From the NCBI GenBank assembly GCA_963667175.2, contig CAXXXF010000006.1, positions 576,001-640,000 of the forward strand: a DNA stretch of 64,000 nt, written 5' to 3'. Source of the DNA: Candidatus Latescibacterota bacterium (GTDB taxonomy: Bacteria; Latescibacterota; UBA2968; GCA-2709665). Positions 1 through 64,000 of the stretch are shown piece after piece. Below the pieces are notes generated by a model, which saw only the letters and a list, made by a program, of their open reading frames with translations, was not told the origin of the DNA and searched no databases. A program made the position numbers and the translations under genes. Numbering within the stretch: position 1 is the stretch's first letter; each line of letters begins with the position of its first letter.

Positions 1-137
1 CGGCTACTTTTCCGATGCAGCATGACAATCCCGGCGAACGGGCCTCGGACGACGTTCGCGTGTGATTCCGCAATGACTTGCCGCTGTAACCACGTCATCG
101 GCAATAACGCCGATGTACATTCCCCGGGAGGGAATGA

Positions 138-1289
138 ATGAATCCACTTGAAGAGAGACTGAATCGATTGGAGACGCGCGTAACGCGCTATCGCAATTTC
201 AACGTCCTGCTGTGTCTACTGCTGGTCACCGTTGTCACGGTGGCCGCAAGAGAAGGCGCATCGCCGTTTCAGGCGAAGTCCGCTCCTCAACCCGCCGCGA
301 TGCCTCAAGGCGACTTCGGCATTCCTGATTTGCCTGACAGAAACGTGCCTGAGGTGCTGTATCCAACTGATAACTTCGCCGGAAAATTTCCTGCACAGAC
401 GCAGGGGACGATCCGCACGAGACGACTGGAGATTGTGAACAACGATGATGATGCGGTAGTTGTCCTGACACCCAATACCAAGGGTGGCGGTCTCATCTAT
501 GTGAATTCGCCCGAAAGTAGACAACTGGTTTATATCGGATCGTCAGCTGCAAGTGGAAGTGGTTTGGTATTGATCAATTCGACAGAAGAGAAAAACCTGA
601 TCTCCCTTTCATCAGACTCCGAGGCAGGAGATGGATATATCGGTATTAGAAACAGAAACGAAGCCCGTTTGCTCAGTTTCTTCGCACATAAAGAGAATCC
701 CAGGATACACATAAATAATGCTGAACATAAGAATCTGGCATACCTTGGCGCAAGCACATCGGGCAACGGAATGCTGAGTCTAAAGAATAAATCGGGAGAA
801 CGCATGGTGTCTGCGACTACAGATGATATGTCCGGTCACCTGAGTCTATTGAATAACAACGACAAGACGATTGCCTATTTGGGGACACATTCTGACTATT
901 TGGGAACACTTTCCGATGGTAGCGGGGTCCTGGAAATCTTTTCCAAAACAGGCACAGAGCTCATCACAGCGGGTGCAAACACCGCGGACAATGGATTGAT
1001 CAGAGTAAGCAATAGCCAGGGTGCCCTCGGCGTTGCGCTCGTTGCGGGAAAAGAACGTGGATACGTCGGGATACAGAACACCCAGGAGCGGCCTCTTGCG
1101 GAACTGACAGTGACGCCGGGCGGCGATGGACTTGTACGTACGTGGTCTTCACAGGGTATCATTACCTGGGCAAGCCATTCCGATCAGGTCGACGCGGGTT
1201 CATCCATAAGGGGTGATTTGGACGATGACGGCGACGTTGACGGTGATGACTTCCTGCTTTTTTCCGAGAACTTCGGCAAGAAAAAGTGA
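138..1289 (+). CDS. Exported/membrane-anchored beta-repeat protein with C-terminal dockerin/EF-hand-like motif
   Basis: N-terminal coiled coil plus hydrophobic helix; repeated G-x-hydrophobic-x-N strand units; C-terminus GDLDDDGDVDGDDFLLFSENFG; GGGAGG RBS. Confidence 0.65.
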   Translation: MNPLEERLNRLETRVTRYRNFNVLLCLLLVTVVTVAAREGASPFQAKSAPQPAAMPQGDFGIPDLPDRNVPEVLYPTDNFAGKFPAQTQGTIRTRRLEIVNNDDDAVVVLTPNTKGGGLIYVNSPESRQLVYIGSSAASGSGLVLINSTEEKNLISLSSDSEAGDGYIGIRNRNEARLLSFFAHKENPRIHINNAEHKNLAYLGASTSGNGMLSLKNKSGERMVSATTDDMSGHLSLLNNNDKTIAYLGTHSDYLGTLSDGSGVLEIFSKTGTELITAGANTADNGLIRVSNSQGALGVALVAGKERGYVGIQNTQERPLAELTVTPGGDGLVRTWSSQGIITWASHSDQVDAGSSIRGDLDDDGDVDGDDFLLFSENFGKKK

Positions 1290-1292
1290 GCA

Positions 1293-4202
1293 ATGTTGCT
1301 GCTTAAGAGATTGAAAACAAGCTGTCTTATCGTGCTTGCTCTTGCCGGTTTGCTTTCCGGTAGTGTGGTTATTGGCGCGTCCCCAATTGACTACGAGAAG
1401 GAAGATCATCATCCGAAACTTGAGGGCTTTCTGGCTCGGATCCATAAGAACTGGATAGCACAAAAGCGGGCGCTGGCCAAGGCGACGGCAAGAAAGTACG
1501 GCGCTGTGGTATCCGATGGCGAAAACGTCACGGTCGTATTGGAGCCCCGCCCCGGTCGGCGATCGGACAGTATCGATTTCGAGACCTTGACCGACCTTGG
1601 CGTCAGCGTTGTCGCCCAATCCCGGCATCTGGTTGAGGTATCGGCGCCGATATCCGAGCTCGATAGAGTGGCCGAGGCGGACGGCGTGCAGTTTGTGAGA
1701 TTGCCGATTAGGCCAGAGCCGGATGCCATTGTCAGCGAGGGTGTTTCGGACATCAGGGCGGAGGTCCTTACAGCAAGTGGGTTTACCGGACGGGGCACGA
1801 AGATCGGCGTCATTGATATCGGCTTTGTCGGTGTTCCGTCTGTGCAGAATCAGGGAGAACTGCCGGAAGTGTACCATCGGGATTTCACGCGACAGGGAAT
1901 TTTTGAAAAAGGCAACCTGTCTGAACGTGCCATGGCGCATGGATCGGCCTGTGCTGAAATCGTCCATGATATCGCGCCTGACGCTGAGATTCATCTGTAT
2001 AAGGTCGGCAATCTTCTAAGTTGGGAAAACGCAAAGGACGCGGCAGTCCGGGACAGCCTTGACATTGTCACGGTATCGTTGTCCTATTTTGATGGATTCG
2101 GCGATGGCTCGGGGCGCGCGTGTGAGATCGTCGACGACGCATTCCAGAACGGTATTTTGTGGGTCAATTCAGCGGGGAATTACGCCGGTAGAGTCATCCG
2201 CGCGCAGTTCAGCGACCCGGACAGTGATGGATGGCACAATTTTGACGGAGACGATGAAATCGCCACCCTGGAGGATGGGTCGGGAAAAAGAAACCTGCAA
2301 GAAGGAGAGGAGGTGAAGGCGTGGTTGATCTGGAACGAATGGCCCGTCACGTCCAACGACTACGATCTCGTGCTCGTAAGAATCAATCACGACGACAGCG
2401 TTGAGGTCGTCGAGCGTGCTGATACGAGGCAGGTGGAGTCACCTCCCAGAGAGAGTCTTGTCGATACCGTTCGTGAACCGGGAACCTACGGCCTTGCAGT
2501 ATGGAGAGCTGAGGACGCCAAATCTACCGAATTCAAGCTGATAAGCGGCAAACATGATCTGGACGGGCCCGTCTCCATTTCCGGGACGGTCTCGACACCC
2601 GGTGACGCGCGTGGCGCCCTGACGGTAGGCGCGTTAAGTCATCTTAACTGGACGACGGGGCCTATCGAGTCGTACAGTTCGCAGGGTCCTACGTACGACG
2701 GACGGTTCAAACCCGACCTGGTGGCGCCCGCCGGTGTTTCTACCATAAGTTATGGTCCTTCCGGATACTATGGAACTTCGGCGGCAACGCCTCACGTCGC
2801 TGCGGCGGCGGCGCTTCTTAAGTCCGCCAATCCTGTGGATTATAACGCCCAAAAGTTGAAGGATGTCCTTACCCAGGCCGTCGTTGATATGGGTGATCCT
2901 GGACGAGATAACGTCTATGGCTATGGTAGACTGGATCTGTCTCGCCTTCCCCGGTTTGACATGCCGGTTATCGAACTTTCGCGAACCGTCCTGGATTTCG
3001 GCGGAGTCCCGCTGGGTTCATCGCAGACGCTTGATCTTGGCATTTCCAATACGGGCGCGGCCTCATTGATTATTTCGAAAGTAGCATTTCCACCCGGCGA
3101 TTTCGACGTTTTGCCATATTCCCACGCCGTGGCGCCCGGGCGAAACTTAACGTTATCCGTCACGTTTTCGCCGCAGAGCGAGGGTGACAAATCCGGCTAT
3201 ATGACCATTCTGACCAATCTGCCGCCGACTCCCGTGACACTGATCGCGCGAGGCGTTCGGCAACCCGTTGATCCGGTTCCTCGGATCGCGGTGGTTTCGT
3301 CTCTGCGCGATTTTGGCGACGTCGACGTCGGTGGTTCGAAGTCATTGACTGTCACGGTCACGAATTCCGGAGACGCTGTCCTGTCCGTTACGGATATTGT
3401 CACCAGCGATCAACGTGTGAGCGTTTCGCCCCGGCAGCTTTCCATTCCGCCAAAGCAAAACGGCTACGTTACGATTCGGTTTGAGCCGAACCGGTCGGGG
3501 GAGTTGTCGGCGCGCGTGACCATTTACAGCAACGATTCAGAATCGCCCGCGGTCAGTTTTCCCGTTGCCGGAAGGGGACGCCAACCCGAAACCATGTCCT
3601 TTACGTTATCTCTCGCCGCTGACGCGCCGAAGAATCAGGGCGTCTATGCCGCGCCTTCGGACGGTGCCGTTGCGGTGGAAATACACGGCCAGCAGGTAAA
3701 GGACGCCATCGGATTTCGCGCCGTGTTTGACTTTGACGCTCCGGCCCTGTCTTACAGCGGCTTTGAAATCGGTAACGGCATTCCGAACGGGCATTCCCCC
3801 GGCTACTTTTATCCCTCCGACGATTCTTCCTCGGTTGAAGTCACCGCGGCGTCGTTCCGCGGGAAAATCGCGCAATCGACGGCGAAACTGGGCACGATCA
3901 AGTTCGCGGTCGCGGATGCCTTTCAATCGGGTCAGATCCGACTGAGTTACGCGCGCATTCGGCGGTCCGGGAAGTTTGAGGGTTTCGCCGATCCCGTGGT
4001 CCTGAGTTTTTCGAAACAGGGCCGTTGGACAGCCGACTTCGATGGAGACGGTACCGTCGGCTTTGCTGATTTTGTGCAGTTTGCAGGCGCGTTCGGTCTG
4101 AGTCGCGGTGACGCGGGGTATGACGCGAAGTTTGATCTGGATGGAAATGGCATGGTCGGATTCAGCGATTTTGTTATCTTTGCCGGTAGCTTTGGAGCGT
4201 AG
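1293..4202 (+). CDS. Secreted S8 subtilase with two Ig-like (ASH/choice-of-anchor D-like) domains, cohesin-like domain and paired dockerin-like motifs
   Basis: Signal peptide; catalytic motifs GVIDIG, HGSACA, GTSAATPHVA; two DFGxV...NxG Ig repeats; C-terminal DFDGDGTVGFADF / DLDGNGMVGFSDF. Confidence 0.88.
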   Translation: MLLLKRLKTSCLIVLALAGLLSGSVVIGASPIDYEKEDHHPKLEGFLARIHKNWIAQKRALAKATARKYGAVVSDGENVTVVLEPRPGRRSDSIDFETLTDLGVSVVAQSRHLVEVSAPISELDRVAEADGVQFVRLPIRPEPDAIVSEGVSDIRAEVLTASGFTGRGTKIGVIDIGFVGVPSVQNQGELPEVYHRDFTRQGIFEKGNLSERAMAHGSACAEIVHDIAPDAEIHLYKVGNLLSWENAKDAAVRDSLDIVTVSLSYFDGFGDGSGRACEIVDDAFQNGILWVNSAGNYAGRVIRAQFSDPDSDGWHNFDGDDEIATLEDGSGKRNLQEGEEVKAWLIWNEWPVTSNDYDLVLVRINHDDSVEVVERADTRQVESPPRESLVDTVREPGTYGLAVWRAEDAKSTEFKLISGKHDLDGPVSISGTVSTPGDARGALTVGALSHLNWTTGPIESYSSQGPTYDGRFKPDLVAPAGVSTISYGPSGYYGTSAATPHVAAAAALLKSANPVDYNAQKLKDVLTQAVVDMGDPGRDNVYGYGRLDLSRLPRFDMPVIELSRTVLDFGGVPLGSSQTLDLGISNTGAASLIISKVAFPPGDFDVLPYSHAVAPGRNLTLSVTFSPQSEGDKSGYMTILTNLPPTPVTLIARGVRQPVDPVPRIAVVSSLRDFGDVDVGGSKSLTVTVTNSGDAVLSVTDIVTSDQRVSVSPRQLSIPPKQNGYVTIRFEPNRSGELSARVTIYSNDSESPAVSFPVAGRGRQPETMSFTLSLAADAPKNQGVYAAPSDGAVAVEIHGQQVKDAIGFRAVFDFDAPALSYSGFEIGNGIPNGHSPGYFYPSDDSSSVEVTAASFRGKIAQSTAKLGTIKFAVADAFQSGQIRLSYARIRRSGKFEGFADPVVLSFSKQGRWTADFDGDGTVGFADFVQFAGAFGLSRGDAGYDAKFDLDGNGMVGFSDFVIFAGSFGA

Positions 4203-4558
4203 GACTTGACAAAGTGACGAACCGGCGCGCGGCGTGGCTTCTGCCTGCCTGCAGCGCAGGGCTGACCAACGCGAAGCCACGATAAGAGAATCCCATGCGT
4301 AAATGCATCTCAGCGTCTGCCCTCATTGCCCCATGCGTTCAATTTCCGTATATTGATCTGGCCTACAACGATTGCAGATGAGTTATTTTCCCGGACCGCT
4401 GATAGATGGATAGAACAGCCATTGAGAAAACCCTGTGACCACCGCGATTCATACGATAGAAGATCTCGTTCGCAATCGGGGCAATAATTCTGAGTGGCCT
4501 GATGTGCCGCGTGCTACAAACTCGCACTCAAGAAGGTAAATTAGAAAAAGGATGCGGC

Positions 4559-4787
4559 GTGAAAAATCAAGAAATTACAATTTGCGTAACGCCAGAGGCT
4601 GCTCGTGTTTATCAGTCCGCATCATTACAAGATCGTCGAAAATTAAACGTCTTGTTAAGTCTGCAATTGAGCGGTTTGAGAAAACCGGCACGTCCAATTG
4701 AAGATATTATGCGCGAAGCCAGTGAAGAAGCGCAAAAAAAACGGTTTGACGCCTGAAATATTGAATGAACTGCTAAATGAAGCATAA
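4559..4787 (+). pseudogene. Antitoxin of PIN TA pair, +1 frameshift in A8 run
   Basis: GTG start; removing one A at ~4734-4741 gives the family-like ending AQKNGLTPEILNELLNEA* which overlaps the toxin start. Confidence 0.6.
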
Positions 4788-5201
4788 ATTGCGCTATGTA
4801 CTTGATACGAATGTCATTGTCAGTGCTCTTCTTTTGGCCAATCAACATCTGGACGATCATTAAAAATCGCGCTGAATCAAGGTGCGTTGCTTCTTTCGGA
4901 GGCAGTCGCCGAAGAATTGGAAGAAGTGCTTCGAAGGGATCGCTTTGATCGCTATGTAAAAAGAGAAACACGCGAAGAATTTCTTCAATCACTCATCCAA
5001 AGCGCAACGTTTATTGCAATAACAGCTCACATAGAGATCTGTCGAGACCCCAAAGACAACCAGTATTTGGAACTGGCAGTCAATGGTAAAGCGGACTGCA
5101 TTATCAGCGGCGATACAGATCTCATTGTTCTAAGTCCTTTTCGAGGAATAAACATATTGCCACCTCATGAATTCCTGCTGACACTCGGTCCCAATGCTTA
5201 G
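4777..5201 (+). pseudogene. PIN-domain toxin (VapC-like), frameshifted in a T run
   Basis: MKHKLRYVLDTNVIVSALL in one frame, then CRDPKDNQYLELA...IISGDTDL in another; one added T near 4832-4835 joins them. Confidence 0.75.
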
Positions 5202-5257
5202 GTTCGGGTAAGCCGTCGTGCAATTACGCCCACCTTGATCCGTCAGCTGAATCGTCC

Positions 5258-6529
5258 ATGTCTCACCGATCCGAAGGACCCTCCGATACCCCGCCCCAAT
5301 TTCACGGCGCGCTCGCGCCGCTGAGCAACCCCGACTACCGCAGACTGCTGGCCAGCAACGCGCTCTGGTGGCAGTTCATGTGGATGGAAATCATCGTGGC
5401 GGGCTGGCTGGTCCTGGAGCTTACGGACTCGGCCTGGCAGGTGTCGCTCATCGGGTTCTACCGCATGGCCCCGCTGCTGTTGATCGGCTTCGTCTCCGGG
5501 CCCCTCATCGACCGGTTCGGCCGCAGGAGGATTATCATCTTCTCCCAGGCGGTCAATCTCGTCGTCTCCCTCCTGATCGCCCTGATCATCCTGACGGACC
5601 GCCTGGCCGTTTGGCATCTGGCCGTCGGCGCGCTGGTGATGGGCACGACCTGGGCGGTGGACTGGACCGCACGGCGTTCGCTGTTGCCGGACCTGGTGGG
5701 CAAGGCCCGAACCATGGACGCCATGCTCCTCGAGGGAATCTCCCAGAACGTCACCCGGGTGGCCGGGCCCTTTTCCAGCGGCGCCCTCTACGCGACCCTG
5801 GAACCGCTTGGCTGCTATCTGATCCTGACCGGGATCGCCCTGGCGTCTCTGATGATCCTTGGACGGCTCTCCAGACAACCCGCCCTCGAAAAAACGCCGA
5901 CGGACGGTTCACACTGGACCCGGACCGTGGAGGGGCTGCGTTATATCCGGCGAAACCCCGCGATTCTGGGGGTTACGCTCATTACGGTTGCCATGAACTT
6001 CCTGGTCTTTCCCTACCAGACCCTGTTGCCCGTGTTTGCGAGGGACATCCTGAATCAGGGCCCCGTCGGATTCGGCGTACTCGCCTCAGCCAACGGCGTC
6101 GGCGCGTTTGCTGGCCTGTGGATCGTCAGCAGGCTCCGCCGGGGCGTGACGACAACCCTGCTCTATGCGGGCGGCTCGTTTCTGATGGCCGCCGCCGTGG
6201 TTGTCTTTGCGACGTCGACCGGCTTCTACTTTTCGCTGGCACTCCTCATCCTGTCGGGAATCGGCCATGCGGCCTTCGGTCTTCTCCAGAGCACGATCGT
6301 CCTGCTATCGGCGCGGGACGACATGCGCAGCCGTGCAATGGGCGGCATCGTCCTCGCCATCGGCACGGGTCCGCCGGGCCGCCTGAGCACGGGCGCGGTC
6401 GCCGAACGCTTCGGCGCGCCCTTCGCCGTGGGTACGACGTGCGCCATCGCGGCCTTGTTCGTCGTTGCGGTCACGCTCGCCATGCCGGGTTTCAGAAACG
6501 CTCCGGCCGCACGTGAAGCGAGCGCATGA
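5258..6529 (+). CDS. MFS transporter
   Basis: About 12 hydrophobic segments; motif A GPLIDRFGRRRI. Confidence 0.9.
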   Translation: MSHRSEGPSDTPPQFHGALAPLSNPDYRRLLASNALWWQFMWMEIIVAGWLVLELTDSAWQVSLIGFYRMAPLLLIGFVSGPLIDRFGRRRIIIFSQAVNLVVSLLIALIILTDRLAVWHLAVGALVMGTTWAVDWTARRSLLPDLVGKARTMDAMLLEGISQNVTRVAGPFSSGALYATLEPLGCYLILTGIALASLMILGRLSRQPALEKTPTDGSHWTRTVEGLRYIRRNPAILGVTLITVAMNFLVFPYQTLLPVFARDILNQGPVGFGVLASANGVGAFAGLWIVSRLRRGVTTTLLYAGGSFLMAAAVVVFATSTGFYFSLALLILSGIGHAAFGLLQSTIVLLSARDDMRSRAMGGIVLAIGTGPPGRLSTGAVAERFGAPFAVGTTCAIAALFVVAVTLAMPGFRNAPAAREASA

Positions 6530-6659
6530 AGAAACCGTCCCCAGGAAGGGACGGCATTTTCGCCATCCGAATTATTACGTGGTCATTGATTCCAGCCGCG
6601 GATTTTTCGTTTTTTGTCGCGCGTTTCGTAGTTTCCAATGTTATTTTGCAGATAGCTTT

Positions 6660-7649
6660 TTACGTCGACAGAATCCGTTCGATCTCCCCTTTGAGCGATC
6701 CGTCCAACCTGGGGCCGTACTGCGCCACCACGCGCATCGACGCGTAGTTCGCGAGTTTCGCCGACTGCGCCGCGTCGAGTCCATGGGTAATCCCAAACAG
6801 ATAGGCCCCCGCGAACATATCGCCGGCGCCGTTGGTATCCACCGCATCGACGCTGAATCCCGGGGAGTGAAACCGTTCGCCTCCGTCCCGCACCACGGCG
6901 CCGTTGGCCTCACAGGTGACGGCATATGCGCCTACCATCGTTTCGAGCGCGGCGCAAGCGGCATTCGTATCGGGGGTTTCCGTAAACGCCTGCGCTTCAT
7001 CTTCATTGCAAAACAGCATGTCCACCCCGCCGGACGCCAGCGCCCGCATCCGGTCCCCGAACGCGGCCACGATGGAGGGGTCGCTCAGCGTCAGCGACAC
7101 CCGCGTCTTCCGCGCGCGCGCTTCGGCCTGGGCGGCAAGCGCCGCGGCGAACCCTTCATCCGAGGCGACAAGATAGCCTTCGATATACAGGGTTTCGCTT
7201 CTTCCGATCACCTCGGGTTCGAGCTGTTCCGGGCCGAACGTCCCGGTGATGCCCAGGTACGTATTCATCGTGCGATCGGCGTCGTCCGTGATCATCACGA
7301 GGCACTTGCCCGTAATTCCGTCACCCTGAAAACGGTTGGAAGCCACGCCCGCCGCCTCCAGGTCGCGGAGGTAGAAATCTCCGTACGAATCCTTCGCCAC
7401 CTTGCAGGCGTAATATGCCCTGCCGCCGAAGTCCGCCACGGCGATCATGGTATTCGCAGCCGAACCGCCCGACGAACGCTTCAGGACGTCATCGCCCAGG
7501 CTCTGGAGCAGTTCGTGATGGCGTTCCTCTCCGATCAGCGTCATGACGCCTTTTGCGATTCCCGCGTTGGCGAGAAACTTGGACGTGACGCGGTACTGGA
7601 TATCCAGCAGCGCGTTGCCGATTCCGTACACGTTATACGCTCTGCCCAT
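6660..7649 (-). CDS. PfkB/adenosine kinase family carbohydrate kinase
   Basis: GNALLD, GGSAANT, FCNEDEA, DTNGAGDMFAG. Confidence 0.9.
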   Translation of the reverse strand: MGRAYNVYGIGNALLDIQYRVTSKFLANAGIAKGVMTLIGEERHHELLQSLGDDVLKRSSGGSAANTMIAVADFGGRAYYACKVAKDSYGDFYLRDLEAAGVASNRFQGDGITGKCLVMITDDADRTMNTYLGITGTFGPEQLEPEVIGRSETLYIEGYLVASDEGFAAALAAQAEARARKTRVSLTLSDPSIVAAFGDRMRALASGGVDMLFCNEDEAQAFTETPDTNAACAALETMVGAYAVTCEANGAVVRDGGERFHSPGFSVDAVDTNGAGDMFAGAYLFGITHGLDAAQSAKLANYASMRVVAQYGPRLDGSLKGEIERILST

Positions 7650-7703
7650 TCGCGCTCCTTGCAATATCGTTTGGATTCCTTATCATTGTGGCGTACCCGG
7701 ATG

Positions 7704-7736
7704 GAAGTCGGGCAGGTTTGAAACCTGCCCGACTTC
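7704..7736. repeat. REP-like palindrome
   Basis: gaagtcgggcaggtttgaaacctgcccgacttc: 16-bp perfect arms; core shared with 8397-8425. Confidence 0.75.
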
Positions 7737-7987
7737 GTAAATAAGCGTGCAACGACCTGGATGGAAACAAACTTCCTGGAGTCGTACTGTACACGAAGGT
7801 TTCGAGGCGGGTTCAATCCCAACCCTGGCAGCCCGTTGAAAAAGCCCATCCGGACTGCCAATGGAACCGGAGCGTGCTGTGGCGGATTGTTTCCCGACGA
7901 TCCACCACTGGTGGAATCGGGCGAGGGGAAGCGGACGAAGAAGGCGTGGAAGGAGTGGCTAAACGGCCGGGGAGTGTCGGAACGGGA

Positions 7988-8236
7988 TTACTCAGCGTCA
8001 TCCAATCTGGCTTCGTTTTTGGCAATGCGTTCACCGAAGGAGTCCAGGCGGGTTTCGATTCTCTCGAAGCGGGCGTCAACTTTATCAAAGCGAGCATCCA
8101 TTTTGTCTTCGAGCCTGTCTATCCGCTGAGTAAGTCTGTCTTCGAGCCTGGAAGTAAGTGTCCACATCGCGCCAACCAGCGTTGCCAGGAAAACGACTAT
8201 GCGGATGTTATCGGCGTTAAAGATTCTGCTAATCAT
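7988..8236 (-). CDS. Small TM + coiled-coil hypothetical protein
   Basis: One hydrophobic helix then heptad repeats RLEDRLTQRIDRLEDKMDARFDKVDARFERIETRLD. Confidence 0.6.
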   Translation of the reverse strand: MISRIFNADNIRIVVFLATLVGAMWTLTSRLEDRLTQRIDRLEDKMDARFDKVDARFERIETRLDSFGERIAKNEARLDDAE

Positions 8237-8396
8237 GCCAGACTTCTCCAGTGGTGGTTGCTGGAAAATTATACAGGTCCTCAATTCTTGTCAAGGGCAA
8301 ACATTAATCTTGCGCGACGGTTCTCGGGCGTGGAACGTCAAATACTCTTAAAAATCGCGATCAGTAACCCAAACCTTACGCCATCTCCGGACGCAG

Positions 8397-8425
8397 GTAG
8401 GGGCAGGTTTGAAACCTGCCCCTAC
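8397..8425. repeat. REP-like palindrome with GTAG foot
   Basis: gtaggggcaggtttgaaacctgcccctac. Confidence 0.8.
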
Positions 8426-8524
8426 AATTGGGAGTCTGCCTAACCATAATACAATGACCTGGATAAACATTCCGAATGGTACGGCCGAAGTTTGGCGGGA
8501 GATCAGGAAGCGGGTGCAAAAGAC

Positions 8525-9025
8525 ATGGCGATTGACTATTACGACCTGCTGGGAGTAGAACGAGACGCCAGCGCCGCGGAAATTAGGCGGGCATACCGCG
8601 AGGCGGCTAAGCGGTATCATCCGGACCGCAACCGTGGTAACGAAAAGACTGCGGCAGAACTGTTTGTTATCATTCAACGTGCCGCTGATACACTGTTAGA
8701 TCCGGATCGCCGGACCGATTACGACAGTGTTTCGGCCACGAATTCACCGCCGAGCCCGCGGCCCGAAGCTGAACAACCGCCAACAAAAAAGGGCGCCGAT
8801 CGGAACCTTTTTTTATGTTTGATTTTTTGTGGCATTTGGGGCTTTTTGACCTGTCTGCTTTCCTGGAGTCTTTGGGAAGGGATAACCTCATTAGATGGTC
8901 CTTATTTTGTTAGCGTACTAGCCCTGATTGTGCCCTTATTGAGTTGGGCTTTGTGTATCTTGCTCCTCATTTTTGGTTTCTCGCGTTTGTTTGCAGAAAT
9001 TAAGTGGAAAAGGAAACAGTCTTGA
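8525..9025 (+). CDS. J-domain protein with two C-terminal TM helices
   Basis: DYYDLLGV...AYREAAKRYHPDRN (HPD motif). Confidence 0.85.
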   Translation: MAIDYYDLLGVERDASAAEIRRAYREAAKRYHPDRNRGNEKTAAELFVIIQRAADTLLDPDRRTDYDSVSATNSPPSPRPEAEQPPTKKGADRNLFLCLIFCGIWGFLTCLLSWSLWEGITSLDGPYFVSVLALIVPLLSWALCILLLIFGFSRLFAEIKWKRKQS

Positions 9026-9723
9026 GCACGATCATTACCTGCAACGTGCGGGACCAGGTCATCCTCATCGACGTTGAATCTGAAGACGATGGCGGGGGCT
9101 CGCGCAACCACGAACTCTGGCGTGCGAACTCCTTCAATGAGAAAGAGCCCGATACCCTGGACTGGATCGACGCCTGGTTCCAGCCCGGCGAGACGATTTA
9201 CGACGTCGGCGCGAATATCGGCCAATACTCCCTGTACGCGGCCCAAAAACTGAACGGTCGCGCCCGAATTCTCGCCTTCGAGCCGGAAGCCCTGAACCAC
9301 GCCAAGCTGAACAGGAACATTCTGCTCAACGACCTGGGAGAGGTCGTTACCGCCTACCCCCGTCGCTGTATCGGACCGCACGGCCATTCAGCACTTTTAT
9401 TCGTTCCCTTCGCGCCGGAGAACCGGCAGGGGGCGATGGCGGTGTCGCTGGACGACCTCACCGGGCGATTCGGCCTGCCGTTTCCCGATCACGTGAAAAT
9501 CGACGTCGACGGCATCGAAGACAGAATTGTCGCCGGCGCATCGCGAACGCTTGAAGACGTCAGATTGAAAACCGTGCTGATCGAAGTCTTCATGTTCGAA
9601 GACGTGGCCCGAAAGATCGAAACGGTCTTCTTCGAAAGGGGATTCGGCCTCGCCAACGCCGTTCCGGTCGACTACACCGAGGGTATTGTTCAGAACCTGA
9701 TCTTCAAGCGAGAGCAAACGTGA
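9022..9723 (+). CDS. FkbM-family methyltransferase, internally damaged
   Basis: YDVGANIG, AFEP, HVKIDVDG; out-of-frame segment at ~9361-9403. Confidence 0.75.
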   Translation: MSTIITCNVRDQVILIDVESEDDGGGSRNHELWRANSFNEKEPDTLDWIDAWFQPGETIYDVGANIGQYSLYAAQKLNGRARILAFEPEALNHAKLNRNILLNDLGEVVTAYPRRCIGPHGHSALLFVPFAPENRQGAMAVSLDDLTGRFGLPFPDHVKIDVDGIEDRIVAGASRTLEDVRLKTVLIEVFMFEDVARKIETVFFERGFGLANAVPVDYTEGIVQNLIFKREQT

Positions 9724-9737
9724 AATGAGAAGATACC

Positions 9738-11012
9738 ATGTCCATCTTTGAAAACGACGTACTGCAACGCCGGCAACAGCGAGCTTGCGGGGCCCTGGGA
9801 GACAACCCGCCAATCGTGCTCTTCGGCGCCGGAAAACCCGTTCACGTTCCGGGCGGGCAGGACCAGACCTACCCGTTCGTCCCCTACCCCGAATACTACT
9901 GGCTTACCGGCTCGCGGCGCTGGGGCGGCGTGCTTGCCTTCGATCCTCGGGAGGGCTGGACCCACTTCGTGCGGCCGGTTTCACAGAACGAACGACTGTG
10001 GGAGGGCGGCGGCGAGGCGGTCGAAGGCGAGGACGTCGCCGACCTGCCGGGCTGGTTGGAAAGACGTGGCGGACGCGCCGTGGCGGTCATCGGCGGGGCC
10101 GTCGAAAACGCCGAGAGCGACCCCCAGCTCGCCTCGCGCCTTCAATCGTCGCTGGACGGGGTCCGACGCCGGAAGGACGTCGCCGAAATCGAGCTGATGG
10201 AGAGGGCGGCCAAAGCGACCGCGGCCGGCCATGCGAGGGCCCGCGACGCCATCCAACCTGGCGTCAGCGAACGCCGCATCCGAATTGAACTCGAAGCAGC
10301 AATGTACCGGAACGGCGCAGACGACGTTGCCTTCGACACGATCGTCGGTGCCGGAACCCATGCGGCCGTGCTCCATTTCGAACCCGGCGCCCGGAAGGTA
10401 GAGCCGGACGACCTGGTCCTCATCGACGCAGGGGCGTCCATCGCCGGGTACGTGGCCGACGTTACCCGCACCTATCCCGCCGGGGACCGTTTCACGCCCA
10501 GGCAGCAGGCCATCTACGATCTCGTTCTTGCCGCCCAACTGAAAGCCATTTCCACCTGTCGGAAAAGCGTGGAATGGCACCAGGTACACCGCGCCGCGGC
10601 CGGTGTCATCGCCCTGGGGCTCCGGGACATGGGCATCCTCAATGGAACACCGGACGACCTCCTCGACAGCGGCGCCATTTCTCTCTTCCTGCCGCACGGC
10701 GTCGGCCACATGGTCGGCCTTGGCGTCCGTGACGTGGGCGGCCGGGCGGCCGGGCGCGAAGTCAGCGTCTATTGCGGCATCCGGATGCGCCTGGACCTGC
10801 CTCTGGAGGAGGACTTCGTGATGACTGTCGAGCCCGGGGTCTATTTCGTGCCCGCGTTGCTCGACGACCCCGATCGTCGCGAACGCTTCGGCGGAGTGGT
10901 CGACTGGGACACGCTGGAATCCTGGAGGACCGTCGGCGGCGTCCGTATCGAGGACAACGTGCTCATCACCGCCGCTGATCCCCGTATCCTGACGTCAGGG
11001 ATACCCAAGTGA
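9738..11012 (+). CDS. pepP: Xaa-Pro aminopeptidase (M24B)
   Basis: LIDAG, ADVTRT, HGVGHMVGLGVRD, TVEPG, GVRIED. Confidence 0.88.
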   Translation: MSIFENDVLQRRQQRACGALGDNPPIVLFGAGKPVHVPGGQDQTYPFVPYPEYYWLTGSRRWGGVLAFDPREGWTHFVRPVSQNERLWEGGGEAVEGEDVADLPGWLERRGGRAVAVIGGAVENAESDPQLASRLQSSLDGVRRRKDVAEIELMERAAKATAAGHARARDAIQPGVSERRIRIELEAAMYRNGADDVAFDTIVGAGTHAAVLHFEPGARKVEPDDLVLIDAGASIAGYVADVTRTYPAGDRFTPRQQAIYDLVLAAQLKAISTCRKSVEWHQVHRAAAGVIALGLRDMGILNGTPDDLLDSGAISLFLPHGVGHMVGLGVRDVGGRAAGREVSVYCGIRMRLDLPLEEDFVMTVEPGVYFVPALLDDPDRRERFGGVVDWDTLESWRTVGGVRIEDNVLITAADPRILTSGIPK

Positions 11013-11323
11013 TCCCAACGGACACCCGGGCGGTCATTTCGCGACGCTGGAAGCCGCGCTGGTGCTGGCGATGGTGATCCGTGAACCGGCTTCAACTCGT
11101 GCCGGGCCATCCCGTCGAACCTTCCATGGACGTGAAGACCAGGCCGCTCCACGGGATGCCGATGACGGTGCACCGGCGGGAAGCGGGTAGCGGGGAGACG
11201 GGAGAAGACGTCCTTGCCAGATTGGTTCTTCCTTTATGCCTCCGGTGAGAAATGAGACCGCACGGGGCGGACAATCTCTCCCGTCTAACGTCTACCCGTT
11301 CTACATGATCTTCATTACAATCC

Positions 11324-12028
11324 TCAAAGCGGGGCGAGACCGCAACGTCCCGGCCGCAGTCGCATGCCCGGCCGGATGGCCTGGAGTTCCCGGATCGACG
11401 AAATCGTGAAATCGGGCATCTCCGCGGCGCGCCGGGAGGTCTGAAACCGCGAAAACCCCTGCAAGACACGCATTGTCAGACAACCCTGAGACTTAGCAGG
11501 GCCGACGTCGTTATCGAGCCGGTCGCCAACCATCAATACGCCATCAGGGGCGCACCCCGCCCGAGAAATGGCCGCCTGGAATATCCTCGGATCGGGCTTG
11601 GAAAGGCCGAGTTCAGCGGAAGCGAGAACGATAGAAAAGTGGTCCCGAATGCCCCAATCGGAGAGCCGCTTCTCCGTACCTTCGGACTGGTTCGCAATGA
11701 CGCCAAGCCTGAACTTCGGCGAAAGCGTCTCGAGCATCTCCGGAACTCCGGGGTACAAGACTTCCCGTTCTTTCTCGTATCGACCGGCGCTCCCTGCGGC
11801 GCCACGCTGTTCCTCCGTCAGGTCGAGCCGCGCAAGCATGCCGCGAAACGGGCTCGGCGAAAAATCCGTCGCCGCCTGTTCGCACAATTCCATGAGTTCG
11901 TCGACTGACTGACGTTTGCCCAATCCGGCCAACCGATCACACACGCCCCTGAGACGCGCCCGGTGCGCCCGGGTTTCGTCCACCAGCGTCCAGCCCAGGT
12001 CCAGGAATATCCACTCGATGTTGGTCAT
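11324..12028 (-). CDS. HAD-family hydrolase
   Basis: FLDLGWTLVD, KPDPRIF, MVGDRLDND. Confidence 0.88.
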   Translation of the reverse strand: MTNIEWIFLDLGWTLVDETRAHRARLRGVCDRLAGLGKRQSVDELMELCEQAATDFSPSPFRGMLARLDLTEEQRGAAGSAGRYEKEREVLYPGVPEMLETLSPKFRLGVIANQSEGTEKRLSDWGIRDHFSIVLASAELGLSKPDPRIFQAAISRAGCAPDGVLMVGDRLDNDVGPAKSQGCLTMRVLQGFSRFQTSRRAAEMPDFTISSIRELQAIRPGMRLRPGRCGLAPL

Positions 12029-12152
12029 GGGGGTGACAGGATGATGAGAAAGCGGCGCGACGGAAGGACTCGAAAGGCGTCAGTGGCGGGCGTTCGGACT
12101 CAGTATCCAACTTTAGTACGAATTTAACGTCTTTGAGACGGGATTTGTGCCG

Positions 12153-13658
12153 TCACGCGCTAACGCCGTACTTTCTCATCCAGTTCGTGAACGTCTGGTA
12201 GCTGGGAAGCCCCACGAGCCGGGCGGCTCGCGATTTGTTTCCTCCTGTCTCTTCCAGCGCCCGCGCAAGGTAGTGCCGCGCGACCGAGGCCAGCAGGGAT
12301 TGGAGGCTAAGGCCATCGCCGAGGGGGCGTTCAAGTATCTTGGCGTCGACCGAACTTACCGCGGGTAGAAGCGCTTCTTTCACGTCTCTAGCATCTATGG
12401 CGGGGCCGGGCGTCCAAAGCGCGGCGCGATGCAGGGTATTCAGCAATTCGCGGACATTACCCGGCCATGGGTGGGCCAGGAGGAAATTTCTTGCGCCTGG
12501 AGAGAGTCTCTTGTGTTCGAAACCCGGCTGATCGGCATTTTCGTCGTTGACCTGCTCGAGCAATCGGTCCACAAGAAGGTTCAGGTCACCCGTTCGATCC
12601 CGGAGAGCAGGCAGCTTCAAATCCGCCACGGCCAGGCGATAGAAGAGATCCTCCCGGAATCTTCCCGTTGCGACCTCTCCCGCCAGGCTCCTATTCGTCG
12701 CGGCGATGATCCTCACGTCGACCTCGCGATGGGCCGTCGCGCCGACGGGCAGAACCATTCCATCTTGCAGGATACGAAGAAACTTTACCTGTGAGGACGG
12801 GGCAAGTTCGCCGACCTCGTCAAGGAACAGGGTTCCCTTGTTGGCTGCCTCGAAATATCCGATCCTGGCTGCGTCCGCACCCGTGAAGGCACCCTTCTCG
12901 TGGCCAAATAGCTCGGATTCCGCCAATTCGGCCGGTATCGCCCCGCAGTTGACCGCCATGAAAGGGTGATCCCGGCGAAGACTCGCCCGATGGATCGCCC
13001 TCGCAAGCAGTTCCTTTCCCGTACCGGACTCGCCCTGTATGAGCACAGGCACAGACCGCGGCGCCACACGTCGGGCTCTCGCAATTACGCGCGCCATGGC
13101 GTCGCTCTGGTAGATGATATCGGCGAATTCCGGCACCTCGGGTGGAAGTCCGGCGGTCGCCTTCTCAAGACGCTCGTCGGGACCCCTGAGGAGGTTGGGG
13201 ATAAACTCGGCCGAGATATCAAACGGGACGGAGACCGTACGAACGCCATGTTTTGCTGACGACTCAATCAGCTCAGCGGGAAAACGCGTTTTTGCAAGGA
13301 GAATCCAGACGGCCGCCATGGCCGGGGTGCCGGGACTCAGGTGAAAGGTCAGGTCAGCATCATCACCGTGATCGCCAAGCGCCGCCGACACGACCCGAAC
13401 CGCGGCCTCGTAGATCTCGGCAAACTCAGTCGGTCCGGATAACGGCTCGCGGCGAACCGTTATCTCGGCCCGAGATCGCGATCGTAGCCACTCAAGAAAC
13501 GTCGCTACCTCGTCCTCAGGATAGTCGCTCAGGAGTACGGCAGCGTCGTACGAATGCGCGTCAAGCGCCTGGGCGACCGGCCCGATGCCCGCGTCCGCCT
13601 CATCACCTGGCGCGCGTAGATCCGCATGGCCGATCCAGCTGATCAGAATATTGTTCAT
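12153..13658 (-). CDS. Sigma54-dependent activator with N-terminal RtcR/CARF-like domain
   Basis: N-terminal ILISWIG...D and FHLSPGTPAM (CARF/RtcR-like); GESGTGKE, GAFTGA, LFLDEV, WPGNVREL; C-terminal Fis HTH. Confidence 0.9.
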   Translation of the reverse strand: MNNILISWIGHADLRAPGDEADAGIGPVAQALDAHSYDAAVLLSDYPEDEVATFLEWLRSRSRAEITVRREPLSGPTEFAEIYEAAVRVVSAALGDHGDDADLTFHLSPGTPAMAAVWILLAKTRFPAELIESSAKHGVRTVSVPFDISAEFIPNLLRGPDERLEKATAGLPPEVPEFADIIYQSDAMARVIARARRVAPRSVPVLIQGESGTGKELLARAIHRASLRRDHPFMAVNCGAIPAELAESELFGHEKGAFTGADAARIGYFEAANKGTLFLDEVGELAPSSQVKFLRILQDGMVLPVGATAHREVDVRIIAATNRSLAGEVATGRFREDLFYRLAVADLKLPALRDRTGDLNLLVDRLLEQVNDENADQPGFEHKRLSPGARNFLLAHPWPGNVRELLNTLHRAALWTPGPAIDARDVKEALLPAVSSVDAKILERPLGDGLSLQSLLASVARHYLARALEETGGNKSRAARLVGLPSYQTFTNWMRKYGVSA

Positions 13659-13668
13659 GAATAGTCAA

Positions 13669-13705
13669 TATACAAGAAATATTGTTATATCATAATATTT
13701 CTTGT
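13669..13705. promoter_or_regulatory. Double operator box upstream of the activator gene
   Basis: acaagaaatatt-N10-aatatttcttgt perfect inverted repeat = two A(C/T)AA-N6-TTGT boxes; 27/37 identical to 26821-26857. Confidence 0.65.
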
Positions 13706-13929
13706 TCTTGTGGAGAAGAGTAATTTTGTTCCAACTTCAAGTAGCGTAGCTCTATCCAATCACATTAGAGCACGCGTTGCAAGCAAGCGCGAGTTGTCGA
13801 GTGGGAGTTTGCGTGGCAGGCGTCACCGCAACTCCAGATAGAACCCATCAGCGTTACAATTCTTAAGTTTTGCAGTCTATTATAATACCGACGTGCCGGG
13901 AACTCCGCTATTCGTGATCGACTTGGATT

Positions 13930-14739
13930 TTATTCTGGTTTCGTCCCGACAGCGCCGAGGACGTGATTGGGTAGATGTTCGATCTTCGTATCTACCTCTC
14001 CAGAAAGGAGATAATCGAGAGGCATATCACCGTGCCCAAACGCCCATAGAAAGAGTTCGGCTCCCAATGCCGAAGGTTGACAAATGATACCGTCGCCAGG
14101 GACAGCGCTTGCTAACTCCTGCAGAGATTTTTTGTCACCAAACTGCCATCGGTTTTCAATGAGATTATCCGAAAAAAGGCCATGCCATATGTGCGTCATA
14201 ATCTGTGGATTACTCCATTCGGCCCGCGTGAATCCCATTGACTCAGTGTAATTTTGGTATGGAAGGTACACCTCCATTTCAGCTCGATTTTCAGATAGAC
14301 CAAACTGCTTTCCCTTATCGGAGAAGAGGTGCGCAACCGTCGCATAAAGGAGATAGTGCGTTCTGACTTGATACGCCGAAAGTTCATCAACAATCTTGAC
14401 TAGCCTGGCACCGCGGTCATCACGGCCAACCTCGGTTCTTGAAGAAGCTAATACCCCACCAAAATACTCCAACGCAACGGGATCATCAGCGTATGAGCCT
14501 TCATTTACAATTCCCTTTAACACCTTTGGTGGTACCCGACCGGGAGATTCGATCCTATCGCCAAGTTTTCCGGCAGCATTTGAAAAGATGTAACGGACAT
14601 TCTCAATTCGGCGCTGTGCAAATGACTTCAGTTCGCCGCCCAAATAATCTGCTGTAGGTCCGAGAAGCTTATTGGTAAGATCCTTCCCCAGATAGGCAGC
14701 AATTACACTTACGCCGACTGTAGTAATTGGTTCCGACAT
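13930..14739 (-). CDS. Abi-alpha/DUF4393-like protein
   Basis: LLGPTADYLG...VPPKVLKGIVNEGSYADD...YFGGVLASS...VKIVDELS pattern recalled for this family; lower GC. Confidence 0.55.
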   Translation of the reverse strand: MSEPITTVGVSVIAAYLGKDLTNKLLGPTADYLGGELKSFAQRRIENVRYIFSNAAGKLGDRIESPGRVPPKVLKGIVNEGSYADDPVALEYFGGVLASSRTEVGRDDRGARLVKIVDELSAYQVRTHYLLYATVAHLFSDKGKQFGLSENRAEMEVYLPYQNYTESMGFTRAEWSNPQIMTHIWHGLFSDNLIENRWQFGDKKSLQELASAVPGDGIICQPSALGAELFLWAFGHGDMPLDYLLSGEVDTKIEHLPNHVLGAVGTKPE

Positions 14740-14988
14740 GAGCGACTCCAGAATATTCACCGCAATGAAATTCTGCAAAGTACAACGCGGAAGATCGGTA
14801 GTAATCGTTAATTTGCCACGAATCGAGAATGGCGACTACAATCGTCTCGATACGATTTCGAACGTCCACAAAACCCGTCGGCGCAAGGTATTCCCTTTAC
14901 TATATCGATGGAGCGCCTCAAGTTCGCTTCGCGCACACTACTGTCATACGACGCTGTGTCATTGAAACATCCCAAGTTTGCGCGAAGA

Positions 14989-16590
14989 CTAAGGTCCTTT
15001 GTTGGGTTCTTCGTCTTCGACAGTTGCAGCATCGCTGGGCGCCGCTAGATCCCGCGCAAGGCTCTCGCATAGAGCGATGGCAGAGAGACAAAACGACGCT
15101 GCGAACGATGTTGACACGGTGATCCCTTGCCTATGCTGCCCAAAGTCACCAACAGATTGAATGTGGTCTGCGAGCAAATAGGTGGGTTTGGTCACGAAAC
15201 TTGCAACCGGGACGTTGTCCTCCGTGCCCGTGATGAGACGGAGAATGCTACACTGCTGCCCGCGTCGCTGAGGAAGAACGTCGAACTTTACGCCCACGAA
15301 CTTCCATTCTTGAGGAATAGACTCGCTGGATGGTAATTCGGCCTCCCAGATCAGATCCAGCGCATGGTTCGCGATGCTCCGAGCCCAAGTCGTGGATTGG
15401 GTCGGTTCAGGGTGCAGATCACGGATTGCCTTCTTCACGTAACCTAGAAAAATTGGATCCGACCCAGATACCTGATCAACACGGAGTTGGAGGAGGTCTC
15501 GAATGTTGTCATTAAATCGCTTTGCGTCACCAAATAGCCGCTTCAGATTCTCCACTTCGCTCGCTTGCTCTTGCGCATACTGACGCATAAAGCGACACGA
15601 CGATCTAAGCTTTCTCCCTGACGAAACAGCGAAGCCACGCTGCTTAAGGACCCGCATTCTCCCGTCCGGTATTTCGGATTGTGGAACGTCACGATTGGCG
15701 AGTTCTGCCAAGTCGGACCGAATCTCAACGTCGCAACCATCCCATAGAGCGTCCAGTAACCCATGTCTTTCTTCCAAAGTGGTCATTGCAACGTCGTCCA
15801 CGTGCGGTTTCGAAAGCGACGCCTCTTCGGGGGCTTCCAATAGTAGCCGCTCTGCAAGAGCAGCTGATAACGTCGGGACGCCCCCTGTCCAATTGGCGAA
15901 TTCCTTTCTGGCTGAGCCGTCAAGCTCGACGCCTCGCGATTCGAATGGCTTGAGGAAACCATCCCAGTCGTGTTCCTCGAAGCAACCGACATGCAGCGGC
16001 GTGTCGTAGAATATTTCCCAGAAATCCGACGTCCGGGACTCTTCGGTCTTGCAAAGCTCCCGGAGCCTGCTCCGGCTTCCCGTCACAACGCGGAGGCTGC
16101 TCATCTGGCAGAGCGTTCGCAGATTGTCCCATAGGTTTCTCGTTATGCGGCCTTCGGCGAGAAGGCGGTCGAACCCGTCGAGTACGGCTAGAATACGAAC
16201 TCCGCCGGTTTGCATTTCGCTAAAAACGAGATGTAGAAGATCGTGGAGGTCCTCGCCCTCCAAGTCCAAGTAATCTGCGAATTCAGGCTCTACCTTCTGC
16301 AGAACAATTTTGATGTGTTCCGTGAAACGTCGTCGGAACTCATCATCGGTCACCGGTGTGCCATGTCTGAGATCCCAATACAGCGACGTAGAGAAGTGCT
16401 CGCTTGGGCGCGCGAATTGCGTGGCAAGGTGATTCAGGAGGACGGACTTTCCAAACAAGGCAGGGCCGATGACGGACACGTGATCGGGGTTCGACTTGCT
16501 CAAGTGTCGGCATAACTCTTCAAATAGGCGTTCACGGCCGAGCATTGATGGGACATCAACGCCGAGGACTTGATAGGGAATGTCGCTCAT
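14989..16590 (-). CDS. STAND/AAA-like ATPase with degenerate Walker B and helical C-terminal (HEPN/DUF4145-like?) domain
   Basis: MLGRE, Walker A GPALFGKS, Walker B VLDGFD, WTGGVP; ATGA overlap with upstream gene. Confidence 0.75.
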   Translation of the reverse strand: MSDIPYQVLGVDVPSMLGRERLFEELCRHLSKSNPDHVSVIGPALFGKSVLLNHLATQFARPSEHFSTSLYWDLRHGTPVTDDEFRRRFTEHIKIVLQKVEPEFADYLDLEGEDLHDLLHLVFSEMQTGGVRILAVLDGFDRLLAEGRITRNLWDNLRTLCQMSSLRVVTGSRSRLRELCKTEESRTSDFWEIFYDTPLHVGCFEEHDWDGFLKPFESRGVELDGSARKEFANWTGGVPTLSAALAERLLLEAPEEASLSKPHVDDVAMTTLEERHGLLDALWDGCDVEIRSDLAELANRDVPQSEIPDGRMRVLKQRGFAVSSGRKLRSSCRFMRQYAQEQASEVENLKRLFGDAKRFNDNIRDLLQLRVDQVSGSDPIFLGYVKKAIRDLHPEPTQSTTWARSIANHALDLIWEAELPSSESIPQEWKFVGVKFDVLPQRRGQQCSILRLITGTEDNVPVASFVTKPTYLLADHIQSVGDFGQHRQGITVSTSFAASFCLSAIALCESLARDLAAPSDAATVEDEEPNKGP

Positions 16591-19500
16591 AGCTCATCCT
16601 CCGTCTTCTTGGAGCCGAAGCCCCGTCCAAGTCCAGCGCCGTAGCCATCCCCGTCTGAGAATCCGCCACCGTCGCCCTCGCCACGTCCGTAGCCATCGAC
16701 GATATCCGATTCTCCACGCTCCCGGACCGCCTGCCGGCGCTGATACTCGAAGTCGACGTTGTGTCCTATCCAGTTCGCCATCAAAGGAACCGCAAGCACG
16801 TAAGCAGAGCCTCGTGGCGACTCCCGGAGTTCAAGCAGTTCGAGTTCTCGCAGAAACTCGAGATCATCTCCCAGGCTCTCTTCACGCGGGATGGCAACGC
16901 CGCTCTCCTCGAGCTTCAGCTCAAGCAGGCTCAGCGTGATGGGATCCGGTCCATCCTCGAGTTTTCGACACAGCGCAAGAATAAAGCGCCTGCGCTCTGT
17001 GCGAGCGTAACCCCAGAGCGTGCGAAAGTGTTCGTTGTCCTTCGTCATATCTTCAGCACACGATTCTGCGGCGCCTACGGTCACCGTTCGTTCTTCGGTA
17101 TGGACGGCACGCTCGAATATCCGGTTGCACAGAGACTGGATCAAAAAGGGTTGTTGCGAACACAGGTCTACCACGCGGTCCCGCGCGTCGGGCACGTACG
17201 TGAGCCGCCCCTCCACCGGCCTTGTCACGAGCAGGCGGGCGTCCTCCAGCCGGATTTTGCTCACGGGGATCCGGTGACCGAACCCGAACAGCGCCGACCA
17301 GTATTCTTCCCGCAGTCTCTTGAGACGACGCGAGCCGGTCAGTATGGCTGAGAGATCCGGATACGCGTGCAGCATGTAGCGGATGTTCTCGGGTACCTGC
17401 GGACTTGTGATCCCCGAGTCGATGCCCTCCTGGAGTTTGTCGAACTCATCCAGCATCAGCAGAAGACGCCGCGGGCTGGCAGCCTCAAGAACCGCCTGTA
17501 TGTACAGCTCGAAGGCTTCGAATGGTCGCGGCCCGGCAAACGCGGTTGACAACGCCTTCGTGAACGCCACCTTGAAACGCTTGCTCGTGTCCGGGGGATC
17601 CATTTCCGGCAAACACACCCGGAGGCCCGCGTCGTCCATCGCCCACCCGACGTCGCGCGCCAGGAGTCTGAAGACCTCGTTGGTTTCCAGTCCGCGTTTG
17701 CTCTTGTGGCCCTGGCCGCCCTGGAGGGAGCAGTTCACGACGATCCAGCCCGGAAGCGCGTCGGGATCCTGAAGGTGTTTGAGAATCGACGTCTTTCCCG
17801 TCCGGCGGTTGCCTTCCAGAAGAATGACGTTCGCCCGGTCGCTTGTTGAGAATTGGCGCCGGATCCTATCGATGATATCCTGCCGGCCGTAGAACATCTC
17901 CTTTCGATCAATGGGGCTGCCCACGATGTACGGGCTTGCTCCGATATCGGGGACTTGGACGGCTTCGGAGGTGGAACGCACGTCTACCGCGAGCGGGAGT
18001 TCACCGGACACAGGCCGGCCGTCCATGCGTTCGGCTCGCCATCGGAGCATGAACGGGTAGAGACCGGTTGCGACGTCCGCCGGAATTCGCGCCGTAAAGC
18101 TGAACGGTCCATTCTCGGCAAGATAATCGACACGCCCCTCGCCAATCGACGGAAACGTCGACGCCCGGACGTTTCGCAGTGCAAGCGGCGAATGGTTCAT
18201 TAAACGGACCCGAACCTCGTTTTCCGCCCCCGCTACGACCGCGTCCGGTTCAATGCCCGGCGCCAATGTGACGTCATCCAATATTGCGTCCAACTCGGCC
18301 CGAACCAGCCGGGAGATCCTCCTGGTGAACGTTATCGCATGAGCGAATGTCTGCAGCAGGTTCTTTCTGACTGAAGGATCAGCGGAACTGCCCGAACTCC
18401 CCCACTCTCGTGTCGCATGTGCACCTGCCAAATGGGCATTTCCTATGCCTAAGATAACCGAATGGACTTTCTCAAGACGGTTCCAGGCTCCGTCTAGGAG
18501 CGCCATGCGCCCCGATCCGGGCGGCACGTGGTTCAGACCATGCAGTGACTTCAAGGCTTCCGCGAGATCCTTCAGCCATCTGTTAAATTGACTCACGTCG
18601 ACAATACACGAGCGAACGACCTGTTTTCGGAGCGACGAGGCGGCGTGAGCAATGCGTTCCAGGAGCTTGACCCGGTCCTCGGCCCGTACCGGTCTCCACA
18701 GCCTCCGTAGTTCGGGAGATCCATTCAGCCATGACCCAACCGGGTCTTTGCTGTTTGTGACCAGGATGCGTACGAGCGCGGCAAAGGGATCTTCTCTTTC
18801 GTCACCCATCTGCTTTAATAGTTGTTCCTGTATCGAAACCTGCGGCGCCGGTACGCGAAGGTTTTGTAGCGTTCGAGCAGGGAGATGCCGGATCGTTTCG
18901 CCTCGGGCGTGACCACGGATCCACTGTTGATATGCATCAGACGCAAGGACGCTCTTCAGATAAACCGGGGAGATTGATTTCCCGGGGCGTATCACGGTGA
19001 GACTCCTCGTCGCCACGGCGTCGACAATGCCGCTCTGCTGGGATACGACCGCCAACGTTCCGACGTTGCCGGACGTGGTGATGAGAACGTCGCCCGCGCG
19101 CAACCGGTGCTTTGACCGCACTCGCCTGGTACAGTTCTTCGTCAGGAAGAGAGACGGAGATTGTACTCCGTTGCGATTCACGTCCGCTGCGCGCACAAGG
19201 CCGGCGAATACCGATGGATCGTTCCGTCGCGAGGTGGTACCAGACTTGTCGTACGATACACCTGTAAAGATATCAGCCACCTCGTTGAGTGGGTGTACCG
19301 GGACCCCGGCGTCGCTCCCGAGAACCCGAAGGGAAATTGACAGGATTTTCTCATCGGTTCGCTTTGCAATGAGATCACCGCCCCTGTCGGCGAGTTCTTT
19401 GATGGGGGTCTCCCAGAGGTCCTCAATCGGGTGTTTCTGTTGGAGGTCGTCTGGTTCACCGGTCCGGAATTCCGCCGTGATCGCGCGCGCCGCCTCGACG

Positions 19501-20699
19501 GCCATGTCGCGGCTGAGCTCGTCCTCCGGTCGAACAGACGGCGAATCTTCGATCCGCATGAACCGAACGGCCTCCTTCGCTTTTTCGCGGCGGAAGAGTG
19601 CCAGGCTCATTTTAATCCCCGTGACTGGAAGGAAGGCCCCGTCCGGAAGCGACACCACGCCTTCCACACAGTAATCGGTGAGGAGTTCCTTGCGGACCTT
19701 CTCGTCGGGACCCGTCCGATAGAGAGCGCCATCAGGAAGCGCGACGACGGCGCGACCGCCCGGGCGAAGCGAAGCCATCGCGTGCTGGAGAAACAGCGTC
19801 TCGATGTGCGTTGATGGAACCGGGAAATGGGTTGCGCTCTGCGCCCGCGCGTGTCGGCCCCATGGCGGTACTGCCACGACGCAGTCGAATCCTTCCGAGG
19901 ACCGCTCTCCGGCCGGGGGCCGATCCAGGGCGTCGCCGAGTTCGAGACCGGGTTGATCCATGCCCGCCAGGACGACGCGCGCAAGCCCGATGACGTGCGC
20001 GTACGGACTGATTTCCACCCCGTACACGCTTTGTTGAAGCGACTCGGGCATCCGCGTTGCGTTTTCGAGAAGTCGGCCGGCCACCGTGGCGAGCAGCCCA
20101 CCGGCCCCGAAGCACGGATCGTAGACGCGCTCTCCCGGACGAGGATCCAGAAGTTCAGCCATCAGCTCAACCACGCGTTTGGGCGTGGTGTGGTCTCCCG
20201 GGATCTCGCCCGTTTCAGCGGCGTTTGCCACAAGGGCCCCAAGCGCGTTCCCTGCCGAATGCCTGCCGGTATCGGATTCCAAATCGAAAGGCCTGCCCCA
20301 CTCCAGAAGTGTCTCGATCACCTCAGGAGATTCCCGGACCAGGTTTTCCACGATGGGCGCAAGCAGCTTCAAGTACTTACCGGGACCTCGATCGGGCGCG
20401 TTACGCAACGCAGGCAGAACCCCCCCGCCAAGCGCGTCCACGAGTTCGCCGCCGCGAAGATCGCGCCAGGAAGACCAATGCAGACCGCGAGGTAGGGCAG
20501 ACGGACAGTCGTGACTCTTGAGAGCGTCCGCGGGTTCCTGTTCGGCATCCTTGCGCTCGGCCCAACGCAGCAGAAACAGGGCGGCCGCAAAGGACGCGAT
20601 GGCCGACTCGGGCTGACGGTCGCCAGCCTCCTGCCCGGCGATCTCATCGAGGCGGGTCCGGAGTTCGGACACGCGAGATGTGAGTTCAGATTGATTCAT
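16587..20699 (-). CDS. Fusion of HsdM-like N6-methyltransferase, HsdS-like TRD and STAND ATPase (~1370 aa)
   Basis: HTTP, YDPCFGAGGLL (motif I), FDCVVAVPPW (motif IV), TRD GDVLIT...G.TIRHL, SPYIVGSP..FYGR, GNRRTGKT, MLDEFD; likely start MNQSEL overlaps PLD stop (ATGA). Confidence 0.85.
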   Translation of the reverse strand: MNQSELTSRVSELRTRLDEIAGQEAGDRQPESAIASFAAALFLLRWAERKDAEQEPADALKSHDCPSALPRGLHWSSWRDLRGGELVDALGGGVLPALRNAPDRGPGKYLKLLAPIVENLVRESPEVIETLLEWGRPFDLESDTGRHSAGNALGALVANAAETGEIPGDHTTPKRVVELMAELLDPRPGERVYDPCFGAGGLLATVAGRLLENATRMPESLQQSVYGVEISPYAHVIGLARVVLAGMDQPGLELGDALDRPPAGERSSEGFDCVVAVPPWGRHARAQSATHFPVPSTHIETLFLQHAMASLRPGGRAVVALPDGALYRTGPDEKVRKELLTDYCVEGVVSLPDGAFLPVTGIKMSLALFRREKAKEAVRFMRIEDSPSVRPEDELSRDMAVEAARAITAEFRTGEPDDLQQKHPIEDLWETPIKELADRGGDLIAKRTDEKILSISLRVLGSDAGVPVHPLNEVADIFTGVSYDKSGTTSRRNDPSVFAGLVRAADVNRNGVQSPSLFLTKNCTRRVRSKHRLRAGDVLITTSGNVGTLAVVSQQSGIVDAVATRSLTVIRPGKSISPVYLKSVLASDAYQQWIRGHARGETIRHLPARTLQNLRVPAPQVSIQEQLLKQMGDEREDPFAALVRILVTNSKDPVGSWLNGSPELRRLWRPVRAEDRVKLLERIAHAASSLRKQVVRSCIVDVSQFNRWLKDLAEALKSLHGLNHVPPGSGRMALLDGAWNRLEKVHSVILGIGNAHLAGAHATREWGSSGSSADPSVRKNLLQTFAHAITFTRRISRLVRAELDAILDDVTLAPGIEPDAVVAGAENEVRVRLMNHSPLALRNVRASTFPSIGEGRVDYLAENGPFSFTARIPADVATGLYPFMLRWRAERMDGRPVSGELPLAVDVRSTSEAVQVPDIGASPYIVGSPIDRKEMFYGRQDIIDRIRRQFSTSDRANVILLEGNRRTGKTSILKHLQDPDALPGWIVVNCSLQGGQGHKSKRGLETNEVFRLLARDVGWAMDDAGLRVCLPEMDPPDTSKRFKVAFTKALSTAFAGPRPFEAFELYIQAVLEAASPRRLLLMLDEFDKLQEGIDSGITSPQVPENIRYMLHAYPDLSAILTGSRRLKRLREEYWSALFGFGHRIPVSKIRLEDARLLVTRPVEGRLTYVPDARDRVVDLCSQQPFLIQSLCNRIFERAVHTEERTVTVGAAESCAEDMTKDNEHFRTLWGYARTERRRFILALCRKLEDGPDPITLSLLELKLEESGVAIPREESLGDDLEFLRELELLELRESPRGSAYVLAVPLMANWIGHNVDFEYQRRQAVRERGESDIVDGYGRGEGDGGGFSDGDGYGAGLGRGFGSKKTEDEL

Positions 20700-22300
20700 C
20701 TGTCGACGCCCTCCCTTGCGGTCATTCGGACAACGATCGAGGCCGCGCCAGCTTCCTCGGCAACCCGGCGGGCGACCTGGATCTCTTCCGGAGATCGGAC
20801 CGCCACCACGAGCTTCCCGTCCGGTTCCTTGAATACGGGAGGCTCGTACGGGGCTGGCTTCGTCTTCTTGCCGGCCGCTGTCCGCGAGGCTGCCTTCGCC
20901 CTGGAATCTCTTGCACCGGTCCGCTCGGGCATCTCCGGCCCGCCGCCAGCAGTCCGCATGATTTCCTTCGCCTTCGGGTGCAGATCCGGTGCTCGAACGA
21001 GCCTTCGGCACTCAAGCTCGTGAGCGGGTTGCGGCAGTCCATTGATACGCGGGAGATCCGGGGCTGGCGCTTTCAGTACGTGCGCGGACGCGGCAGTTAC
21101 GGATCCAAGATCTACCGTGAGCCGGGGCTTGACCTCGAGGTCGATCAGATTTCCTCCGTGCCAGACGCGCACGTCTCCGGCCACCTCTCCCAACGCAGGC
21201 GCCGGAAGGAGTTCCCACGCCGCCTGACTCGACCATCGTTCGAGGCGGATCCGAAGCTCGTCCGCCCGCTCGCCTTCAAGCCGCAAGCCCAATTCGAAGC
21301 CGCCGTCGAGCCCATGCTTCTCCAGATTCGCCGACATGACCAGTCCCCTGCCCGAGTCGGACCACAACGCCTTGGCGTGCAGCCACTTGAAGCCGAGCAC
21401 CCGGGCGCCCGCCTCCGCGAGCGCGGCGAGGGCGGGCATGGCGCGGAGACGGGTGCGCGCCAGCACCGTGAGCGAAACGCCCTCGCGGGCACGCGCACAG
21501 AGACGCTCGACCACCGGATGGCCGGCGTCCCATCCGTAGCTCGAAACGATGAGTTCCCCGGAGGCGCCGTCGATGAGATCGACGGCCTCCTCACGCAGTT
21601 GAGTGACTGAAGACGTGGTTGCCAGGACATGCGGGGACGGCGCCGGATGATCGACGCGGCCGAGGGGCTTCACCGCCCGAAAATTTCCAAGTTCCACCAT
21701 TTCGTGCTCTGCGCCTTCCCATATTGCCCATCGAACGAGCTCTGCAGCTTCTTTCACTTCCTTCGGGGTCAGCTCGACGGCCAACTCCTCGTTCCGCTCC
21801 AGCGCTTCGCGAGTGAGGTTCGCCGTCAGCAATAGCCCCGCAGGGCGCTCGTCGGGGTCGACCAGTACCAGCTTGGCGTGGAAGTGCGGCGCCGAACGGA
21901 TGAGCGCCCAACCGCCAAGGCGACTCAGCACGTCGTTGTGTTCCGCGAGCACACGCCGTTCAAACTCCCCGTCCCCGGGTTCGTCACCAAGACGGGCTTC
22001 CGAGGCGAGCATGACGTACACCCGCACGCCCCTCCCGGCGGCTTCGAGGATCGCGGCTTCGACGTCCCGGTCGGCCAGCAGGAAGCTGGAGACGACGACT
22101 TTCTTTCTTGCGGAGGCCAGGAGTTTGGCGATTCGATCCTTCAGCTCCCCGCCCTTTCCCGATATATGGACTTCCCTGCCCGTTTCCGGCTGGCGGATTG
22201 TCTCCCTCTGGCGGGAACTCCACGTGGGTGGCAGTCGATAGTTGCGCTGGTTAATAATAGATGTGACCTGCTTTGTCCAGTTCTTCATGGTGATCTCCAT
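20696..22300 (-). CDS. Phospholipase D-family nuclease with two HKD motifs
   Basis: HAKLVLVD...TANL and HAKALWSD...SANL; TAATG coupling at 22298-22302 (alternative start 22288). Confidence 0.88.
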   Translation of the reverse strand: MEITMKNWTKQVTSIINQRNYRLPPTWSSRQRETIRQPETGREVHISGKGGELKDRIAKLLASARKKVVVSSFLLADRDVEAAILEAAGRGVRVYVMLASEARLGDEPGDGEFERRVLAEHNDVLSRLGGWALIRSAPHFHAKLVLVDPDERPAGLLLTANLTREALERNEELAVELTPKEVKEAAELVRWAIWEGAEHEMVELGNFRAVKPLGRVDHPAPSPHVLATTSSVTQLREEAVDLIDGASGELIVSSYGWDAGHPVVERLCARAREGVSLTVLARTRLRAMPALAALAEAGARVLGFKWLHAKALWSDSGRGLVMSANLEKHGLDGGFELGLRLEGERADELRIRLERWSSQAAWELLPAPALGEVAGDVRVWHGGNLIDLEVKPRLTVDLGSVTAASAHVLKAPAPDLPRINGLPQPAHELECRRLVRAPDLHPKAKEIMRTAGGGPEMPERTGARDSRAKAASRTAAGKKTKPAPYEPPVFKEPDGKLVVAVRSPEEIQVARRVAEEAGAASIVVRMTAREGVDR

Positions 22301-23412
22301 TACAGTCTCCAATCTTCGGCGGCGGCGAGACGCCAGAACAAAGGATCGGGACGTTCTGGCGTCCCGTTGCAGACCTCGTCGAAAAGTTCCGTTCGAGTTG
22401 GGAGTTCTATCTCGTACTGTTCGAAGGGGTCAGCCGCCTCACCGCGCCATGCTGAATAGCGCTCAGAGGTCGCATAGTCCCGGATCCGTGCGCGCAGGCG
22501 CCACTTCGCCCACGACTGTGCCTCGGCCTCAGACGGGGCGGTGATCGGTACGTCCGGAACGTTAAGCGGCTCGAACTTTCCGTAGAAGCCCAGGTACGGT
22601 GACTCGAATTCCAGGACGCGGGACATGGCCTCCCGCTCGGGGTCGTTGGTGTCGTCGAAGCTCACGCACAGCACCTGCCGTTTTTCGTCCCACTGCTCCA
22701 ATAGACCCCCGTTTTCGAGCAACGTGCGCCATACCCGGTCGGGCGACGTGGATGGCGCCTCCAGTTCGGTCGCGACCTTCTTCCCTTCCAGGATTCCGGT
22801 GAGCTGCAATCGCCCGTCGCCGAAGTTCCAGCGGAGACGAAGGAATCCATTGGCGTCAACTGCCTCGGCTTTGTCCTCAAGGTCATCAACGCGAATCACG
22901 GCGCCGCGTCCGGCGGCCGGCTTGATGGGCGTCCCCTCGACGTTTCGTATCCAAGTCGGTAGTGCGTCGTGTCGGCGCTCTTCCGTGCGCTGCCGCTTGT
23001 TGCGGAGCTCGTCGTGCGCGGTGGGCTCCTTCCACGGTTCGATTCGCAAGATGGGCGACGGCAGCAGAGGGTCGACACTCGCCCAGATCGTCCAGGTTCC
23101 GCACTCGGGAACGAGCACCTTTTCAGTGTCGATGGCCGTCTCCCCGGCTTCGGTGAGTTCGAAAGCGCGACCGCGCTTCTCGAGAAGCTTGTAGGCGACT
23201 CCAATATCCAGGAGCCGCTCAGCGACGACGCGCCGCGACCGGGACTCGAAGAGCAGATGCTCGGCCACGTCGCGCGCGCCCGTTCCGCCGTTCTCGCGAA
23301 TCCGCAGGAGGACGGGCATGAGTTCGGGCCGTTTCTCAGCTTTGGCGACCTGCCCGACGACGCGCCAGCACCTGACTTCCACGGGTCGTTCCAGAATGAT
23401 GTTCCTGTTCAT
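22300..23412 (-). CDS. Hypothetical protein with N-terminal winged-helix-like segment
   Basis: ARDVAEHLL...VAERLLDIG...FELTEAG pattern; coupled at both ends. Confidence 0.7.
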   Translation of the reverse strand: MNRNIILERPVEVRCWRVVGQVAKAEKRPELMPVLLRIRENGGTGARDVAEHLLFESRSRRVVAERLLDIGVAYKLLEKRGRAFELTEAGETAIDTEKVLVPECGTWTIWASVDPLLPSPILRIEPWKEPTAHDELRNKRQRTEERRHDALPTWIRNVEGTPIKPAAGRGAVIRVDDLEDKAEAVDANGFLRLRWNFGDGRLQLTGILEGKKVATELEAPSTSPDRVWRTLLENGGLLEQWDEKRQVLCVSFDDTNDPEREAMSRVLEFESPYLGFYGKFEPLNVPDVPITAPSEAEAQSWAKWRLRARIRDYATSERYSAWRGEAADPFEQYEIELPTRTELFDEVCNGTPERPDPLFWRLAAAEDWRL

Positions 23413-26045
23413 TGTTGCCTCCGGTTGATGTCCTTCCCCCACCGTTTGCTCTCAGCCAATGCCTTCAGCAAGGTACCCCTTGCCCGACGCATCGCCTGCC
23501 GGTCGCCAATGACGACGCGCTGATAGCGCGCTCTGGTCAGGGCGACGTTCAGGCGGTTCGGGCTCTCCAGGAAGCTCGTCGGGTGGGGCCGGGCGAAACT
23601 GATCAGCACGACGTCGGCCTCGTGCCCCTGGAAGCGGTCAACGGTGCACAGCTCGATGCGGAGGTAGGGCCGTTCCTTCTGACCCCGTGTAAAGTGGCGC
23701 ATTGCGTGGCGCTGCCCGGTCCATTTATGGAGATAGCCCCGCACCTTCCGTTCCTGTCCCCGGTAGAAGGTCAGGACGGCCGCCTCCCAGGTACGGTCGT
23801 CATTCAGCGGGTTCGCACGCGCCCACGCATCGAAGTGGCGGAGTTCTTTTACAACCGATCGAGCCTCCCTTTGGTTGCAGTTGAGGCGCCGGTCGAAGGC
23901 GCCACGAACGTCGCGCCAGACGGCATGGTAGGCGTAGCGGGGGTAGCTCCACGCGCGTTCGTCCTTCATCGATTCCGGGGTTTGGAGCGCCTTGCCGCCG
24001 TAGACGTGTTTATGGGATAACGCCGCAATCTCGGGATGCATGCGGTGCTGCGTGCTCAGGAGCACGTGACGCGGATCGAGCACGAAATCCGGCAGACCGT
24101 CCGACAGCGCGCTTCCGGTGCGCTGGTTCCCGTTGCGCTCGAACCCACGATGAAGCGATTCGAGAACGGACGGAAGGGCGACGCGGCGTACGCGATCGAT
24201 CTCCAGCCAGACCTCTTCCGGATCTGCGCCGGTCTCAGCGTTGGGGAGTAACTCTTTCACTTCCTGACGCAGGCGTTCCGCGGTGGTGGTCCGGTTGTCA
24301 CTCGAATCGTCCGAATCCTCTGCGAAACGCTGCTCGTACAACCTCGCGAGGCGCCAACCGACTTCGGACGCCCACTCCGGCGCCTCTTCGCCGTCTTGTC
24401 CGGCAAGGCGAAGCCACGCATCCGCGCGACGATGCGCGACGTGCAGAGTGTTCTCCGGCCCGCGCACCATCGCGAGGTCAAGCGGCAGTTCGTCCACCCT
24501 CCGCTCCAGCGCGGTAGCTGTACCGATAGCGACGTCCGCGGTCGAGAGCCCGTGGTCATCGAGGTCCGCGTCGGCAAGCGTTACGTCCCGAGCGGCGCAC
24601 TGCTCGCGGTACCCCTGGCGGGTACGTTCGTCCTCTGCGACGACGGCGGCGGTGCGCCGTTTATGGCGGCTGGGACGCCCCGCGTTGAAGGCGTCAATGC
24701 AGGCGTCCCGGATCCCGGGGTCGCGAAGACACGTCTCAATGTTCACCGCCATCGCCTCGTCATCGACGTACGGGGAGAGTTGCTTCGGGTCGCCGACGAT
24801 GATCCAGCGCTTCGCCAGCAACGCGGGGACCAGGAATTCCTGGAATGGCGTCTTGGAGGCTTCGTCGACGATGAGCACGTCGAAGGTGGTGCTGGCGTGG
24901 CCGCCCGACTTGCCCCGGTGCTGTTTAATGTCCGGATGCTGGAGGATCCCGATTGTGGTCCCGCACACGAGGTTGGCGGCGTCCAGAACCATGCGCTCGA
25001 TAACCGAGGGGCCCGGGCGCAAGGCTTCAAGAAAGGCTTCCTGCGACGGCGTGAGAGACCTTCGCCCCTGAAGCTCCCGGAGCAGGCGCTCCCTCTCGGT
25101 TCGAACGAAACGGTCGAACTGCCATGGGCGCGCCTTCTCGGAGACGTTCCGCCGGTCGCCGATGCGGACCGGGATCACCAGGTCGCGGTGTGGGTTGGAC
25201 TCGTCCATCAGGCGCTCCAGCACGTTGTCGACCGCGACATGCGTCGACGCCGAGAGAAGCACCCGCTTCCCGCGCTTCGCAAGCTGGAGCACCAGTTCGC
25301 CGATCGCCGTCGTCTTTCCCGAACCGGGCGGCCCTTCGAGAAACGCGAAATCCGGCGTTCCGAGGGCCTGCTCAACGAATTCGCGTTGCTCGCCGGTTCC
25401 GGGACGACTCTGGTCCGTCAGCACCATCCAGTCCGGGTCATCAATGCACTCCGCATCGACAATCGGCCATAAAGCGCTGTCGCGATCTTCGAAGAGCCGC
25501 AGCAAAGGGCGGTGAAAGGACGAAGGGGTGTTCTGAAGCGCCTGTAGAGCATCGATCTGGCACTTGATTTGCCACGTGTTGGGCCGGAGCAGGAGCTCGG
25601 TCAGGTCCGGAACTCGCTCGAGCAACAGTTGGTTGGTATTGGGGTCCCGGTCGATTACCGCAATCTTGTGCTGCGGACCGAAGCCCAGTCGGTCGTTACG
25701 ACGGGCATCCGGCCCTTCGGTTTCGGCGGAGGGCTCGGCCTCGTAGACCTCCTTCACGTTTTCGTCCAGGAAGGTCCGAAATGTGGCCTCCGGCTCATCG
25801 CGACGGCCCGGCGGCTCGGTCAGCTCGATCCAAGTTCCATCGGTCTCTGCCCGCCCGGCGCCGTTGCCGCCGTTGGCCGGCGGTTCGCCGGGGCGCCACG
25901 CGAGCCGTTTCACGGCAGCGTCGCTGTTCAGGTATTCCCGAGTCCGCCTCAGGAATTCGTAGAATATCCGGAGCCCATAGAAGGTGTTCTTCATCAGGAC
26001 GTCCGGGCGGTGAACCCCGAGGTTCCAGTAGTGCAGTAGCGCCAT
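23409..26045 (-). CDS. UPF1/DNA2-like SF1B helicase
   Basis: GPPGSGKTT, VDEAS, VGDPKQL, QHRMHP, TVDRFQGHE, NRLNVALTRAR. Confidence 0.92.
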   Translation of the reverse strand: MALLHYWNLGVHRPDVLMKNTFYGLRIFYEFLRRTREYLNSDAAVKRLAWRPGEPPANGGNGAGRAETDGTWIELTEPPGRRDEPEATFRTFLDENVKEVYEAEPSAETEGPDARRNDRLGFGPQHKIAVIDRDPNTNQLLLERVPDLTELLLRPNTWQIKCQIDALQALQNTPSSFHRPLLRLFEDRDSALWPIVDAECIDDPDWMVLTDQSRPGTGEQREFVEQALGTPDFAFLEGPPGSGKTTAIGELVLQLAKRGKRVLLSASTHVAVDNVLERLMDESNPHRDLVIPVRIGDRRNVSEKARPWQFDRFVRTERERLLRELQGRRSLTPSQEAFLEALRPGPSVIERMVLDAANLVCGTTIGILQHPDIKQHRGKSGGHASTTFDVLIVDEASKTPFQEFLVPALLAKRWIIVGDPKQLSPYVDDEAMAVNIETCLRDPGIRDACIDAFNAGRPSRHKRRTAAVVAEDERTRQGYREQCAARDVTLADADLDDHGLSTADVAIGTATALERRVDELPLDLAMVRGPENTLHVAHRRADAWLRLAGQDGEEAPEWASEVGWRLARLYEQRFAEDSDDSSDNRTTTAERLRQEVKELLPNAETGADPEEVWLEIDRVRRVALPSVLESLHRGFERNGNQRTGSALSDGLPDFVLDPRHVLLSTQHRMHPEIAALSHKHVYGGKALQTPESMKDERAWSYPRYAYHAVWRDVRGAFDRRLNCNQREARSVVKELRHFDAWARANPLNDDRTWEAAVLTFYRGQERKVRGYLHKWTGQRHAMRHFTRGQKERPYLRIELCTVDRFQGHEADVVLISFARPHPTSFLESPNRLNVALTRARYQRVVIGDRQAMRRARGTLLKALAESKRWGKDINRRQQ

Positions 26046-26092
26046 CTTCTTCTTACGTCCTTTCCTTTGCTATTGAGATTATGAGACGTCAA

Positions 26093-26419
26093 TCAGCCCA
26101 TCGGCCGCCGGTTACGCCGACGACCTTGCGGGCGCAGCCCTCGGAAGTCTCGATTCCGGTACGTGGTCAGGACGTCTCCTTCTGAACTGCATACGACGTG
26201 AATTCCCTCGAAGTCAGCCAATTCGATGCCTTTACGCAGGAACCTCGTGACTTCCTTGCGGCCGATGACGTAGATTTTCGCGCCGCGCACGTAGACCACA
26301 CGACCATATTTTATCACCGTCGAAAGGGCAGTTTCGGAAATCCTCCGGGCCATCATCCGCATACGGGCATGGGTCGTGATGACATGGCTCCGGCGCTTGT
26401 CTGCACAATCGTAGCTCAT
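26093..26419 (-). CDS. DUF4258-like small basic protein (putative toxin-fold RNase)
   Basis: ITTHARMRMMARRIS...VIKYG...VLTTYRN; AAGGAG RBS. Confidence 0.7.
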   Translation of the reverse strand: MSYDCADKRRSHVITTHARMRMMARRISETALSTVIKYGRVVYVRGAKIYVIGRKEVTRFLRKGIELADFEGIHVVCSSEGDVLTTYRNRDFRGLRPQGRRRNRRPMG

Positions 26420-26582
26420 CAGTTCGCTCCTTTCGTCGGCGGTCAATTCCGCTTGACTCCGGATCTGATCAGGCCACTTCCGTGCCAACGTGACTCGATC
26501 CGTTCCCGGCAAGCTCAATCTTCATTCCTGCTGATTGCTCCATCCAAATTGCATATAACTTTATGGTGGCATTTGGGGGAAG

Positions 26583-26599
26583 CGCAAACCGCGTGCCAA
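26583..26599 (-). promoter_or_regulatory. Sigma54 (-24/-12) promoter
   Basis: Minus strand TTGGCACGCGGTTTGCG = TGGCACG-N4-TTGC, exact GG-N10-GC spacing, pointing into the operon. Confidence 0.8.
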
Positions 26600-26820
26600 T
26601 TTTCGCTGAACCCCGTCCTTCCCGGCCAGTCTTCATGTTCCCATGGCTCGATACCACGATCAAGCGATCATGGGGAAATTCTATAATACGTTGTCTTTAA
26701 TCAATTTAAGCAATAATCTCCCAGGTCCTCCTTTCAATGTCGAAGACCGGATCGGCGGGGCGGACACAAGGATCCGACCGGACGATCCACCTGATCGATG
26801 TCCTTGTCAAGGACCACAAG

Positions 26821-26857
26821 TATACAATATATTTTGTGTAATTATAAGAATTATTGT
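26821..26857. promoter_or_regulatory. Candidate enhancer (UAS) for the sigma54 activator
   Basis: acaatatattttgt-N6-ataagaattattgt; same architecture as 13669-13705; ~220 bp upstream of the -24 element. Confidence 0.6.
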
Positions 26858-27179
26858 GGTTCGCGGAGTAATGGAGGAATTCCGGGTCGGAAGGGATTTT
26901 GCACACATTGCTGCCCGGATTTTGGTCTCGCTCTATCTGACCGAAAGCCGCCAGTGTATTGAATGTGGCGAGGCTCTCCCCCGCTTTTTCGCGCTCGACA
27001 AATATGACATCCTCATGAAGAAAAGGTTTCGGTAAACGTCCGGCGCGCGCCGAAAATCTCCGATATCTCCATCCACAAGAGATTGAACAACCTTGCGGTC
27101 TGGTTCCGCCAATCTGACGCAACTGCAAACCGATTCCCGTACGCTGACCGTCGGTTGACAGGATGGAATGACTGCGGTT

Positions 27180-27320
27180 TCTGAGGAAGGAAGAAGGAAA
27201 AAGGGAAAACGAAAAAGGAGGAAGGAAGAAGTGGGGTTGGTAAACACACACTGCCGGGCGGTTCGGGAACCGCCCCTACAAGAAAAGGCCCCGCCAGGGC
27301 GACCACAAGGGTCGCCCGTT
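27180..27320. repeat. Purine-rich heptamer tract plus two REP-like hairpins
   Basis: aggaaga/acgaaaa-type units; gggcggttcgggaaccgccc and gggcgaccacaagggtcgccc. Confidence 0.6.
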
Positions 27321-27515
27321 CAGACAGATCGGCGGCAACGTCGAAATCAACTCTTCACAATATGCGTCCGCCCCGCCACATTGCTGCAGCCATTCGCTGG
27401 CATTCACCCTCTCCCTGATAATCTCCGTCAATTTGGCAGTAGAAGGTGCGCCAAATTCGAAAGATGCGCCGGCGCCGACAATTACGATCGCGCGATTTCC
27501 AATCTTCTTTTTCAT
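27276..27515 (-). pseudogene. Truncated SIR2-like gene (N-terminus only)
   Basis: AIVIVGAGASFEFGAPST..LT signature; ORF runs into the repeat tract after ~60 codons. Confidence 0.6.
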
Positions 27516-27608
27516 AGCGCAAGGGAACACCAGTCTATTTATCTGTCCGAAGTGTATAAGATCAAGTTTCTGTTTATAAAATTCTCAGATTACATGCCAT
27601 TGGTACAT

Positions 27609-28454
27609 CTACGTGACAAGATCAAACGGCAAGTCTGCAATATCTCGGAGACGATTGCCGATAATCATCGTATCCAAAGAATCCTGGACGGCTTCGTTTC
27701 GACTCTCTTTGGTGACCTTCACAAGTTCATTAAGGCAGAAGTGGTAGACACAATCGATATCGCCGGTTCCCAATGCGAGAGACGCGATTCGGGTTGGCAT
27801 TGGTTCGGCCGTCACCACGGCGATATGGGGGGTGTGCCCTTTACGGTTACGTATCAGGTTCAAGCCTTCCGTTCGGGCATTCTGCGACCGATCACTTCGA
27901 AGAGTCAATTTGCACGAAATGCTCGCGTGCAGTATTGGAGACGCTTCTTCCTGATTTGTCCGACGTAGCGGCGTCAAGTACGGGATGCCACCCTCGTGTA
28001 CGATTACCCAATGCTTGTTTATCGCCTCGTCTGCAACAGGTGTGCGCGCAACGATGACCTCGGGCTTGACGACATAATCACCAAGGGCCGTCTGAGCCAC
28101 CTTATTGGCTTGGATCAGTTCATTCAGGGTAGCCAAATGTCGGTATTGCACGAATTCCGATATATCGCCGTGCACAGAATAAATCCAATCCGCTGGACGA
28201 AGATGTTCGAGGACTTTCATGGTTGATTTAATGAATTCCCGTACTGCCGCTTCAAACTTGCTCCCGGCGGTTTGACCGCTTATTCTGGTGCTCCCAAGCG
28301 AATAGCCAAATTCCTCAATGATCCCGCGCGCCAACGAACAACTGAGATTGCTGCTGGTGTCGGCAATGCTCGGGGTTCGATCTCTTTTCAAGAATATCGC
28401 TCCAGAACAGACTTGCCGTTGAAATTGCTCGCGCAGTTTTGCGATTTCAGCCAT
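27609..28454 (-). CDS. Type II restriction endonuclease, NgoMIV family
   Basis: GQTAGSKFE, LHASISCKLTLRSDRSQNARTEGLNLIRNRKG, VTAEPMPTRIASLALGTGDIDCVYH. Confidence 0.9.
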   Translation of the reverse strand: MAEIAKLREQFQRQVCSGAIFLKRDRTPSIADTSSNLSCSLARGIIEEFGYSLGSTRISGQTAGSKFEAAVREFIKSTMKVLEHLRPADWIYSVHGDISEFVQYRHLATLNELIQANKVAQTALGDYVVKPEVIVARTPVADEAINKHWVIVHEGGIPYLTPLRRTNQEEASPILHASISCKLTLRSDRSQNARTEGLNLIRNRKGHTPHIAVVTAEPMPTRIASLALGTGDIDCVYHFCLNELVKVTKESRNEAVQDSLDTMIIGNRLRDIADLPFDLVT

Positions 28455-28459
28455 CAGAT

Positions 28460-29896
28460 TCAGCCTTTATTGGGTTTGATGTAGCCAATAACATATTCCT
28501 GGTGCATACGCTGTTGAATTTGTGACGATTTATCGAGCGTGGCGCTCGCAGGGAGCATGCGCCGATTCCTGTCTAGTTTTCTGATCCCGATCGCAGGAAC
28601 GTCGAATCCGATTGACCGGCCAATATCGGCCAGACAGTCAGCCGTCTCCGTATCTCGACCGCGCATTATGGAACTTCCAACAACGACGATGGCCGCCTTG
28701 CCGGGCCGAAGGACGCGATGCATCTCGCGAAGAACTCTGGTCATCTCCGAGTAGTATCGGTGCAGTACTCTACCCTTCTTCGCATCGCGTTTGGCGACGT
28801 CATTGACAACGCCAAGTGTATGGGAGGGAAGGGTCTCCAACACCAAACCAGTAGTTGCCTCACCTCCGATAGTCTGACTGCGCCTGTGGCCAAGATCTTT
28901 CACCGAGAAGCCCATCCACACCAGCGAGAATTTGTGGGCGCGCATATAGTCAATCGCATTCGACGCATATGGCGGTGAGGTGACAATTAGATTGACACAA
29001 TTGTCGCATAGAGGTAATCTTTGCGCGTCACCGTGCTCGATGACAGGCTGTTGAAGATCACGGTCCAGTTCTGGAAGTTGGGCTAAATTTCTCCTGAACC
29101 GCTGGTGAAATTCTCCAAATGGCGACCGCAATTGCTTGGATATGAATCGGAGTCGAGGACGCTGCTGATCCAGTTGCTCCTTACCACAGAGGAGTTCGCC
29201 CTTCGTATCGTACACCACCTTCGCTCGATGCGGACGGGTGTGTGCCAGGTCCAGCGCGAGCGAGACACCGCCTGACTTTGTGATGATGATCGCGGAAAAA
29301 ACGACTTCGAAGAACGCAGCGAGGGCTTCGACAGAACTTGACCGGATGTCAGATCCTGACGGGATCCGACGAATCTCCGACATCAGCGAGGCCAGATCCC
29401 TCTGAGTGGCACGGTCAAACCAATAATCGACAAATCTGGACGTATTTGCGTCCCAGTCTCGATGACAGGCCTTTCTTTGACGCTCACGTCGATCATCCGA
29501 AAATAACGCTACTCTGTTGAGGATAGCATTACCCACTCGAATGACTTCGCGATGATCAACCGACGTCGACTTTGACTTCGCGATCAGTACCGCCAGCGGG
29601 TCCGTGTCGAATCCTACAGGCTTCCGGTTCGCCAGGAGTGCTTCGACAAGCGTCGTGCCGGAACCCATCATGGGATCGAGCACCGCATCTCCGGGTTCCG
29701 TCAGGGCATTGATGAATTTCCGAGGCAGTTGCGGCGGAAACTTGGCCGGAAATGCATGAAATTGGTGAGACGCATAGTTGCTGTTATCCGAATGGAAATC
29801 GAGATCCTCCGCCAGCAGCGCAATGAGTTTCTCGCGGGTCGTTCCGTCTATGTTTCCACGCGTTTCGGAAAATATGGAAAGCTGTGAGGCCTGCAT
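28460..29896 (-). CDS. Amino-DNA methyltransferase (likely m4C)
   Basis: HAFPAKFPP, LDPMMGSGTT (motif I) precedes VTSPPY (motif IV). Confidence 0.88.
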   Translation of the reverse strand: MQASQLSIFSETRGNIDGTTREKLIALLAEDLDFHSDNSNYASHQFHAFPAKFPPQLPRKFINALTEPGDAVLDPMMGSGTTLVEALLANRKPVGFDTDPLAVLIAKSKSTSVDHREVIRVGNAILNRVALFSDDRRERQRKACHRDWDANTSRFVDYWFDRATQRDLASLMSEIRRIPSGSDIRSSSVEALAAFFEVVFSAIIITKSGGVSLALDLAHTRPHRAKVVYDTKGELLCGKEQLDQQRPRLRFISKQLRSPFGEFHQRFRRNLAQLPELDRDLQQPVIEHGDAQRLPLCDNCVNLIVTSPPYASNAIDYMRAHKFSLVWMGFSVKDLGHRRSQTIGGEATTGLVLETLPSHTLGVVNDVAKRDAKKGRVLHRYYSEMTRVLREMHRVLRPGKAAIVVVGSSIMRGRDTETADCLADIGRSIGFDVPAIGIRKLDRNRRMLPASATLDKSSQIQQRMHQEYVIGYIKPNKG

Positions 29897-30272
29897 ATCC
29901 TGAGTCTTTTCAATCGTTCAGAAACGGTCCCATGAAAGAATATCTGCCGCAACGGTTCGGACCGACCGATAGTTCGATACAGCTGGTGGAGTTACGTACG
30001 CACGACTAATATAGTGATATTTTGTTCACTATGCAAGATGGCGTCGTACCTTTCATGTGATAGTCTGTTACAGACCTTCCGGTCGGATCCGGCCGATCCG
30101 GTTCATCTGAACATCGATCATAGGCAGACGATATACAGTATTTCTTGTGGTTTCACAAGAAATCCCATTCCAGGCGGGAGTGTGATGGTATTCCGTCCGA
30201 CAGTTGACAGCCGGATGCGACTGCAATATACTGTTGCGTTTGCGTTTCTCAAGCCATTTCCCGGAGCACGCT

Positions 30273-30671
30273 ATGGTAGGGGTTCTCGTCTTTCTCGCGC
30301 TGATATCAACCGCTGAAGGCAACCCGTCGATGTCCGCCAGGCACGTGGCGACCGTCGTTTCCGTCTACGACGGCGACACCATCACGGTTGACGTGGTCCT
30401 CTGGCCTGGCCTGACCTGGCGCGGAAAGGTACGGGTGCGAGGCGTGGATACGCCGGAGATTCAGACGAAGAGCAAGAAGGAAAAAAGGCGGGCGCTGCTG
30501 GCACGTGATTTTGTGCGGCAACGGATCGGAAAGACCGTTTATCTGGAAAACGTGAAACTGGGCAACTTCGCGGGGCGGGTGGTGGCGACCGTCCGGCTTC
30601 AGGACGGATCAGACCTCGCGAAGGTGTTGATCCGTGCGGGGCACGGAAAGGCGTACAAGCGGAGACGATAA
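30273..30671 (+). CDS. Thermonuclease (SNase-like)
   Basis: VYDGDTI, VRVRGVDTPE, GRVVA, LIRAGHG. Confidence 0.85.
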   Translation: MVGVLVFLALISTAEGNPSMSARHVATVVSVYDGDTITVDVVLWPGLTWRGKVRVRGVDTPEIQTKSKKEKRRALLARDFVRQRIGKTVYLENVKLGNFAGRVVATVRLQDGSDLAKVLIRAGHGKAYKRRR

Positions 30672-30760
30672 AAAAAGGAAGAAGGAAAAACGAAGAAGGA
30701 AGAAGGAAAAACGAAGAACGAAGACTTCTCGGTAACTCTTCCTTCTTACTTCCCGTTTTC
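30672..30760. repeat. Purine heptamer tract followed by complementary pyrimidine tract
   Basis: aggaaga-aggaaaa-acgaaga units repeated twice, then ttccttcttacttccc, between convergent genes. Confidence 0.6.
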
Positions 30761-30781
30761 AATGAGCCCGGCGCGTGGTTT

Positions 30782-31525
30782 TTACTTGAGAGAGATGATG
30801 TCGCGCTGTGACGGGGTGAGGCGGTCCGCGAAGCCGGGACTGAACCGCAGATGCTGCCCGCCCCAATCGGGCATATAGCCGATGCTGTAACAATAGTAGA
30901 GCGAGCGGCGCGGGCGGCCGGACACGTTCACCGTGGACCCGTGGGTGAGCGCTTCGGTAAACAGGATGGCATCGCCGGCGCGCGCCGGAACCGGCTGTAA
31001 GGGAGGATTCTCGTCCGGGTGGCCTCCCCAGGGTCTCGCGAAATTGCTCTTGTGCGCGCCCGGGATCACCGCGAAGCAGCCGTCTTTGGGCCCGCAGTCG
31101 ATCATCGGGAAGACCGCCTTGGTCAGCGTGGAGACCATCTGTCCGTTGCGGCAGTGGTACTGGCATTTCGGAAGGATCGGCGTGCCGTGCATGTGCATCC
31201 CGGTATAGCCCCCGCCCCAGCGATAGATCGTGTAGGTGTGGTTCAGACGAAAGGGCCCGCCGGTGACGCATTCGACGGCGTCCAGCATTTCGGGAAGTTC
31301 CATGAGCGGCAGAAATACGTCGTCGCCCTCGATGACGTTCGAAATATACAGGTTTTCCGGGCTGCGTACCTGGCCCAGGACCAGCGGCGGCGGGTATTCC
31401 GCCGGGTCCATCGCCTCGAACCGGTCCAGCGCGGCGTTGCAAGCCGCCACCCTTTCCGGCGGGACGACCTGCTCCAGAACAATGTAACCCTGCAGGTCGA
31501 ACAGGTATTTCTGCTCCTGAGTCAT
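30782..31525 (-). CDS. Phytanoyl-CoA dioxygenase (PhyH) family protein
   Basis: KYLFDLQGY, IPGAHKSN, AGDAILFTEALTHG. Confidence 0.85.
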   Translation of the reverse strand: MTQEQKYLFDLQGYIVLEQVVPPERVAACNAALDRFEAMDPAEYPPPLVLGQVRSPENLYISNVIEGDDVFLPLMELPEMLDAVECVTGGPFRLNHTYTIYRWGGGYTGMHMHGTPILPKCQYHCRNGQMVSTLTKAVFPMIDCGPKDGCFAVIPGAHKSNFARPWGGHPDENPPLQPVPARAGDAILFTEALTHGSTVNVSGRPRRSLYYCYSIGYMPDWGGQHLRFSPGFADRLTPSQRDIISLK

Positions 31526-31573
31526 TTCGCCTCCATATTCACCGATTCAATCCACGTACAAATGGGGAATCCG

Positions 31574-32752
31574 ATGTCCAATCCGAACGTTCAACCGCTC
31601 GCGCAGGATTTCGTCATTGCCGCGCGCGTGCCCGATCCAGTGCGGTATTTCTTCCACGACCCCGACCTCACGCGCCTGGACGACGGCACGCTGCTGCTGG
31701 CCGCGCCGCAGTGGCGCCGCCCGGGCTGGGATTACTCCCGCCGTCTGCGACTCCTGCGTAGCGACGACGGTGGTCGAACGTGGGAAGAACTGCCCGGGCT
31801 GCCCTATGAAGAGGCCACCCCCTTCGTGCTGGACGGGCGACTCCTCATGTTCGTCCAGGAAAAATGCCACAAGGACTTCCTCATTGTGGCCAGCGACGAC
31901 AAGGGCGAAAGCTGGACCGACCCCGTAACCGTGATTAAAGGGCCCATCTGGAATATCTCCACGTCCCGTGTCCTGCGCCCCGAGGCGCTCTACTGGGCAA
32001 TGGACTTCGACCTGCCCAACCAGGGGCATGGGGGAAAGACGATGCTCCGAGTGGACCGGAGCATGTCGCCCCTTGACCCGGGAGCATGGACGCTCTCCAA
32101 CATCGTGCGGCAGCCGGAGATCCCGGCCGCGATGACCCGCAATCTCTTTCCCGACGGCAATCGCCCCCAGCTTGCCGGCGGCTGGAGAGACCCTCTGGTC
32201 TGGCTGGAACCGAATACCGTTGAGGTCAGCGGCCGCATCCGCGCCTTCTGCCGCTGCGTTTTCGACGAATACGCGGCCGCCCACGTCGCCGCGGTATTCG
32301 ACTACGATCCGGAGGCGCATCAACTGAGTTTCACGCAGTTCGCGGCCTGGCCGGGCGCGCAGTGCAAGTTCTACGTCATCCACGATCACACGGAATCCAT
32401 GTACTGGATGCTGAGCAACCTCATCACCAACTCCCAGGACCTTCTGGGTTGGGGCGAACGGATGCGCGAGTCCGGATATCACGGAGGACCGGGCAACGAA
32501 CGGCGCTGGCTCTACCTGCACTACAGTATCGACTGCCTGAACTGGTTCCCCGCGGGCTGCGTGGCGCGTTGGCCGGACAACGTCTACCGGAGCTTCATGT
32601 ATCCCAGCGCGGTCGTGGACGGAGACGATTTCGTTGTGCTATCGCGCACCAGTCGGGATTCGGGCGACCAGCACGACGCCGACCTCTGCACCATCCATCG
32701 CATTCAAAACTACCGCAGCCTGGCCATGGACCTCCACGCGGGCGGACTTTAA
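31574..32752 (+). CDS. BNR/Asp-box beta-propeller (sialidase-like)
   Basis: SDDGGRTW, SDDKGESW Asp boxes. Confidence 0.7.
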   Translation: MSNPNVQPLAQDFVIAARVPDPVRYFFHDPDLTRLDDGTLLLAAPQWRRPGWDYSRRLRLLRSDDGGRTWEELPGLPYEEATPFVLDGRLLMFVQEKCHKDFLIVASDDKGESWTDPVTVIKGPIWNISTSRVLRPEALYWAMDFDLPNQGHGGKTMLRVDRSMSPLDPGAWTLSNIVRQPEIPAAMTRNLFPDGNRPQLAGGWRDPLVWLEPNTVEVSGRIRAFCRCVFDEYAAAHVAAVFDYDPEAHQLSFTQFAAWPGAQCKFYVIHDHTESMYWMLSNLITNSQDLLGWGERMRESGYHGGPGNERRWLYLHYSIDCLNWFPAGCVARWPDNVYRSFMYPSAVVDGDDFVVLSRTSRDSGDQHDADLCTIHRIQNYRSLAMDLHAGGL

Positions 32753-32762
32753 CCGAACGGGT

Positions 32763-33494
32763 TCAGGTGTTCGCGAGGATCTCGAGATACGCCTTCACCG
32801 TGTTCGCCAGCCCCATCTCCAGCGCCTCGCCGATCAGCGCGTGGCCGATGGAGACCTCCAGCACACCCGGGATTGAACAGAACCTGCCCAGGTTCTCCAG
32901 GTTCAGATCGTGCCCGGCGTTGACGCCAAGCCCCGCCTCCTGAGCGACGGCCGCCGCCTTTGCATAGCCCTCGAAAACCCCGTCCAGATTCTCGTTCTCC
33001 CGGAATGCCGTCGCATAGGGCTCCGTGTACAGCTCGATCCGGTCGGCGCCGACCATCGCGGCCCTCGGGATCTCATCCGAGCCGTAATCCATAAACAGGC
33101 TCACCCGGCTGCCCAGCGCCTTCAATTCCTGAATGACGGGCTTCAGACGGTCGCCGTCCTTCGACAGATTCCAGCCGTGGTCCGACGTGAACGCGTCCGG
33201 CGAATCCGGCACCAGCGTACATTGGGTGGGTCGGACCGCACGCACGACGTCGAGATACCCCGCCTCGAAGGGATTCCCCTCGATATTGAACTCCACGTCC
33301 GTGACGAGCGCGTTCAGCTCGTACACGTCCGAGGGCCGGATATGCCTCTCATCGGGCCGGGGATGGACCGTGATCCCGTACGCCCCGGCATCGATACAGA
33401 TCCGTGCGGCCCGGGTCACGCTCGGGATGCCGATGGTCCGCGTGTTCCGGAGCAGCGCCACCTTGTTCACGTTCACGCTGAGTCGGGTCATCAC
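32763..33494 (-). CDS. pdxJ: Pyridoxine 5'-phosphate synthase
   Basis: [40 protein letters not shown]. Confidence 0.95.
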
Positions 33495-33780
33495 AATCGC
33501 CTTTCATTGATGCCGGTGAGACGTCAGGTCCGGCAGACAACACAGGGGCTCCAACTCATCGAAATATAGCGTCTGCGAATACTCGTCACAAGAGGCAATC
33601 TTCGGCTCCTATCGGATACGGACAAACCGGCGGAGCCAGAAGATTCGCCGGACGGAGCCAGGTTCTCCGGTGGGCAATTTCCTTGCGGGATGCAAATCCG
33701 CCGCGTTATATTTGGTCTGAAGCTCCAGGTATGGCGAATCAAAGGCAGCACGTCCCTTTTGGATTACCCTGTCCACGGCT

Positions 33781-34359
33781 ATGTCGAATCCGCAGCTTGT
33801 CGTTATCGGAGGACCCAATGGCGCCGGCAAAAGCACGGCCGCGCCGCACCTGTTGCGAGACACTCTGGACGTGGCCGAATTTGTAAACGCCGACGCCATT
33901 GCGTCAGGGCTTTCAGAATTTCACCCGGAGTCGGCCGCTCTTCAGGCGGGCAGGGTCATGTTGCGCCGCCTACGCCAGCTGGCATCGGACCGAACGGACT
34001 TTGCTTTTGAGTCGACGCTCGCGAGCCGCAGCCTGGCCCTCTGGATCCGCCACCTGAAATTCGACGGATACGTCTTCCGCCTGGCTTTTTTGTGGCTGCC
34101 CGGTCCGGAAGTGGCCTTTGCACGCGTGGCAGCGCGGGTTCGCGCAGGAGGACACAACGTTCCGGAATCGACAATCCGGCGACGGTACTACTCCGGGCTT
34201 GGTAACTTTTTCAAACTGTATCGTCCCATTGCGGATGATTGGCGTTTCTACGATAATACCGAAATCTCGGGACCCCGTTTGATCGCATTGGGAAGAAGCA
34301 CTGCAGCTATCGAAGTTCGCAACGTCAATCTATGGACGCACATTGAGGAAGGCATATAG
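33781..34359 (+). CDS. Zeta-toxin-like P-loop kinase
   Basis: GGPNGAGKST, FVNADAIA, FESTL, RVRAGGHNVP, FYDN. Confidence 0.85.
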   Translation: MSNPQLVVIGGPNGAGKSTAAPHLLRDTLDVAEFVNADAIASGLSEFHPESAALQAGRVMLRRLRQLASDRTDFAFESTLASRSLALWIRHLKFDGYVFRLAFLWLPGPEVAFARVAARVRAGGHNVPESTIRRRYYSGLGNFFKLYRPIADDWRFYDNTEISGPRLIALGRSTAAIEVRNVNLWTHIEEGI

Positions 34360-34573
34360 GGCCGTGCGAAGGTCATCCGGAAAAGACATCGACGAAATCT
34401 TCAGAGAAGGCACACCGATAGACAAAGCCTTGAAGGATGCCGTTCGAGAAGCGATCATACATCATAAGCGCAACGGGAATTCGGTCGTAACCTGGCGAGA
34501 CGGAAAAGTCGTGTGGATCCCTGCCGATCAGATCGAAGTGGACGTGGATGCCGGCGAGGAATCCGTCGGATGA
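34343..34573 (+). CDS. Small partner protein of the zeta-like toxin
   Basis: AVREAIIHHKRNGNSVVTWRDGKVVWIP; overlaps the toxin stop. Confidence 0.7.
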   Translation: MRKAYRAVRRSSGKDIDEIFREGTPIDKALKDAVREAIIHHKRNGNSVVTWRDGKVVWIPADQIEVDVDAGEESVG

Positions 34574-36011
34574 ATCCAGCCAACCTCCTCTTCATCCTCT
34601 CCGACCAGCACGCGCGGGACATCACGGGCTGCTACGGCCACCCCGTGGTCCGGACGCCGAACATCGACAGCCTCGCCCAACGCGGGACCCGCTTCACCAG
34701 CGCCTATACGAACTGTCCCATCTGCGTGCCGGCCCGCGCCTCCCTGGCCACCGGGCGATACGTCCATCAGACTGGAAACTGGGACAACGCCTTCGCGTAC
34801 GACGGCAGCGTACCGAGTTGGGGGCGCCGTCTCAGGGAGCAGGGATTCCAGGTCGACTCCATCGGGAAACTGCACTTTCGCGCGGCGGATGACGACAATG
34901 GTTTTTCACGGGAAATCGATCCGCTGCACGTGGTGGACGGCGTGGGCGACGTCCTGAGCTGCATTCGGGAACAGCCGCCTTTCCGCAACAAACGTGGCGC
35001 TATCCTCAACGCCGGTCCCGGAGACTCGACCTATCTGCAGTACGACGTTTCGAACGCCGACCGCGCGTGCGCCTGGCTGGCAGAGCATCGCGACGACGAC
35101 AGGCCCTGGGTCCTGTTCCTCTCGTTTGTCTGTCCCCACCCGCCCTACGTCGCGCCGCCGGATCTCTTCGAGTCCTATTCGCCCGATCGGCTTCCCCTGC
35201 CCCCCAGTGGCATCCCGACGACTGGCCCGCCCACCCGGCCATCCGGCGCTTCAGACGGTTCTTCCACTACGACCGGCCTTTTTCCGAATCCGTATTGCGC
35301 AATCTCACCGCTGCCTATTACGGCGCCTGTACTCACCTGGACCGCCAGATCGGTCGCGTATTGAACACGCTCGACGAACAGGACCTTGCCGACACCACGC
35401 GTGTCCTTTACACCTCGGACCACGGGGAATCCCTGGGCGCGCGAGGCCTGTTCGGCAAGTTCACGATGTACGAAGAAGCCGCATCAATCCCGCTCATCCT
35501 CGCCGGCCCGGACGTCCCGCGGGGCCGCGTCGTGGACACGCCGGTATCCCTGGTGGATTGCTTCCCCACCGTTCTGGAATGCGCCGGCGCCGCGCCCGGT
35601 CCACAGCGTCTTCCCGGACGGTCGCTGTGGCAGATCGCACAAAGCGACGACGCGGACCGGACCGTTTTCAGCGAGTACCACGCCGTTGGCTCGCGCAACG
35701 CCATTTATATGCTTCGCGACCGGACCTGGAAATACGTACACTACGTGGAAGATCCGCCGCAACTCTTCAACCTCGAAGAGGACCCGATGGAAACGACGGA
35801 CCTCTCGGGATCTACGGAGCATCAATCCACACTGGTGTCGTTCGAGCGGCGGCTGCGCGAACTTCTGAATCCCGAAACCACGGATGCGCGCGCCAAGGCG
35901 GACCAGCTGGCGAAAATCGCGTCTTTCGGCGGCGCAGAAGCCGTTCGAAGCCGGGGCGCATTCGACAACTCGCCGGTGCCTGGCGAAGCGCCGGCTTTCC
36001 GGGTCCACTGA
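34570..36011 (+). pseudogene. Choline-sulfatase-like sulfatase with one frameshift
   Basis: LSDQH, CVPARAS, GKLH in first frame; YTSDHGE in second; C6 run at 35200-35205 needs C7. Confidence 0.8.
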
Positions 36012-36078
36012 ACGGCGGGCGCGATACGAGCGGCAACCCATCTCTTCAACTTTCAGTTTTCCGAGGGGAGTCCCTACC

Positions 36079-36831
36079 GTGACCGACGAAGAAAAATTCT
36101 GCTTCGATCTCGAGGGCTATCTGGTGGTCCGGAACGTCCTTGACGACGGCGACCTGACACGGCTCAACGCTCGTGCGGAACGGGCCGTGCCGGATTGGGG
36201 CGACTCCGGCATCAGCACCGCCGGTCGGGTTTCTCAATGGGGTCCGGCTTTTCAGGCGCTGATGGACCACGATACGATCGTGCCTTATCTGGTCGAATTG
36301 CTGAGCCCTAAATTCCGCATCGACCACGATTACTGCATCTTCATGAAAAGAGGAGCGACGCGCGGCGGCCTGCACGGCGGCGAGACGGACACCGAGGCGG
36401 ACCACTGGTACACATATCGGGACGGCGTGATGCGCAACGGACTGACCGTGGTCACCTACTTTCTTTCACCTGCAAGGGCCGGTGACGGCGGATTCGCCTG
36501 CATCCCCGGAAGCCATAAATCCAACTTCGTTAACCGGCTGCCCCGGGACGTGCGGCGCTTCGAACGCGACGCCCATTACGTGGTACAGCCCGAAGTGGAC
36601 GCCGGTGACGCCCTCATTTTTACAGAGGCGCTCATCCACGGCACGAAGCCCTGGACGGCCGACCACGATCGGCGCGCCCTGCTCTACAAGTACAGTCCCG
36701 GGCACTCGGCCTGGTCACAGGGATATTACAACCCCGAGGAGTACGCGGACCTGACGGAGCAACAGCGACGCCTGATGGCGCCACCCTCCGTTGGACGACG
36801 CCCGGATACGGTTGGATTGGCGAACGATTAG
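36079..36831 (+). CDS. PhyH-family dioxygenase
   Basis: KFCFDLEGY, IPGSHKSN, AGDALIFTEALIHG. Confidence 0.85.
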   Translation: MTDEEKFCFDLEGYLVVRNVLDDGDLTRLNARAERAVPDWGDSGISTAGRVSQWGPAFQALMDHDTIVPYLVELLSPKFRIDHDYCIFMKRGATRGGLHGGETDTEADHWYTYRDGVMRNGLTVVTYFLSPARAGDGGFACIPGSHKSNFVNRLPRDVRRFERDAHYVVQPEVDAGDALIFTEALIHGTKPWTADHDRRALLYKYSPGHSAWSQGYYNPEEYADLTEQQRRLMAPPSVGRRPDTVGLAND

Positions 36832-36965
36832 CCCCGGTCGCGCCCGTTTCCACCGTCTGTTTCCGGCAGGGAACGGGCGTTAGTATCCGGGAGACACCAC
36901 GTTTCGCGCAACGACCCCGGACCGGCCATTCTTCAGGATTAGTGGAATCGATAGGAGACCCTGCA

Positions 36966-38426
36966 ATGCCCGCGCTCGATCCCTGTCCGCTATTCATCAA
37001 CGGGGAATGGGTCGCGCCCTCCGGGACGGCAACCGAACCGGTCTTCAATCCCTCGGAAGGCACGATCATTTCCGCAACGCCCATGTGCGGCGCCGATGAA
37101 GTAGACCGCGCCGTCAGCGCCGCGAGTGCCGCGTTTCCGGCCTGGGCCGAAACCCCCGCCGTCGATCGCGCCCGCCTCATGTTTCGCTTCAAGGAACTCC
37201 TGGAAAAACACTTCGAGGAACTTTCACGGATCGTCACCCGCGAACACGGCAAGACCCTCGACGAGTCCCGGGGGTCCGTCCGGCGCGGGATCGAAGTCGT
37301 GGAATTCGCCTGCGGGGCGCCCTCCCTGTTGATGGGCGAGGCCCTGGAAAACATCGCGCCCGATATCGACTGCGACACGATCCGGCAGCCGCTCGGCGTA
37401 TGCGCGGGCATCACCCCGTTCAACTTCCCGATTATGGTGCCGCTGTGGACCCTGCCCGTCGCGCTCGCGTGCGGAAATACGTTCGTACTCAAACCCTCCG
37501 AGAAGGTGCCGCTCAGCGCGATTCGAATGGTGGAACTCCTCGAAGAGGCGGGTCTTCCCCAGGGCGTTCTCAACCTGGTCCATGGCGGCCGTGACGCCGC
37601 GGATGCCCTGCTGCATCACCCGGACGTGCGCACCGTGTCCTTTGTCGGTTCCACGCCCGTGGCCCGATACATTTACGAGACGGCCACGCGAAACGGCAAG
37701 CGGGTGCAGTCCGCGGGAGGCGCAAAGAACTATATGGTCGTCCTTCCCGACGCCGAACCGGATGCCACGATAGACGCGGTGATGGGATCCGCGTACGGGT
37801 GCGCCGGCGAGAGGTGCATGGCGGGCAGCGTGCTCGTATGCGCGCACGATGCGGCAGAGCGGTTTCTGCCCAGGCTGAACGACGCGGCGCGCAATTTGCG
37901 CGTGGGCCCTACCGACAGGGACGCCGACGCGGAGATGGGGCCGCTGGTTACCGCCCAACACCTCGAAAGCGTACGAGGCGCCATCCGGACCGGCGTTTCC
38001 GAGGGCGCCGATCTGATCGTAGACGGGCGCGACGTGGTCGTGGACGAGTGTCCCGGCGGTTTCTATCTGGGGCCGACCGTCTTCGACCACGTACAGCCCG
38101 GGATGCGGATTGCCCGGGAGGAAATCTTCGGCCCGGTGCTGTCGGTGATGCGCACGGACGACCTGGATGCCGCCGTCGAGACCTGCAATAACAGCGGTTA
38201 CGGCAATGCCGCCGTGCTCTTTACCGGGAGCGGAGGCGCCGCGCGAACGTTCCGTCACCGCGTCAACGCCGGCATGGTGGGCATCAATACCGGCGTTCCG
38301 GCGCCGATGGCCTTCTTTCCCTTCTCCGGCTGGAACAACTCCTTCTTCGGCGATTTGCACGTCCAGGGTCACGAAGGCGTCTCCTTCTTTACCCGTCAGA
38401 AAGTCACCATCAGCCGCTGGGGATGA
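36966..38426 (+). CDS. mmsA: CoA-acylating methylmalonate-semialdehyde dehydrogenase
   Basis: ITPFNFP, SFVGST, GAKN, GCAGERCMA, EEIFGP. Confidence 0.9.
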   Translation: MPALDPCPLFINGEWVAPSGTATEPVFNPSEGTIISATPMCGADEVDRAVSAASAAFPAWAETPAVDRARLMFRFKELLEKHFEELSRIVTREHGKTLDESRGSVRRGIEVVEFACGAPSLLMGEALENIAPDIDCDTIRQPLGVCAGITPFNFPIMVPLWTLPVALACGNTFVLKPSEKVPLSAIRMVELLEEAGLPQGVLNLVHGGRDAADALLHHPDVRTVSFVGSTPVARYIYETATRNGKRVQSAGGAKNYMVVLPDAEPDATIDAVMGSAYGCAGERCMAGSVLVCAHDAAERFLPRLNDAARNLRVGPTDRDADAEMGPLVTAQHLESVRGAIRTGVSEGADLIVDGRDVVVDECPGGFYLGPTVFDHVQPGMRIAREEIFGPVLSVMRTDDLDAAVETCNNSGYGNAAVLFTGSGGAARTFRHRVNAGMVGINTGVPAPMAFFPFSGWNNSFFGDLHVQGHEGVSFFTRQKVTISRWG

Positions 38427-38675
38427 ATCTTGAACAAACGCCTTCGGAAAATCATCCGCGACGTCCTCTCTCTGCCCACGGCGCCTTTTTACGAAGACGC
38501 TGTTGCGGCATATATCCGGACCTTCGCCACGCGCTGGCCATCGATTCGCCCTTCGGAGAAACAAGAAACCCTATGAAGAAACGCTTTTCCGCCTCTTTCG
38601 AATCCAGGGAGAAACGCCTGCTCGCATAGCTGAAGTCTCTACCCGCAGACAGCCTGACCGCGGTCCTTAGAATCC

Positions 38676-39941
38676 ATGCAATCCTACCTGCACACCCTGC
38701 GCCTGTTCAACCGCGACGTCCGGCTGCATCTCGCCGCAACGATCCTCTTCGGCTTCAGCCTCTTCGGGGGCATTACCTCCCTTCTGCTCAACCTGTACCT
38801 GCTTCGTCTGGGATACGGACCCACCTTTGTCGGGTGGGTAAACGCCACGGGCGCGTTCTCCTTCGCAGTCTGCAGCCTGCCGGCCGGATTCATGGGGGCC
38901 CGCTGGGACCCGCGTGTTGTCATGATCGCGGGAATCGGCATCGCCATTGTCGGCAATGGCCTTCTTTCTCAGGCCGAACTCGTCTCTCCCGGGGCCAGGG
39001 ACGTATTCATTCTGGCCACCAACGCGCTGGGATTGCTGGGTGTGGCCCTCTACATCGTCAACGGCGCCCCGTACCTGATGGGCGTTAGCGGAGCGCGGGA
39101 ACGAAACCACGTTTTCTCCATGCAGGGCGCCCTCTTTCCGCTGGCCGGTTTTTTCGGAAGCTTCGTCGGGGGCATCCTCCCCGGCCGGATCGCCTGGTTG
39201 CTGAACCTCGCACCCTACAACCCGGCGCCTTTCCGTTACACACTTCTCGTCGCTTCGGCCCTGCTCATTCCGGCTCTGTTCCTCCTCGTCGCCATGCAGA
39301 AACCTCAGATCCGGCAGCCGCGTGAAAGCGCGGATGCATCCGATGCGCCGTTTCCGCTTGGGCTCATCGCTCTGATCGCCCTCAGTTCCCTTCTGCACGT
39401 CGCCGGAGAGGGCGCCGTACGTACCTTCTTCAACGTCTACCTGGACGCCGGGCTGCGCGTACCCACCTCCCTGATCGGCACGATCATGGCCACCGGGCAA
39501 CTACTCGCCGTGCCGGCCGCACTGATGCTGCCGTTCTTCACAAGACGCTTCGGCAATCAGCCGACAGTTGTACTGGCCGCCCTCTGCACCCCCATGATGC
39601 TGATTCCAATGGCCTTAATCCCGCACTGGGTTCCGGCAGGATTCTGCTTCATGAACATTGTGGCTCTGGCCGCCATCCGCCGCCCGGCGTTCGTCGTTTA
39701 CAACCAGGAGATCGTGTCCCCGCGCTGGCGCGCAACCATGTCCGGCGCCTCCTCGATGATGGCGGGCATCGGCTATTCCGTGGTCGCGATGGGCGGCGGC
39801 TACATCATTTCCACCGCCGGGTATCGCGCGCTCTTCCTGACCAGCGCGGCATTTACCGCGCTCGGCACGCTTGTCTTCTGGGTTTATTTCCGTACCCCCC
39901 GGGGCGAATTTGCCCGGCAGCCATCAAAGAATCCATCCTGA
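38676..39941 (+). CDS. MFS transporter
   Basis: About 12 hydrophobic segments, 421 aa. Confidence 0.85.
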   Translation: MQSYLHTLRLFNRDVRLHLAATILFGFSLFGGITSLLLNLYLLRLGYGPTFVGWVNATGAFSFAVCSLPAGFMGARWDPRVVMIAGIGIAIVGNGLLSQAELVSPGARDVFILATNALGLLGVALYIVNGAPYLMGVSGARERNHVFSMQGALFPLAGFFGSFVGGILPGRIAWLLNLAPYNPAPFRYTLLVASALLIPALFLLVAMQKPQIRQPRESADASDAPFPLGLIALIALSSLLHVAGEGAVRTFFNVYLDAGLRVPTSLIGTIMATGQLLAVPAALMLPFFTRRFGNQPTVVLAALCTPMMLIPMALIPHWVPAGFCFMNIVALAAIRRPAFVVYNQEIVSPRWRATMSGASSMMAGIGYSVVAMGGGYIISTAGYRALFLTSAAFTALGTLVFWVYFRTPRGEFARQPSKNPS

Positions 39942-39953
39942 AGGAGACCCTTC

Positions 39954-40847
39954 ATGCAATTTCGAACCCTCGGTAAGACCGGGCTGCGCATTTCCGAAAT
40001 CGGATACGGCGCGGCGCAGATCGGCAACGTCAGCCTGCCCGAAGACCGCGTTGAGAAGGTTCTCAACGCCGTTCTGGACGCCGGTATCAACTTCATCGAC
40101 ACGGCCGCCATGTACGGCGTGAGCGAGGAACGGATCGGGAGGACGATCTCCCACAGACGGGACGAGTACATCGTAGCCACGAAATGCGGCGATTACGTGG
40201 GGGAAACCGACGGTCAATATCACATCGTGAGGGACTACAGCCGGGAGGGCATCCTGCGCACGATCGACGAGAGTCGAAAGAAGCTGAACATGGACGTGAT
40301 CGATATCGTCCAGTTTCACGGGTTGCCGGACCCGGACGACGACGATGAGGCGGCTTTCGAGGCCCTTCTGGACGCCAGGGAAAGAGGTTGGACGCGCTTT
40401 GTGGGCGTGTCGGCAGACGGACCGTCGGCCGCGGCGGCGGCGCGGCGCTGGCCTCTGGATACGCAGGAATTCACCTACAACGTCCTCTACCAGGAATCCG
40501 CACGGGATCTCATGCCGACGTTGAAGGCGCAACGGATGGGCGCCATCATCAAGCGGCCCATATCCAATGCCGTGTGGCAGCTGAGCGAACGTCCCCAGGG
40601 CGACTATATGGGCGGACCCTGGGACCGGGCGCAATCCATACCCCTGGCCGACCTGGCAGGCGAGATGCCCATCCTCGAATTCGTCCTGCGTTTCACGCTT
40701 TCGCATCCGGACGTCTGCACCGCCATCATCGGCTCCACCAATCCCGACCATATCCGCGCCAACGTCGACGTCTCCGACGGACGCCGACTGCCCGACGCCG
40801 TCGTGCGGGAAGCCAGGGCGGCGTTTCAACGACAATTCGGCGCGTAA
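39954..40847 (+). CDS. Aldo/keto reductase
   Basis: GINFIDTAAMYG, VATKCG, DIVQFH. Confidence 0.9.
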   Translation: MQFRTLGKTGLRISEIGYGAAQIGNVSLPEDRVEKVLNAVLDAGINFIDTAAMYGVSEERIGRTISHRRDEYIVATKCGDYVGETDGQYHIVRDYSREGILRTIDESRKKLNMDVIDIVQFHGLPDPDDDDEAAFEALLDARERGWTRFVGVSADGPSAAAAARRWPLDTQEFTYNVLYQESARDLMPTLKAQRMGAIIKRPISNAVWQLSERPQGDYMGGPWDRAQSIPLADLAGEMPILEFVLRFTLSHPDVCTAIIGSTNPDHIRANVDVSDGRRLPDAVVREARAAFQRQFGA

Positions 40848-41014
40848 CGGGACGAGACCTGCCCCTGAAGGCGGTGAGACGGGAGAGGGTAGACGGTAGA
40901 TGAAGGCATTTTCAGCAGTGTTTCCGCATAGACCATGCCTGCTAATTTACCGTTATCGTAACCACCAAAAGAACCATAGGGCACTCATATCCTCTCCCGT
41001 CTCACCGCCTTCTC

Positions 41015-41195
41015 CTGACCACTGACCACTGATCACTGGCCACTGCTTTTCCGGCCTCCCAGACCTCCCCTCTTCCCCCCTTCCCGGGGGAAGGAGGGAA
41101 CTGTCAACGCTTGATATACGCCCGGTTCTGCTCCCCCTCTCCCCCTGGGAGAGGGGGTTGGGGGGTGAGGGTCTCCCCCGTGGGAGAGGGGGCCT
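41015..41195. repeat. Heptamer tandem repeat plus C/G-tract hairpins
   Basis: ctgacca ctgacca ctgatca ctggcca; ccccctctccccctgggagaggggg and related hairpins. Confidence 0.65.
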
Positions 41196-41524
41196 GTCTG
41201 CGCAAGTTATCTGAATATGAGACAATACGCAATTTAAATTTCGCAATATAAAACACGATGCCGCAGGCTTCCGTCGCCACGTCGAGAATGACGTCAGAAA
41301 CTGCAAAACATGCGAAAAAACGAAAAATCCGTGGCTGAAATCAGTTGCCACAATAGGCCTGCATGCAGGGCCCGTCTGCCGTTCCGACGGGACAAACAGG
41401 AACAGACAAGCGCCCTTGCCTTGCTGACTTTTCCTCATGGGGGTCGTGACCCGTGACCTCTTCGACGGGCGGTCTCTCCGCGCCGAAATGATCACGTTTT
41501 CATTGACACGGGGTTATTTTTTCA

Positions 41525-41553
41525 TTGACAACTAAGCATTCGAAATGTATTAT
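41525..41553 (+). promoter_or_regulatory. Sigma70 promoter
   Basis: TTGACA-N17-TATTAT; Fur-box-like gataattatagtaataaaa (13/19) at 41563-41581. Confidence 0.75.
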
Positions 41554-41703
41554 AGGGCGGGCGATAATTATAGTAATAAAACATTTATTATATATACGTA
41601 ATATTCGACTGGTTTGCGAATCGGCTCGTGCAGGTAGCGACCGCCGCGCAGCGCGCAGGAACAATCAGGGATCCGTAGCCTACGCACCAGGGAGGGTAAT
41701 CTC

Positions 41704-42099
41704 GTGGATAAATCCCACATTCTGGCACACAGTAACGAGAACGGGCAACCCACGTGCGTCTATCGCTGCGGTAAGGGCGGCGTCCACGTCTTTTACGGAT
41801 ACGTAAACATCGGCATGCCGCCGGAGCACTTTCGTCGGTTTACGGATGCGGTGATTGACGTACTGAATCGCATCACGGACGGCGATTGGGACGGCTACGT
41901 GACCCTCCACTATGGCACGACCTCGCTCATTCTGCCTCAGGAGGAGTTCATCCCGTTCGCCGTTACGATTCGCGTGGCCGCCGAAGCCCTCGAGGTCTCT
42001 GAGGCGGGCGACAAGACGAGGCGCCGCAGACCTGAGGCCCTTCCGGACCCCTTCTGCGACCACATCTTTCAGCCGTACGATGGAGACCGATTGAACTGA
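41704..42099 (+). CDS. Small Cys/His hypothetical protein heading the iron locus
   Basis: GGAGG RBS; CVYRCGKGGVH motif. Confidence 0.6.
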   Translation: MDKSHILAHSNENGQPTCVYRCGKGGVHVFYGYVNIGMPPEHFRRFTDAVIDVLNRITDGDWDGYVTLHYGTTSLILPQEEFIPFAVTIRVAAEALEVSEAGDKTRRRRPEALPDPFCDHIFQPYDGDRLN

Positions 42100-42191
42100 A
42101 ACGTCAGAAGTCAGTGGACAAACCCTCGGGCGAAGCCGGACCCGCACCGGAAAAATGTGACGCGCTTCGATGACGTTTGAGGAAATTCCGG

Positions 42192-42220
42192 TTGACACAT
42201 AAGTCATCGAAGTGTATTAT
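42192..42220 (+). promoter_or_regulatory. Sigma70 promoter of the heme uptake operon
   Basis: TTGACA-N17-TATTAT followed by AT-rich tract. Confidence 0.75.
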
Positions 42221-42386
42221 CTTAATTTCATAAATTTTATATATATAACAGATGACATTCTTACAAAATGACCGACGGATATGCTTAATGTTTGCCCGGT
42301 ATGCAAATTATCCGGGGTGTTCATCCAGGCCATTTGCTACGTCAGCAGTCTTGCGCTCCCCTCGCGTGGTTCTGTACGGTTCACCA

Positions 42387-43286
42387 ATGTCTAAGTTCGG
42401 ACGGATCATATTGATTCTGTTGGGGCTTATCCTCACGATAGTCCCATTGGCGCGGGCTGGATTCGATGACGGCGGCGGCAGTCGCTCCACTGCCCCGCGC
42501 ATTGTATCCGTCGGCGGATCGCTGACTGAAATCGTCTATGCCCTGGGCGCGTCTGACGCGCTCGTGGGAACGGACACGTCCAGCGGGTATCCGGAAGCGG
42601 CTACCCGGCTGCCCCAGGTGGGTTATCAACGGCGGCTCTCTGCCGAGGGAGTGCTGTCGCTCAACCCGACGCTGGTGCTGGCCACCGCCGACGCCGGCCC
42701 GCCCGCCGCGATGGAGCAGATCCGCTCTGCCGGAGTGCCGGTATTGACGGCGCCGAGCGCACGAACGCCCGAAGGAATCAAGGAGAAGATCCGCACGGTG
42801 GCCCAGGCGCTCGGACGCGAGGAAAGGGGAGAGGAATTGACGCGGGTCCTGGACGCGGACCTGCTCCTGGCGAAGGCTTTTGTGGCCGGCGCCAACAAGA
42901 AACCGAGGGTTCTCTTCATCTATGCCCGCGGCCAGGGCACAATGATGGTGTCGGGATCCGGCACGTCGGCGCACACGATGATTCAACTCTCCGGAGCGGA
43001 GAATGCGGTTAGCGGATATGACAATTACAAGCCGCTTACCGCCGAGGCTGTGGTGGCCGCCGAGCCCGACGTGATTCTCATGCTTTCGTCGGGTCTCGCA
43101 AGCCTTGGCGGCGTGGACGGCCTCCTGAAAGCGCCCGGGGTCGCGCTTACCCCGGCCGGCATGAATCGCCGGATCGTGGCGATGGACGGACTCTATCTGC
43201 TCGGATTCGGCCCGCGCACGGGAAAGGCGGTGCTGGAACTGGCTCGAGAATTCCATTCGGAGACGTGTGTTTCCAGGGAACAATAA
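42387..43286 (+). CDS. hmuT: Heme ABC transporter substrate-binding protein
   Basis: RIVSVGGSLTEIVYALG, VGYQRRLSAEGVLSL, GFGPR. Confidence 0.9.
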   Translation: MSKFGRIILILLGLILTIVPLARAGFDDGGGSRSTAPRIVSVGGSLTEIVYALGASDALVGTDTSSGYPEAATRLPQVGYQRRLSAEGVLSLNPTLVLATADAGPPAAMEQIRSAGVPVLTAPSARTPEGIKEKIRTVAQALGREERGEELTRVLDADLLLAKAFVAGANKKPRVLFIYARGQGTMMVSGSGTSAHTMIQLSGAENAVSGYDNYKPLTAEAVVAAEPDVILMLSSGLASLGGVDGLLKAPGVALTPAGMNRRIVAMDGLYLLGFGPRTGKAVLELAREFHSETCVSREQ

Positions 43287-43287
43287 C

Positions 43288-44418
43288 GTGGGCGCCACCG
43301 GCGAGCTTTCGTCCGGTCCGATACCTGAGCCGTCGGAAGCGGGCATCGATGCAGACCGCCCGGACCGGCGCAAGAAACGCGCGGTTGTGGTTCTTTCGGG
43401 GTTGGGCGTGTTGCTGGCCGGGATGACCGTAGCCTCTGTCGGCGTGGGAGCGGTCGCAGTATCTCCAGGGCAAATCCTGGCTATGTTCGGCGAACGGGTC
43501 GGCGTATGGATGCCCTGGACGTTCCAGCCTCAACAGGAGGCGGTTGTCACGGCAATACGTCTTCCGCGTGTGCTGCTGAACGTGCTGGTCGGCGCCGGGC
43601 TGTCGGTTTCCGGGGCAGCGATGCAGGGACTCTTCCGCAATCCCCTCGCGGACCCGGGCCTGGTGGGCGTGTCCAGCGGCGGCGCTCTGGCAGCGGTCTC
43701 CGTGATCGTGCTTGGCGCCACGGTGCTGGAGGGTCTCACGTCCGCGCTCGGGATGTTTACGCTTCCCCTTGCGGCATTCGCCGGCAGCGTTGTGACCACC
43801 GTGATCGTGTACAGGCTTTCCAGCGCGCGGGGACGTACCATCGTGGCCACGATGCTGCTGGCCGGCATCGCCGTCAATGCGCTGACGGGTTCCGTAACCG
43901 GCCTGCTGACTTTCGCGGCGACGGACGAGCAGCTTCGAAATATCACCTTCTGGAGCCTGGGCAACATGGGCGCGGCCACCTGGACGTCCGTCGCTTCCGT
44001 GACCCCTTTCATCCTGATCGCCGTCAGCCTTCTTGTCCGGTACGCCAGGCCGTTGAACGCATTTCTGCTGGGAGAGGCCGAAGCGGGACATCTCGGCGTG
44101 CCGGTTCAGCGTATGAAACGTGAGATTGTGACCCTGACCGCGCTCGCGGTGGGCGCGTCGGTTGCCGTTACCGGCATCATCGGGTTCGTGGGGCTGGTGG
44201 TACCCCACCTGCTTCGCCTCACCGTGGGCCCGGACCACCGCTACCTGATGCCCGGCGCCGCGTTGCTCGGCGCGTCCCTCCTGATGGGGGCCGACCTCGC
44301 CGCCCGCACCGTCGTATTGCCGGCTGAACTGCCTATCGGAATTGTGACGGCCATCGTCGGAGCGCCTTTCTTTCTCTATCTGCTGCTGCGAAGCAAGCAG
44401 ACGATGCAACTGCTATGA
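43288..44418 (+). CDS. hmuU: Heme ABC transporter permease (FecCD)
   Basis: RLPR, QGLFRNPLADP, GIIGFVGLVVPH. Confidence 0.9.
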   Translation: MGATGELSSGPIPEPSEAGIDADRPDRRKKRAVVVLSGLGVLLAGMTVASVGVGAVAVSPGQILAMFGERVGVWMPWTFQPQQEAVVTAIRLPRVLLNVLVGAGLSVSGAAMQGLFRNPLADPGLVGVSSGGALAAVSVIVLGATVLEGLTSALGMFTLPLAAFAGSVVTTVIVYRLSSARGRTIVATMLLAGIAVNALTGSVTGLLTFAATDEQLRNITFWSLGNMGAATWTSVASVTPFILIAVSLLVRYARPLNAFLLGEAEAGHLGVPVQRMKREIVTLTALAVGASVAVTGIIGFVGLVVPHLLRLTVGPDHRYLMPGAALLGASLLMGADLAARTVVLPAELPIGIVTAIVGAPFFLYLLLRSKQTMQLL

Positions 44419-45278
44419 TCGAAGCGGAAGAGGTCTCAGTACACATCGGCCGAAAGGCCCTGCTGAATCGCGTCAGCATCCAGGTCCGGCCGGGTGAAAT
44501 CGTTGCCGTCGTGGGTCCCAACGGATCGGGGAAGACCACGCTCTTCAGGGTGTTGTGCGGCGACCTGTCGCCGTCGACCGGCGCGGTGTGGCTCGAAGGC
44601 TGGCGCCTGGACGATTGGGCCTCGGCCGAACAGGCTCGCAAGCGCGGGGTGCTCCCGCAGTCCGCCACCCTGGATTTCCCTTTTACGGTTCTCGAGGTCG
44701 CGGTGATGGGTCGGATGCCGCACCTGGAGGGCTCGGAGGGATCCACAGACTACGCAATTGCGCGCGCCAGTCTGGGCCTGGCGGGGGTTGGCAATCTGGA
44801 AGACAGGACGTACACGACGCTTTCGGGAGGCGAACGGCAGCGCGTGCAGTTCGCGCGGGTTCTCACACAGATCGGCGAGCATCAGTCTGAAGGCCGGCGA
44901 TACCTTCTGCTGGATGAACCCACCTCAAATCTGGATCTCGCGCACCAGCACCGGATTCTGTCCACGGCACGCGGTTTCGCCCTCGAGTCGACCGGCGTAC
45001 TGGCCGTGCTTCACGATCTGAATCTGGCCGCTCAATACGCGGACCGCGTCCTCGTATTGAAAGAAGGGGAAGAACTCACTTCCGGTGAACCGTCGGTGGT
45101 ATTTACGGAGGGCGTCATCGAACGGGCCTTCGACGTGCGGGTGCGGGTGATTCCCCATCCCGCTATGGAGTGCCCGCTCATTGTCCCGCTGCCCGAGGCT
45201 TCCGAAAAACCGGGAACCGCCCCCACGGTCGGTGGCCTGATGTCCGGTGTCGAACCCGGAAAAGCGTACGGTCACTGA
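44415..45278 (+). CDS. hmuV: Heme ABC transporter ATPase
   Basis: GPNGSGKT, LSGGERQRVQFARVL, LLDEPT, LHDLNLA. Confidence 0.92.
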   Translation: MIEAEEVSVHIGRKALLNRVSIQVRPGEIVAVVGPNGSGKTTLFRVLCGDLSPSTGAVWLEGWRLDDWASAEQARKRGVLPQSATLDFPFTVLEVAVMGRMPHLEGSEGSTDYAIARASLGLAGVGNLEDRTYTTLSGGERQRVQFARVLTQIGEHQSEGRRYLLLDEPTSNLDLAHQHRILSTARGFALESTGVLAVLHDLNLAAQYADRVLVLKEGEELTSGEPSVVFTEGVIERAFDVRVRVIPHPAMECPLIVPLPEASEKPGTAPTVGGLMSGVEPGKAYGH

Positions 45279-45343
45279 CGCGACCGGCCGGCTTCCGTTT
45301 CGAGAGTCCCCGGACGAACCCGGTGACAGGATGGAGAAAACCA

Positions 45344-47758
45344 ATGTCAAACGCGAATTCCACGGGCAATCGTCGTCAGTCCGGGCGATCGGTAGCGGTC
45401 GACAAACGGGGAGGGTGTCTTGCAAACCGCCGTTTCCTGAAGGGTTTGAATTGGTCCGGATGCTTCGTGTTCCTGATCTGCTTCTGCAACGCCGGCATGG
45501 CGAACGACGCTTCGGGTCGTATTGAGGGCGTGGTGCAAACCACAGGCGGGACGCCGCTGGCCGATGTCAACGTCTCCGTTTCAGATAAGCGATGGGGAGC
45601 GGTGAGTTCCGCCACCGGGCGCTTTTCTCTGATCGGTGTTTCCGGAGGCGAACGTACCGTTGTCGCGAGTCTGGTCGGTTACACGAGTACCCGCCTGCAG
45701 GTCGACGTTGCGGCGAACGCCGTCACCAGGATTCGTATTGTATTGACGCCGGAGACAACGGCGCTCCCCACAATCGTCGTCACCGGCACCAGATCGGCGC
45801 AGCGCATTGAAGACACACCCATCCAGACGCAGGTCATCACCAAACGTGAAATTGACGGCACTGGCGTGGTGGACCTGGGAAGTCTCCTGGCGGAACAGAC
45901 CGGGATTTCCGTGATCTCGGACCACGGCGCCGGCGTACAGATGCAGGGGTTCGATCCTGATTATACGCTCATTCTGGTCGACGGCGAACCCGTTATCGGG
46001 CGTACGGCGGGGACACTCGACCTGGACCGGTTCCTGGTGAGCAATCTCGAGCAGATCGAGATTGTCAAGGGTTCCACGTCCTCTCTTTACGGAAGCGAGG
46101 CCCTGGCAGGCGTGATCAACCTGATTACGCGCCTGCCGGAAAAACCGTTCTCCGCGTCCATTCGACCCCGCTACGGCACCTTCGGCGCCCTGAATCTTAG
46201 CGGCGAACTGGAGTCTCGACAAGATGAAATCGGGATCTCACTTTTCGTGGATCGAAGCCGCAGCAGCGGATTCGATCACACGCCGGAGACGGTCTCGCCT
46301 ACGGCGCCCGAAACCGTCGCCTACACGGTCAGTCCCAAAGTGGTCTACCAGCCGAACGATCGGGTGACGCTTTCGCTGTCCGCAAGGGCATTCCGGGAAC
46401 GCCAGAACAGTCCGGAAGAGATCAGTTCGCGTAGCGGGACCGTGCCCATTCACCGGGACGCGCGCCTGACGGACTGGAATATCAACCCGAGGCTCGTCTT
46501 CCGATGGACGCCCGGTCTTCGGATCGCCGGAAAGCTCTATACTGCCCGATATCAGACCAGAAGCGAACGCACCCGCAGCGATAACGGCGAGGCGTACGAC
46601 CTGGCGACCTTCGACCAGAACTACCACAAAGCCGAATTGCAGGCCCATTCGCTGATCGGCAACGCCAGTATCGTTACTCTCGGCGTGGGCGCGGTGTGGG
46701 AATCGGTCGAGGCGGACCGCATCACCGGCGGGCGTCAGTCCTCGCGCAGCGCATTTGCCTTTCTCCAGGAAGAATGGTTGCCGGCGGCGTGGCTCGACGT
46801 TGTCGTCAGCGCGCGCATCGACGCACACAGCGACTACGCGACCCGCGTGAGCCCGAAGGCCGCGTTGCTTATCAAGCCCCTGCCCTGGTTACGTCTTCGC
46901 GGATCCTTAGGAAGCGGCTTCAAGGCGCCCACGTTTCAGCAGCTGTACCTGGACTTCACCAATCCAACGGTCGGATATTCCGTACTCGGCTCCGCCTACG
47001 TCCGCGAGGGAATGGCTCTGATGCAGGACGAGGGCCGGATTGCCGCCGTGCTGCAGGACGTCGAGACGCTGGAGCAGATTCGCGCCGAAAGTGCGGTTTC
47101 TTACAACACGGGCATCGAGATCGCGCCCGGAGGACGTGCATCCGCCAGGGTCAACGTCTTCCACAACAACGTGCAGGATCTCATCGAGGCTTCGCCGATC
47201 GCACGCAGGAAGAGCGGCCAGAGCGTGTATACGTATTTCAACCTGAGCCGCGTCTTTACCCGAGGTATCGAAAGCGAAGTCAAGATACGCATTTCCGAAG
47301 AGGCCGGACTGTCGGCGGGTTACCAGTACCTGATTACGGGAGACAGGGACGTGCTGGACAGGCTGGAAGACGGCAAAGTCGTGACCGTGGATTCGGAGAC
47401 CAACAAACTTCGCCGCGTCGAGACCCCGGAATACGGCGGCCTCTTCAATCGCTCGACCCACACCGCCACGCTGCGCCTTTTCTATCGGAACGAGGGGACC
47501 GGCCTGGGCGGCAGCCTGCGCGGGGTATACCGGGGTCGATACGGTTACCGGGATCGCAACCTGACCAACGTCCTTGACGCGCCGGAAGAGTACGCGCCGG
47601 GCTACGGCCTCTGGCACGTATCGCTATCCCAGCGGATAGAGGATTTCGCCGCAACGATTCGGCTGGGTGTGCGGAACGTCTTCGACGAAAAACGGCTGGA
47701 CTATGTTCCCTCGCTGCCCGGCCGGATGCTTTACGCGGATCTGACAAGGGACTTCTGA
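45344..47758 (+). CDS. TonB-dependent receptor with N-terminal carboxypeptidase-regulatory-like domain
   Basis: IVVTGTR, LILVDG, IEIVKG..SSLYGSEALAGVIN, NVFD, terminal F; start uncertain. Confidence 0.9.
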   Translation: MSNANSTGNRRQSGRSVAVDKRGGCLANRRFLKGLNWSGCFVFLICFCNAGMANDASGRIEGVVQTTGGTPLADVNVSVSDKRWGAVSSATGRFSLIGVSGGERTVVASLVGYTSTRLQVDVAANAVTRIRIVLTPETTALPTIVVTGTRSAQRIEDTPIQTQVITKREIDGTGVVDLGSLLAEQTGISVISDHGAGVQMQGFDPDYTLILVDGEPVIGRTAGTLDLDRFLVSNLEQIEIVKGSTSSLYGSEALAGVINLITRLPEKPFSASIRPRYGTFGALNLSGELESRQDEIGISLFVDRSRSSGFDHTPETVSPTAPETVAYTVSPKVVYQPNDRVTLSLSARAFRERQNSPEEISSRSGTVPIHRDARLTDWNINPRLVFRWTPGLRIAGKLYTARYQTRSERTRSDNGEAYDLATFDQNYHKAELQAHSLIGNASIVTLGVGAVWESVEADRITGGRQSSRSAFAFLQEEWLPAAWLDVVVSARIDAHSDYATRVSPKAALLIKPLPWLRLRGSLGSGFKAPTFQQLYLDFTNPTVGYSVLGSAYVREGMALMQDEGRIAAVLQDVETLEQIRAESAVSYNTGIEIAPGGRASARVNVFHNNVQDLIEASPIARRKSGQSVYTYFNLSRVFTRGIESEVKIRISEEAGLSAGYQYLITGDRDVLDRLEDGKVVTVDSETNKLRRVETPEYGGLFNRSTHTATLRLFYRNEGTGLGGSLRGVYRGRYGYRDRNLTNVLDAPEEYAPGYGLWHVSLSQRIEDFAATIRLGVRNVFDEKRLDYVPSLPGRMLYADLTRDF

Positions 47759-47914
47759 GCAAGCCCGGGCCATTTCAGAGAGGACGCCGTATAGACCTGA
47801 CGCGTGATGTGCCGCAGACGTCGAACCGTCCGTGCTTTCAGCCGGAAATTCAGCCGAATCCTCGAACTTCATTGAAACGCGAACAACGTCAACCCTTTAT
47901 GTATCGGGAGGTCT

Positions 47915-49156
47915 ATGAAGCGATTTCACATATGGTGCGTCATTCTGTTGCTCACGCTGCCCGTGAACGCAGCGGGCGAGGACGACGGGTCGGAACCCCG
48001 AATGAAAATCACGGGATACGGCGAACTCATTTATTCCCATTTCGATTACGGCCCCGACCAGAAGAGCAGCCCGGCGGGTTCGCCGCCTGACAGCCGCGCG
48101 ACCATCGACGTCACGCGTCTCGCTCTCGAACTGGAAACCCGCCTGCTTCACGGCGTCGAGCTGGAAGCTGAACTCGAAATCGAACACGGCGGCACCGGGG
48201 GCGCCCTCGAAATCGAATACGAGGAATTCGGCGAATACGAAACCGAAGTGGAAAAAGGCGGCGAAGTCATCCTCGAGGAACTCTACATCCAACGCGAGTT
48301 CAGCGACGCCTTCAACGTCCGCCTCGGCCACTTCTACGTTGCCGTGGGTCTTACCACGGAGCAATACCATCCCACGGACTTTTTCGGAACCCGCCGTCCT
48401 GAGTCGGAAACCTCGGTGATCCCCGCGATATGGCACGAAACCGGCATCGAGGTCAACGGCCGCATGAATCGTCTGAGCTACCAGATTCAACTCGTCAACG
48501 GCCTGGACGCAACGGGTTTCAGTTCTCAGAACTGGATTGTGGGGGGCCATCAGACGCGCTTCGAGGAAGTCCGCGCGTCGAACATGGCGCTTGCGGGTCG
48601 GTTGGACTACCGCGTCGCCGACGGTCTCACGCTTGGCGTATCGGGCTATCGCGGCGACAGCGCCGACAACCGTCCAAAGCCCGATATGAAAGGCGTGGAC
48701 GCCACTGTGTCCATCTTCGACGTCCACGCCGTGCTGCGGTACAATCGTTTTCGCGCGCAGGGGATGTACCTGTATGGAAGTCTGCAGAACGCGGATATCG
48801 TAAGCGAGCGCAACCGTTCGTTGTCGAATAATCTGGACGTGTTGCGCACGCCCGTCGCCAGCGGCGCCTTTGCGTCTTACGTCGAAGTCGGTTGCGACGT
48901 TCTGCCCACGTTTTCTTCACGTCGGCAAGATCAGCTCTACGTGTTCCTGCGATTGGACAGTTACGACACGATGGCGAGTGTGCCGGAGGGTTTCTTCGAC
49001 AATCCTCGCTTCAAACGCAGCGTCTATACGCTCGGACTCAACTACATCATGGACAACGCGGTGGTTCTCAAGGGCGACTATGCGATGCGCCGCCTGGGCG
49101 CCTCGAGATTCAACGGTGAAAACACCGCCAGTTTCGCGTTCGGTTTTCAATTCTGA
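47915..49156 (+). CDS. Outer-membrane beta-barrel (porin-like) of imelysin iron loci
   Basis: Signal peptide, amphipathic strands, acidic EIEHGGTG...EYEEFGEYETEVEKGGEV loop, terminal F. Confidence 0.75.
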   Translation: MKRFHIWCVILLLTLPVNAAGEDDGSEPRMKITGYGELIYSHFDYGPDQKSSPAGSPPDSRATIDVTRLALELETRLLHGVELEAELEIEHGGTGGALEIEYEEFGEYETEVEKGGEVILEELYIQREFSDAFNVRLGHFYVAVGLTTEQYHPTDFFGTRRPESETSVIPAIWHETGIEVNGRMNRLSYQIQLVNGLDATGFSSQNWIVGGHQTRFEEVRASNMALAGRLDYRVADGLTLGVSGYRGDSADNRPKPDMKGVDATVSIFDVHAVLRYNRFRAQGMYLYGSLQNADIVSERNRSLSNNLDVLRTPVASGAFASYVEVGCDVLPTFSSRRQDQLYVFLRLDSYDTMASVPEGFFDNPRFKRSVYTLGLNYIMDNAVVLKGDYAMRRLGASRFNGENTASFAFGFQF

Positions 49157-49177
49157 ATTCATAAGGAGGAAACACCC

Positions 49178-50254
49178 ATGAGAAACCTAAAAGTACTCTT
49201 CAGTCTCTTGTTTGCCATTTCGCTCGCCGCGTGCGGCGACAACGACGAAAACCCCGTGGCGCCCGACCCGGAACCGGACCCGCGGTTCGATTTCTCACCC
49301 ATTCTAAGCGACTTTGCCGATAAAACCGTAATTCCGATCTACAAGGACCTCTCCGACAAGGCTTCTGAGCTCCTCGTCGCCGTACGCAATCTCAAGGAGA
49401 ATCCATCGCCCGCCACCTTGTCGACCGCTCGGGCGGCGTGGGTGGCCTCGCGCCAGCCATGGGAACGAAGCGAGGCGTTTCTGTTCGGTCCGGTCGACTT
49501 CAAGGGATACGATCCGGCGCTGGATTCCTGGCCCGTCAACCGAGCGGACCTGGAGGCCGTGCTGTCGGGCAGCGATCCCTTGACCAAAACTTCCGTCAAT
49601 AACCTCGAGAACACACTCAAGGGATTTCATACCATTGAATTCCTGCTATATGACGTGGGCGGCAGCAAGACCGTAAGGAATTTCACTCCGCGACAATACG
49701 ACTATCTGATCGCGGCGACGGAATTGCTCGATGAAGCAGCCACTGCGATGCATACGGACTGGAGTGGATCGGGCGGCAACTTCCGCGATCAGGTCGTCAA
49801 TGCGGGCGCGGGCAGCAACACCTACACCACGCGGAAAGCAGCAATTCAGGAAATGATCAACGGTATGGTCGGCATTGCCGACGAAGTTGGAAACGGCAAG
49901 ATTGCCGACCCCTTCAACGAACAGGACACGCGCCTGGTCGAATCGCAGTTCAGCTTCAATTCTCTCCTCGATTTCCAGAACAACATCCGCGGGATCTGGC
50001 ATGTGTACACCGGCGGGTACAACGTTCAGGCAGTCGGCCTCGACTTTTTCGTCAAGACGAAAAACGCGTCTCTCGACCAGCGTCTGCAAAATGAAATCAA
50101 GACGGCCATCGAGGAAATCGGCAAGATCTCCTTCCCCTTCCGGGACGCTCTGGCCACCGATGGGGCGCAGATCACGGCTGCACAGCAGGCCATCGCCAAG
50201 GTACAGGCGACCCTTGAAGGCGACGTGTTGCCCCTCGTCAACGCAGAGCCATAG
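49178..50254 (+). CDS. Imelysin/IrpA-family lipoprotein
   Basis: Lipobox LAAC; WERSEAFLFGP, LDSWP, KGFHTIEFLL. Confidence 0.88.
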   Translation: MRNLKVLFSLLFAISLAACGDNDENPVAPDPEPDPRFDFSPILSDFADKTVIPIYKDLSDKASELLVAVRNLKENPSPATLSTARAAWVASRQPWERSEAFLFGPVDFKGYDPALDSWPVNRADLEAVLSGSDPLTKTSVNNLENTLKGFHTIEFLLYDVGGSKTVRNFTPRQYDYLIAATELLDEAATAMHTDWSGSGGNFRDQVVNAGAGSNTYTTRKAAIQEMINGMVGIADEVGNGKIADPFNEQDTRLVESQFSFNSLLDFQNNIRGIWHVYTGGYNVQAVGLDFFVKTKNASLDQRLQNEIKTAIEEIGKISFPFRDALATDGAQITAAQQAIAKVQATLEGDVLPLVNAEP

Positions 50255-50366
50255 AAGAGACCGCGAGGCTGCCGGAGAGTCGACAGGGCAGGCTGGCAAA
50301 GATGCCCTGTCGACGCGGTGTGCATGTCTCTCCACCTGTTCGAATGAAAATCAAGATCTCCAACTC

Positions 50367-51752
50367 GTGAAACTTCCCTCCAACATTCGGTGTGCCATTG
50401 TCGTCTTGCTGCTCGTTTCGGCATGTGGCAGTGAAGAGACGATTTCTCCCGTTCCCGACGAAACCAGACCCCTGTCCGGCGGGCAGGCGACGGTTTTCGA
50501 CGCATCCAGTCAGGCTTTTGAAATGCCCATCCCGACGCTTTCGGCTAACGAACTGGACAGGTTTCTTGCGGGCGACGCCACCTTCGAACAGGTCTTTGTC
50601 ACACCGCCTGCCGAAGTGAACCCGGGCGCCGGTCCCGTGTTCAGCCACACCTCGTGCGTGGGATGTCATCTGCGAGACGGGCGAGGGCGAGGCGCATTCG
50701 GCGCAGAGCCGCCCTTCGTCGGATCCATGCTTATGCGCGTCAGTCTTCCCGGATTGTCTCCGCATGGCGGCCCCGCGCCCGTTCCCGGTTTCGGCGTACA
50801 ACTCGGTGACCGCGCGAACTACGGTGTTCAGCCCGAGGCGCGGGTCCAGGTCAGCTTTTACGAAACCGTTGAAAGATTGGCCGACGGCGAAGAGGTCACC
50901 ATGAAGCATCCCGTCTTCGATATCGTTGAGCCCTATCGGCCGTTGCCCGCAGGAGTTCTGCTGTCGGCGCGTATGGCGCCGCCCGTATTCGGACGCGGAC
51001 TGCTGGAAGCGATATCCGAGTCTGACATACTCGCACTCTCGGATCCCGCGGATGCCGACGGAGACGGGATTTCCGGGCGGCCCAATTACGTGCACAATTT
51101 CCGAACCGGTCGGACGGAACTCGGGCGCTTCGGCCTGAAAGCCAACAATCCGGACATTCTGCAGCAGGTCGCAAGCGCGTACAACGAGGACATGGGGGTT
51201 ACCAGCCCGTACTTTCCCAGGGAATCCGTATGGGGTCAGCCTCAGCACGACGGCCGCGACGACGATCCGGAAATAACGCAGGAGACATTGGACGTAACGA
51301 CGTTTTATATCCAGACGCTTGCCGTACCCGCACGGCGCAACTGGGACGACCCTCAGGTCATTCGCGGAGAAATCCTCTTTGAATCGACGGGTTGCGCGGG
51401 CTGCCATACCACCACGTTCCGGACGGGGAGCCATGAAATTCCGTCACTATCCGGCCAGGTCATCCATCCCTATACCGATCTGCTGCTGCACGACATGGGC
51501 GAAGCGCTTGCGGACAATCGTCCGGACTTCGAAGCCACGGGGCGCGAGTGGAAAACGCCCGCGCTGTGGGGCCTTGGGCTCACGGAAACCGTCAACGGCT
51601 CGCCTCCGGGGTTCCTTCACGACGGCAGGGCGGCAACCCTGCTCGAAGCCATTATGTTCCACGGTGGTGAAGCGGAGCGGTCGCGTGAAGCCGTACGCAG
51701 ACTTTCCACGGAGAACCGGGAGGCGTTGCTCTCCTTCTTACGATCGCTGTAG
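50367..51752 (+). CDS. Di-heme oxidoreductase (DHOR/IrpB-like) lipoprotein
   Basis: Lipobox VSAC; CVGCH and CAGCH; YTDLLLHDMG, LHDGRA. Confidence 0.88.
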   Translation: MKLPSNIRCAIVVLLLVSACGSEETISPVPDETRPLSGGQATVFDASSQAFEMPIPTLSANELDRFLAGDATFEQVFVTPPAEVNPGAGPVFSHTSCVGCHLRDGRGRGAFGAEPPFVGSMLMRVSLPGLSPHGGPAPVPGFGVQLGDRANYGVQPEARVQVSFYETVERLADGEEVTMKHPVFDIVEPYRPLPAGVLLSARMAPPVFGRGLLEAISESDILALSDPADADGDGISGRPNYVHNFRTGRTELGRFGLKANNPDILQQVASAYNEDMGVTSPYFPRESVWGQPQHDGRDDDPEITQETLDVTTFYIQTLAVPARRNWDDPQVIRGEILFESTGCAGCHTTTFRTGSHEIPSLSGQVIHPYTDLLLHDMGEALADNRPDFEATGREWKTPALWGLGLTETVNGSPPGFLHDGRAATLLEAIMFHGGEAERSREAVRRLSTENREALLSFLRSL

Positions 51753-51876
51753 CACGCCAGACTGGCGCGATGGAAATCGGCTGGACGATGCATCCTCGGC
51801 ACCCTGCCGGACGCTATGCGCCGGGTTGATCGGAAGATTCCGATCGACTTCCACATACCCACGATGGGAGGATGAA

Positions 51877-53154
51877 ATGTGCATGCGACGTCTGTTGTCC
51901 GCCTGTTTTGTCGTCGTTGCAGCCGTACCGCTTTTTGCGCAGATGTCTATCGACCCCGATTTCGACGATAGCGGCACGGTCGACTTTAGCGATTTTGTCA
52001 TGTTCGCCCGTGCGTTCGGGACTACGGACCCCCGGTTCGATCTTGACGACAGCGGCGAAGTCGACTTCCAGGACTTTGTCCTTTTCGCGCGAGCATTCGG
52101 CGGCGCAGCCGACGTCGTCACCAACCCTATAGAGACCTTGACCGAGGTCATTGTCCGAGACCTCCCGGCCGACCCGGACAGACAGGACCTCTTCACCTAT
52201 TACAGCCTGCGGGACAGCGCCATTGTCTCACGGGCCGATTCCAATTCCACGAAGTGGGACCTCGCGTTCAAATCGACGACGGTCCTGATCAACGGCGGCA
52301 ACAGCGGGCCGGGCGAGGGCGGGGCAATCGTGCTGACGGAAACCGAATACGATGCGCTGACGATGGCGCCCGACTCGGAATACCTTGTTGACCAGGAGGG
52401 CCAACCGGCCATTGGACGCGCCTGGTACACGTATACCGGCCCGCCCAACCATCACATCCTGATCAATCCGGGCGTGGTGCTGGTTGTTCGCACGGCCGAC
52501 GGACGATACGCAAAGCTCAGATTCACGAGTTATTATGAAGGCGGCGAGGCGGTTCCTTCGTCGCCGGAGGCGCGCGGGCGCTTCCTGAATTTCACCTACA
52601 CGTTCCAGCCCGACGGCTCGCGGTCGTTTGAGGGACCGTCCCGAGAGATTATGACGCTCACCGAGGTCATGGCCCGCGACGTCGCGGCCGACACGGGAAA
52701 CGTGGGCGCCTTCACGTTCTACAGCTTGCGGGACAGCGCCATTGTCTCACGGGCTGATTCCAATTCCACGAAATGGGATCTCGCGTTCAGATCCACAACC
52801 GTGCTGACCAACAGCGGCGCCAGCGGGCCGGGAGAGGGCGGCGCGATCGTGCTGACGGCGACGGACTACGACACCCTGTCGACGGCCCCGGACGTGGAGT
52901 ATATGGTTGATCAGGAGGGTCAACCCGCGATTTCAAGAGCGTGGTATACGTACACGGGGCCTCCCAGCCACCAGATCCTGATGAATCCGGGCGTCGTGCT
53001 GGTGATTCGCACGGCGGACGGACGATACGCCAAGCTCAAGTTCACGAGTTATTATCAGGGCGGCGAGGCCGTACCTTCTTCCCTGGACTCAAGATCGCGC
53101 TTCTATCATTTCACGTATACGTTCCAACCGGACGGATCGCGCTCGTTTCGTTGA
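51877..53154 (+). CDS. Secreted protein: paired dockerin-like motifs plus two tandem HmuY domains
   Basis: DFDDSGTVDFSDF x2; twice KWDLAF...NxGxSGPGEGG...WYTY...RTADGRYAKL.F.SYY. Confidence 0.8.
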   Translation: MCMRRLLSACFVVVAAVPLFAQMSIDPDFDDSGTVDFSDFVMFARAFGTTDPRFDLDDSGEVDFQDFVLFARAFGGAADVVTNPIETLTEVIVRDLPADPDRQDLFTYYSLRDSAIVSRADSNSTKWDLAFKSTTVLINGGNSGPGEGGAIVLTETEYDALTMAPDSEYLVDQEGQPAIGRAWYTYTGPPNHHILINPGVVLVVRTADGRYAKLRFTSYYEGGEAVPSSPEARGRFLNFTYTFQPDGSRSFEGPSREIMTLTEVMARDVAADTGNVGAFTFYSLRDSAIVSRADSNSTKWDLAFRSTTVLTNSGASGPGEGGAIVLTATDYDTLSTAPDVEYMVDQEGQPAISRAWYTYTGPPSHQILMNPGVVLVIRTADGRYAKLKFTSYYQGGEAVPSSLDSRSRFYHFTYTFQPDGSRSFR

Positions 53155-53180
53155 ATGACAAGACACACAGGAGGCCCGAC

Positions 53181-53513
53181 ATGATTGCTGTTGCCAATCG
53201 CATCTACATCACTCCGGAGTACGCCGAACGGTTCGAAGATCGGTTTCGCAACCGCGCGCATCTCGTGGACGGCATGCCCGGATTCATCTCCAACAAGGTA
53301 TTGAGACCCACGAAGAGCGACCAGCCTTACGTGGTCCTGACTTTCTGGGAATCCCGGGAGGATTTCAAGAACTGGGTGAATTCGGAGGAATTCCAGAAGG
53401 GCCATGCCAGATCCGGAACGTTGCCGAAAAAAGCGTTCTCGGACTCCAGCCACCTGGAGATTCACGAGGTCTTTCTGGACACCGAACGGGAAGTCGCGGA
53501 AGCGGTTTCGTGA
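53181..53513 (+). CDS. ABM-family heme-degrading monooxygenase (IsdG/Hmo-like)
   Basis: VANRI, FEDRF, MPGF, TFWES..F..W..S..F..GH; ends the heme operon. Confidence 0.8.
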   Translation: MIAVANRIYITPEYAERFEDRFRNRAHLVDGMPGFISNKVLRPTKSDQPYVVLTFWESREDFKNWVNSEEFQKGHARSGTLPKKAFSDSSHLEIHEVFLDTEREVAEAVS

Positions 53514-53593
53514 AGAGTTACGGGCGCGAATTGAACGAAGGTCGATAGGCGACCCGTCACCCAGCGCACGCACGTGGATGATTCCTGCAAGAC

Positions 53594-53633
53594 AGACAAG
53601 GGGTTACGAGCCATGGCTCGTAACCCCTTGTCT
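53594..53633. terminator. Perfect palindrome, probable bidirectional terminator
   Basis: agacaaggggttacgagccatggctcgtaaccccttgtct. Confidence 0.75.
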
Positions 53634-53637
53634 ATTG

Positions 53638-53678
53638 TGGTCGGGGAGGCGGGATTCGAACCCGCGACCCCCTGCTCC
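53638..53678 (-). repeat. att site: duplicated 3' part of tRNA-Pro
   Basis: 41 bp identical to 55739-55779. Confidence 0.92.
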
Positions 53679-54106
53679 GTGTGCCATTGAATCGGCTGAT
53701 CGACGTAAGCTATTTCGTTATTCGGCGTATGTCCTCAAGTCAGTCGTTGCGTTCACCATTGGGATTGAACCTTATCTTGACTAATGTTGGCGTCGCTGGT
53801 CAGAATGTCGTCAGGATAATACCGATGTATCACCCCAGAACAATCCCTCCACAAAGCCCTTCGCTTCAATGCGTATATCTCCACGGGATTTCCAAACATA
53901 TCAGACTGCCGTACTGAACGCGTCGTGGGATTCCTACCCCAAATCTGTGGGCCAAAGGGAAACGCTTCCGGATTAACCACAGTAGATTACAGGGTTTGTT
54001 GACTTGGGGGCACTCGTTACCTACATTCGATCTGAATTTCCACCGAATCAATAGATCTGACTTCGAAATCGATATGGGCCTCGCTGGCTACGATTGGAGG
54101 CAGGCT

Positions 54107-54682
54107 ATGGAAATTAAGGTAACGAAATCATATCTTGACATGGCTCGCTGCTTCCAGGGCGCCGAAGTTTGTCGTGGTTCCGAAGTGGTGTCGGAGAATT
54201 CGGTATTTGATGAGGAATTCGCCAGGGTGAGTTGCGTATACATCTATAATTATTCGGCAATTACGGCATTCGTTAGTGAGCAACTATACGCGATCTGGAA
54301 GAAACCAGGCAACAGACTAAGGGAGGAATTCTCCAGTTTCGGAAATTTCAATGATCTAATGCGGTCGGAATTCCGAGACATAAAACGCGCACTAAAGAAG
54401 CTCGCACGACTAAATGACATCACACCTTTTCACGAAGCAAATCCCAAAGTATGGCAAGAATTGAATAAGTTCCTCCGAGAATACCGCAACTATTTCGCAC
54501 ATCCTGATCCCGAGAGTTTCTCAGATTTCATAAATGGAATAGGCTGTCATCAGTTGAATCTGGGGCCGAGAGTGGCGACTGAGATTATCAAGTACTTCTA
54601 CACAGCAACGGGAACACCGGTTCCTGGCTGGCTTTCAGAGCGAGGGATTTTCGTCCCAAAAATCATAATCGTCGGCACATAG
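54107..54682 (+). CDS. HEPN-like protein
   Basis: Helical protein with RNYFAH (R-X4-H); GGAG RBS. Confidence 0.6.
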   Translation: MEIKVTKSYLDMARCFQGAEVCRGSEVVSENSVFDEEFARVSCVYIYNYSAITAFVSEQLYAIWKKPGNRLREEFSSFGNFNDLMRSEFRDIKRALKKLARLNDITPFHEANPKVWQELNKFLREYRNYFAHPDPESFSDFINGIGCHQLNLGPRVATEIIKYFYTATGTPVPGWLSERGIFVPKIIIVGT

Positions 54683-54762
54683 CAAGGGCTGTTCAGGAAG
54701 ATCAGTCATATGGTTAAATTAGATAGAAGCTGTTTCTCGCAGGATTGAAGGAGTTCTAAGTC

Positions 54763-55554
54763 GTGTATCTGTCTTATTTTGATGAATCGGGTGACGACGG
54801 GAATCCAAGATCGTCACCTCTTTACGTTCAAACTGCGATTTATGTGCAACATCAGCACTGGAATGACACGTTCGAGGCCCTCTATGAATTCCGTAAACGG
54901 CTGATGAAAGACTATCGTCTGCCGGTTCGGCTCGAAATTCACGTCAAGCCGTTCTTACTCAACAAACGTCCGTATCAGCAGCTTAAGTTCAAAGAGAGAA
55001 CGAGGGTGAAGATTATCGACGAATTCTGCGAAGTTCTCGCGACTTTACCTTTGAAGACCTTGAATGTAGTGATCGACAAGGACAAAATCATCCGGCCCAC
55101 GAGCTGTGATATCCTGGAAAGAGCGATGGAGTACACAATTCAAGGGCTTGAGAACGACCTGAATAAGAATGACCCCTCGGCCAGCTTCCTGATCATCACA
55201 GACGAAGGGCGAGTTGGCAAGATGAGGCGAATCGCCAGAAAAGTGAGGCGTATGAACTACATTCCATCGCAATTTCAGCCCGGTTCGTACCTTAACGCCA
55301 GGATCACAAAGCTCATTGAGGATCCGCTACCTAAGAGTTCAGACCAATCGTACTTTATCCAGGCAAGTGACTTCATCGCCACGGTCACCTATTACTATCA
55401 ACTGCACAAATTGGGGAAATTGTCTTTTCCGAGCAGGTTTCCAAGGTCAATCGACCGGGCCAGCATCGAAGGATGGATGAATACTCTGTTGCCAATCCTC
55501 AATACACACGCATCCGATACAGATAAATTCGGTGTTGTGTGCTATCCCAAATAG
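54763..55554 (+). CDS. DUF3800 family protein
   Basis: MYLSYFDESG, EIH, ITDEG, SYFIQASDF. Confidence 0.85.
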   Translation: MYLSYFDESGDDGNPRSSPLYVQTAIYVQHQHWNDTFEALYEFRKRLMKDYRLPVRLEIHVKPFLLNKRPYQQLKFKERTRVKIIDEFCEVLATLPLKTLNVVIDKDKIIRPTSCDILERAMEYTIQGLENDLNKNDPSASFLIITDEGRVGKMRRIARKVRRMNYIPSQFQPGSYLNARITKLIEDPLPKSSDQSYFIQASDFIATVTYYYQLHKLGKLSFPSRFPRSIDRASIEGWMNTLLPILNTHASDTDKFGVVCYPK

Positions 55555-55620
55555 GAATCGCCCCCGGTTCCAACCGGGGGCGATTCTCACCACCTAGGCA
55601 CATTCGCGCTTTCAGTGGTT
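55550..55620 (-). ncRNA. Candidate DUF3800-associated antisense small RNA
   Basis: Minus-strand TTGACA-N17-TAAATT at 55655-55627; accac/gtggt stem then 15-bp hairpin 55555-55586. Confidence 0.4.
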
Positions 55621-55738
55621 CAATCAAATTTAGCGTTAATTGACGAGGATGTCAAGCCAAAAGGATGGCAATTGTGACGCTTGGCTAGACCAATAGAACA
55701 AGAGACTGCGCCAATTTGAGGTAACCCCTTGTTTTTTA

Positions 55739-55815
55739 TGGTCGGGGAGGCGGGATTCGAACCCGCGACCCCCTGCTCCCAAAGCAGGTGCTCTGCCGGA
55801 CTGAGCCACTCCCCG
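55739..55815 (-). tRNA. tRNA-Pro(TGG)
   Basis: CGGGGAG acceptor, CCTGC-TTTGGGA-GCAGG anticodon arm, GTTCGAATC, CCA end. Confidence 0.97.
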
Positions 55816-56126
55816 TCCAATCGTGCAAAGTCAGAATATCTGTTCGGAATATCCACAAAACCACTGTTTCGAGCAAGAAAAAAGGTGGATCGGACACAGG
55901 AAACTTACCTCGTTGTCCGTCATACTTTACTTGCGTTTGTCGTTGCGAATCGCATCTGCAGTCGGGTCCATTGCCTATGGCGCCAAGACACATTCGACTT
56001 GTAATTTAAGACGAGAGTGATATTCTGGATTTCAATTGTTGGACCGCGCGCCGCGGGTTATATTAGTGAGACAATTCAGCGGTTCAGGTTTATCTGCTGA
56101 AAATTAGAACCCATAGGAGACCACGC

Positions 56127-57938
56127 GTGGAAACCAAAATCCTAACTCCCCTGAAGATTTTTAGCAGTCCTGTTCGATACGAGATACCGCCGTTCCAACG
56201 CCCATATATATGGGAGCAGGAACACCAGTGGGAACCACTCTGGGAAGACGTAAGCAACATCGCACAGGCGATTATTGAGGGGGGTGAACCACCTAGACCT
56301 CATTTCATGGGCGCAGCCGTCTTCCAACCACGTCTCCATCGCAGAGGTAATATCGACTATCCCGGCGTCGTCGATGGCCAGCAACGGTTGATTACTCTGC
56401 AACTGCTGATTGATGCCGTTCAAGAGGTATTCGAACATCAGAACTACAAACAACCTGCTGGTCGTTTGTCTACGCTTGTCGAGAATCAGGAGGATTTTTG
56501 GGACGGAAATCGCGAAAACGGTTTTAAGGTTTGGCCAACCGTTCGCGACCGTGACGCCTTCCAACACGCAATGCAAAACGATCTACATAGTGATAAGTAC
56601 GAACATTCTCGGATTGTCCGAGCCCACAACTATTTCAAGTTTCAGACTGAAACGTGGTTGGACGAGTATCAGCTTGATGAAGAACGCGGTATCCAAGCGG
56701 CAGAGGCTATGGATCAAGTATTGCGCAACGAACTTGAACTTGTCGTAATCGACTTGGGTCCGCACGACGACCCTCATGTCATCTTTGAAACCCTTAACGC
56801 CCGTGGCACGCCTCTGCTTCCGTCGGATATGATCAAGAACGGAATACTACACAAAGCCGGCATTGCTACTGATGGAGACGAAGCGTCTAAGAAAGCCCGA
56901 CAACTGTGGCCCTTCGATGGGGATTGGTGGATGGATGAGATTGGGAGAGGGCATCAGCGTCGACCTCGGATAGATGTGTACGTCAACAACTGGCTTACTC
57001 TACGCAACCGCACCGAGACAAAGGCTCACGACGAATTCAGAGTTTTCACACAATACGCCGACAAACTCGAGCAACAGAAAACAACCATCCAGGAAATTGC
57101 GTCAGATCTTCGCAGGTTAGGTGAAATATATCGAAAGATTGAAGCCATTGAGGACATTCAGCGATCTGACATTAGTGCATTCCTCAACACGCGAAGAGTA
57201 TTGAACGTCGGAGTAATCACGCCTGTCCTCCTATGGCTACTCTCGTCCGACGTTCCACAACCTCAACTCGGTAAAAGCCTTAAAGCGTTGGAGAGCTTTC
57301 TTGTGCGTCGGATGGCCTGTGGATTGAGCGCCAGGGCGTACGGCAGGCTATTTGTACCTTTGATTAGCGAAATGAACAGTTCGGGACCACTAAGTGTCGA
57401 TGAAACCATTGTTGAATACTTGGAAAGGCAGAGTGCACCCGCGAATACATGGCCTAATGACCAAACCCTCTTAAATCAATTCATCAGTGCACCGCTTTAT
57501 TGGAAGTTAACTCAAGGTCGTTTAAGGCTTATTTTGGAAGGAATTGAGGATGAACTTCGTACTTCAAAGGCCGAAACCCAGTCGGTACCAAGAGGCCTTC
57601 ACATTGAGCACATTCTACCACAGGGGTGGCAGCAACACTGGCCGTTGCCACCGCAAGATCACACTGCGGACGAGGATGCGGCCATTGCTACACGTAACGA
57701 AGTAATCCACTCAATCGGCAATCTCACGCTCGTAAACGAAAAATTGAATCCCTCTATGTCCAACCATCCGTGGGAAAAGAAGCAAAAGGTCCTTTTCAAC
57801 AATAGCGTTTTGTTTCTAAATAAATCCATATTGGAGAACCCACCTCCGGTCTGGGATGAATCAGCAATAGTAGAACGGGCGAAAAACCTACATAAGGTAG
57901 CCGTGAGAGTGTGGCCTCATGCCGACGCTTTCCGTTAA
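56127..57938 (+). CDS. GmrSD-like (DUF262 + DUF1524) modification-dependent endonuclease
   Basis: IPPFQRPYIW, VDGQQR, FETLNARG, IEHILPQ, IGNLTL. Confidence 0.9.
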   Translation: METKILTPLKIFSSPVRYEIPPFQRPYIWEQEHQWEPLWEDVSNIAQAIIEGGEPPRPHFMGAAVFQPRLHRRGNIDYPGVVDGQQRLITLQLLIDAVQEVFEHQNYKQPAGRLSTLVENQEDFWDGNRENGFKVWPTVRDRDAFQHAMQNDLHSDKYEHSRIVRAHNYFKFQTETWLDEYQLDEERGIQAAEAMDQVLRNELELVVIDLGPHDDPHVIFETLNARGTPLLPSDMIKNGILHKAGIATDGDEASKKARQLWPFDGDWWMDEIGRGHQRRPRIDVYVNNWLTLRNRTETKAHDEFRVFTQYADKLEQQKTTIQEIASDLRRLGEIYRKIEAIEDIQRSDISAFLNTRRVLNVGVITPVLLWLLSSDVPQPQLGKSLKALESFLVRRMACGLSARAYGRLFVPLISEMNSSGPLSVDETIVEYLERQSAPANTWPNDQTLLNQFISAPLYWKLTQGRLRLILEGIEDELRTSKAETQSVPRGLHIEHILPQGWQQHWPLPPQDHTADEDAAIATRNEVIHSIGNLTLVNEKLNPSMSNHPWEKKQKVLFNNSVLFLNKSILENPPPVWDESAIVERAKNLHKVAVRVWPHADAFR

Positions 57939-58258
57939 ATATCAAGGACTTAAGTGAAAATCCGTTTCCCGTTGTGCAGATACGATAAGATCTAGGCGAT
58001 GATGTCTTCGAAATGTGCCGCCCATACTATAAAAATTCGAAGGATACGCAGACGCCGTTGCGAGTTCTGGCACTACTGGTTGCGGGCGATCACTCTCAAT
58101 GAATCATACATAACGCATTCTTAAGTAAGGGTAGCGTGCAGGGCGGGTTTCACTTCATATTCGTTATCTCCGTCTGTATTGACGTTGGGCTCAGAGTGTT
58201 ACTAATGATGTCTCAAGTCGGAACGTGTCAATAGAAATGAGACACCTCCCGTTGGGGT

Positions 58259-59272
58259 TTAGTGTAGCAGTTGTTGGCATTCGATGGTGTTCTGTGGTTG
58301 GTTAATCCAGACTTGGTCCGGAACGTGTGGTGGTCGAGGATGCCCCTTAACAAATCGTTCAGGGTGGTTGTGATAAGCCTGATCCAGCACGGATTGTCTG
58401 TCGGCTTGAACCTGCTGTGTGAGCCCATGGTGGACGGTGTCGGGCGTGAGTAAGCCCAGTCCACTGTGCCGGTGTTGCGTGTTGTACCAGGAAAAGAAGG
58501 TCTGTAAATAGGTGCGGGCTTCTTGCGGACCGGTGAAGCGCCCGGGGTATGAAGGCGCGTATTTGAGCGTTTTGAACTGGCTTTCGGAATACGGGTTGTC
58601 ATCGGAGACGCGGGGTCGAGCGTAGCTGGCCAGGATGTCGAGGTCCATCAGCAACTGCGAAAACGTCTTGGCTGTCATGGGTGCGCCGCGGTCCTGGTGC
58701 AGCGTCAGTTGTCGGGGTTGAATGCCCTGCTTGGTGCAGGCGTTGGTGATCAGGCGCTTGGCGTATGTGGCGCTTTCTCTTGTGGCGACCATCCAGGCCA
58801 CGACATAGCGTGAGAACAGATCCAGTACGACGTAGAGGGGATAGGTTTCCCACTTGCGGGTTCCTGGCAGCCGCGTGATATCCCATGTCCAGACCTGGTT
58901 GGGCGCATCCGCCATCAAGCGGGGCGGTTCCAGACGTGGATGACGCCGCTGGTGTCGCCGCTGGGGCACCTCTCCTGCATCGTGCAGCAGACGGTACATG
59001 GTCCGGATCGAGCAGACATACCGCCCTTCCTCGAGCAGCGCGGCGTAGACTGCCGGTGGCGCCTGGTCTACGAAGCGGTCCTCGTGCAGGATGTCCAGCA
59101 CGGTAGCGCGCTCGTTTTGGGAAAGCGCACGTGGCGACGAGGACCGGGCGCCACGAGGCCCGCGTTGGGCTGGCTGACGCGCACGGTAGACCGATGCCCG
59201 CGCCACACCCAGGGCCCGGCACGCGGAAGCCAACCCGACCTTCGGGGCCAGTTGTTCTGCCGCCCGTATCAT
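58259..59272 (-). CDS. IS3 OrfB DDE transposase
   Basis: VWTWDIT, LDLFSR, HQDRG, DNPYSESQFKTLK, YNTQHRHSGL. Confidence 0.92.
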   Translation of the reverse strand: MIRAAEQLAPKVGLASACRALGVARASVYRARQPAQRGPRGARSSSPRALSQNERATVLDILHEDRFVDQAPPAVYAALLEEGRYVCSIRTMYRLLHDAGEVPQRRHQRRHPRLEPPRLMADAPNQVWTWDITRLPGTRKWETYPLYVVLDLFSRYVVAWMVATRESATYAKRLITNACTKQGIQPRQLTLHQDRGAPMTAKTFSQLLMDLDILASYARPRVSDDNPYSESQFKTLKYAPSYPGRFTGPQEARTYLQTFFSWYNTQHRHSGLGLLTPDTVHHGLTQQVQADRQSVLDQAYHNHPERFVKGHPRPPHVPDQVWINQPQNTIECQQLLH

Positions 59273-59736
59273 ACGTCGTCGTCGCCTGCTGGCGGGTTCA
59301 GGGGGATGCCCAGGATCTCGGAGGCTTTTTTTTGGATCTCGAGGATCGTGTTCGCCTGTTCCAATCGTCGTCGCAAACGGGCGATCTCCTTGCGCAGTTG
59401 CTCGTTCTCGACGGATACCTCGTCGCGGCGACGCCCTTTCGGTCCCCGCAGCTTCAACAGCGCCTTGAGCGACCCCTCGCGACGCGCACGACGCCACTGC
59501 GTCAACTGCGAGGAATACAGACCCTCGCGGCGCAGCAGCGCGCCGACTTCACCAGGGGCACGGCACGCGTCGGCCTCTTCCAAGATGCGAAGCTTGTACT
59601 TTGCCGTGAAACGGCGACGCCGCGCACGCGCCGGCACTTCCGGATTCGGCCTCGTGGTTGTGGAGGTCCCGCGCGGGACCTCCACAACCAGAGACCCCTT
59701 GCTGCCGTTGCCTACAACATCGGTCCTTGACCTCAT
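59269..59736 (-). CDS. IS3 OrfA (HTH + zipper)
   Basis: RRRFTAKYKLRIL, LRREGLYSSQL..WR; ATGA coupling to orfB. Confidence 0.88.
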   Translation of the reverse strand: MRSRTDVVGNGSKGSLVVEVPRGTSTTTRPNPEVPARARRRRFTAKYKLRILEEADACRAPGEVGALLRREGLYSSQLTQWRRARREGSLKALLKLRGPKGRRRDEVSVENEQLRKEIARLRRRLEQANTILEIQKKASEILGIPLNPPAGDDDV

Positions 59737-60121
59737 CTCTTGTTCTCCTCTCCGCCCATGATACGACATTAATCTCGAAGGGGGAGTTGTCTCACTCTAT
59801 ATTGGCACGTAGGGAGTTTCAGGTAGAAATTGGACGGGTGAACTATCTTGCTGCAATGGACAGCTGCCGCATGGCTACCACTCGCCACAAGAAGGAGCCG
59901 TTGGGCGGTTGTTTTCGGCTGACAATATGGTCTGAAGAAATTCCGTGCTAATATGCCTTGCCTGAGATGTTCTCCTTCTTGGTGTGTCGAAAATCAATAG
60001 TTCGCGCTACAAATACCGAGTTCCATGGATTTCGCTTGCAGCTTCCGGCACGTCAAGGTAATTTGACGTGCGGTAAACCTCCGAGGCACATCCCTTTCCC
60101 TGCCTAATGGTGTTTTCGCTT

Positions 60122-61255
60122 ATGCCCGACAAACCAGTACTCATCATCGACGGCCATCTGGATATGGCCTTCAACGCCCTGTTCTACCGGCGGGACCTCA
60201 CGCAGCCGGTGCATGTGCTTCGCGAACGGGAAGACGTCGTCCGCGCGGGCCTCTCGACCCATAAGGATTCTCTCGAAAGACGCGCAGGACTCCAGGACAA
60301 ACGCTACACCGTCACCGTTACGCTGCCTGAAATGCGGGAGGGCCACGTGGGCATCATGCTCTCTACGATCATGGCCCGCGTACAGGCCCCGTCCATTGAC
60401 TCCCACAACTCGGTCCGCGCGCAGTCGGTCGCCTACGCCAGGGGTCAGAGCCACCTGCACTACTACAACGCCCTCGCACGCAGGGGAGAGATCACGTTCA
60501 TCAAGAACGCCGGCGACCTGGATGCCTGTGTTTCGTCCTGGGAGCATCCAACGGATACCACCCCGATCGGCCTGATTCTCAGCGCCGAGAGCGCCGACCC
60601 CATCCTGGGGCCCGACCAGGTGCAGGAATGGCGGGACGCCGGCCTTCGCTCCGTATCGCTTACCCACTTCGGCGCCAACACCTACGGCCACGGCACAGGC
60701 ACCGTCGGCGGGCTCTATCCCCCCGCCTACCCCCTGATGGACGCCTTCAAGGACGCGGGCATGGTGATCGACCTCACCCACGCCTCGGACCTCTCCTTCT
60801 GGCAGATCCTCGACTACTGGGACGGGCCGGTCCACGCCAGCCACTGCAACTGCCGCGCGCTGGTTCCCGGACAGCGGCACCTCAGCGACGACATGATCCG
60901 CGCCATCGTGGAACGCGGCGGCGTCATCGGCATGGTCTTTGCCGAACAGATGCTCAGCCCCGCATGGAACTGGGACGATCCATCGACCCACTACGCCACC
61001 GCCACCCGGCCGATGAAGGCCGTTGTCGAACACGTCGACCACGTCTGCCAGTTGACGGGCAACAGCAACCACGTGGCGATCGGCACGGACCTCGACGGCG
61101 GCTTCGGGCTGGAGCTCTCACCCACGGACTACAACACGATTAGCGACCTCCAGCGGTTCCCCCGCATCCTGGAAGCGCACGGATACGACGCCGAAGACAT
61201 CGACTGCATCTGTCACGGAAACCTGATCAGGTTCTTCAAGGAAGCGTGGTCCTGA
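60122..61255 (+). CDS. Membrane dipeptidase (M19)
   Basis: IDGHLD, DLTH, ASHCN, IGTDLDGG. Confidence 0.9.
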   Translation: MPDKPVLIIDGHLDMAFNALFYRRDLTQPVHVLREREDVVRAGLSTHKDSLERRAGLQDKRYTVTVTLPEMREGHVGIMLSTIMARVQAPSIDSHNSVRAQSVAYARGQSHLHYYNALARRGEITFIKNAGDLDACVSSWEHPTDTTPIGLILSAESADPILGPDQVQEWRDAGLRSVSLTHFGANTYGHGTGTVGGLYPPAYPLMDAFKDAGMVIDLTHASDLSFWQILDYWDGPVHASHCNCRALVPGQRHLSDDMIRAIVERGGVIGMVFAEQMLSPAWNWDDPSTHYATATRPMKAVVEHVDHVCQLTGNSNHVAIGTDLDGGFGLELSPTDYNTISDLQRFPRILEAHGYDAEDIDCICHGNLIRFFKEAWS

Positions 61256-61320
61256 TGCCGGTCCTTTCACCCGGCGCGCGCCTTTCCCGGCCACCGGGTT
61301 GTTTCTAACCGGGGTTTCGA

Positions 61321-62403
61321 ATGTCGGACATTCCGTACCTCATCGCAGACAGCCACCTGGACCTCGGGTTCAGCGCGATTCAGGTCAACCGCGACCTCAC
61401 GCAACCGGCCGCGACCGTCCGCGTCCACGACGCCGAGCCCGTGATGCGCAGCTTCGGAAGCTGCACCGTCACCTTTCCGGAACTTCGCCGGGGCAACGTG
61501 GGCATCGTCTTCGGCACGATGATGTCCCGGACCGACCCCAATGACCGCTGGACCCGTACGGGTATGTACTGCCAGGACCAGTGCCACGGCGTGGGCAGGG
61601 GCCATCTGGCCTATTACCAGGCGATGGAGCGCGAAGGCGTGATTCGTTTCATCCGCAATTCGCGGGACCTGGACGAAACGGTGGCCGCGTGGGAGAACCC
61701 GGCCCCGGATACGCCCATCGGGCTCGTGGTGGCCATGGAAAGCGCCGACCCCATCCTGGACCCGTCCCAGGTCCCCGAATGGTACGATCTCGGGCTTCGA
61801 ATCGTGAGTATTTCCCACTACGGCGTCAGTTCCTACTGCCACGGAACGGGCACCGAGGGCGGGTTGCTGGAGCGCGCTAAACCCCTGCTCGCCGCCCTGA
61901 AGGAAGCGGGGATTATCGTCGACCTGACCCACACGACGGACCAGGCCTTCTGGGAGATCCTGGACGTGTACGACGGGCCCGTGGCCGCCTCTCACCACAA
62001 CTGCCGCGCGCTAACCCCCGGACAGCGCCAGCTTACGGACGACATGATCGAGGCCATCATCGAACGAGGCGGCGTGATCGGCGCCGCATTCGATGCCTGG
62101 ATGCTGGACCCGGACTGGAACCGGGACGTTCCATGCTGGGCCCAGAACACAACAGCCACGCTGGAAACCGTGGTCAATCACGTCGACCACGTCTGCCAGA
62201 TCGCCGGCAACGCAAGGCACGCCGGCATCGGTACGGATCTGGACGGCGGTTTCGGGCAGGAACAGTCCCCGCGCGACCTCAACACCATTGCCGACCTTCA
62301 GAATCTGGTCGGCATCCTCCAGCGCCGCGGCTACGCCGAGCCCGATATTCGCAACATCCTCTCCGGCAACTGGGTCCGATTCCTGAAGGAGGTGTGGGAG
62401 TAG
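61321..62403 (+). CDS. Membrane dipeptidase (M19), tandem paralog
   Basis: DSHLD, DLTH, ASHHN, IGTDLDGG. Confidence 0.9.
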   Translation: MSDIPYLIADSHLDLGFSAIQVNRDLTQPAATVRVHDAEPVMRSFGSCTVTFPELRRGNVGIVFGTMMSRTDPNDRWTRTGMYCQDQCHGVGRGHLAYYQAMEREGVIRFIRNSRDLDETVAAWENPAPDTPIGLVVAMESADPILDPSQVPEWYDLGLRIVSISHYGVSSYCHGTGTEGGLLERAKPLLAALKEAGIIVDLTHTTDQAFWEILDVYDGPVAASHHNCRALTPGQRQLTDDMIEAIIERGGVIGAAFDAWMLDPDWNRDVPCWAQNTTATLETVVNHVDHVCQIAGNARHAGIGTDLDGGFGQEQSPRDLNTIADLQNLVGILQRRGYAEPDIRNILSGNWVRFLKEVWE

Positions 62404-62406
62404 GAG

Positions 62407-62450
62407 AACGTGGCAGGGGCCACGCATGCGTCGCCCCTGCCACGTTTTTT
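62407..62450 (+). terminator. Hairpin plus T tract (REP-like)
   Basis: aacgtggcaggggc...gcccctgccacgtt followed by T run. Confidence 0.7.
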
Positions 62451-62466
62451 TACAAACCTGGACAGT

Positions 62467-63936
62467 ATGCCTCCCAAACCGAACCTTCTCCTGATTACAA
62501 CCGACCAGCAGCGCGGCGACTGCCTCGGGTGCGACGGCCATCCGGTACTGGAGACCCCTTATCTGGATGAGTTGGCCGAAGGCGGGGCGCGATTCAACCA
62601 CGCCTACACTTCCGTGCCCTCCTGCACCCCTGCCCGCGCGGGTATCCTCACCGGGATGGACCAGTGGAACCACGGCCGGCTCACGATGACGGGCGCCGAC
62701 CCGCTCGAGTACCCGGCCACGCTGCCCGGCGAACTCGCCAATGCGGGCTATCACACCCAGGCCGTGGGCAAAATGCACTTCCACCCCCAGCGCAGACTCT
62801 ACGGCTTCCACCATATGGTCCTGGACGAGAGCGGGCGGCGTCTGGGCAACTTCATCAGCGACTACCATCAGTTCTTCGATCGACACAAAGAGGGCGAATA
62901 CGGGTACCGGGACCACAGCGTGGACTGGAACTCCTGGATGGCCCGCCCGTCCCATTTGCCGGAACACCTGCACCCCACCCACTGGACGGCCTCCGAAGGC
63001 ATCCGATTCCTTGAGAATCGAGACCCGACCAAACCCTTCTTCCTCTGGCTGTCTTTCGCCCGCCCCCATTCCCCGTACGACGCGCCGCAGACCTACTACG
63101 ACATGTACATTGACAATCCCGATGTGCCCGAAGCGGTCGTTGGTACGTGGTCGGCCCGATACGACCGGCAAATCGCCGACGTAAACGCCCCGCGTACCCG
63201 CCGCACCGATGCCGAGACCCATCGTGCGCGCGCGGCCTATTACGGCAACGTCACCTTCATCGACCATCAGATCGGCCGCGTCCTGCACGAACTGCGCCGG
63301 CGCGACCCAAAGGCCGCGGCCAACACCCTGATCCTGTTCACGTCCGACCACGGCGACATGATGGGCGACCACCACCACTGGCGAAAGACCTACGCGTATG
63401 AAGGCTCCGCCCGCGTCCCCTTCATTCTCAAATTCCCGGAAACCTGGGAAATTCCCCGCAGCCGGACGCTGGCTCAGCCGGTGGAACTGCGAGACATTAT
63501 GCCCACGTTTCTCGATGCCGCGGGCGTATCCATCCCCGAATCCGTAGACGGCTTCAGCCTGTTGGATTTGTGTCGGGGAAGTACCGACGGATGGCGCCAG
63601 TTCGTACAGGGCGAGCACACCACCTGTTACGACAAAGAACACGGCATGCAATACGTTACGGACGGCCGCGAAAAGTACATCTGGTTCCATCATACCGGGG
63701 CCGAGCAATTCTTCGACCTGGAGGCCGACCCATCGGAGTGCATTGACCTCGCGGCCGATGCCGATCGGCAATCACGCATCGACGACTGGCGGGGACGCCT
63801 GGCAGAACTCAACGAAGAACGCGGCGATCCCAGGGGCCGGAACGGCGAACTGGCGCCTCAACCCGACGGCGCGCTGTCGCTGTCGCCCAACTACGAGAGG
63901 TGGAAACAGCGGGCGAAAGCGCTGGAACGCGGGTAA
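62467..63936 (+). CDS. Arylsulfatase
   Basis: TTDQQR, CTPARA, VGKMH, FTSDHGD. Confidence 0.9.
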   Translation: MPPKPNLLLITTDQQRGDCLGCDGHPVLETPYLDELAEGGARFNHAYTSVPSCTPARAGILTGMDQWNHGRLTMTGADPLEYPATLPGELANAGYHTQAVGKMHFHPQRRLYGFHHMVLDESGRRLGNFISDYHQFFDRHKEGEYGYRDHSVDWNSWMARPSHLPEHLHPTHWTASEGIRFLENRDPTKPFFLWLSFARPHSPYDAPQTYYDMYIDNPDVPEAVVGTWSARYDRQIADVNAPRTRRTDAETHRARAAYYGNVTFIDHQIGRVLHELRRRDPKAAANTLILFTSDHGDMMGDHHHWRKTYAYEGSARVPFILKFPETWEIPRSRTLAQPVELRDIMPTFLDAAGVSIPESVDGFSLLDLCRGSTDGWRQFVQGEHTTCYDKEHGMQYVTDGREKYIWFHHTGAEQFFDLEADPSECIDLAADADRQSRIDDWRGRLAELNEERGDPRGRNGELAPQPDGALSLSPNYERWKQRAKALERG

Positions 63937-64000
63937 CCCCGGTTCTATGCCGAGGAGGCCGGGCCGGTGATGCTCGAGGAATTCGCAAAAGACGCCTGAT

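Follow-up and report, generated by a model that had tools for sequence, protein, structure and literature searches.

Organization of the operon

The window, that is, the whole stretch of 64,000 nucleotides that was analysed, contains an operon of eight minus-strand ORFs behind a sigma-54 promoter, and all of these ORFs were confirmed in the window sequence (Table 1). According to an earlier sequence-only reading, five of the genes are joined by ATGA or TAATG overlaps, and the four overlaps were read directly from the sequence. The consensus sigma-54 promoter of that reading was found as well; its TGGCAC-N5-TTGC pattern has two matches in the 64 kb, against 0.10 expected, and 1 of 100 shuffles reached two matches. 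This promoter, the rpoN gene present in the genome and the RtcR_PspF2 match of the activator support the claimed sigma-54 dependence and with an activator of CARF type belonging to the locus. The "double box" corresponds to a 9-nt direct repeat, CACAAGGAT and CACAAGTAT, the copies of which lie 50 nt apart (26765-26823) with the 15-nt palindrome GTCCTTGACAAGGAC (26814-26800) between them. The 9-mers and the palindrome are candidate sites at which the activator may bind. The CTTGT/ACAAG motif is weakly enriched upstream of RtcR_PspF2 (RtcR2) genes (1.10 vs. 0.65 per 360 nt), and, of the seven related loci inspected, six were read by eye as having similar repeated TCTTGY boxes ahead of the activator gene. 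The GC content is 63-65% in the helicase, winged-helix and PLD genes, 59-60% in the fusion gene and 51% in the ATPase/Abi region. An NgoMIV-type R-M pair adjoins the operon.

Table 1. Genes and sequence elements of the operon, in window coordinates.
Feature	Position	Strand	Remark
Candidate activator-binding boxes: two CTTGTG-containing 9-mers with a palindrome between	26760..26825	-	
Sigma-54 (-24/-12) promoter, TGGCACGCGGTTTGC	26584..26598	-	sequence reading and pattern count
DUF4258 protein, small, toxin-like, 108 aa	26093..26419	-	start at ATG 26419
UPF1-like SF1 helicase, 878 aa	23409..26045	-	without kinase domain
Start/stop overlap ATGA, helicase/winged-helix	23412-23409		read from sequence
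Winged-helix and beta-rich protein, 370 aa	22300..23412	-	family unassigned
Start/stop overlap TAATG, winged-helix/PLD	22302-22298		read from sequence
PLD-family nuclease, 534 aa	20696..22300	-	two HKD motifs
Start/stop overlap ATGA, PLD/fusion	20699-20696		read from sequence
Fusion of catalytically dead HsdM-like domain, one TRD and STAND NTPase, 1370 aa	16587..20699	-	
Start/stop overlap ATGA, fusion/ATPase	16590-16587		read from sequence
ORC/Cdc6-like STAND-type ATPase, 533 aa	14989..16590	-	
Abi-alpha-like protein, 269 aa	13930..14739	-	from ATG at 14739
17-nt-arm palindrome, ACAAGAAATATTGTTAT/ATCATAATATTTCTTGT	13672..13705	.	just upstream of activator gene
RtcR-like CARF-AAA+-HTH sigma-54 activator, RtcR_PspF2 subfamily, 501 aa	12153..13658	-	

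The DUF4258 gene, which had been placed ahead of the operon, exceeds the cut-off of its Pfam model (E = 3.6e-07; 30.8 bits vs. 25), and its product presumably belongs to the RelE/BrnT-like fold group. Its start was revised and is most likely the ATG at 26419, with AGGAG upstream, the TTG at 26518 being less likely. A single further copy, 40% identical, lies downstream of the ATPase in another locus (L079). The name Abi-alpha-like agrees with a language-model atlas look-up, in which all of the 30 nearest clusters partly carry Abi_alpha (PF14337; 17-41% of members in the three best clusters, best score 0.98), but it lacks HMM support: Pfam, PADLOC and NCBIfam gave no match, and a search relaxed to E up to 10 gave none either.

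The activator contains Sigma54_activat (2.4e-68) and HTH_8 (Pfam) and is assigned by PADLOC to RtcR_PspF2 (CARF_AAA_HTH, 7.5e-198, vs. 1.8e-68 for PspF1); against NCBIfam RtcR it scores 334 bits, under the cut-off of 650. It is 62-71% identical to the regulators heading three loci of the fusion gene (L031-L033). The RtcR2 gene stands ahead of the operon in 35 of the 36 other loci that have one, but at the 3' end in the window, so that its link with the promoter at 26598 is putative.

The helicase, winged-helix and PLD cassette

The helicase matches AAA_11 and AAA_12 (Pfam, each near 1e-30) and MkoA (PADLOC, 1.1e-82), the latter over profile positions 532-1081 of 1112. Its PDB matches are UPF1, IGHMBP2 and NAM7 (near 2e-21), and no Pfam match was obtained for the N-terminal 200 aa. 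The PLD protein matches PLDc_2 in two stretches (Pfam, 9.2e-19) as well as DrmC (1.1e-20) and MkoB (8.4e-13) in PADLOC, and its HKD motifs, HAKLVLVD and HAKALWSD, are visible in the translation. The description of the helicase-PLD core as Mokosh-like is borne out by the MkoA and MkoB matches. The winged-helix protein gave no match in Pfam, PADLOC or NCBIfam, and its AF2 model (pLDDT 89.5) had no Foldseek match in the PDB at E ≤ 0.001; the proposed winged HTH holds at the fold level, in that about 70 residues alone resemble MarR/PhiH1-type winged helices (Foldseek), and finds no other support.

The winged-helix gene always stands between the helicase and PLD genes in related loci. A search with the PLD protein gave 17 loci, in each of which the trio is colinear within the extent of the contig. 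An RtcR-like gene follows the trio in 13 of these loci, and the regulators belong to RtcR_PspF1 in six of six tested. Strict scoring placed a sigma-54-type promoter 50-100 nt upstream of the helicase gene in five loci, inspection by eye added three others, and none was found in the four trio loci without a regulator. A Vibrio rumoiensis plasmid carries annotations for the same four genes, the trio and an RtcR-like regulator. Fusion, ATPase, DUF4258 and Abi-like genes occur in none of the 17 trio loci.

The fusion protein and its partner ATPase

The fusion protein matches N6_Mtase (5.4e-40) and AAA_16 in Pfam, and MTase_I (2.1e-56) and Specificity_I (2.4e-14) in PADLOC; 1114 homologues at E ≤ 0.001 were obtained among 8000 candidates scored. 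Its motif IV reads VPPW, N, D or S at this motif is absent from 103 of 103 homologues, and motif I (DPxFGxGG) is retained across them. This confirms the term pseudo-MTase, and the loss of the catalytic residue is a trait of the whole family. The TRD shows the same degree of conservation as the remainder of the protein, and it resembles the neighbouring HsdS no more than it does unrelated ones (36.7 vs. 35.3 bits, 40 loci). The partner ATPase matches AAA_16 (2e-06) and nSTAND1 (2e-04), both below the Pfam cut-off, and the Foldseek matches of its AF2 model (pLDDT 92.3) are PAB2304, ORC2, Avs3, CED-4 and NRC. Both proteins retain Walker A and B motifs.

The ATPase is an obligate neighbour of the fusion: among 83 fusion loci examined, it follows in all of the 80 with room downstream. 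The usual layout comprises RtcR_PspF2, a sigma-54 promoter and HsdR-M-S, followed by the fusion and the ATPase. Upstream of the fusion, RtcR2-HsdR-HsdM(-HsdS) was found in 26 of the 83 loci, RtcR2 directly in 8, RtcR2 with two other genes in 2, Hsd genes without RtcR2 in 6, Hsd genes on a cut contig in 16 and neither RtcR2 nor Hsd in 3, while 22 are too short upstream to judge. In 34 of 35 loci a sigma-54 promoter lies past the end of the RtcR2 gene, at a distance of no more than 260 nt and mostly of no more than 45 nt. In four loci (L081, L093, L094 and an Acinetobacter ursingii plasmid), HsdR stands directly before the fusion without separate HsdM or HsdS, which suggests a motor nuclease as the working partner of the fusion. 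At least three loci consist solely of RtcR2, fusion and ATPase, and no recognisable effector domain was found in the two proteins by Pfam or Foldseek; therefore, the pair may also act without a motor nuclease, which weakens the idea of an upstream slot. In other fusion loci, Druantia-III-like, SIR2, SAVED or RecD-like genes then follow on the same strand. The trio is present in none of the 83.

The fusion and the ATPase are predicted to form a heteromer through the STAND part of the former. The complex prediction reached an ipSAE of 0.78, compared with 0.00 for the best control. Of the solved complexes, 58 of 80 attained the former mark, and of the mismatched pairs 2 of 110; three runs share at least 70% of contacts, and the partner pLDDT is at least 85. 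The prediction could reflect general interfaces between AAA+ neighbours, learned from solved ORC/Cdc6-type assemblies. The pair appears to be unnamed, as no name was found in the model libraries and literature searched.

A mosaic of two cassettes

The mosaic arrangement, in which the trio takes the place usual for HsdR-M-S, is real and recurring, although in a minority of loci, because the two cassettes share at least three same-size contigs and contigs of another sequencing run bridge the junction between them. Homologues of the fusion and of the winged-helix protein were found on contigs of 390258, 26377 and 11915 nt, and through cluster members on one of 12704 nt; this co-occurrence is read from identical contig sizes, not from gene order, and three or more such coincidences have a chance probability of about 0.001. 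Record 12 of X2 covers 19975-21397, across the PLD/fusion junction, and record 3 of X1 covers 15839-16724, across the fusion/ATPase junction.

The locus is probably an inducible sigma-54 defence "superoperon", composed as a mosaic of two separately conserved cassettes. The sigma-54 promoter would drive the operon, which would stay silent until an infection or damage signal reaches the CARF domain of the activator encoded at the 3' end, the most likely switch. The fusion and the ORC/Cdc6-like ATPase would form the core that belongs with the RtcR_PspF2 subfamily, and the Mokosh-like trio would fill the slot directly upstream of the fusion, which in most relatives holds type I HsdR-HsdM-HsdS or HsdR alone; the DUF4258 and Abi-alpha-like genes may be further add-ons. 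The fusion, presumably unable to methylate, with its AdoMet-binding motif and TRD retained, may constitute together with the ATPase an NTP-gated recognition and switch module, and the motor-nuclease cassette, here helicase and PLD, would degrade nucleic acid. A division of labour in which the fusion senses, the ATPases switch and helicase and PLD act is a reasonable inference, to which the predicted binding of the fusion STAND part to the ATPase lends some support.

The sequence-only reading had regarded all eight genes as one obligate novel defence system, with the fusion as sensor, the two ATPases as switch and helicase, PLD and DUF4258 as effectors. The claim that no known model covers the set stands, since searches of Pfam, PADLOC and NCBIfam gave none, and it speaks for one system together with the single promoter, the overlaps linking five genes, the three or more contigs of equal size and the PLD/fusion junction in the other run. 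However, trio and pair are apart in 17 of 17 and 83 of 83 loci, and each normally has its own regulator subfamily, PspF1 with the trio and PspF2 with the pair. Fusion clusters sharing a contig size with a winged-helix homologue number 3 of 119 among the matches listed, and the closest Abi-like homologues pair with the fusion on three contigs of equal size that are absent from the listed winged-helix matches. The GC content is heterogeneous along the locus. A single obligate system is therefore improbable, and what remains against a full separation of the two blocks are the three same-size contigs and the X2 junction contig. The opposite view, pure stacking of independent systems that are co-transcribed as in a defence island, with no interplay beyond shared induction, is somewhat less improbable, although still unlikely. 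Each cassette stands alone elsewhere, other fusion loci are trailed by the same-strand genes listed above, an R-M pair adjoins, and RtcR-led superoperons of such kind appear in passages of Bell et al. (2024). Against stacking, the trio sits exactly in the HsdR(-M-S) position of at least 26 relatives and its last gene overlaps the fusion start by ATGA, the combination recurs in diverged copies (winged-helix proteins 53-81% identical), and HsdR alone precedes the fusion in the four loci named.

Least probable is a role outside defence, in which stress or RNA damage would induce an operon for nucleic-acid repair or quality control, in analogy to rtcBA, and host RNA or DNA would be the substrate of the helicase and PLD. 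The regulator is RtcR-related, albeit below the NCBIfam cut-off, and the nearest solved relatives of the helicase are RNA-surveillance helicases, but no RtcA/RtcB homologue was found in the operon with Pfam and NCBIfam, R-M genes are neighbours, and related loci lie amid type I R-M, Druantia-III-like, SIR2 and SAVED genes. Moreover, the distribution is sporadic and apparently horizontal: each cassette occurs in 3 of 167 genomes of the phylum and in 0 of 14 of the same genus, no other genome among the 167 has both, and both occur on plasmids. The mosaic superoperon is the reading that we prefer.

Comparison with known systems

Weak matches to MADS were obtained (fusion to mad2, 1.5e-26, and mad5, 3.2e-15; ATPase to mad8, 0.007). 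Generic type I models are matched more strongly, none of the other mad genes is present, and the fusion scores 76 bits against the NCBIfam MAD2 cut-off of 720 and 32 against that of 400 for MAD5. Mokosh type I (MkoA/MkoB; Millman et al., 2022, preprint) shares with the trio a COG1112/UPF1-like helicase gene and a separate PLD nuclease gene. In contrast, the window helicase has no serine/threonine kinase domain, its match to the MkoA profile is confined to the helicase half, and the trio has a third conserved gene, the winged-helix one, between the two, as well as a sigma-54 promoter and CARF activator of its own.

The first 640 residues of the fusion resemble type I R-M, being HsdM-like with one HsdS-type TRD, and a full HsdR-M-S set lies directly upstream in most relatives. 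However, catalytic motif IV has been lost family-wide, the TRD is single, not hypervariable and unmatched to the neighbouring HsdS, the methylase-like domain is joined to a STAND NTPase, and the window operon has no HsdR, as had been stated before.

No McrBC/CoCoNuT genes were seen in the operon by searches that did not include dedicated McrBC/CoCoNuT models. RtcR-led defence superoperons are already published: passages of Makarova et al. (2014) and Bell et al. (2024, eLife) describe R-M and other defence operons headed by RtcR-like CARF activators, with a CARF-AAA+-HTH activator, restriction and defence genes in the same direction, including type I R-M, and, as the leading gene, a small RelE/BrnT-like toxin. 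The window differs in that its regulator is at the 3' end, and these passages mention neither a dead-methylase/STAND fusion with an ATPase nor the trio. The partner ATPase model resembles the Avs family and ORC/Cdc6 AAA+ proteins through the structural matches given above. In contrast to these, the pair has neither a repeat-type sensor nor a domain recognisable as a nuclease, protease or other effector, and it is a system of two components in which a methylase-like module takes the position of a sensor or effector.

Organization of the operon

The region comprises eight genes, all located on the minus strand. The sequence-only reading had described them as an operon with a sigma-54 promoter, and this observation was confirmed by the open reading frames, the overlaps and the promoter match; the four start/stop overlaps (23409-23412, 22298-22302, 20696-20699 and 16587-16590) lie exactly where they had been placed.

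Features of the operon and of the adjoining region, in window coordinates
Feature	Position	Strand	Details
NgoMIV-type restriction enzyme and N4/N6 DNA methylase	27609-29896	-	restriction enzyme Pfam 1.2e-93
sigma-54 promoter	26598-26584	-	TGGCACGCGGTTTGC
DUF4258 protein	26093-26419	-	108 aa from ATG, AGGAG ahead of it; Pfam E 3.6e-07
UPF1-like SF1 helicase	23409-26045	-	878 aa; AAA_11/AAA_12
Second perfect match to the promoter pattern	25558-25572	+	TGGCACTTGATTTGC
Winged-helix (middle) protein	22300-23412	-	370 aa; no family match
PLD nuclease	20696-22300	-	534 aa; two HKD motifs
Fusion: HsdM-like domain, one TRD, STAND NTPase	16587-20699	-	1370 aa
Partner ATPase	14989-16590	-	533 aa
Abi-alpha-like protein	13930-14739	-	269 aa; language-model look-up
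Palindromic version of TCTTGY-like boxes	13672-13705		
CARF-AAA+-HTH sigma-54 activator	12153-13658	-	501 aa; top PADLOC model RtcR_PspF2, 7.5e-198
-24-like sequence	12138-12152	-	CGGCACAAATCCCGT

The sigma-54 promoter pattern, TGGCAC-N5-TTGC, was matched at two places of the window, where 0.10 would be expected, and sigma-54 is encoded in the same genome. The second match falls on the plus strand inside the helicase gene and is oriented to the DUF4258 gene; it could be a chance occurrence or an antisense promoter. Upstream of the promoter, two 9-mers containing CTTGTG, 50 nt from each other, enclose a 15-nt palindrome. The scan for terminators and sigma-70 promoters gave fewer sites than in shuffled sequences, an uninformative outcome, and the sequencing runs listed for the stretch included none of RNA. 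Immediately past the activator stop codon, CGGCACAAATCCCGT contains a -24-like GGCAC at the offset of the sigma-54 promoter of related loci, and the -12 TTGC is absent; the canonical regulator-first layout may have left this sequence as a remnant. The operon and the NgoMIV-type restriction-modification (R-M) pair directly upstream of it form a defence island of ~18 kb, with housekeeping genes on both sides. The GC content falls from 63-65% in the helicase, winged-helix and PLD genes (hereafter the trio) to 59-60% in the fusion and to 51% over the ATPase/Abi region. The Abi-alpha assignment is pointed to by the language-model look-up only, and the protein gave no match to the Abi-alpha HMM (PF14337) at E<=10.

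The Mokosh-like trio

The helicase matched the PADLOC model MkoA (1.1e-82) over profile positions 532-1081 of 1112, which is the helicase half only. No kinase domain was present among 15 Pfam matches, its N-terminal 200 aa gave no Pfam match at E<=10, and its nearest solved relatives in the PDB are UPF1, IGHMBP2 (both near 2e-21) and NAM7. The PLD protein, in which PLDc_2 was recognised in two stretches and two HxKx4D motifs are found in the translation, matched the PADLOC models DrmC (1.1e-20) and MkoB (8.4e-13); its C-terminus had no useful Pfam match at E<=10, and a PDB sequence search with the protein gave no match. The winged-helix protein has no family match in Pfam, PADLOC or NCBIfam and no PDB match reaching E<=0.001. 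In its model (pLDDT 89.5), ~70 residues resemble solved winged helices of the MarR/PhiH1 type, and no other part matches.

A scan with the PLD protein, one genome per species, returned 17 trio loci, spread over Alpha- and Gammaproteobacteria, Myxococcota, a spirochaete and other groups. Helicase, winged-helix and PLD genes run colinear in all 17, as far as the contig reaches, and an RtcR-like gene follows directly in 13, the regulator being of the RtcR_PspF1 and not the PspF2 subfamily in each of the six tested. By a strict score, five loci have a sigma-54-type promoter 50-100 nt ahead of the helicase, and three further loci have one as judged by eye from the sequence; none was found in the four loci lacking a regulator. 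By annotation, a plasmid of Vibrio rumoiensis carries the same four-gene set (helicase, hypothetical protein, PLD-like protein and sigma-54-interacting regulator). In the RtcR_PspF1 trio loci L012-L017, inverted repeats of the GGGT-N8-ACCC type, often in two copies, were seen by eye ahead of the sigma-54 promoter, where they would be candidate activator sites; their sequence differs from that of the boxes in the window. In another trio locus (L003, 7273-10010), the winged-helix gene is interrupted by a stretch of ~1.6 kb carrying a 437-aa ORF, probably an insertion.

The fusion protein and its partner ATPase

Motif IV of active N6-adenine methyltransferases reads (N/D/S)PP(F/Y/W). In the fusion it is VPPW, and in none of the 103 full-length homologues does it start with N, D or S (VPPW in 69, HPPW in 12, other variants in 22), while the AdoMet-binding motif I, DPxFGxGG, is retained in the family. 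As predicted from these motifs, the methylase domain is catalytically dead family-wide. The single TRD shows 50-59% identity over 98 homologues, on par with the rest of the protein, and lacks the behaviour expected of a diversifying specificity domain. A specificity shared with the adjoining HsdS was rejected (36.7 bits, and 35.3 bits for unrelated HsdS), the cognate HsdS being ranked first for the fusion TRD in one artefactual case only. AAA_16 was recognised in the fusion at 32.6 bits, exactly the Pfam cut-off; the middle region had no useful Pfam match at E<=10, and the C-terminal 731 aa had no match in a PDB sequence search.

In the partner ATPase, AAA_16 (28.8 bits) and nSTAND1 (21.6 bits) both stayed under the cut-off. 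Its model (pLDDT 92.3) resembles archaeal Walker ATPases, ORC/Cdc6 (ORC2), Avs3, CED-4 and plant NRC, with a probability of 1.0 for ORC2, Avs3, CED-4 and NRC. No effector-like domain was recognised in the ATPase, and its C-terminus gave no useful Pfam match at E<=10. A HEPN motif was also considered and set aside; the Rx4H string in the C-terminal domain of the window ATPase is not conserved in a 46-sequence alignment. The predicted complex of the fusion STAND part with the ATPase scored 0.78 (best control 0.00). Of 80 solved complexes, 58 attained this mark, as did 2 of 110 mismatched pairs. The high score may partly mirror AAA+ likeness because AAA+ neighbour interfaces are common among solved structures. 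Three runs share at least 70% of contacts, with a partner pLDDT of at least 85. The modelling supports a putative binding of the fusion STAND part to the ATPase.

Distribution of the fusion/ATPase pair

Of 8000 candidates scored against the fusion, 1114 are homologues at E<=0.001, and the Pfam make-up is the same in most of the 120 listed. Within the phylum of the window, 3 of 167 other genomes carry the fusion, and none of 14 from the same genus does. A metagenome scan yielded no relative when run with the fusion protein alone and 80 loci when run with a four-sequence alignment; together with the three phylum loci, these make up a set of 83. The ATPase follows the fusion in all 80 of these that have room downstream.

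Genes upstream of the fusion in the 83 related loci
Upstream arrangement	Loci
RtcR_PspF2-like gene, HsdR, HsdM (usually HsdS)	26/83
RtcR_PspF2-like gene immediately adjoining	8/83
RtcR_PspF2-like gene and two other genes	2/83
Hsd genes, contig stops short of the regulator position	16/83
Hsd genes without regulator match	6/83
Neither Hsd nor regulator	3/83
Contig too short to judge	22/83

A sigma-54 promoter (9 or more of the 10 consensus positions) is located after the regulator gene in 34 of 35 fusion loci, at most 260 nt from the end of that gene and, in most, within 45 nt. In three loci (L081, L093 and L094) and in a plasmid of Acinetobacter ursingii, HsdR stands immediately before the fusion without a separate HsdM or HsdS. 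In this plasmid (L120, NZ_MH220285.1), which also carries resistance genes, the genes of HsdR, the fusion (annotated as 'N-6 DNA methylase') and the ATPase ('ATP-binding protein') overlap; a WYL-domain gene lies upstream, and an RtcR-like gene is absent. The region downstream of the pair is variable, with SIR2 (SIR2_2), SAVED, RecD-like or HsdM genes in some loci. In six loci (among L053-L057, L082 and L083), the ATPase is followed on the same strand by genes for an unannotated protein of ~1100-1190 aa and a DEAD/Helicase_C/MZB protein of ~1500-1640 aa, a gene pair that resembles Druantia type III.

The operon as a mosaic of two cassettes

The 2020 CARF classification of Makarova et al. reportedly defines both RtcR_PspF1 and RtcR_PspF2. 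The regulator of the window is of the RtcR_PspF2 type. It shares 62-71% identity with the regulators of fusion loci, but only ~32% with those of other trios, including that of L010, the closest trio, whose helicase is 73% identical to that of the window. Therefore, the regulator belongs with the fusion/ATPase pair, and the trio fills the position taken elsewhere by HsdR-M-S or by HsdR alone. The regulator gene is found at the 3' end in the window, unlike in the 36 other loci with an RtcR_PspF2 gene. In six of seven related loci (L032, L034, L035, L033, L036 and L068), the 45 nt ahead of the RtcR_PspF2 start codon contain a pair of TCTTGY-like (or TTTTGT) boxes spaced by ~20 nt, and the window has a palindromic version; these boxes may be the regulator's own operator.

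The proposal of one new eight-gene system is only partly supported. The sigma-54/CARF-switched operon stands, but its unity as a system is not supported in the proposed form, as the fusion and the ATPase, together with the Abi-like gene and DUF4258, are absent from all 17 trio loci, and the trio is absent from all 83 fusion loci.

In a size comparison covering 119 other listed clusters of fusion and winged-helix homologues, three pairs of the two proteins fell on identically sized contigs (390258, 26377 and 11915 nt), where the jitter control expected 0.22 (P(>=3) ~0.001), and a fourth shared contig (12704 nt) appeared among cluster members. This is indirect evidence of co-occurrence on other contigs. 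The winged-helix proteins of the three contigs are 81%, 53% and 63% identical to that of the window, so the trio-pair combination persisted or spread. The closest Abi-like homologues (77-82% identical) lie on contigs sized as those of three other fusion homologues (43626, 8308 and 80122 nt; P(>=3) ~0.0002). These contigs are absent from the list of winged-helix homologues; therefore, the parts recombine in several ways. Moreover, contigs of another sequencing run (X2), 1-8% different from the window, cover the promoter, DUF4258, the helicase start, PLD and the fusion. With contig joints of fewer than 30 letters on one side left out, the PLD/fusion junction is bridged by X2 record 12 and the fusion/ATPase junction by record 3 of a further run, X1. 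The mosaic is neither unique nor an assembly artefact. A contig of a third run (X7), at depth 3 and with a shorter side of 54 letters, links 16605 to 20624 with 28 other letters between, and would weakly point to a form missing nearly the whole fusion gene.

Discussion

The locus is best read as a sigma-54/CARF-switched mosaic, which consists of a conserved fusion/ATPase pair, an exchangeable motor-nuclease cassette and two toxin-like add-ons. The pair would form a sensor or switch built around a dead methylase, and the motor-nuclease cassette, here the Mokosh-like trio, would be exchangeable. A defence function, the inducing signal and the coupling between the cassettes are what we infer for this locus. 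A bolder reading, which we consider rather improbable, is that the fusion and ATPase represent a prokaryotic 'integrated decoy' sensor/helper pair, like plant NLR pairs, which licenses the motor nuclease of its operon. The dead M-S core would bait phage anti-restriction proteins aimed at type I enzymes or, alternatively, would read DNA that it cannot mark. Either event would lead to hetero-oligomerisation with the partner ATPase, and the hetero-oligomer would license the motor-nuclease cassette, that is HsdR in most genomes and the Mokosh-like helicase and PLD here.

Returning to the mosaic reading, the fusion/ATPase pair is possibly an unnamed, widespread defence module. A conserved pseudo-enzyme placed on a STAND switch suggests sensing of DNA or of phage restriction inhibitors by a methylase devoid of its chemistry. 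The slot upstream of the pair can hold a type I R-M set or, as in the window, a Mokosh-like trio, which points to exchangeable parts, and this exchange is a natural experiment on whether the pair controls the motor nuclease. The locus is also further evidence that CARF-type sigma-54 activators turn on whole defence operons.

Comparison with known systems

The fusion/ATPase pair has no naming model in Pfam, PADLOC 2.0 or NCBIfam. Neither this unit nor the four-gene trio cassette was found in the literature searched, and such loci may be listed in the supplementary material to Bell et al. (2024) or to Makarova et al. (2014). Mokosh type I, in the available part of its description, pairs a PLD protein with a helicase protein that also carries a serine/threonine kinase domain (Millman et al., 2022). 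The trio shares with it the MkoA-type COG1112/UPF1-like helicase domain and a separate PLD gene with intact HKD motifs, but lacks the kinase, and it has an additional third gene as well as a regulator of its own. In contrast to type I R-M, the fusion has no active motif IV and contains one fused, non-variable TRD instead of a two-TRD specificity subunit with variable TRDs. HsdR, present in most related fusion loci, is missing from the window operon, with no ResIII or HSDR_N match among the eight proteins. MANTIS/Gao_RL was set aside, as its methyltransferase is active and its gene set differs, according to the available part of its description. The PLD protein reached 83.8 bits with NCBIfam DrmC (cut-off 133), and PADLOC gave no match to DrmA or DrmB of DISARM. 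For MADS, the NCBIfam models MAD2 (76 bits, cut-off 720) and MAD5 (32 bits, cut-off 400) stayed below threshold. In the general Pfam and PADLOC libraries, none of the eight proteins gave a match to the McrB/McrC-like CnuB/CnuC of CoCoNuT. As in STAND NTPases, a STAND/ORC-type P-loop NTPase with a winged-helix/helical arm is present.

With regard to Rtc RNA repair, the top PADLOC model of the regulator is RtcR_PspF2 and not RtcR, the NCBIfam equivalog RNA_repair_RtcR gave 334 bits against a cut-off of 650, and Pfam and NCBIfam showed no match to the rtcA/rtcB families among the operon's proteins. RtcR-like CARF activators have been tied to R-M systems through a predicted sigma-54 route in the part of the study available to us (Makarova et al., 2014). 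RtcR-led superoperons, as outlined in the accessible part of a later study, combine type I R-M with other systems, often with a small RelE/BrnT-like toxin gene first (Bell et al., 2024). With its CARF-AAA+-HTH activator, co-directional defence genes and sigma-54 promoter, the window fits the pattern of an RtcR-led defence superoperon, as far as that outline goes.

Follow-up and report, generated by a model that had tools for sequence, protein, structure and literature searches.

A HsdM-like domain lacking the catalytic asparagine is fused to an ORC/STAND-like ATPase in a candidate anti-phage sensor of a Candidatus Latescibacterota bacterium

Introduction

Some phage SAM-degrading enzymes are able to defeat type I restriction-modification (R-M) and BREX. 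In amino-methyltransferases, the motif IV side chain hydrogen-bonds the target amino group, which Val or Ala cannot do. The Ronin system, as outlined in the available part of a preprint, consists of HsdM and HsdS without HsdR together with the toxin RonA; ArdA, Aop1 and Ocr trigger it, and methylase activity is not needed (bioRxiv 10.1101/2023.04.06.535777). RtcR-led defence superoperons in which the CARF gene is immediately followed by type I R-M have been described (eLife 2024, PMC11090510, in the sections available), and RtcR-like bEBPs have been linked to R-M (Front Genet 2014, PMC4012209, also an excerpt).

Here we analyse a fusion gene, c0, in a window of 64,000 nucleotides (the whole stretch of DNA considered) from a Candidatus Latescibacterota bacterium (contig CAXXXF010000006.1). 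Its product is most likely an anti-phage sensor without prior description and not a working methylase. With the type I R-M core (HsdM2-HsdS1; 5YBB) it shares an N-terminal helical domain, a gamma-class N6-adenine methylase fold with SAM motifs, an HsdS-type TRD followed by long helices, and the closest PADLOC model. It differs from that core in having VPPW instead of NPPF/Y/W, in combining M and one TRD in one chain, in the ATPase of about 740 residues fused to them, and in the absence of HsdR or a separate HsdS from the window. Ronin and PrrC/EcoprrI, as far as the accessible text describes them, resemble c0 in possessing an R-M-derived or R-M-embedded part that is proposed to report attack on restriction. 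In many genomes, c0 and its partner gene c1 end a type I R-M operon, a further likeness to these systems. However, in Ronin the HsdM and HsdS are separate and catalytically competent and the toxin is a membrane protein of 61 aa, and PrrC joins an ABC-type ATPase to an anticodon nuclease, whereas the putative sensor of c0 is fused to an ORC/STAND-like ATPase and accompanied by a second such ATPase, with no conserved small toxin.

An AAA+ core with lid and winged helix, and a sensor joined to an NTPase switch, are likewise found in Avs/STAND proteins and ATPases of the ORC/Cdc6 clade. Unlike Avs, c0 would use an N-terminal pseudo-enzyme as sensor and not TPR/WD repeats; it has no fused nuclease or protease, and two paralogous ATPases are paired. 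BREX resembles c0 in placing a SAM-dependent methylase-TRD reader beside an ORC-clade ATPase, BrxC (PMC12839542). Neither PglZ nor BrxL was found in the c0-c1 operon. The relatives of c0 share with the RtcR superoperons, in the portions described, an RtcR-like activator, type I R-M and a last module, all in one direction, but this last module is c0-c1 and not the McrBC-derived CoCoNuT (PMC11090510). In the parts of the literature available we found no published description of the c0 fusion; the supplementary neighbourhood lists of PMC4012209 and PMC11090510 could name the pair.

Results and discussion

Layout of the fusion protein

The features of the locus are listed in Table 1. The c0 frame is one uninterrupted ORF (16587-21011 counted from the first GTG). 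Translation probably begins with the ATG at 20699; this codon forms an ATGA overlap with the stop codon of the PLD gene that precedes c0. A first-pass annotation of this DNA had read FDCVVAVPPW at about 19860-19890 and the SAM motif, DPCFGAGG, as intact. Read residue by residue, the reverse complement of 19860-19889 is indeed FDCVVAVPPW (c0 residues 271-280), and DPCFGAGG was confirmed as well.

Table 1. Features of the c0 locus and its surroundings, in window coordinates
Feature	Position	Strand	Details
RtcR-like activator c2	12153..13658	-	501 aa; CARF-like N-terminal domain, sigma-54 AAA+, Fis-type HTH
ORF between c1 and c2	13930..14778	-	282 aa; no family
Partner gene c1	14989..16590	-	533 aa; AAA+ (ORC/Cdc6/STAND-like), winged helix, C-terminal helical domain
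Fusion gene c0	16590..20699	-	1370 aa; 4110-base intact frame
c0 C-terminal tail			disordered, Gly-rich
c0 ORC/Cdc6/STAND-like AAA+ ATPase with lid and winged helix			residues ~920-1335
c0 Walker B LDEFD	17439-17453	-	residues 1083-1087
c0 Walker A GNRRTGKTS	17787..17813	-	residues 963-971
c0 beta-sandwich			residues ~812-908
c0 helical bundle/coiled coil			residues ~638-808
c0 single HsdS-type TRD	18810..19289	-	residues ~471-630
c0 motif IV VAVPPW	19860..19877	-	residues 275-280; Val277 (19869-19871) replaces catalytic Asn
c0 motif I DPCFGAGG (SAM-binding loop)	20097..20120	-	residues 194-201
c0 HsdM-like N-terminal helices and methylase			residues 1-~420; then linker
Two-domain PLD/HKD nuclease-like gene	20696..22312	-	538 aa; Pfam PLDc_2 9.1e-19, two stretches
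Gene without assigned family	22300..23442	-	380 aa from first start
SF1 (UPF1/MkoA-like) helicase	23409..26045	-	878 aa; Pfam AAA_11 5.6e-32, AAA_12 6.8e-30
DUF4258 gene	26093..26419	-	108 aa; first behind promoter-like site; Pfam 2e-07, 31.6 bits vs cut-off 25
Second, poorer promoter-like site	26472-26487
Sigma-54-type promoter-like site TGGCACGCGGTTTGCG	26583..26598	-	-24 GG / -12 GC; upstream of whole gene string

The methylase domain of c0 matches Pfam N6_Mtase PF02384 with 137.9 bits (cut-off 20.4) and the solved HsdM 5YBB with an E-value of 3.6e-32. In the latter alignment, 'fdvvvtnppfg' of 5YBB lies on 'fdcvvavppwg' of c0, so that Val277 takes the position of the catalytic Asn in NPPF; the HsdM-like domain therefore lacks this residue, as had been proposed. 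The remaining methylase motifs are present (TTP at residues 171-173, GVEI, D256 and ETLFLQH). The score of c0 lies below the cut-off of the NCBIfam hsdM equivalog TIGR00497 (41 bits versus 242.75), which argues against a working methyltransferase, and below those of the NCBIfam MADS equivalogs (MAD2, 75.8 bits versus 720; MAD5, 31.9 versus 400). PADLOC recognised the TRD through the Specificity_I models (E-values between 2.7e-14 and 4.2e-11) and mad5 (3.6e-15). The NCBIfam S-subunit models stayed far under their cut-offs, and many c0 homologs carry a precomputed Pfam Methylase_S match. PADLOC returned for c0 and c1 only type I M/S plus weak mad2/mad5/mad8 matches.

Both Walker motifs of the c0 ATPase are invariant or nearly invariant in both family alignments. 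The domain scores under the Pfam AAA_16 cut-off (28.3 bits versus 32.6), and a relative in another locus (L073, from Variovorax paradoxus NBRC 15149) reaches 19.0 for nSTAND1 (cut-off 27.1). The ORC/Cdc6/STAND label was taken from the fold search. The AF2 model for c0 had a pLDDT of 85.9; the Foldseek matches were 7JGR (6.5e-10) and 2QEN (7.9e-10), and the target TM-scores of the archaeal ATPases 2QEN and 2FNA were 0.72 and 0.71, respectively. The Walker motifs and the fold search thus bear out the earlier suggestion that the methylase-TRD is fused to a STAND/ORC-type ATPase. For c0 residues 631-925, the Protein Atlas gave no usable match.

Erosion of motif IV across the c0 family

We aligned c0 with its 119 best full-length homologs. 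Column 277 contained V in 92 sequences, A in 22, C in two, and I, T and N in one each, with one gap. P279 was kept in 119 of the 120 sequences and W280 in 112, and the motif I residues D, P, F and G were present in 117 of the 117 sequences aligned there (of 120). The closest metagenomic homologs are 81-73% identical to c0. The substitution is common to homologs down to 42% identity, and a private mutation or sequencing error at Val277 was therefore rejected. A residue other than N/D/S is conserved among the closest homologs, only one of which has N, which disposes of the possibility that close homologs all carry NPP. The claim that the catalytic Asn is lost thus holds for the clade of the query (one N among 120) but not as a family-wide trait, since about half of the family keeps N/D/S: 31 of 75 full-length copies from species genomes, and 59 of 116 representatives of 50%-identity clusters.

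The full motif (N/D/S)PP(F/Y/W) was present in only 43 of the 116 cluster representatives. Other members have lost the aromatic residue (NPPI/V/L/M, QPPV) or prolines (VVPS, VSPW), losses that point to relaxed catalytic constraint and not to new chemistry. In 193 full-length members, the motif II acid was E in 182 and D in six, and motif III had D in 139 and N in 42. Motifs V-VIII and the TRD are also conserved in the family alignments, and family conservation indicates purifying selection on every c0 domain.

On a 76-row tree (FastTree, midpoint root, C-terminal 730 residues only), column 277 changed residue 17 times and passed at least six times from N/D/S to a different residue or back; the direction of change was inferred only because HsdM relatives carry Asn. 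These comparisons suggest that catalysis has been eroded repeatedly in the c0 family while the SAM pocket stays, and that an active methylase may be the ancestral, perhaps still common, state. Members with an intact NPPW occur in the same operon type. N/D/S was found in 22 loci with R-M and in two without, and other residues in 18 with and 20 without. This raw table suggested that residue loss tracks R-M loss, but it comes down to four independent pairs on the tree with no significance, and the association was rejected.

Median identity was 36.5% for the c0 TRD, 38.9% for the c0 methylase domain and 24.4% for the HsdS of the operon. The TRD is hence not hypervariable, which would be compatible with a protein ligand and equally with a single unchanging DNA site. 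That it shares the specificity of the neighbouring HsdS was not supported, the HsdS of the same locus being the best match in 1 of 34 cases. As a whole, c0 evolves much faster than the HsdM and HsdR of the operon (median identity ~39% versus ~70%).

Related loci and the type I R-M operon

In one-genome-per-species collections we found 156 relatives of c0, of which 80 loci from 12 phyla were kept (their genes being naive ORFs); 1617 cluster representatives match the c0 C-terminal profile at E <= 1e-30. The family is thus large and widespread. The full gene order seen among relatives is c2, HsdR, HsdM, HsdS, c0, c1, with a complete type I R-M system whose HsdM has an intact NPPY. Over all loci, c0 directly follows such a system in about half. 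Type I R-M lies directly in front of c0 in 40 of the 62 loci that have at least 7 kb upstream. Short forms without R-M account for 20 of the 62 loci with enough flank; they are conserved across many phyla, and no further conserved gene was found in the c2-c0-c1 form.

In the operon of the window, neither Pfam nor PADLOC detected a separate HsdS or HsdR. The operon-type HsdM family is also absent from the rest of this genome, the best match being the domain of c0 itself (37% identity, 2.1e-45), and at least eight other strong N6_Mtase genes are present. PADLOC PDLC03021 is the top match for c0 (2.2e-56) as well as for the HsdM of the related operons (3e-141), and the sequences point to a type I R-M ancestry of the HsdM and one-TRD module. 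Databases name members of the family 'N-6 DNA methylase' or 'type I restriction enzyme M protein'. These names are probably wrong for the clade of c0, and methylation motifs should not be predicted from c0-like genes.

The partner ATPase

The ATG of c1 overlaps the c0 stop codon as ATGA, and a c1 homolog lies directly 3' of c0 in 78 of 80 loci, both exceptions being contig ends. The AF2 model of c1 had a pLDDT of 92.4. Top folds for the ATPases of c0 and c1 were ORC/Cdc6, 2QEN, 2FNA, Avs3, CED-4 and plant NLRs (NRC); the Protein Atlas placed c1 in generic STAND/AAA clusters only. Complex prediction with c0 residues 915-1335 and c1 gave an ipSAE of 0.81, compared with 0.00 for the best control. 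Among 80 solved complexes 58 attain this mark, and among 110 mismatched pairs two do. The runs had at least 94% of contacts in common, and the partner pLDDT was at least 82. The model supports binding of c0 to c1 but is no demonstration of it, and likeness to solved AAA+ heteromers such as ORC may add to the score.

Within the C-terminal helical domain of c1, R370, E418 and H486 are invariant. A HEPN RNase in this domain gained no support from Pfam or from a PDB profile search: none of 49 c1 members matched any HEPN Pfam model at E <= 0.1, and with the profile of the domain no PDB sequence scored below E 0.04, nor did a HEPN protein appear among the matches. An Arg five residues before the invariant H486 (cf. 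R-x4-6-H) was present in only 8 of the 49. Domain and profile searches recognised neither a nuclease nor any other kind of effector domain in the two proteins, and no conserved effector or small gene was found beside c0-c1 in the neighbourhoods of the loci.

The activator and a candidate promoter

The c2 protein matches PADLOC RtcR_PspF2--CARF_AAA_HTH over residues 3-499 (7.5e-198), as well as Pfam Sigma54_activat (2.4e-68) and HTH_8. Homologs of c2 adjoin c0 in 47 of 81 clustered sources, and rpoN is present in the genome of the window. The gene order in the window is atypical in that c2 lies downstream of c0-c1 and not in front of it.

The promoter-like site at 26583-26598 is the sole match in the window to TGGCACG-N4-TTGCW with at most one mismatch. 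By chance, 0.6 such matches are expected per 64 kb, and at least one occurred in 44 of 100 shuffles, so that the site is not significant alone. It gains weight because of its position, its strand and the occurrence of the same motif behind the activator in related loci, where TGG[CT]A-N7-TGC[AT] was found within -40..+250 of the c2 stop codon in 33 of 45 loci (background 0.039 per kb).

Possible functions of the fusion protein

We give about an even chance to the view that c0-c1 is an alarm-induced anti-mobile-element defence module in which a non-catalytic sensor domain is mounted on two ATPases. The genomic context agrees with a defence role: a type II R-M lies adjacent, the helicase and PLD genes in front of c0 are Mokosh/DISARM-like, and relatives follow a complete type I R-M. 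The operon would stay off as long as the CARF activator senses no alarm; by analogy with RtcR, this alarm could be RNA ends from RNA damage. The dead methylase-TRD would then bind DNA with SAM as cofactor and probe a flipped adenine without methylating it, acting as a reader and not a writer. This DNA reader step is drawn from what is conserved in c0, and we propose it tentatively; the strong conservation of the SAM motifs and of the PPW base pocket fits real DNA engagement at least as well as a protein bait. Probing of DNA would drive the ATP-dependent assembly of a c0-c1 hetero-oligomer on the DNA, and the invader would be excluded or the cell arrested. This outcome could be brought about by nucleases encoded alongside, namely HsdR in most relatives and the helicase/PLD set in the window, or by the conserved C-terminal domain of c1.

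Alternatively, the dead HsdM-TRD could be an integrated decoy, a bait resembling the core with which a type I methyltransferase binds DNA; we hold this to be plausible but rather unlikely. The first-pass annotation had suggested a decoy that senses DNA-mimic anti-restriction proteins (Ocr/ArdA), SAM depletion or DNA methylation state. Once an anti-restriction protein from a phage or plasmid, be it a DNA mimic (Ocr, ArdA) or a Stp-like peptide, has bound to the bait, the ATPase switch would be set off and, with c1, lead to abortive infection; the decoy would guard type I R-M in cis in most relatives and in trans in the window. Its full version, an NLR/ORC-like ATPase that carries in the same chain a dead HsdM and TRD, the enzyme core targeted by anti-restriction proteins of phages and plasmids, and that on binding of a DNA mimic fires a two-ATPase death or arrest switch, appears unlikely to us. 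The position of c0 directly behind type I R-M in 40 of 62 loci, its derivation from the same HsdM family as that of the operon and the dispensability of catalysis in the family are consistent with a decoy, but the conserved SAM loop, motif II/III and PPW pocket would be needless for a bait unless SAM shapes it. Similarly, a TRD that does not follow HsdS specificity and evolves like the rest of c0, and the fast evolution of c0 (~39% versus ~70% median identity, as expected in an arms race), would suit a decoy, whereas members with an intact NPPW in the same operon type would not. At least eight other strong N6_Mtase genes in the genome could be guarded in trans, yet an alarm-dependent operon is odd for a sentinel that is needed when the inhibitor appears. 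Ronin and PrrC/EcoprrI are precedents, as far as the available part of the preprint goes (bioRxiv 10.1101/2023.04.06.535777).

It is quite improbable that c0 has no part in defence, whether it serves type I R-M as a regulator or accessory factor, for example in restriction alleviation or in the control of assembly, or is decaying in this genome since the loss of its R-M partner. The window, with its atypical gene order and without cognate HsdR/M/S, would agree with such a role. Evidence against this reading comes from the intact 4110-base frame, the invariant Walker motifs, the coupled start and stop codons, purifying selection in every c0 domain, and R-M-free short forms that are common (20 of 62) and conserved in many phyla.

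A SAM sensor, in which the pocket reports the SAM level and phage SAM lyases or depletion switch the ATPase on, is very improbable. Conservation of motif I, II and III residues but not of the catalytic residue would be expected of it, and phages are known to encode SAM-degrading enzymes that overcome type I R-M and BREX; however, the conserved TRD, PPW pocket and motifs V-VIII would be needless for a pure small-molecule sensor. That c0 is still a methyltransferase, whether its non-canonical motif IV is functional or it modifies a different substrate, is extremely improbable despite its intact fold and cofactor site and the N/D/S found in close to half of the family, given that Val or Ala is unable to hydrogen-bond the target amino group.

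If the preferred reading of a non-catalytic sensor is true, c0 would represent a natural DNA methyltransferase turned into a sensor wired to an NTPase switch, and a new output module for RtcR-type, RNA-damage-induced defence operons. An integrated decoy, if true, would follow the principle of plant NLRs that contain integrated decoy domains, here in a module that closes a type I R-M operon induced by an alarm. Proteins that are otherwise conserved but naturally differ at a single position (N, V or A) offer an experimental handle on a non-methylating role of the methylase pocket in R-M and BREX-like systems.

Neighbouring genes in the window

The helicase matches PADLOC MkoA (1.1e-82), and the PLD gene matches DrmC (1.1e-20) and MkoB (8.2e-13). 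A search of the 21 further genomes from the same taxonomic family (E <= 1e-20) detected no copy of the PLD gene. The product of 22300..23442 had no match in Pfam, PADLOC or NCBIfam; the likelier start of this gene is the ATG that overlaps the helicase stop codon as ATGA. Helicase, 22300..23442 gene and PLD gene were rejected as conserved partners of c0, being present in 0 of 80 loci (tblastn, E <= 1e-5). The ORF between c1 and c2 is not conserved in other loci, judging from sequence comparison, and may be no gene. The GC content of the helicase/PLD set is 63-65% and that of c0-c1 51-60%. The set is a separate Mokosh-like module that is joined to c0-c1 in the window, where it occupies the usual place of R-M. 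A type II R-M system (NgoMIV-like) adjoins the module in the window.

Loss of the catalytic asparagine in c0

The fusion gene c0 (protein P0002), which joins an HsdM-like methylase and one TRD to an ORC/Cdc6/STAND-like ATPase, lies in a single minus-strand ORF (16587-21011; 1474 codons counted from the first GTG). Translation probably begins at the ATG at 20699, which shares the sequence ATGA with the TGA stop of the gene before it; the protein would then comprise 1370 residues. The Pfam N6_Mtase model matched c0 with 137.9 bits (cut-off 20.4). PADLOC ranked a type I methyltransferase model first (PDLC03021, 2.2e-56); next came models of type I specificity subunits, which cover residues ~470-630. 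In the alignment with the closest solved structure, the HsdM of 5YBB (3.6e-32), 'fdvvvtnppfg' stands opposite 'fdcvvavppwg' of c0, which places Val277 at the position of the catalytic Asn. The reverse complement translates to FDCVVAVPPW at 19860-19889 and to DPCFGAGG at 20097-20120. Translation and alignment thus confirm the first-pass annotation that c0 has VPPW in place of a motif with the catalytic Asn, and the SAM motif, DPCFGAGG, can be read intact as it had stated.

Chain A of PDB 7EEW ('type I R-M methyltransferase subunit', 638 residues) has 'SGVPFG' at the NPPF position and is thus a further HsdM-like protein that lacks the catalytic Asn. Our literature search found no paper on this structure.

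Erosion of motif IV across the family

From a collection of 5.8 billion proteins, 7984 candidates were scored and 255 proteins were obtained at E <= 1e-5; the best 120 of these (42-81% identity, nearly all full length) served as close homologs. In the query and 119 close homologs, the Asn column held V92, A22, C2, I1, T1, N1 and one gap. The adjacent P279 and W280 were found in 119/120 and 112/120 sequences, and motif I (Y-D-P-C-F-G) in all 117 aligned rows. The loss is not a private mutation: close homologs do not all have NPP, only one of the 120 aligned sequences having N.

We also collected 156 relatives in one-genome-per-species contigs and kept 80 loci. Homologs and loci together gave 193 full-length proteins (V109, A42, N28, C3, D2, H2, Q2, S2, I1, T1); the 75 copies from species genomes gave N27, A20, V19, D2, H2, Q2, S2 and C1. 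Beyond the close homologs, the family is thus mixed at this column. To search independently of the methylase, we ran a profile built from the C-terminal 740 residues against 1.84 billion cluster representatives and retrieved 1617 proteins at E <= 1e-30. The 116 full-length proteins among the best 150 had N43, D13, S3, V23, A13, C6, T4, H3, I3 and five others. The complete motif (N/D/S)PP(F/Y/W) was present in only 43 of these 116, as many of the others have also lost the aromatic residue or a proline (NPPI/V/L, QPPV, VVPS); exact DPCFG was present in 84.

A FastTree tree restricted to the C-terminal 730 residues (76 rows; rooted at the midpoint, the root itself not being inferred) separated a clade of 29, in which N/D is kept and the aromatic residue is lost in part of the clade, from a clade of 47 that includes the window and has V/A/C/H/S plus two N. 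It requires at least six switches between canonical and non-canonical states and 17 residue changes. We infer that Asn is the ancestral state, because all HsdM relatives carry it. Alignments and tree together suggest that the catalytic motif was eroded repeatedly while the family retained the cofactor site.

One Spirochaetia genome carries two tandem fusion-gene copies (L056, 4128-7964 and 9593-13573), each with a partner, whose motifs IV are VPPV and APPW. In a Gemmatimonadales locus (L042:10001-16117; 70% identity over part), the match is spread across 6.1 kb and the ORF clustering yielded no intact long ORF; this is possibly a disrupted copy.

Two ATPases

In the AlphaFold model of c0 631-1370 (49 homologs, pLDDT 85.9), Foldseek groups the ATPase with ORC/Cdc6 and with two archaeal ATPases, 2QEN and 2FNA (target TM-score 0.72 and 0.71); CED-4 and NRC proteins of plants are more distant matches. 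Walker A (GNRRTGKTS) and Walker B (LDEFD) are invariant or nearly invariant in the family; the C-terminal tail shows no conservation in the family consensus. Domain searches with the c0 sequence recognised no nuclease or other effector domain.

The first ~400 residues of the partner ATPase c1 (model pLDDT 92.4) resemble ORC/Cdc6, 2QEN, Avs3, CED-4 and NRC proteins in the fold search. In the helical domain at the C-terminus of c1, R370, E418 and H486 are invariant; none of 49 members matched HEPN models, and no HEPN protein was found with the domain profile among PDB sequences. The complex predicted for c0 915-1335 and c1 reached an ipSAE of 0.81 (the best of three controls scored 0.00), a value attained by 58/80 solved complexes and 2/110 mismatched pairs, although it may be helped by likeness because AAA+ heteromers such as ORC are already solved. 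At least 94% of contacts agreed between runs, with a partner pLDDT of at least 82. These predictions support, rather than demonstrate, binding of c1 by the c0 ATPase.

Loci of relatives and the accompanying type I R-M

A c1 homolog directly follows c0 in 78/80 related loci, the two misses being at a contig edge, and no conserved gene follows c1. Clustering of naive ORFs gave a recurrent order: c2 (the RtcR-like CARF activator), a sigma-54-type motif, HsdR (~765 aa), HsdM (~500 aa), HsdS (~400 aa), and lastly c0 and c1. In a shorter version, c2 and the motif are followed by c0 and c1 alone. Pfam and PADLOC identified the genes of the Variovorax locus, L073 (RtcR_PspF2 2e-199, REase_I 3.6e-98, MTase_I 3e-141, Specificity_I 8.8e-67). 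The operon HsdM (n=49) has NPPY in 41, NPPF in two and APPW in two; four gave no regex match. TGG[CT]A-N7-TGC[AT] occurs within -40 to +250 of the c2 stop in 33/45 loci and at 0.039 per kb elsewhere on the same strand.

Median pairwise identities in 34 complete loci were 69.8% for HsdR, 69.5% for HsdM, 24.4% for HsdS and 33.4% for c1; the c0 regions gave 38.9% (methylase), 36.5% (TRD), 25.1% (middle region) and 52.0% (ATPase). Compared with the rest of c0, the TRD is thus not hypervariable. Nor did it match the neighbouring HsdS, the HsdS of its own locus being best in 1/34 (20-33% identity). Across L001-L080 the accompanying HsdR and HsdM are unusually uniform across phyla and HsdS is variable, suggesting one horizontally spreading, RtcR-controlled type I lineage.

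Nearly all loci that lack R-M belong to the non-canonical clade. Among loci with 7 kb or more of upstream sequence, R-M was present in 22 and missing in two of those with N/D/S copies, and present in 18 and missing in 20 of those with other residues. The tree holds only four independent contrasts, so these counts describe a pattern and do not amount to a test.

Apart from c0, at least eight genes in the genome of the window are strong N6_Mtase matches, but the HsdM family found beside c0 in other loci is not represented there. The genome's top match to that HsdM is the dead domain of c0 itself (37% identity, 2.1e-45); the sensor module is thus related to the HsdM that usually shares its operon and, in this genome, would work without it.

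The gene string of the window

Features of c0 and of its surroundings (window coordinates)
Feature	Position	Strand	Remarks
Type II R-M pair	27609-29896	-	NgoMIV-family endonuclease (Pfam 1.2e-93), N4/N6 methylase (PF01555); directly upstream of operon
Sigma-54-like site	26583-26598	-	First element of string
Mokosh-like set	20696-26419	-	The next four genes
DUF4258 gene	Behind sigma-54-like site	-	
SF1 helicase	After DUF4258 gene	-	PADLOC MkoA 1.1e-82
380-aa gene	Between helicase and PLD	-	
Two-domain PLD	Directly upstream of c0	-	DrmC 1.1e-20, MkoB 8.2e-13
c0, fusion gene	16590-20699	-	Between PLD and c1
HsdM-like helices and methylase	c0 residues 1-~420		
One TRD	c0 residues ~471-630		
Helical bundle, two long helices	Within c0 631-1370		AlphaFold model
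Beta-sandwich	c0 residues about 812-908		AlphaFold model
AAA+ core, lid, winged helix	Within c0 631-1370		AlphaFold model
Gly/Asp-rich disordered tail	c0 residues ~1334-1370 (16590-16700)	-	pLDDT below 50
c1, 533-aa ATPase	14989-16590	-	Directly downstream of c0
282-aa ORF	Between c1 and c2	-	No assigned family
c2, RtcR-like activator	12153-13658	-	End of string; RtcR_PspF2 7.5e-198

In the window, the Mokosh-like set occupies the position where relatives have HsdR-M-S. It is translationally coupled to c0; three junctions of the string are ATGA overlaps and the fourth (380-aa gene/PLD) overlaps by 13 bases. Its GC content is 63-65%, compared with 51-60% in c0-c1. The helicase, the 380-aa gene (no assigned family), the PLD and the 282-aa ORF were absent from all 80 related loci (tblastn, E <= 1e-5), and the PLD gene from 21 other genomes of the same taxonomic family. 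The surroundings are a defence island with a GC mosaic.

The first element of the string is the window's single site within one mismatch of TGGCACG-N4-TTGCW. Its strand is correct and it falls in the gap ahead of the first gene; on its own it is not significant (0.6 expected; at least one site in 44/100 shuffles). The genome carries rpoN. A second, poorer site (26472-26487, minus strand, TGGCACGGAAGTGGCC, two mismatches) lies 95 bases downstream in the same gap. Further along, GC drops to 47-48% at 54001-58000 from about 60% in the flanks, adjoining a tRNA-Pro (55739-55815); this stretch may be another island.

Proposed working and alternatives

The methylase-TRD appears to be maintained but catalytically disabled; it is fused to a competent ATPase, with c1 as an obligate second one. 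A CARF sigma-54 activator and a promoter motif are present in the relatives' loci. We give about even chances to c0 being a non-catalytic sensor domain on a two-ATPase, alarm-induced defence module. The operon would stay off until c2 senses an alarm; the dead methylase-TRD would then engage DNA with SAM, reading without being able to write. This reading would license c0-c1 assembly, and exclusion or arrest might follow through co-encoded nucleases or the C-terminal domain of c1.

The decoy role suggested in the first-pass annotation, with the methylase-TRD as bait for anti-restriction proteins, fits the linkage of c0 to R-M, its fast evolution and the precedents described for Ronin and PrrC (bioRxiv 10.1101/2023.04.06.535777), but the cofactor and base pockets are tightly conserved and we regard it as unlikely. 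It is improbable that c0 is a non-defence accessory or remnant, and slightly more so that it senses the SAM level. A still-active enzyme is hardly credible.

We class c0-c1 as a combination of known kinds, an R-M-derived sensor and an NTPase-switch defence. An account from 2014 links RtcR-like activators to R-M systems (PMC4012209), and the description of CoCoNuT systems includes RtcR-led superoperons in which a type I R-M comes immediately after the CARF gene (PMC11090510); c0-c1 takes the last-module position of operons so described. Our literature search found no paper on the fusion or the pair; supplementary files, outside this search, could list them. PADLOC 2.0 and NCBIfam hold no model of c0-c1; all they give are generic type I matches and weak ones to MADS. 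The database name of c0 homologs is 'N-6 DNA methylase'.
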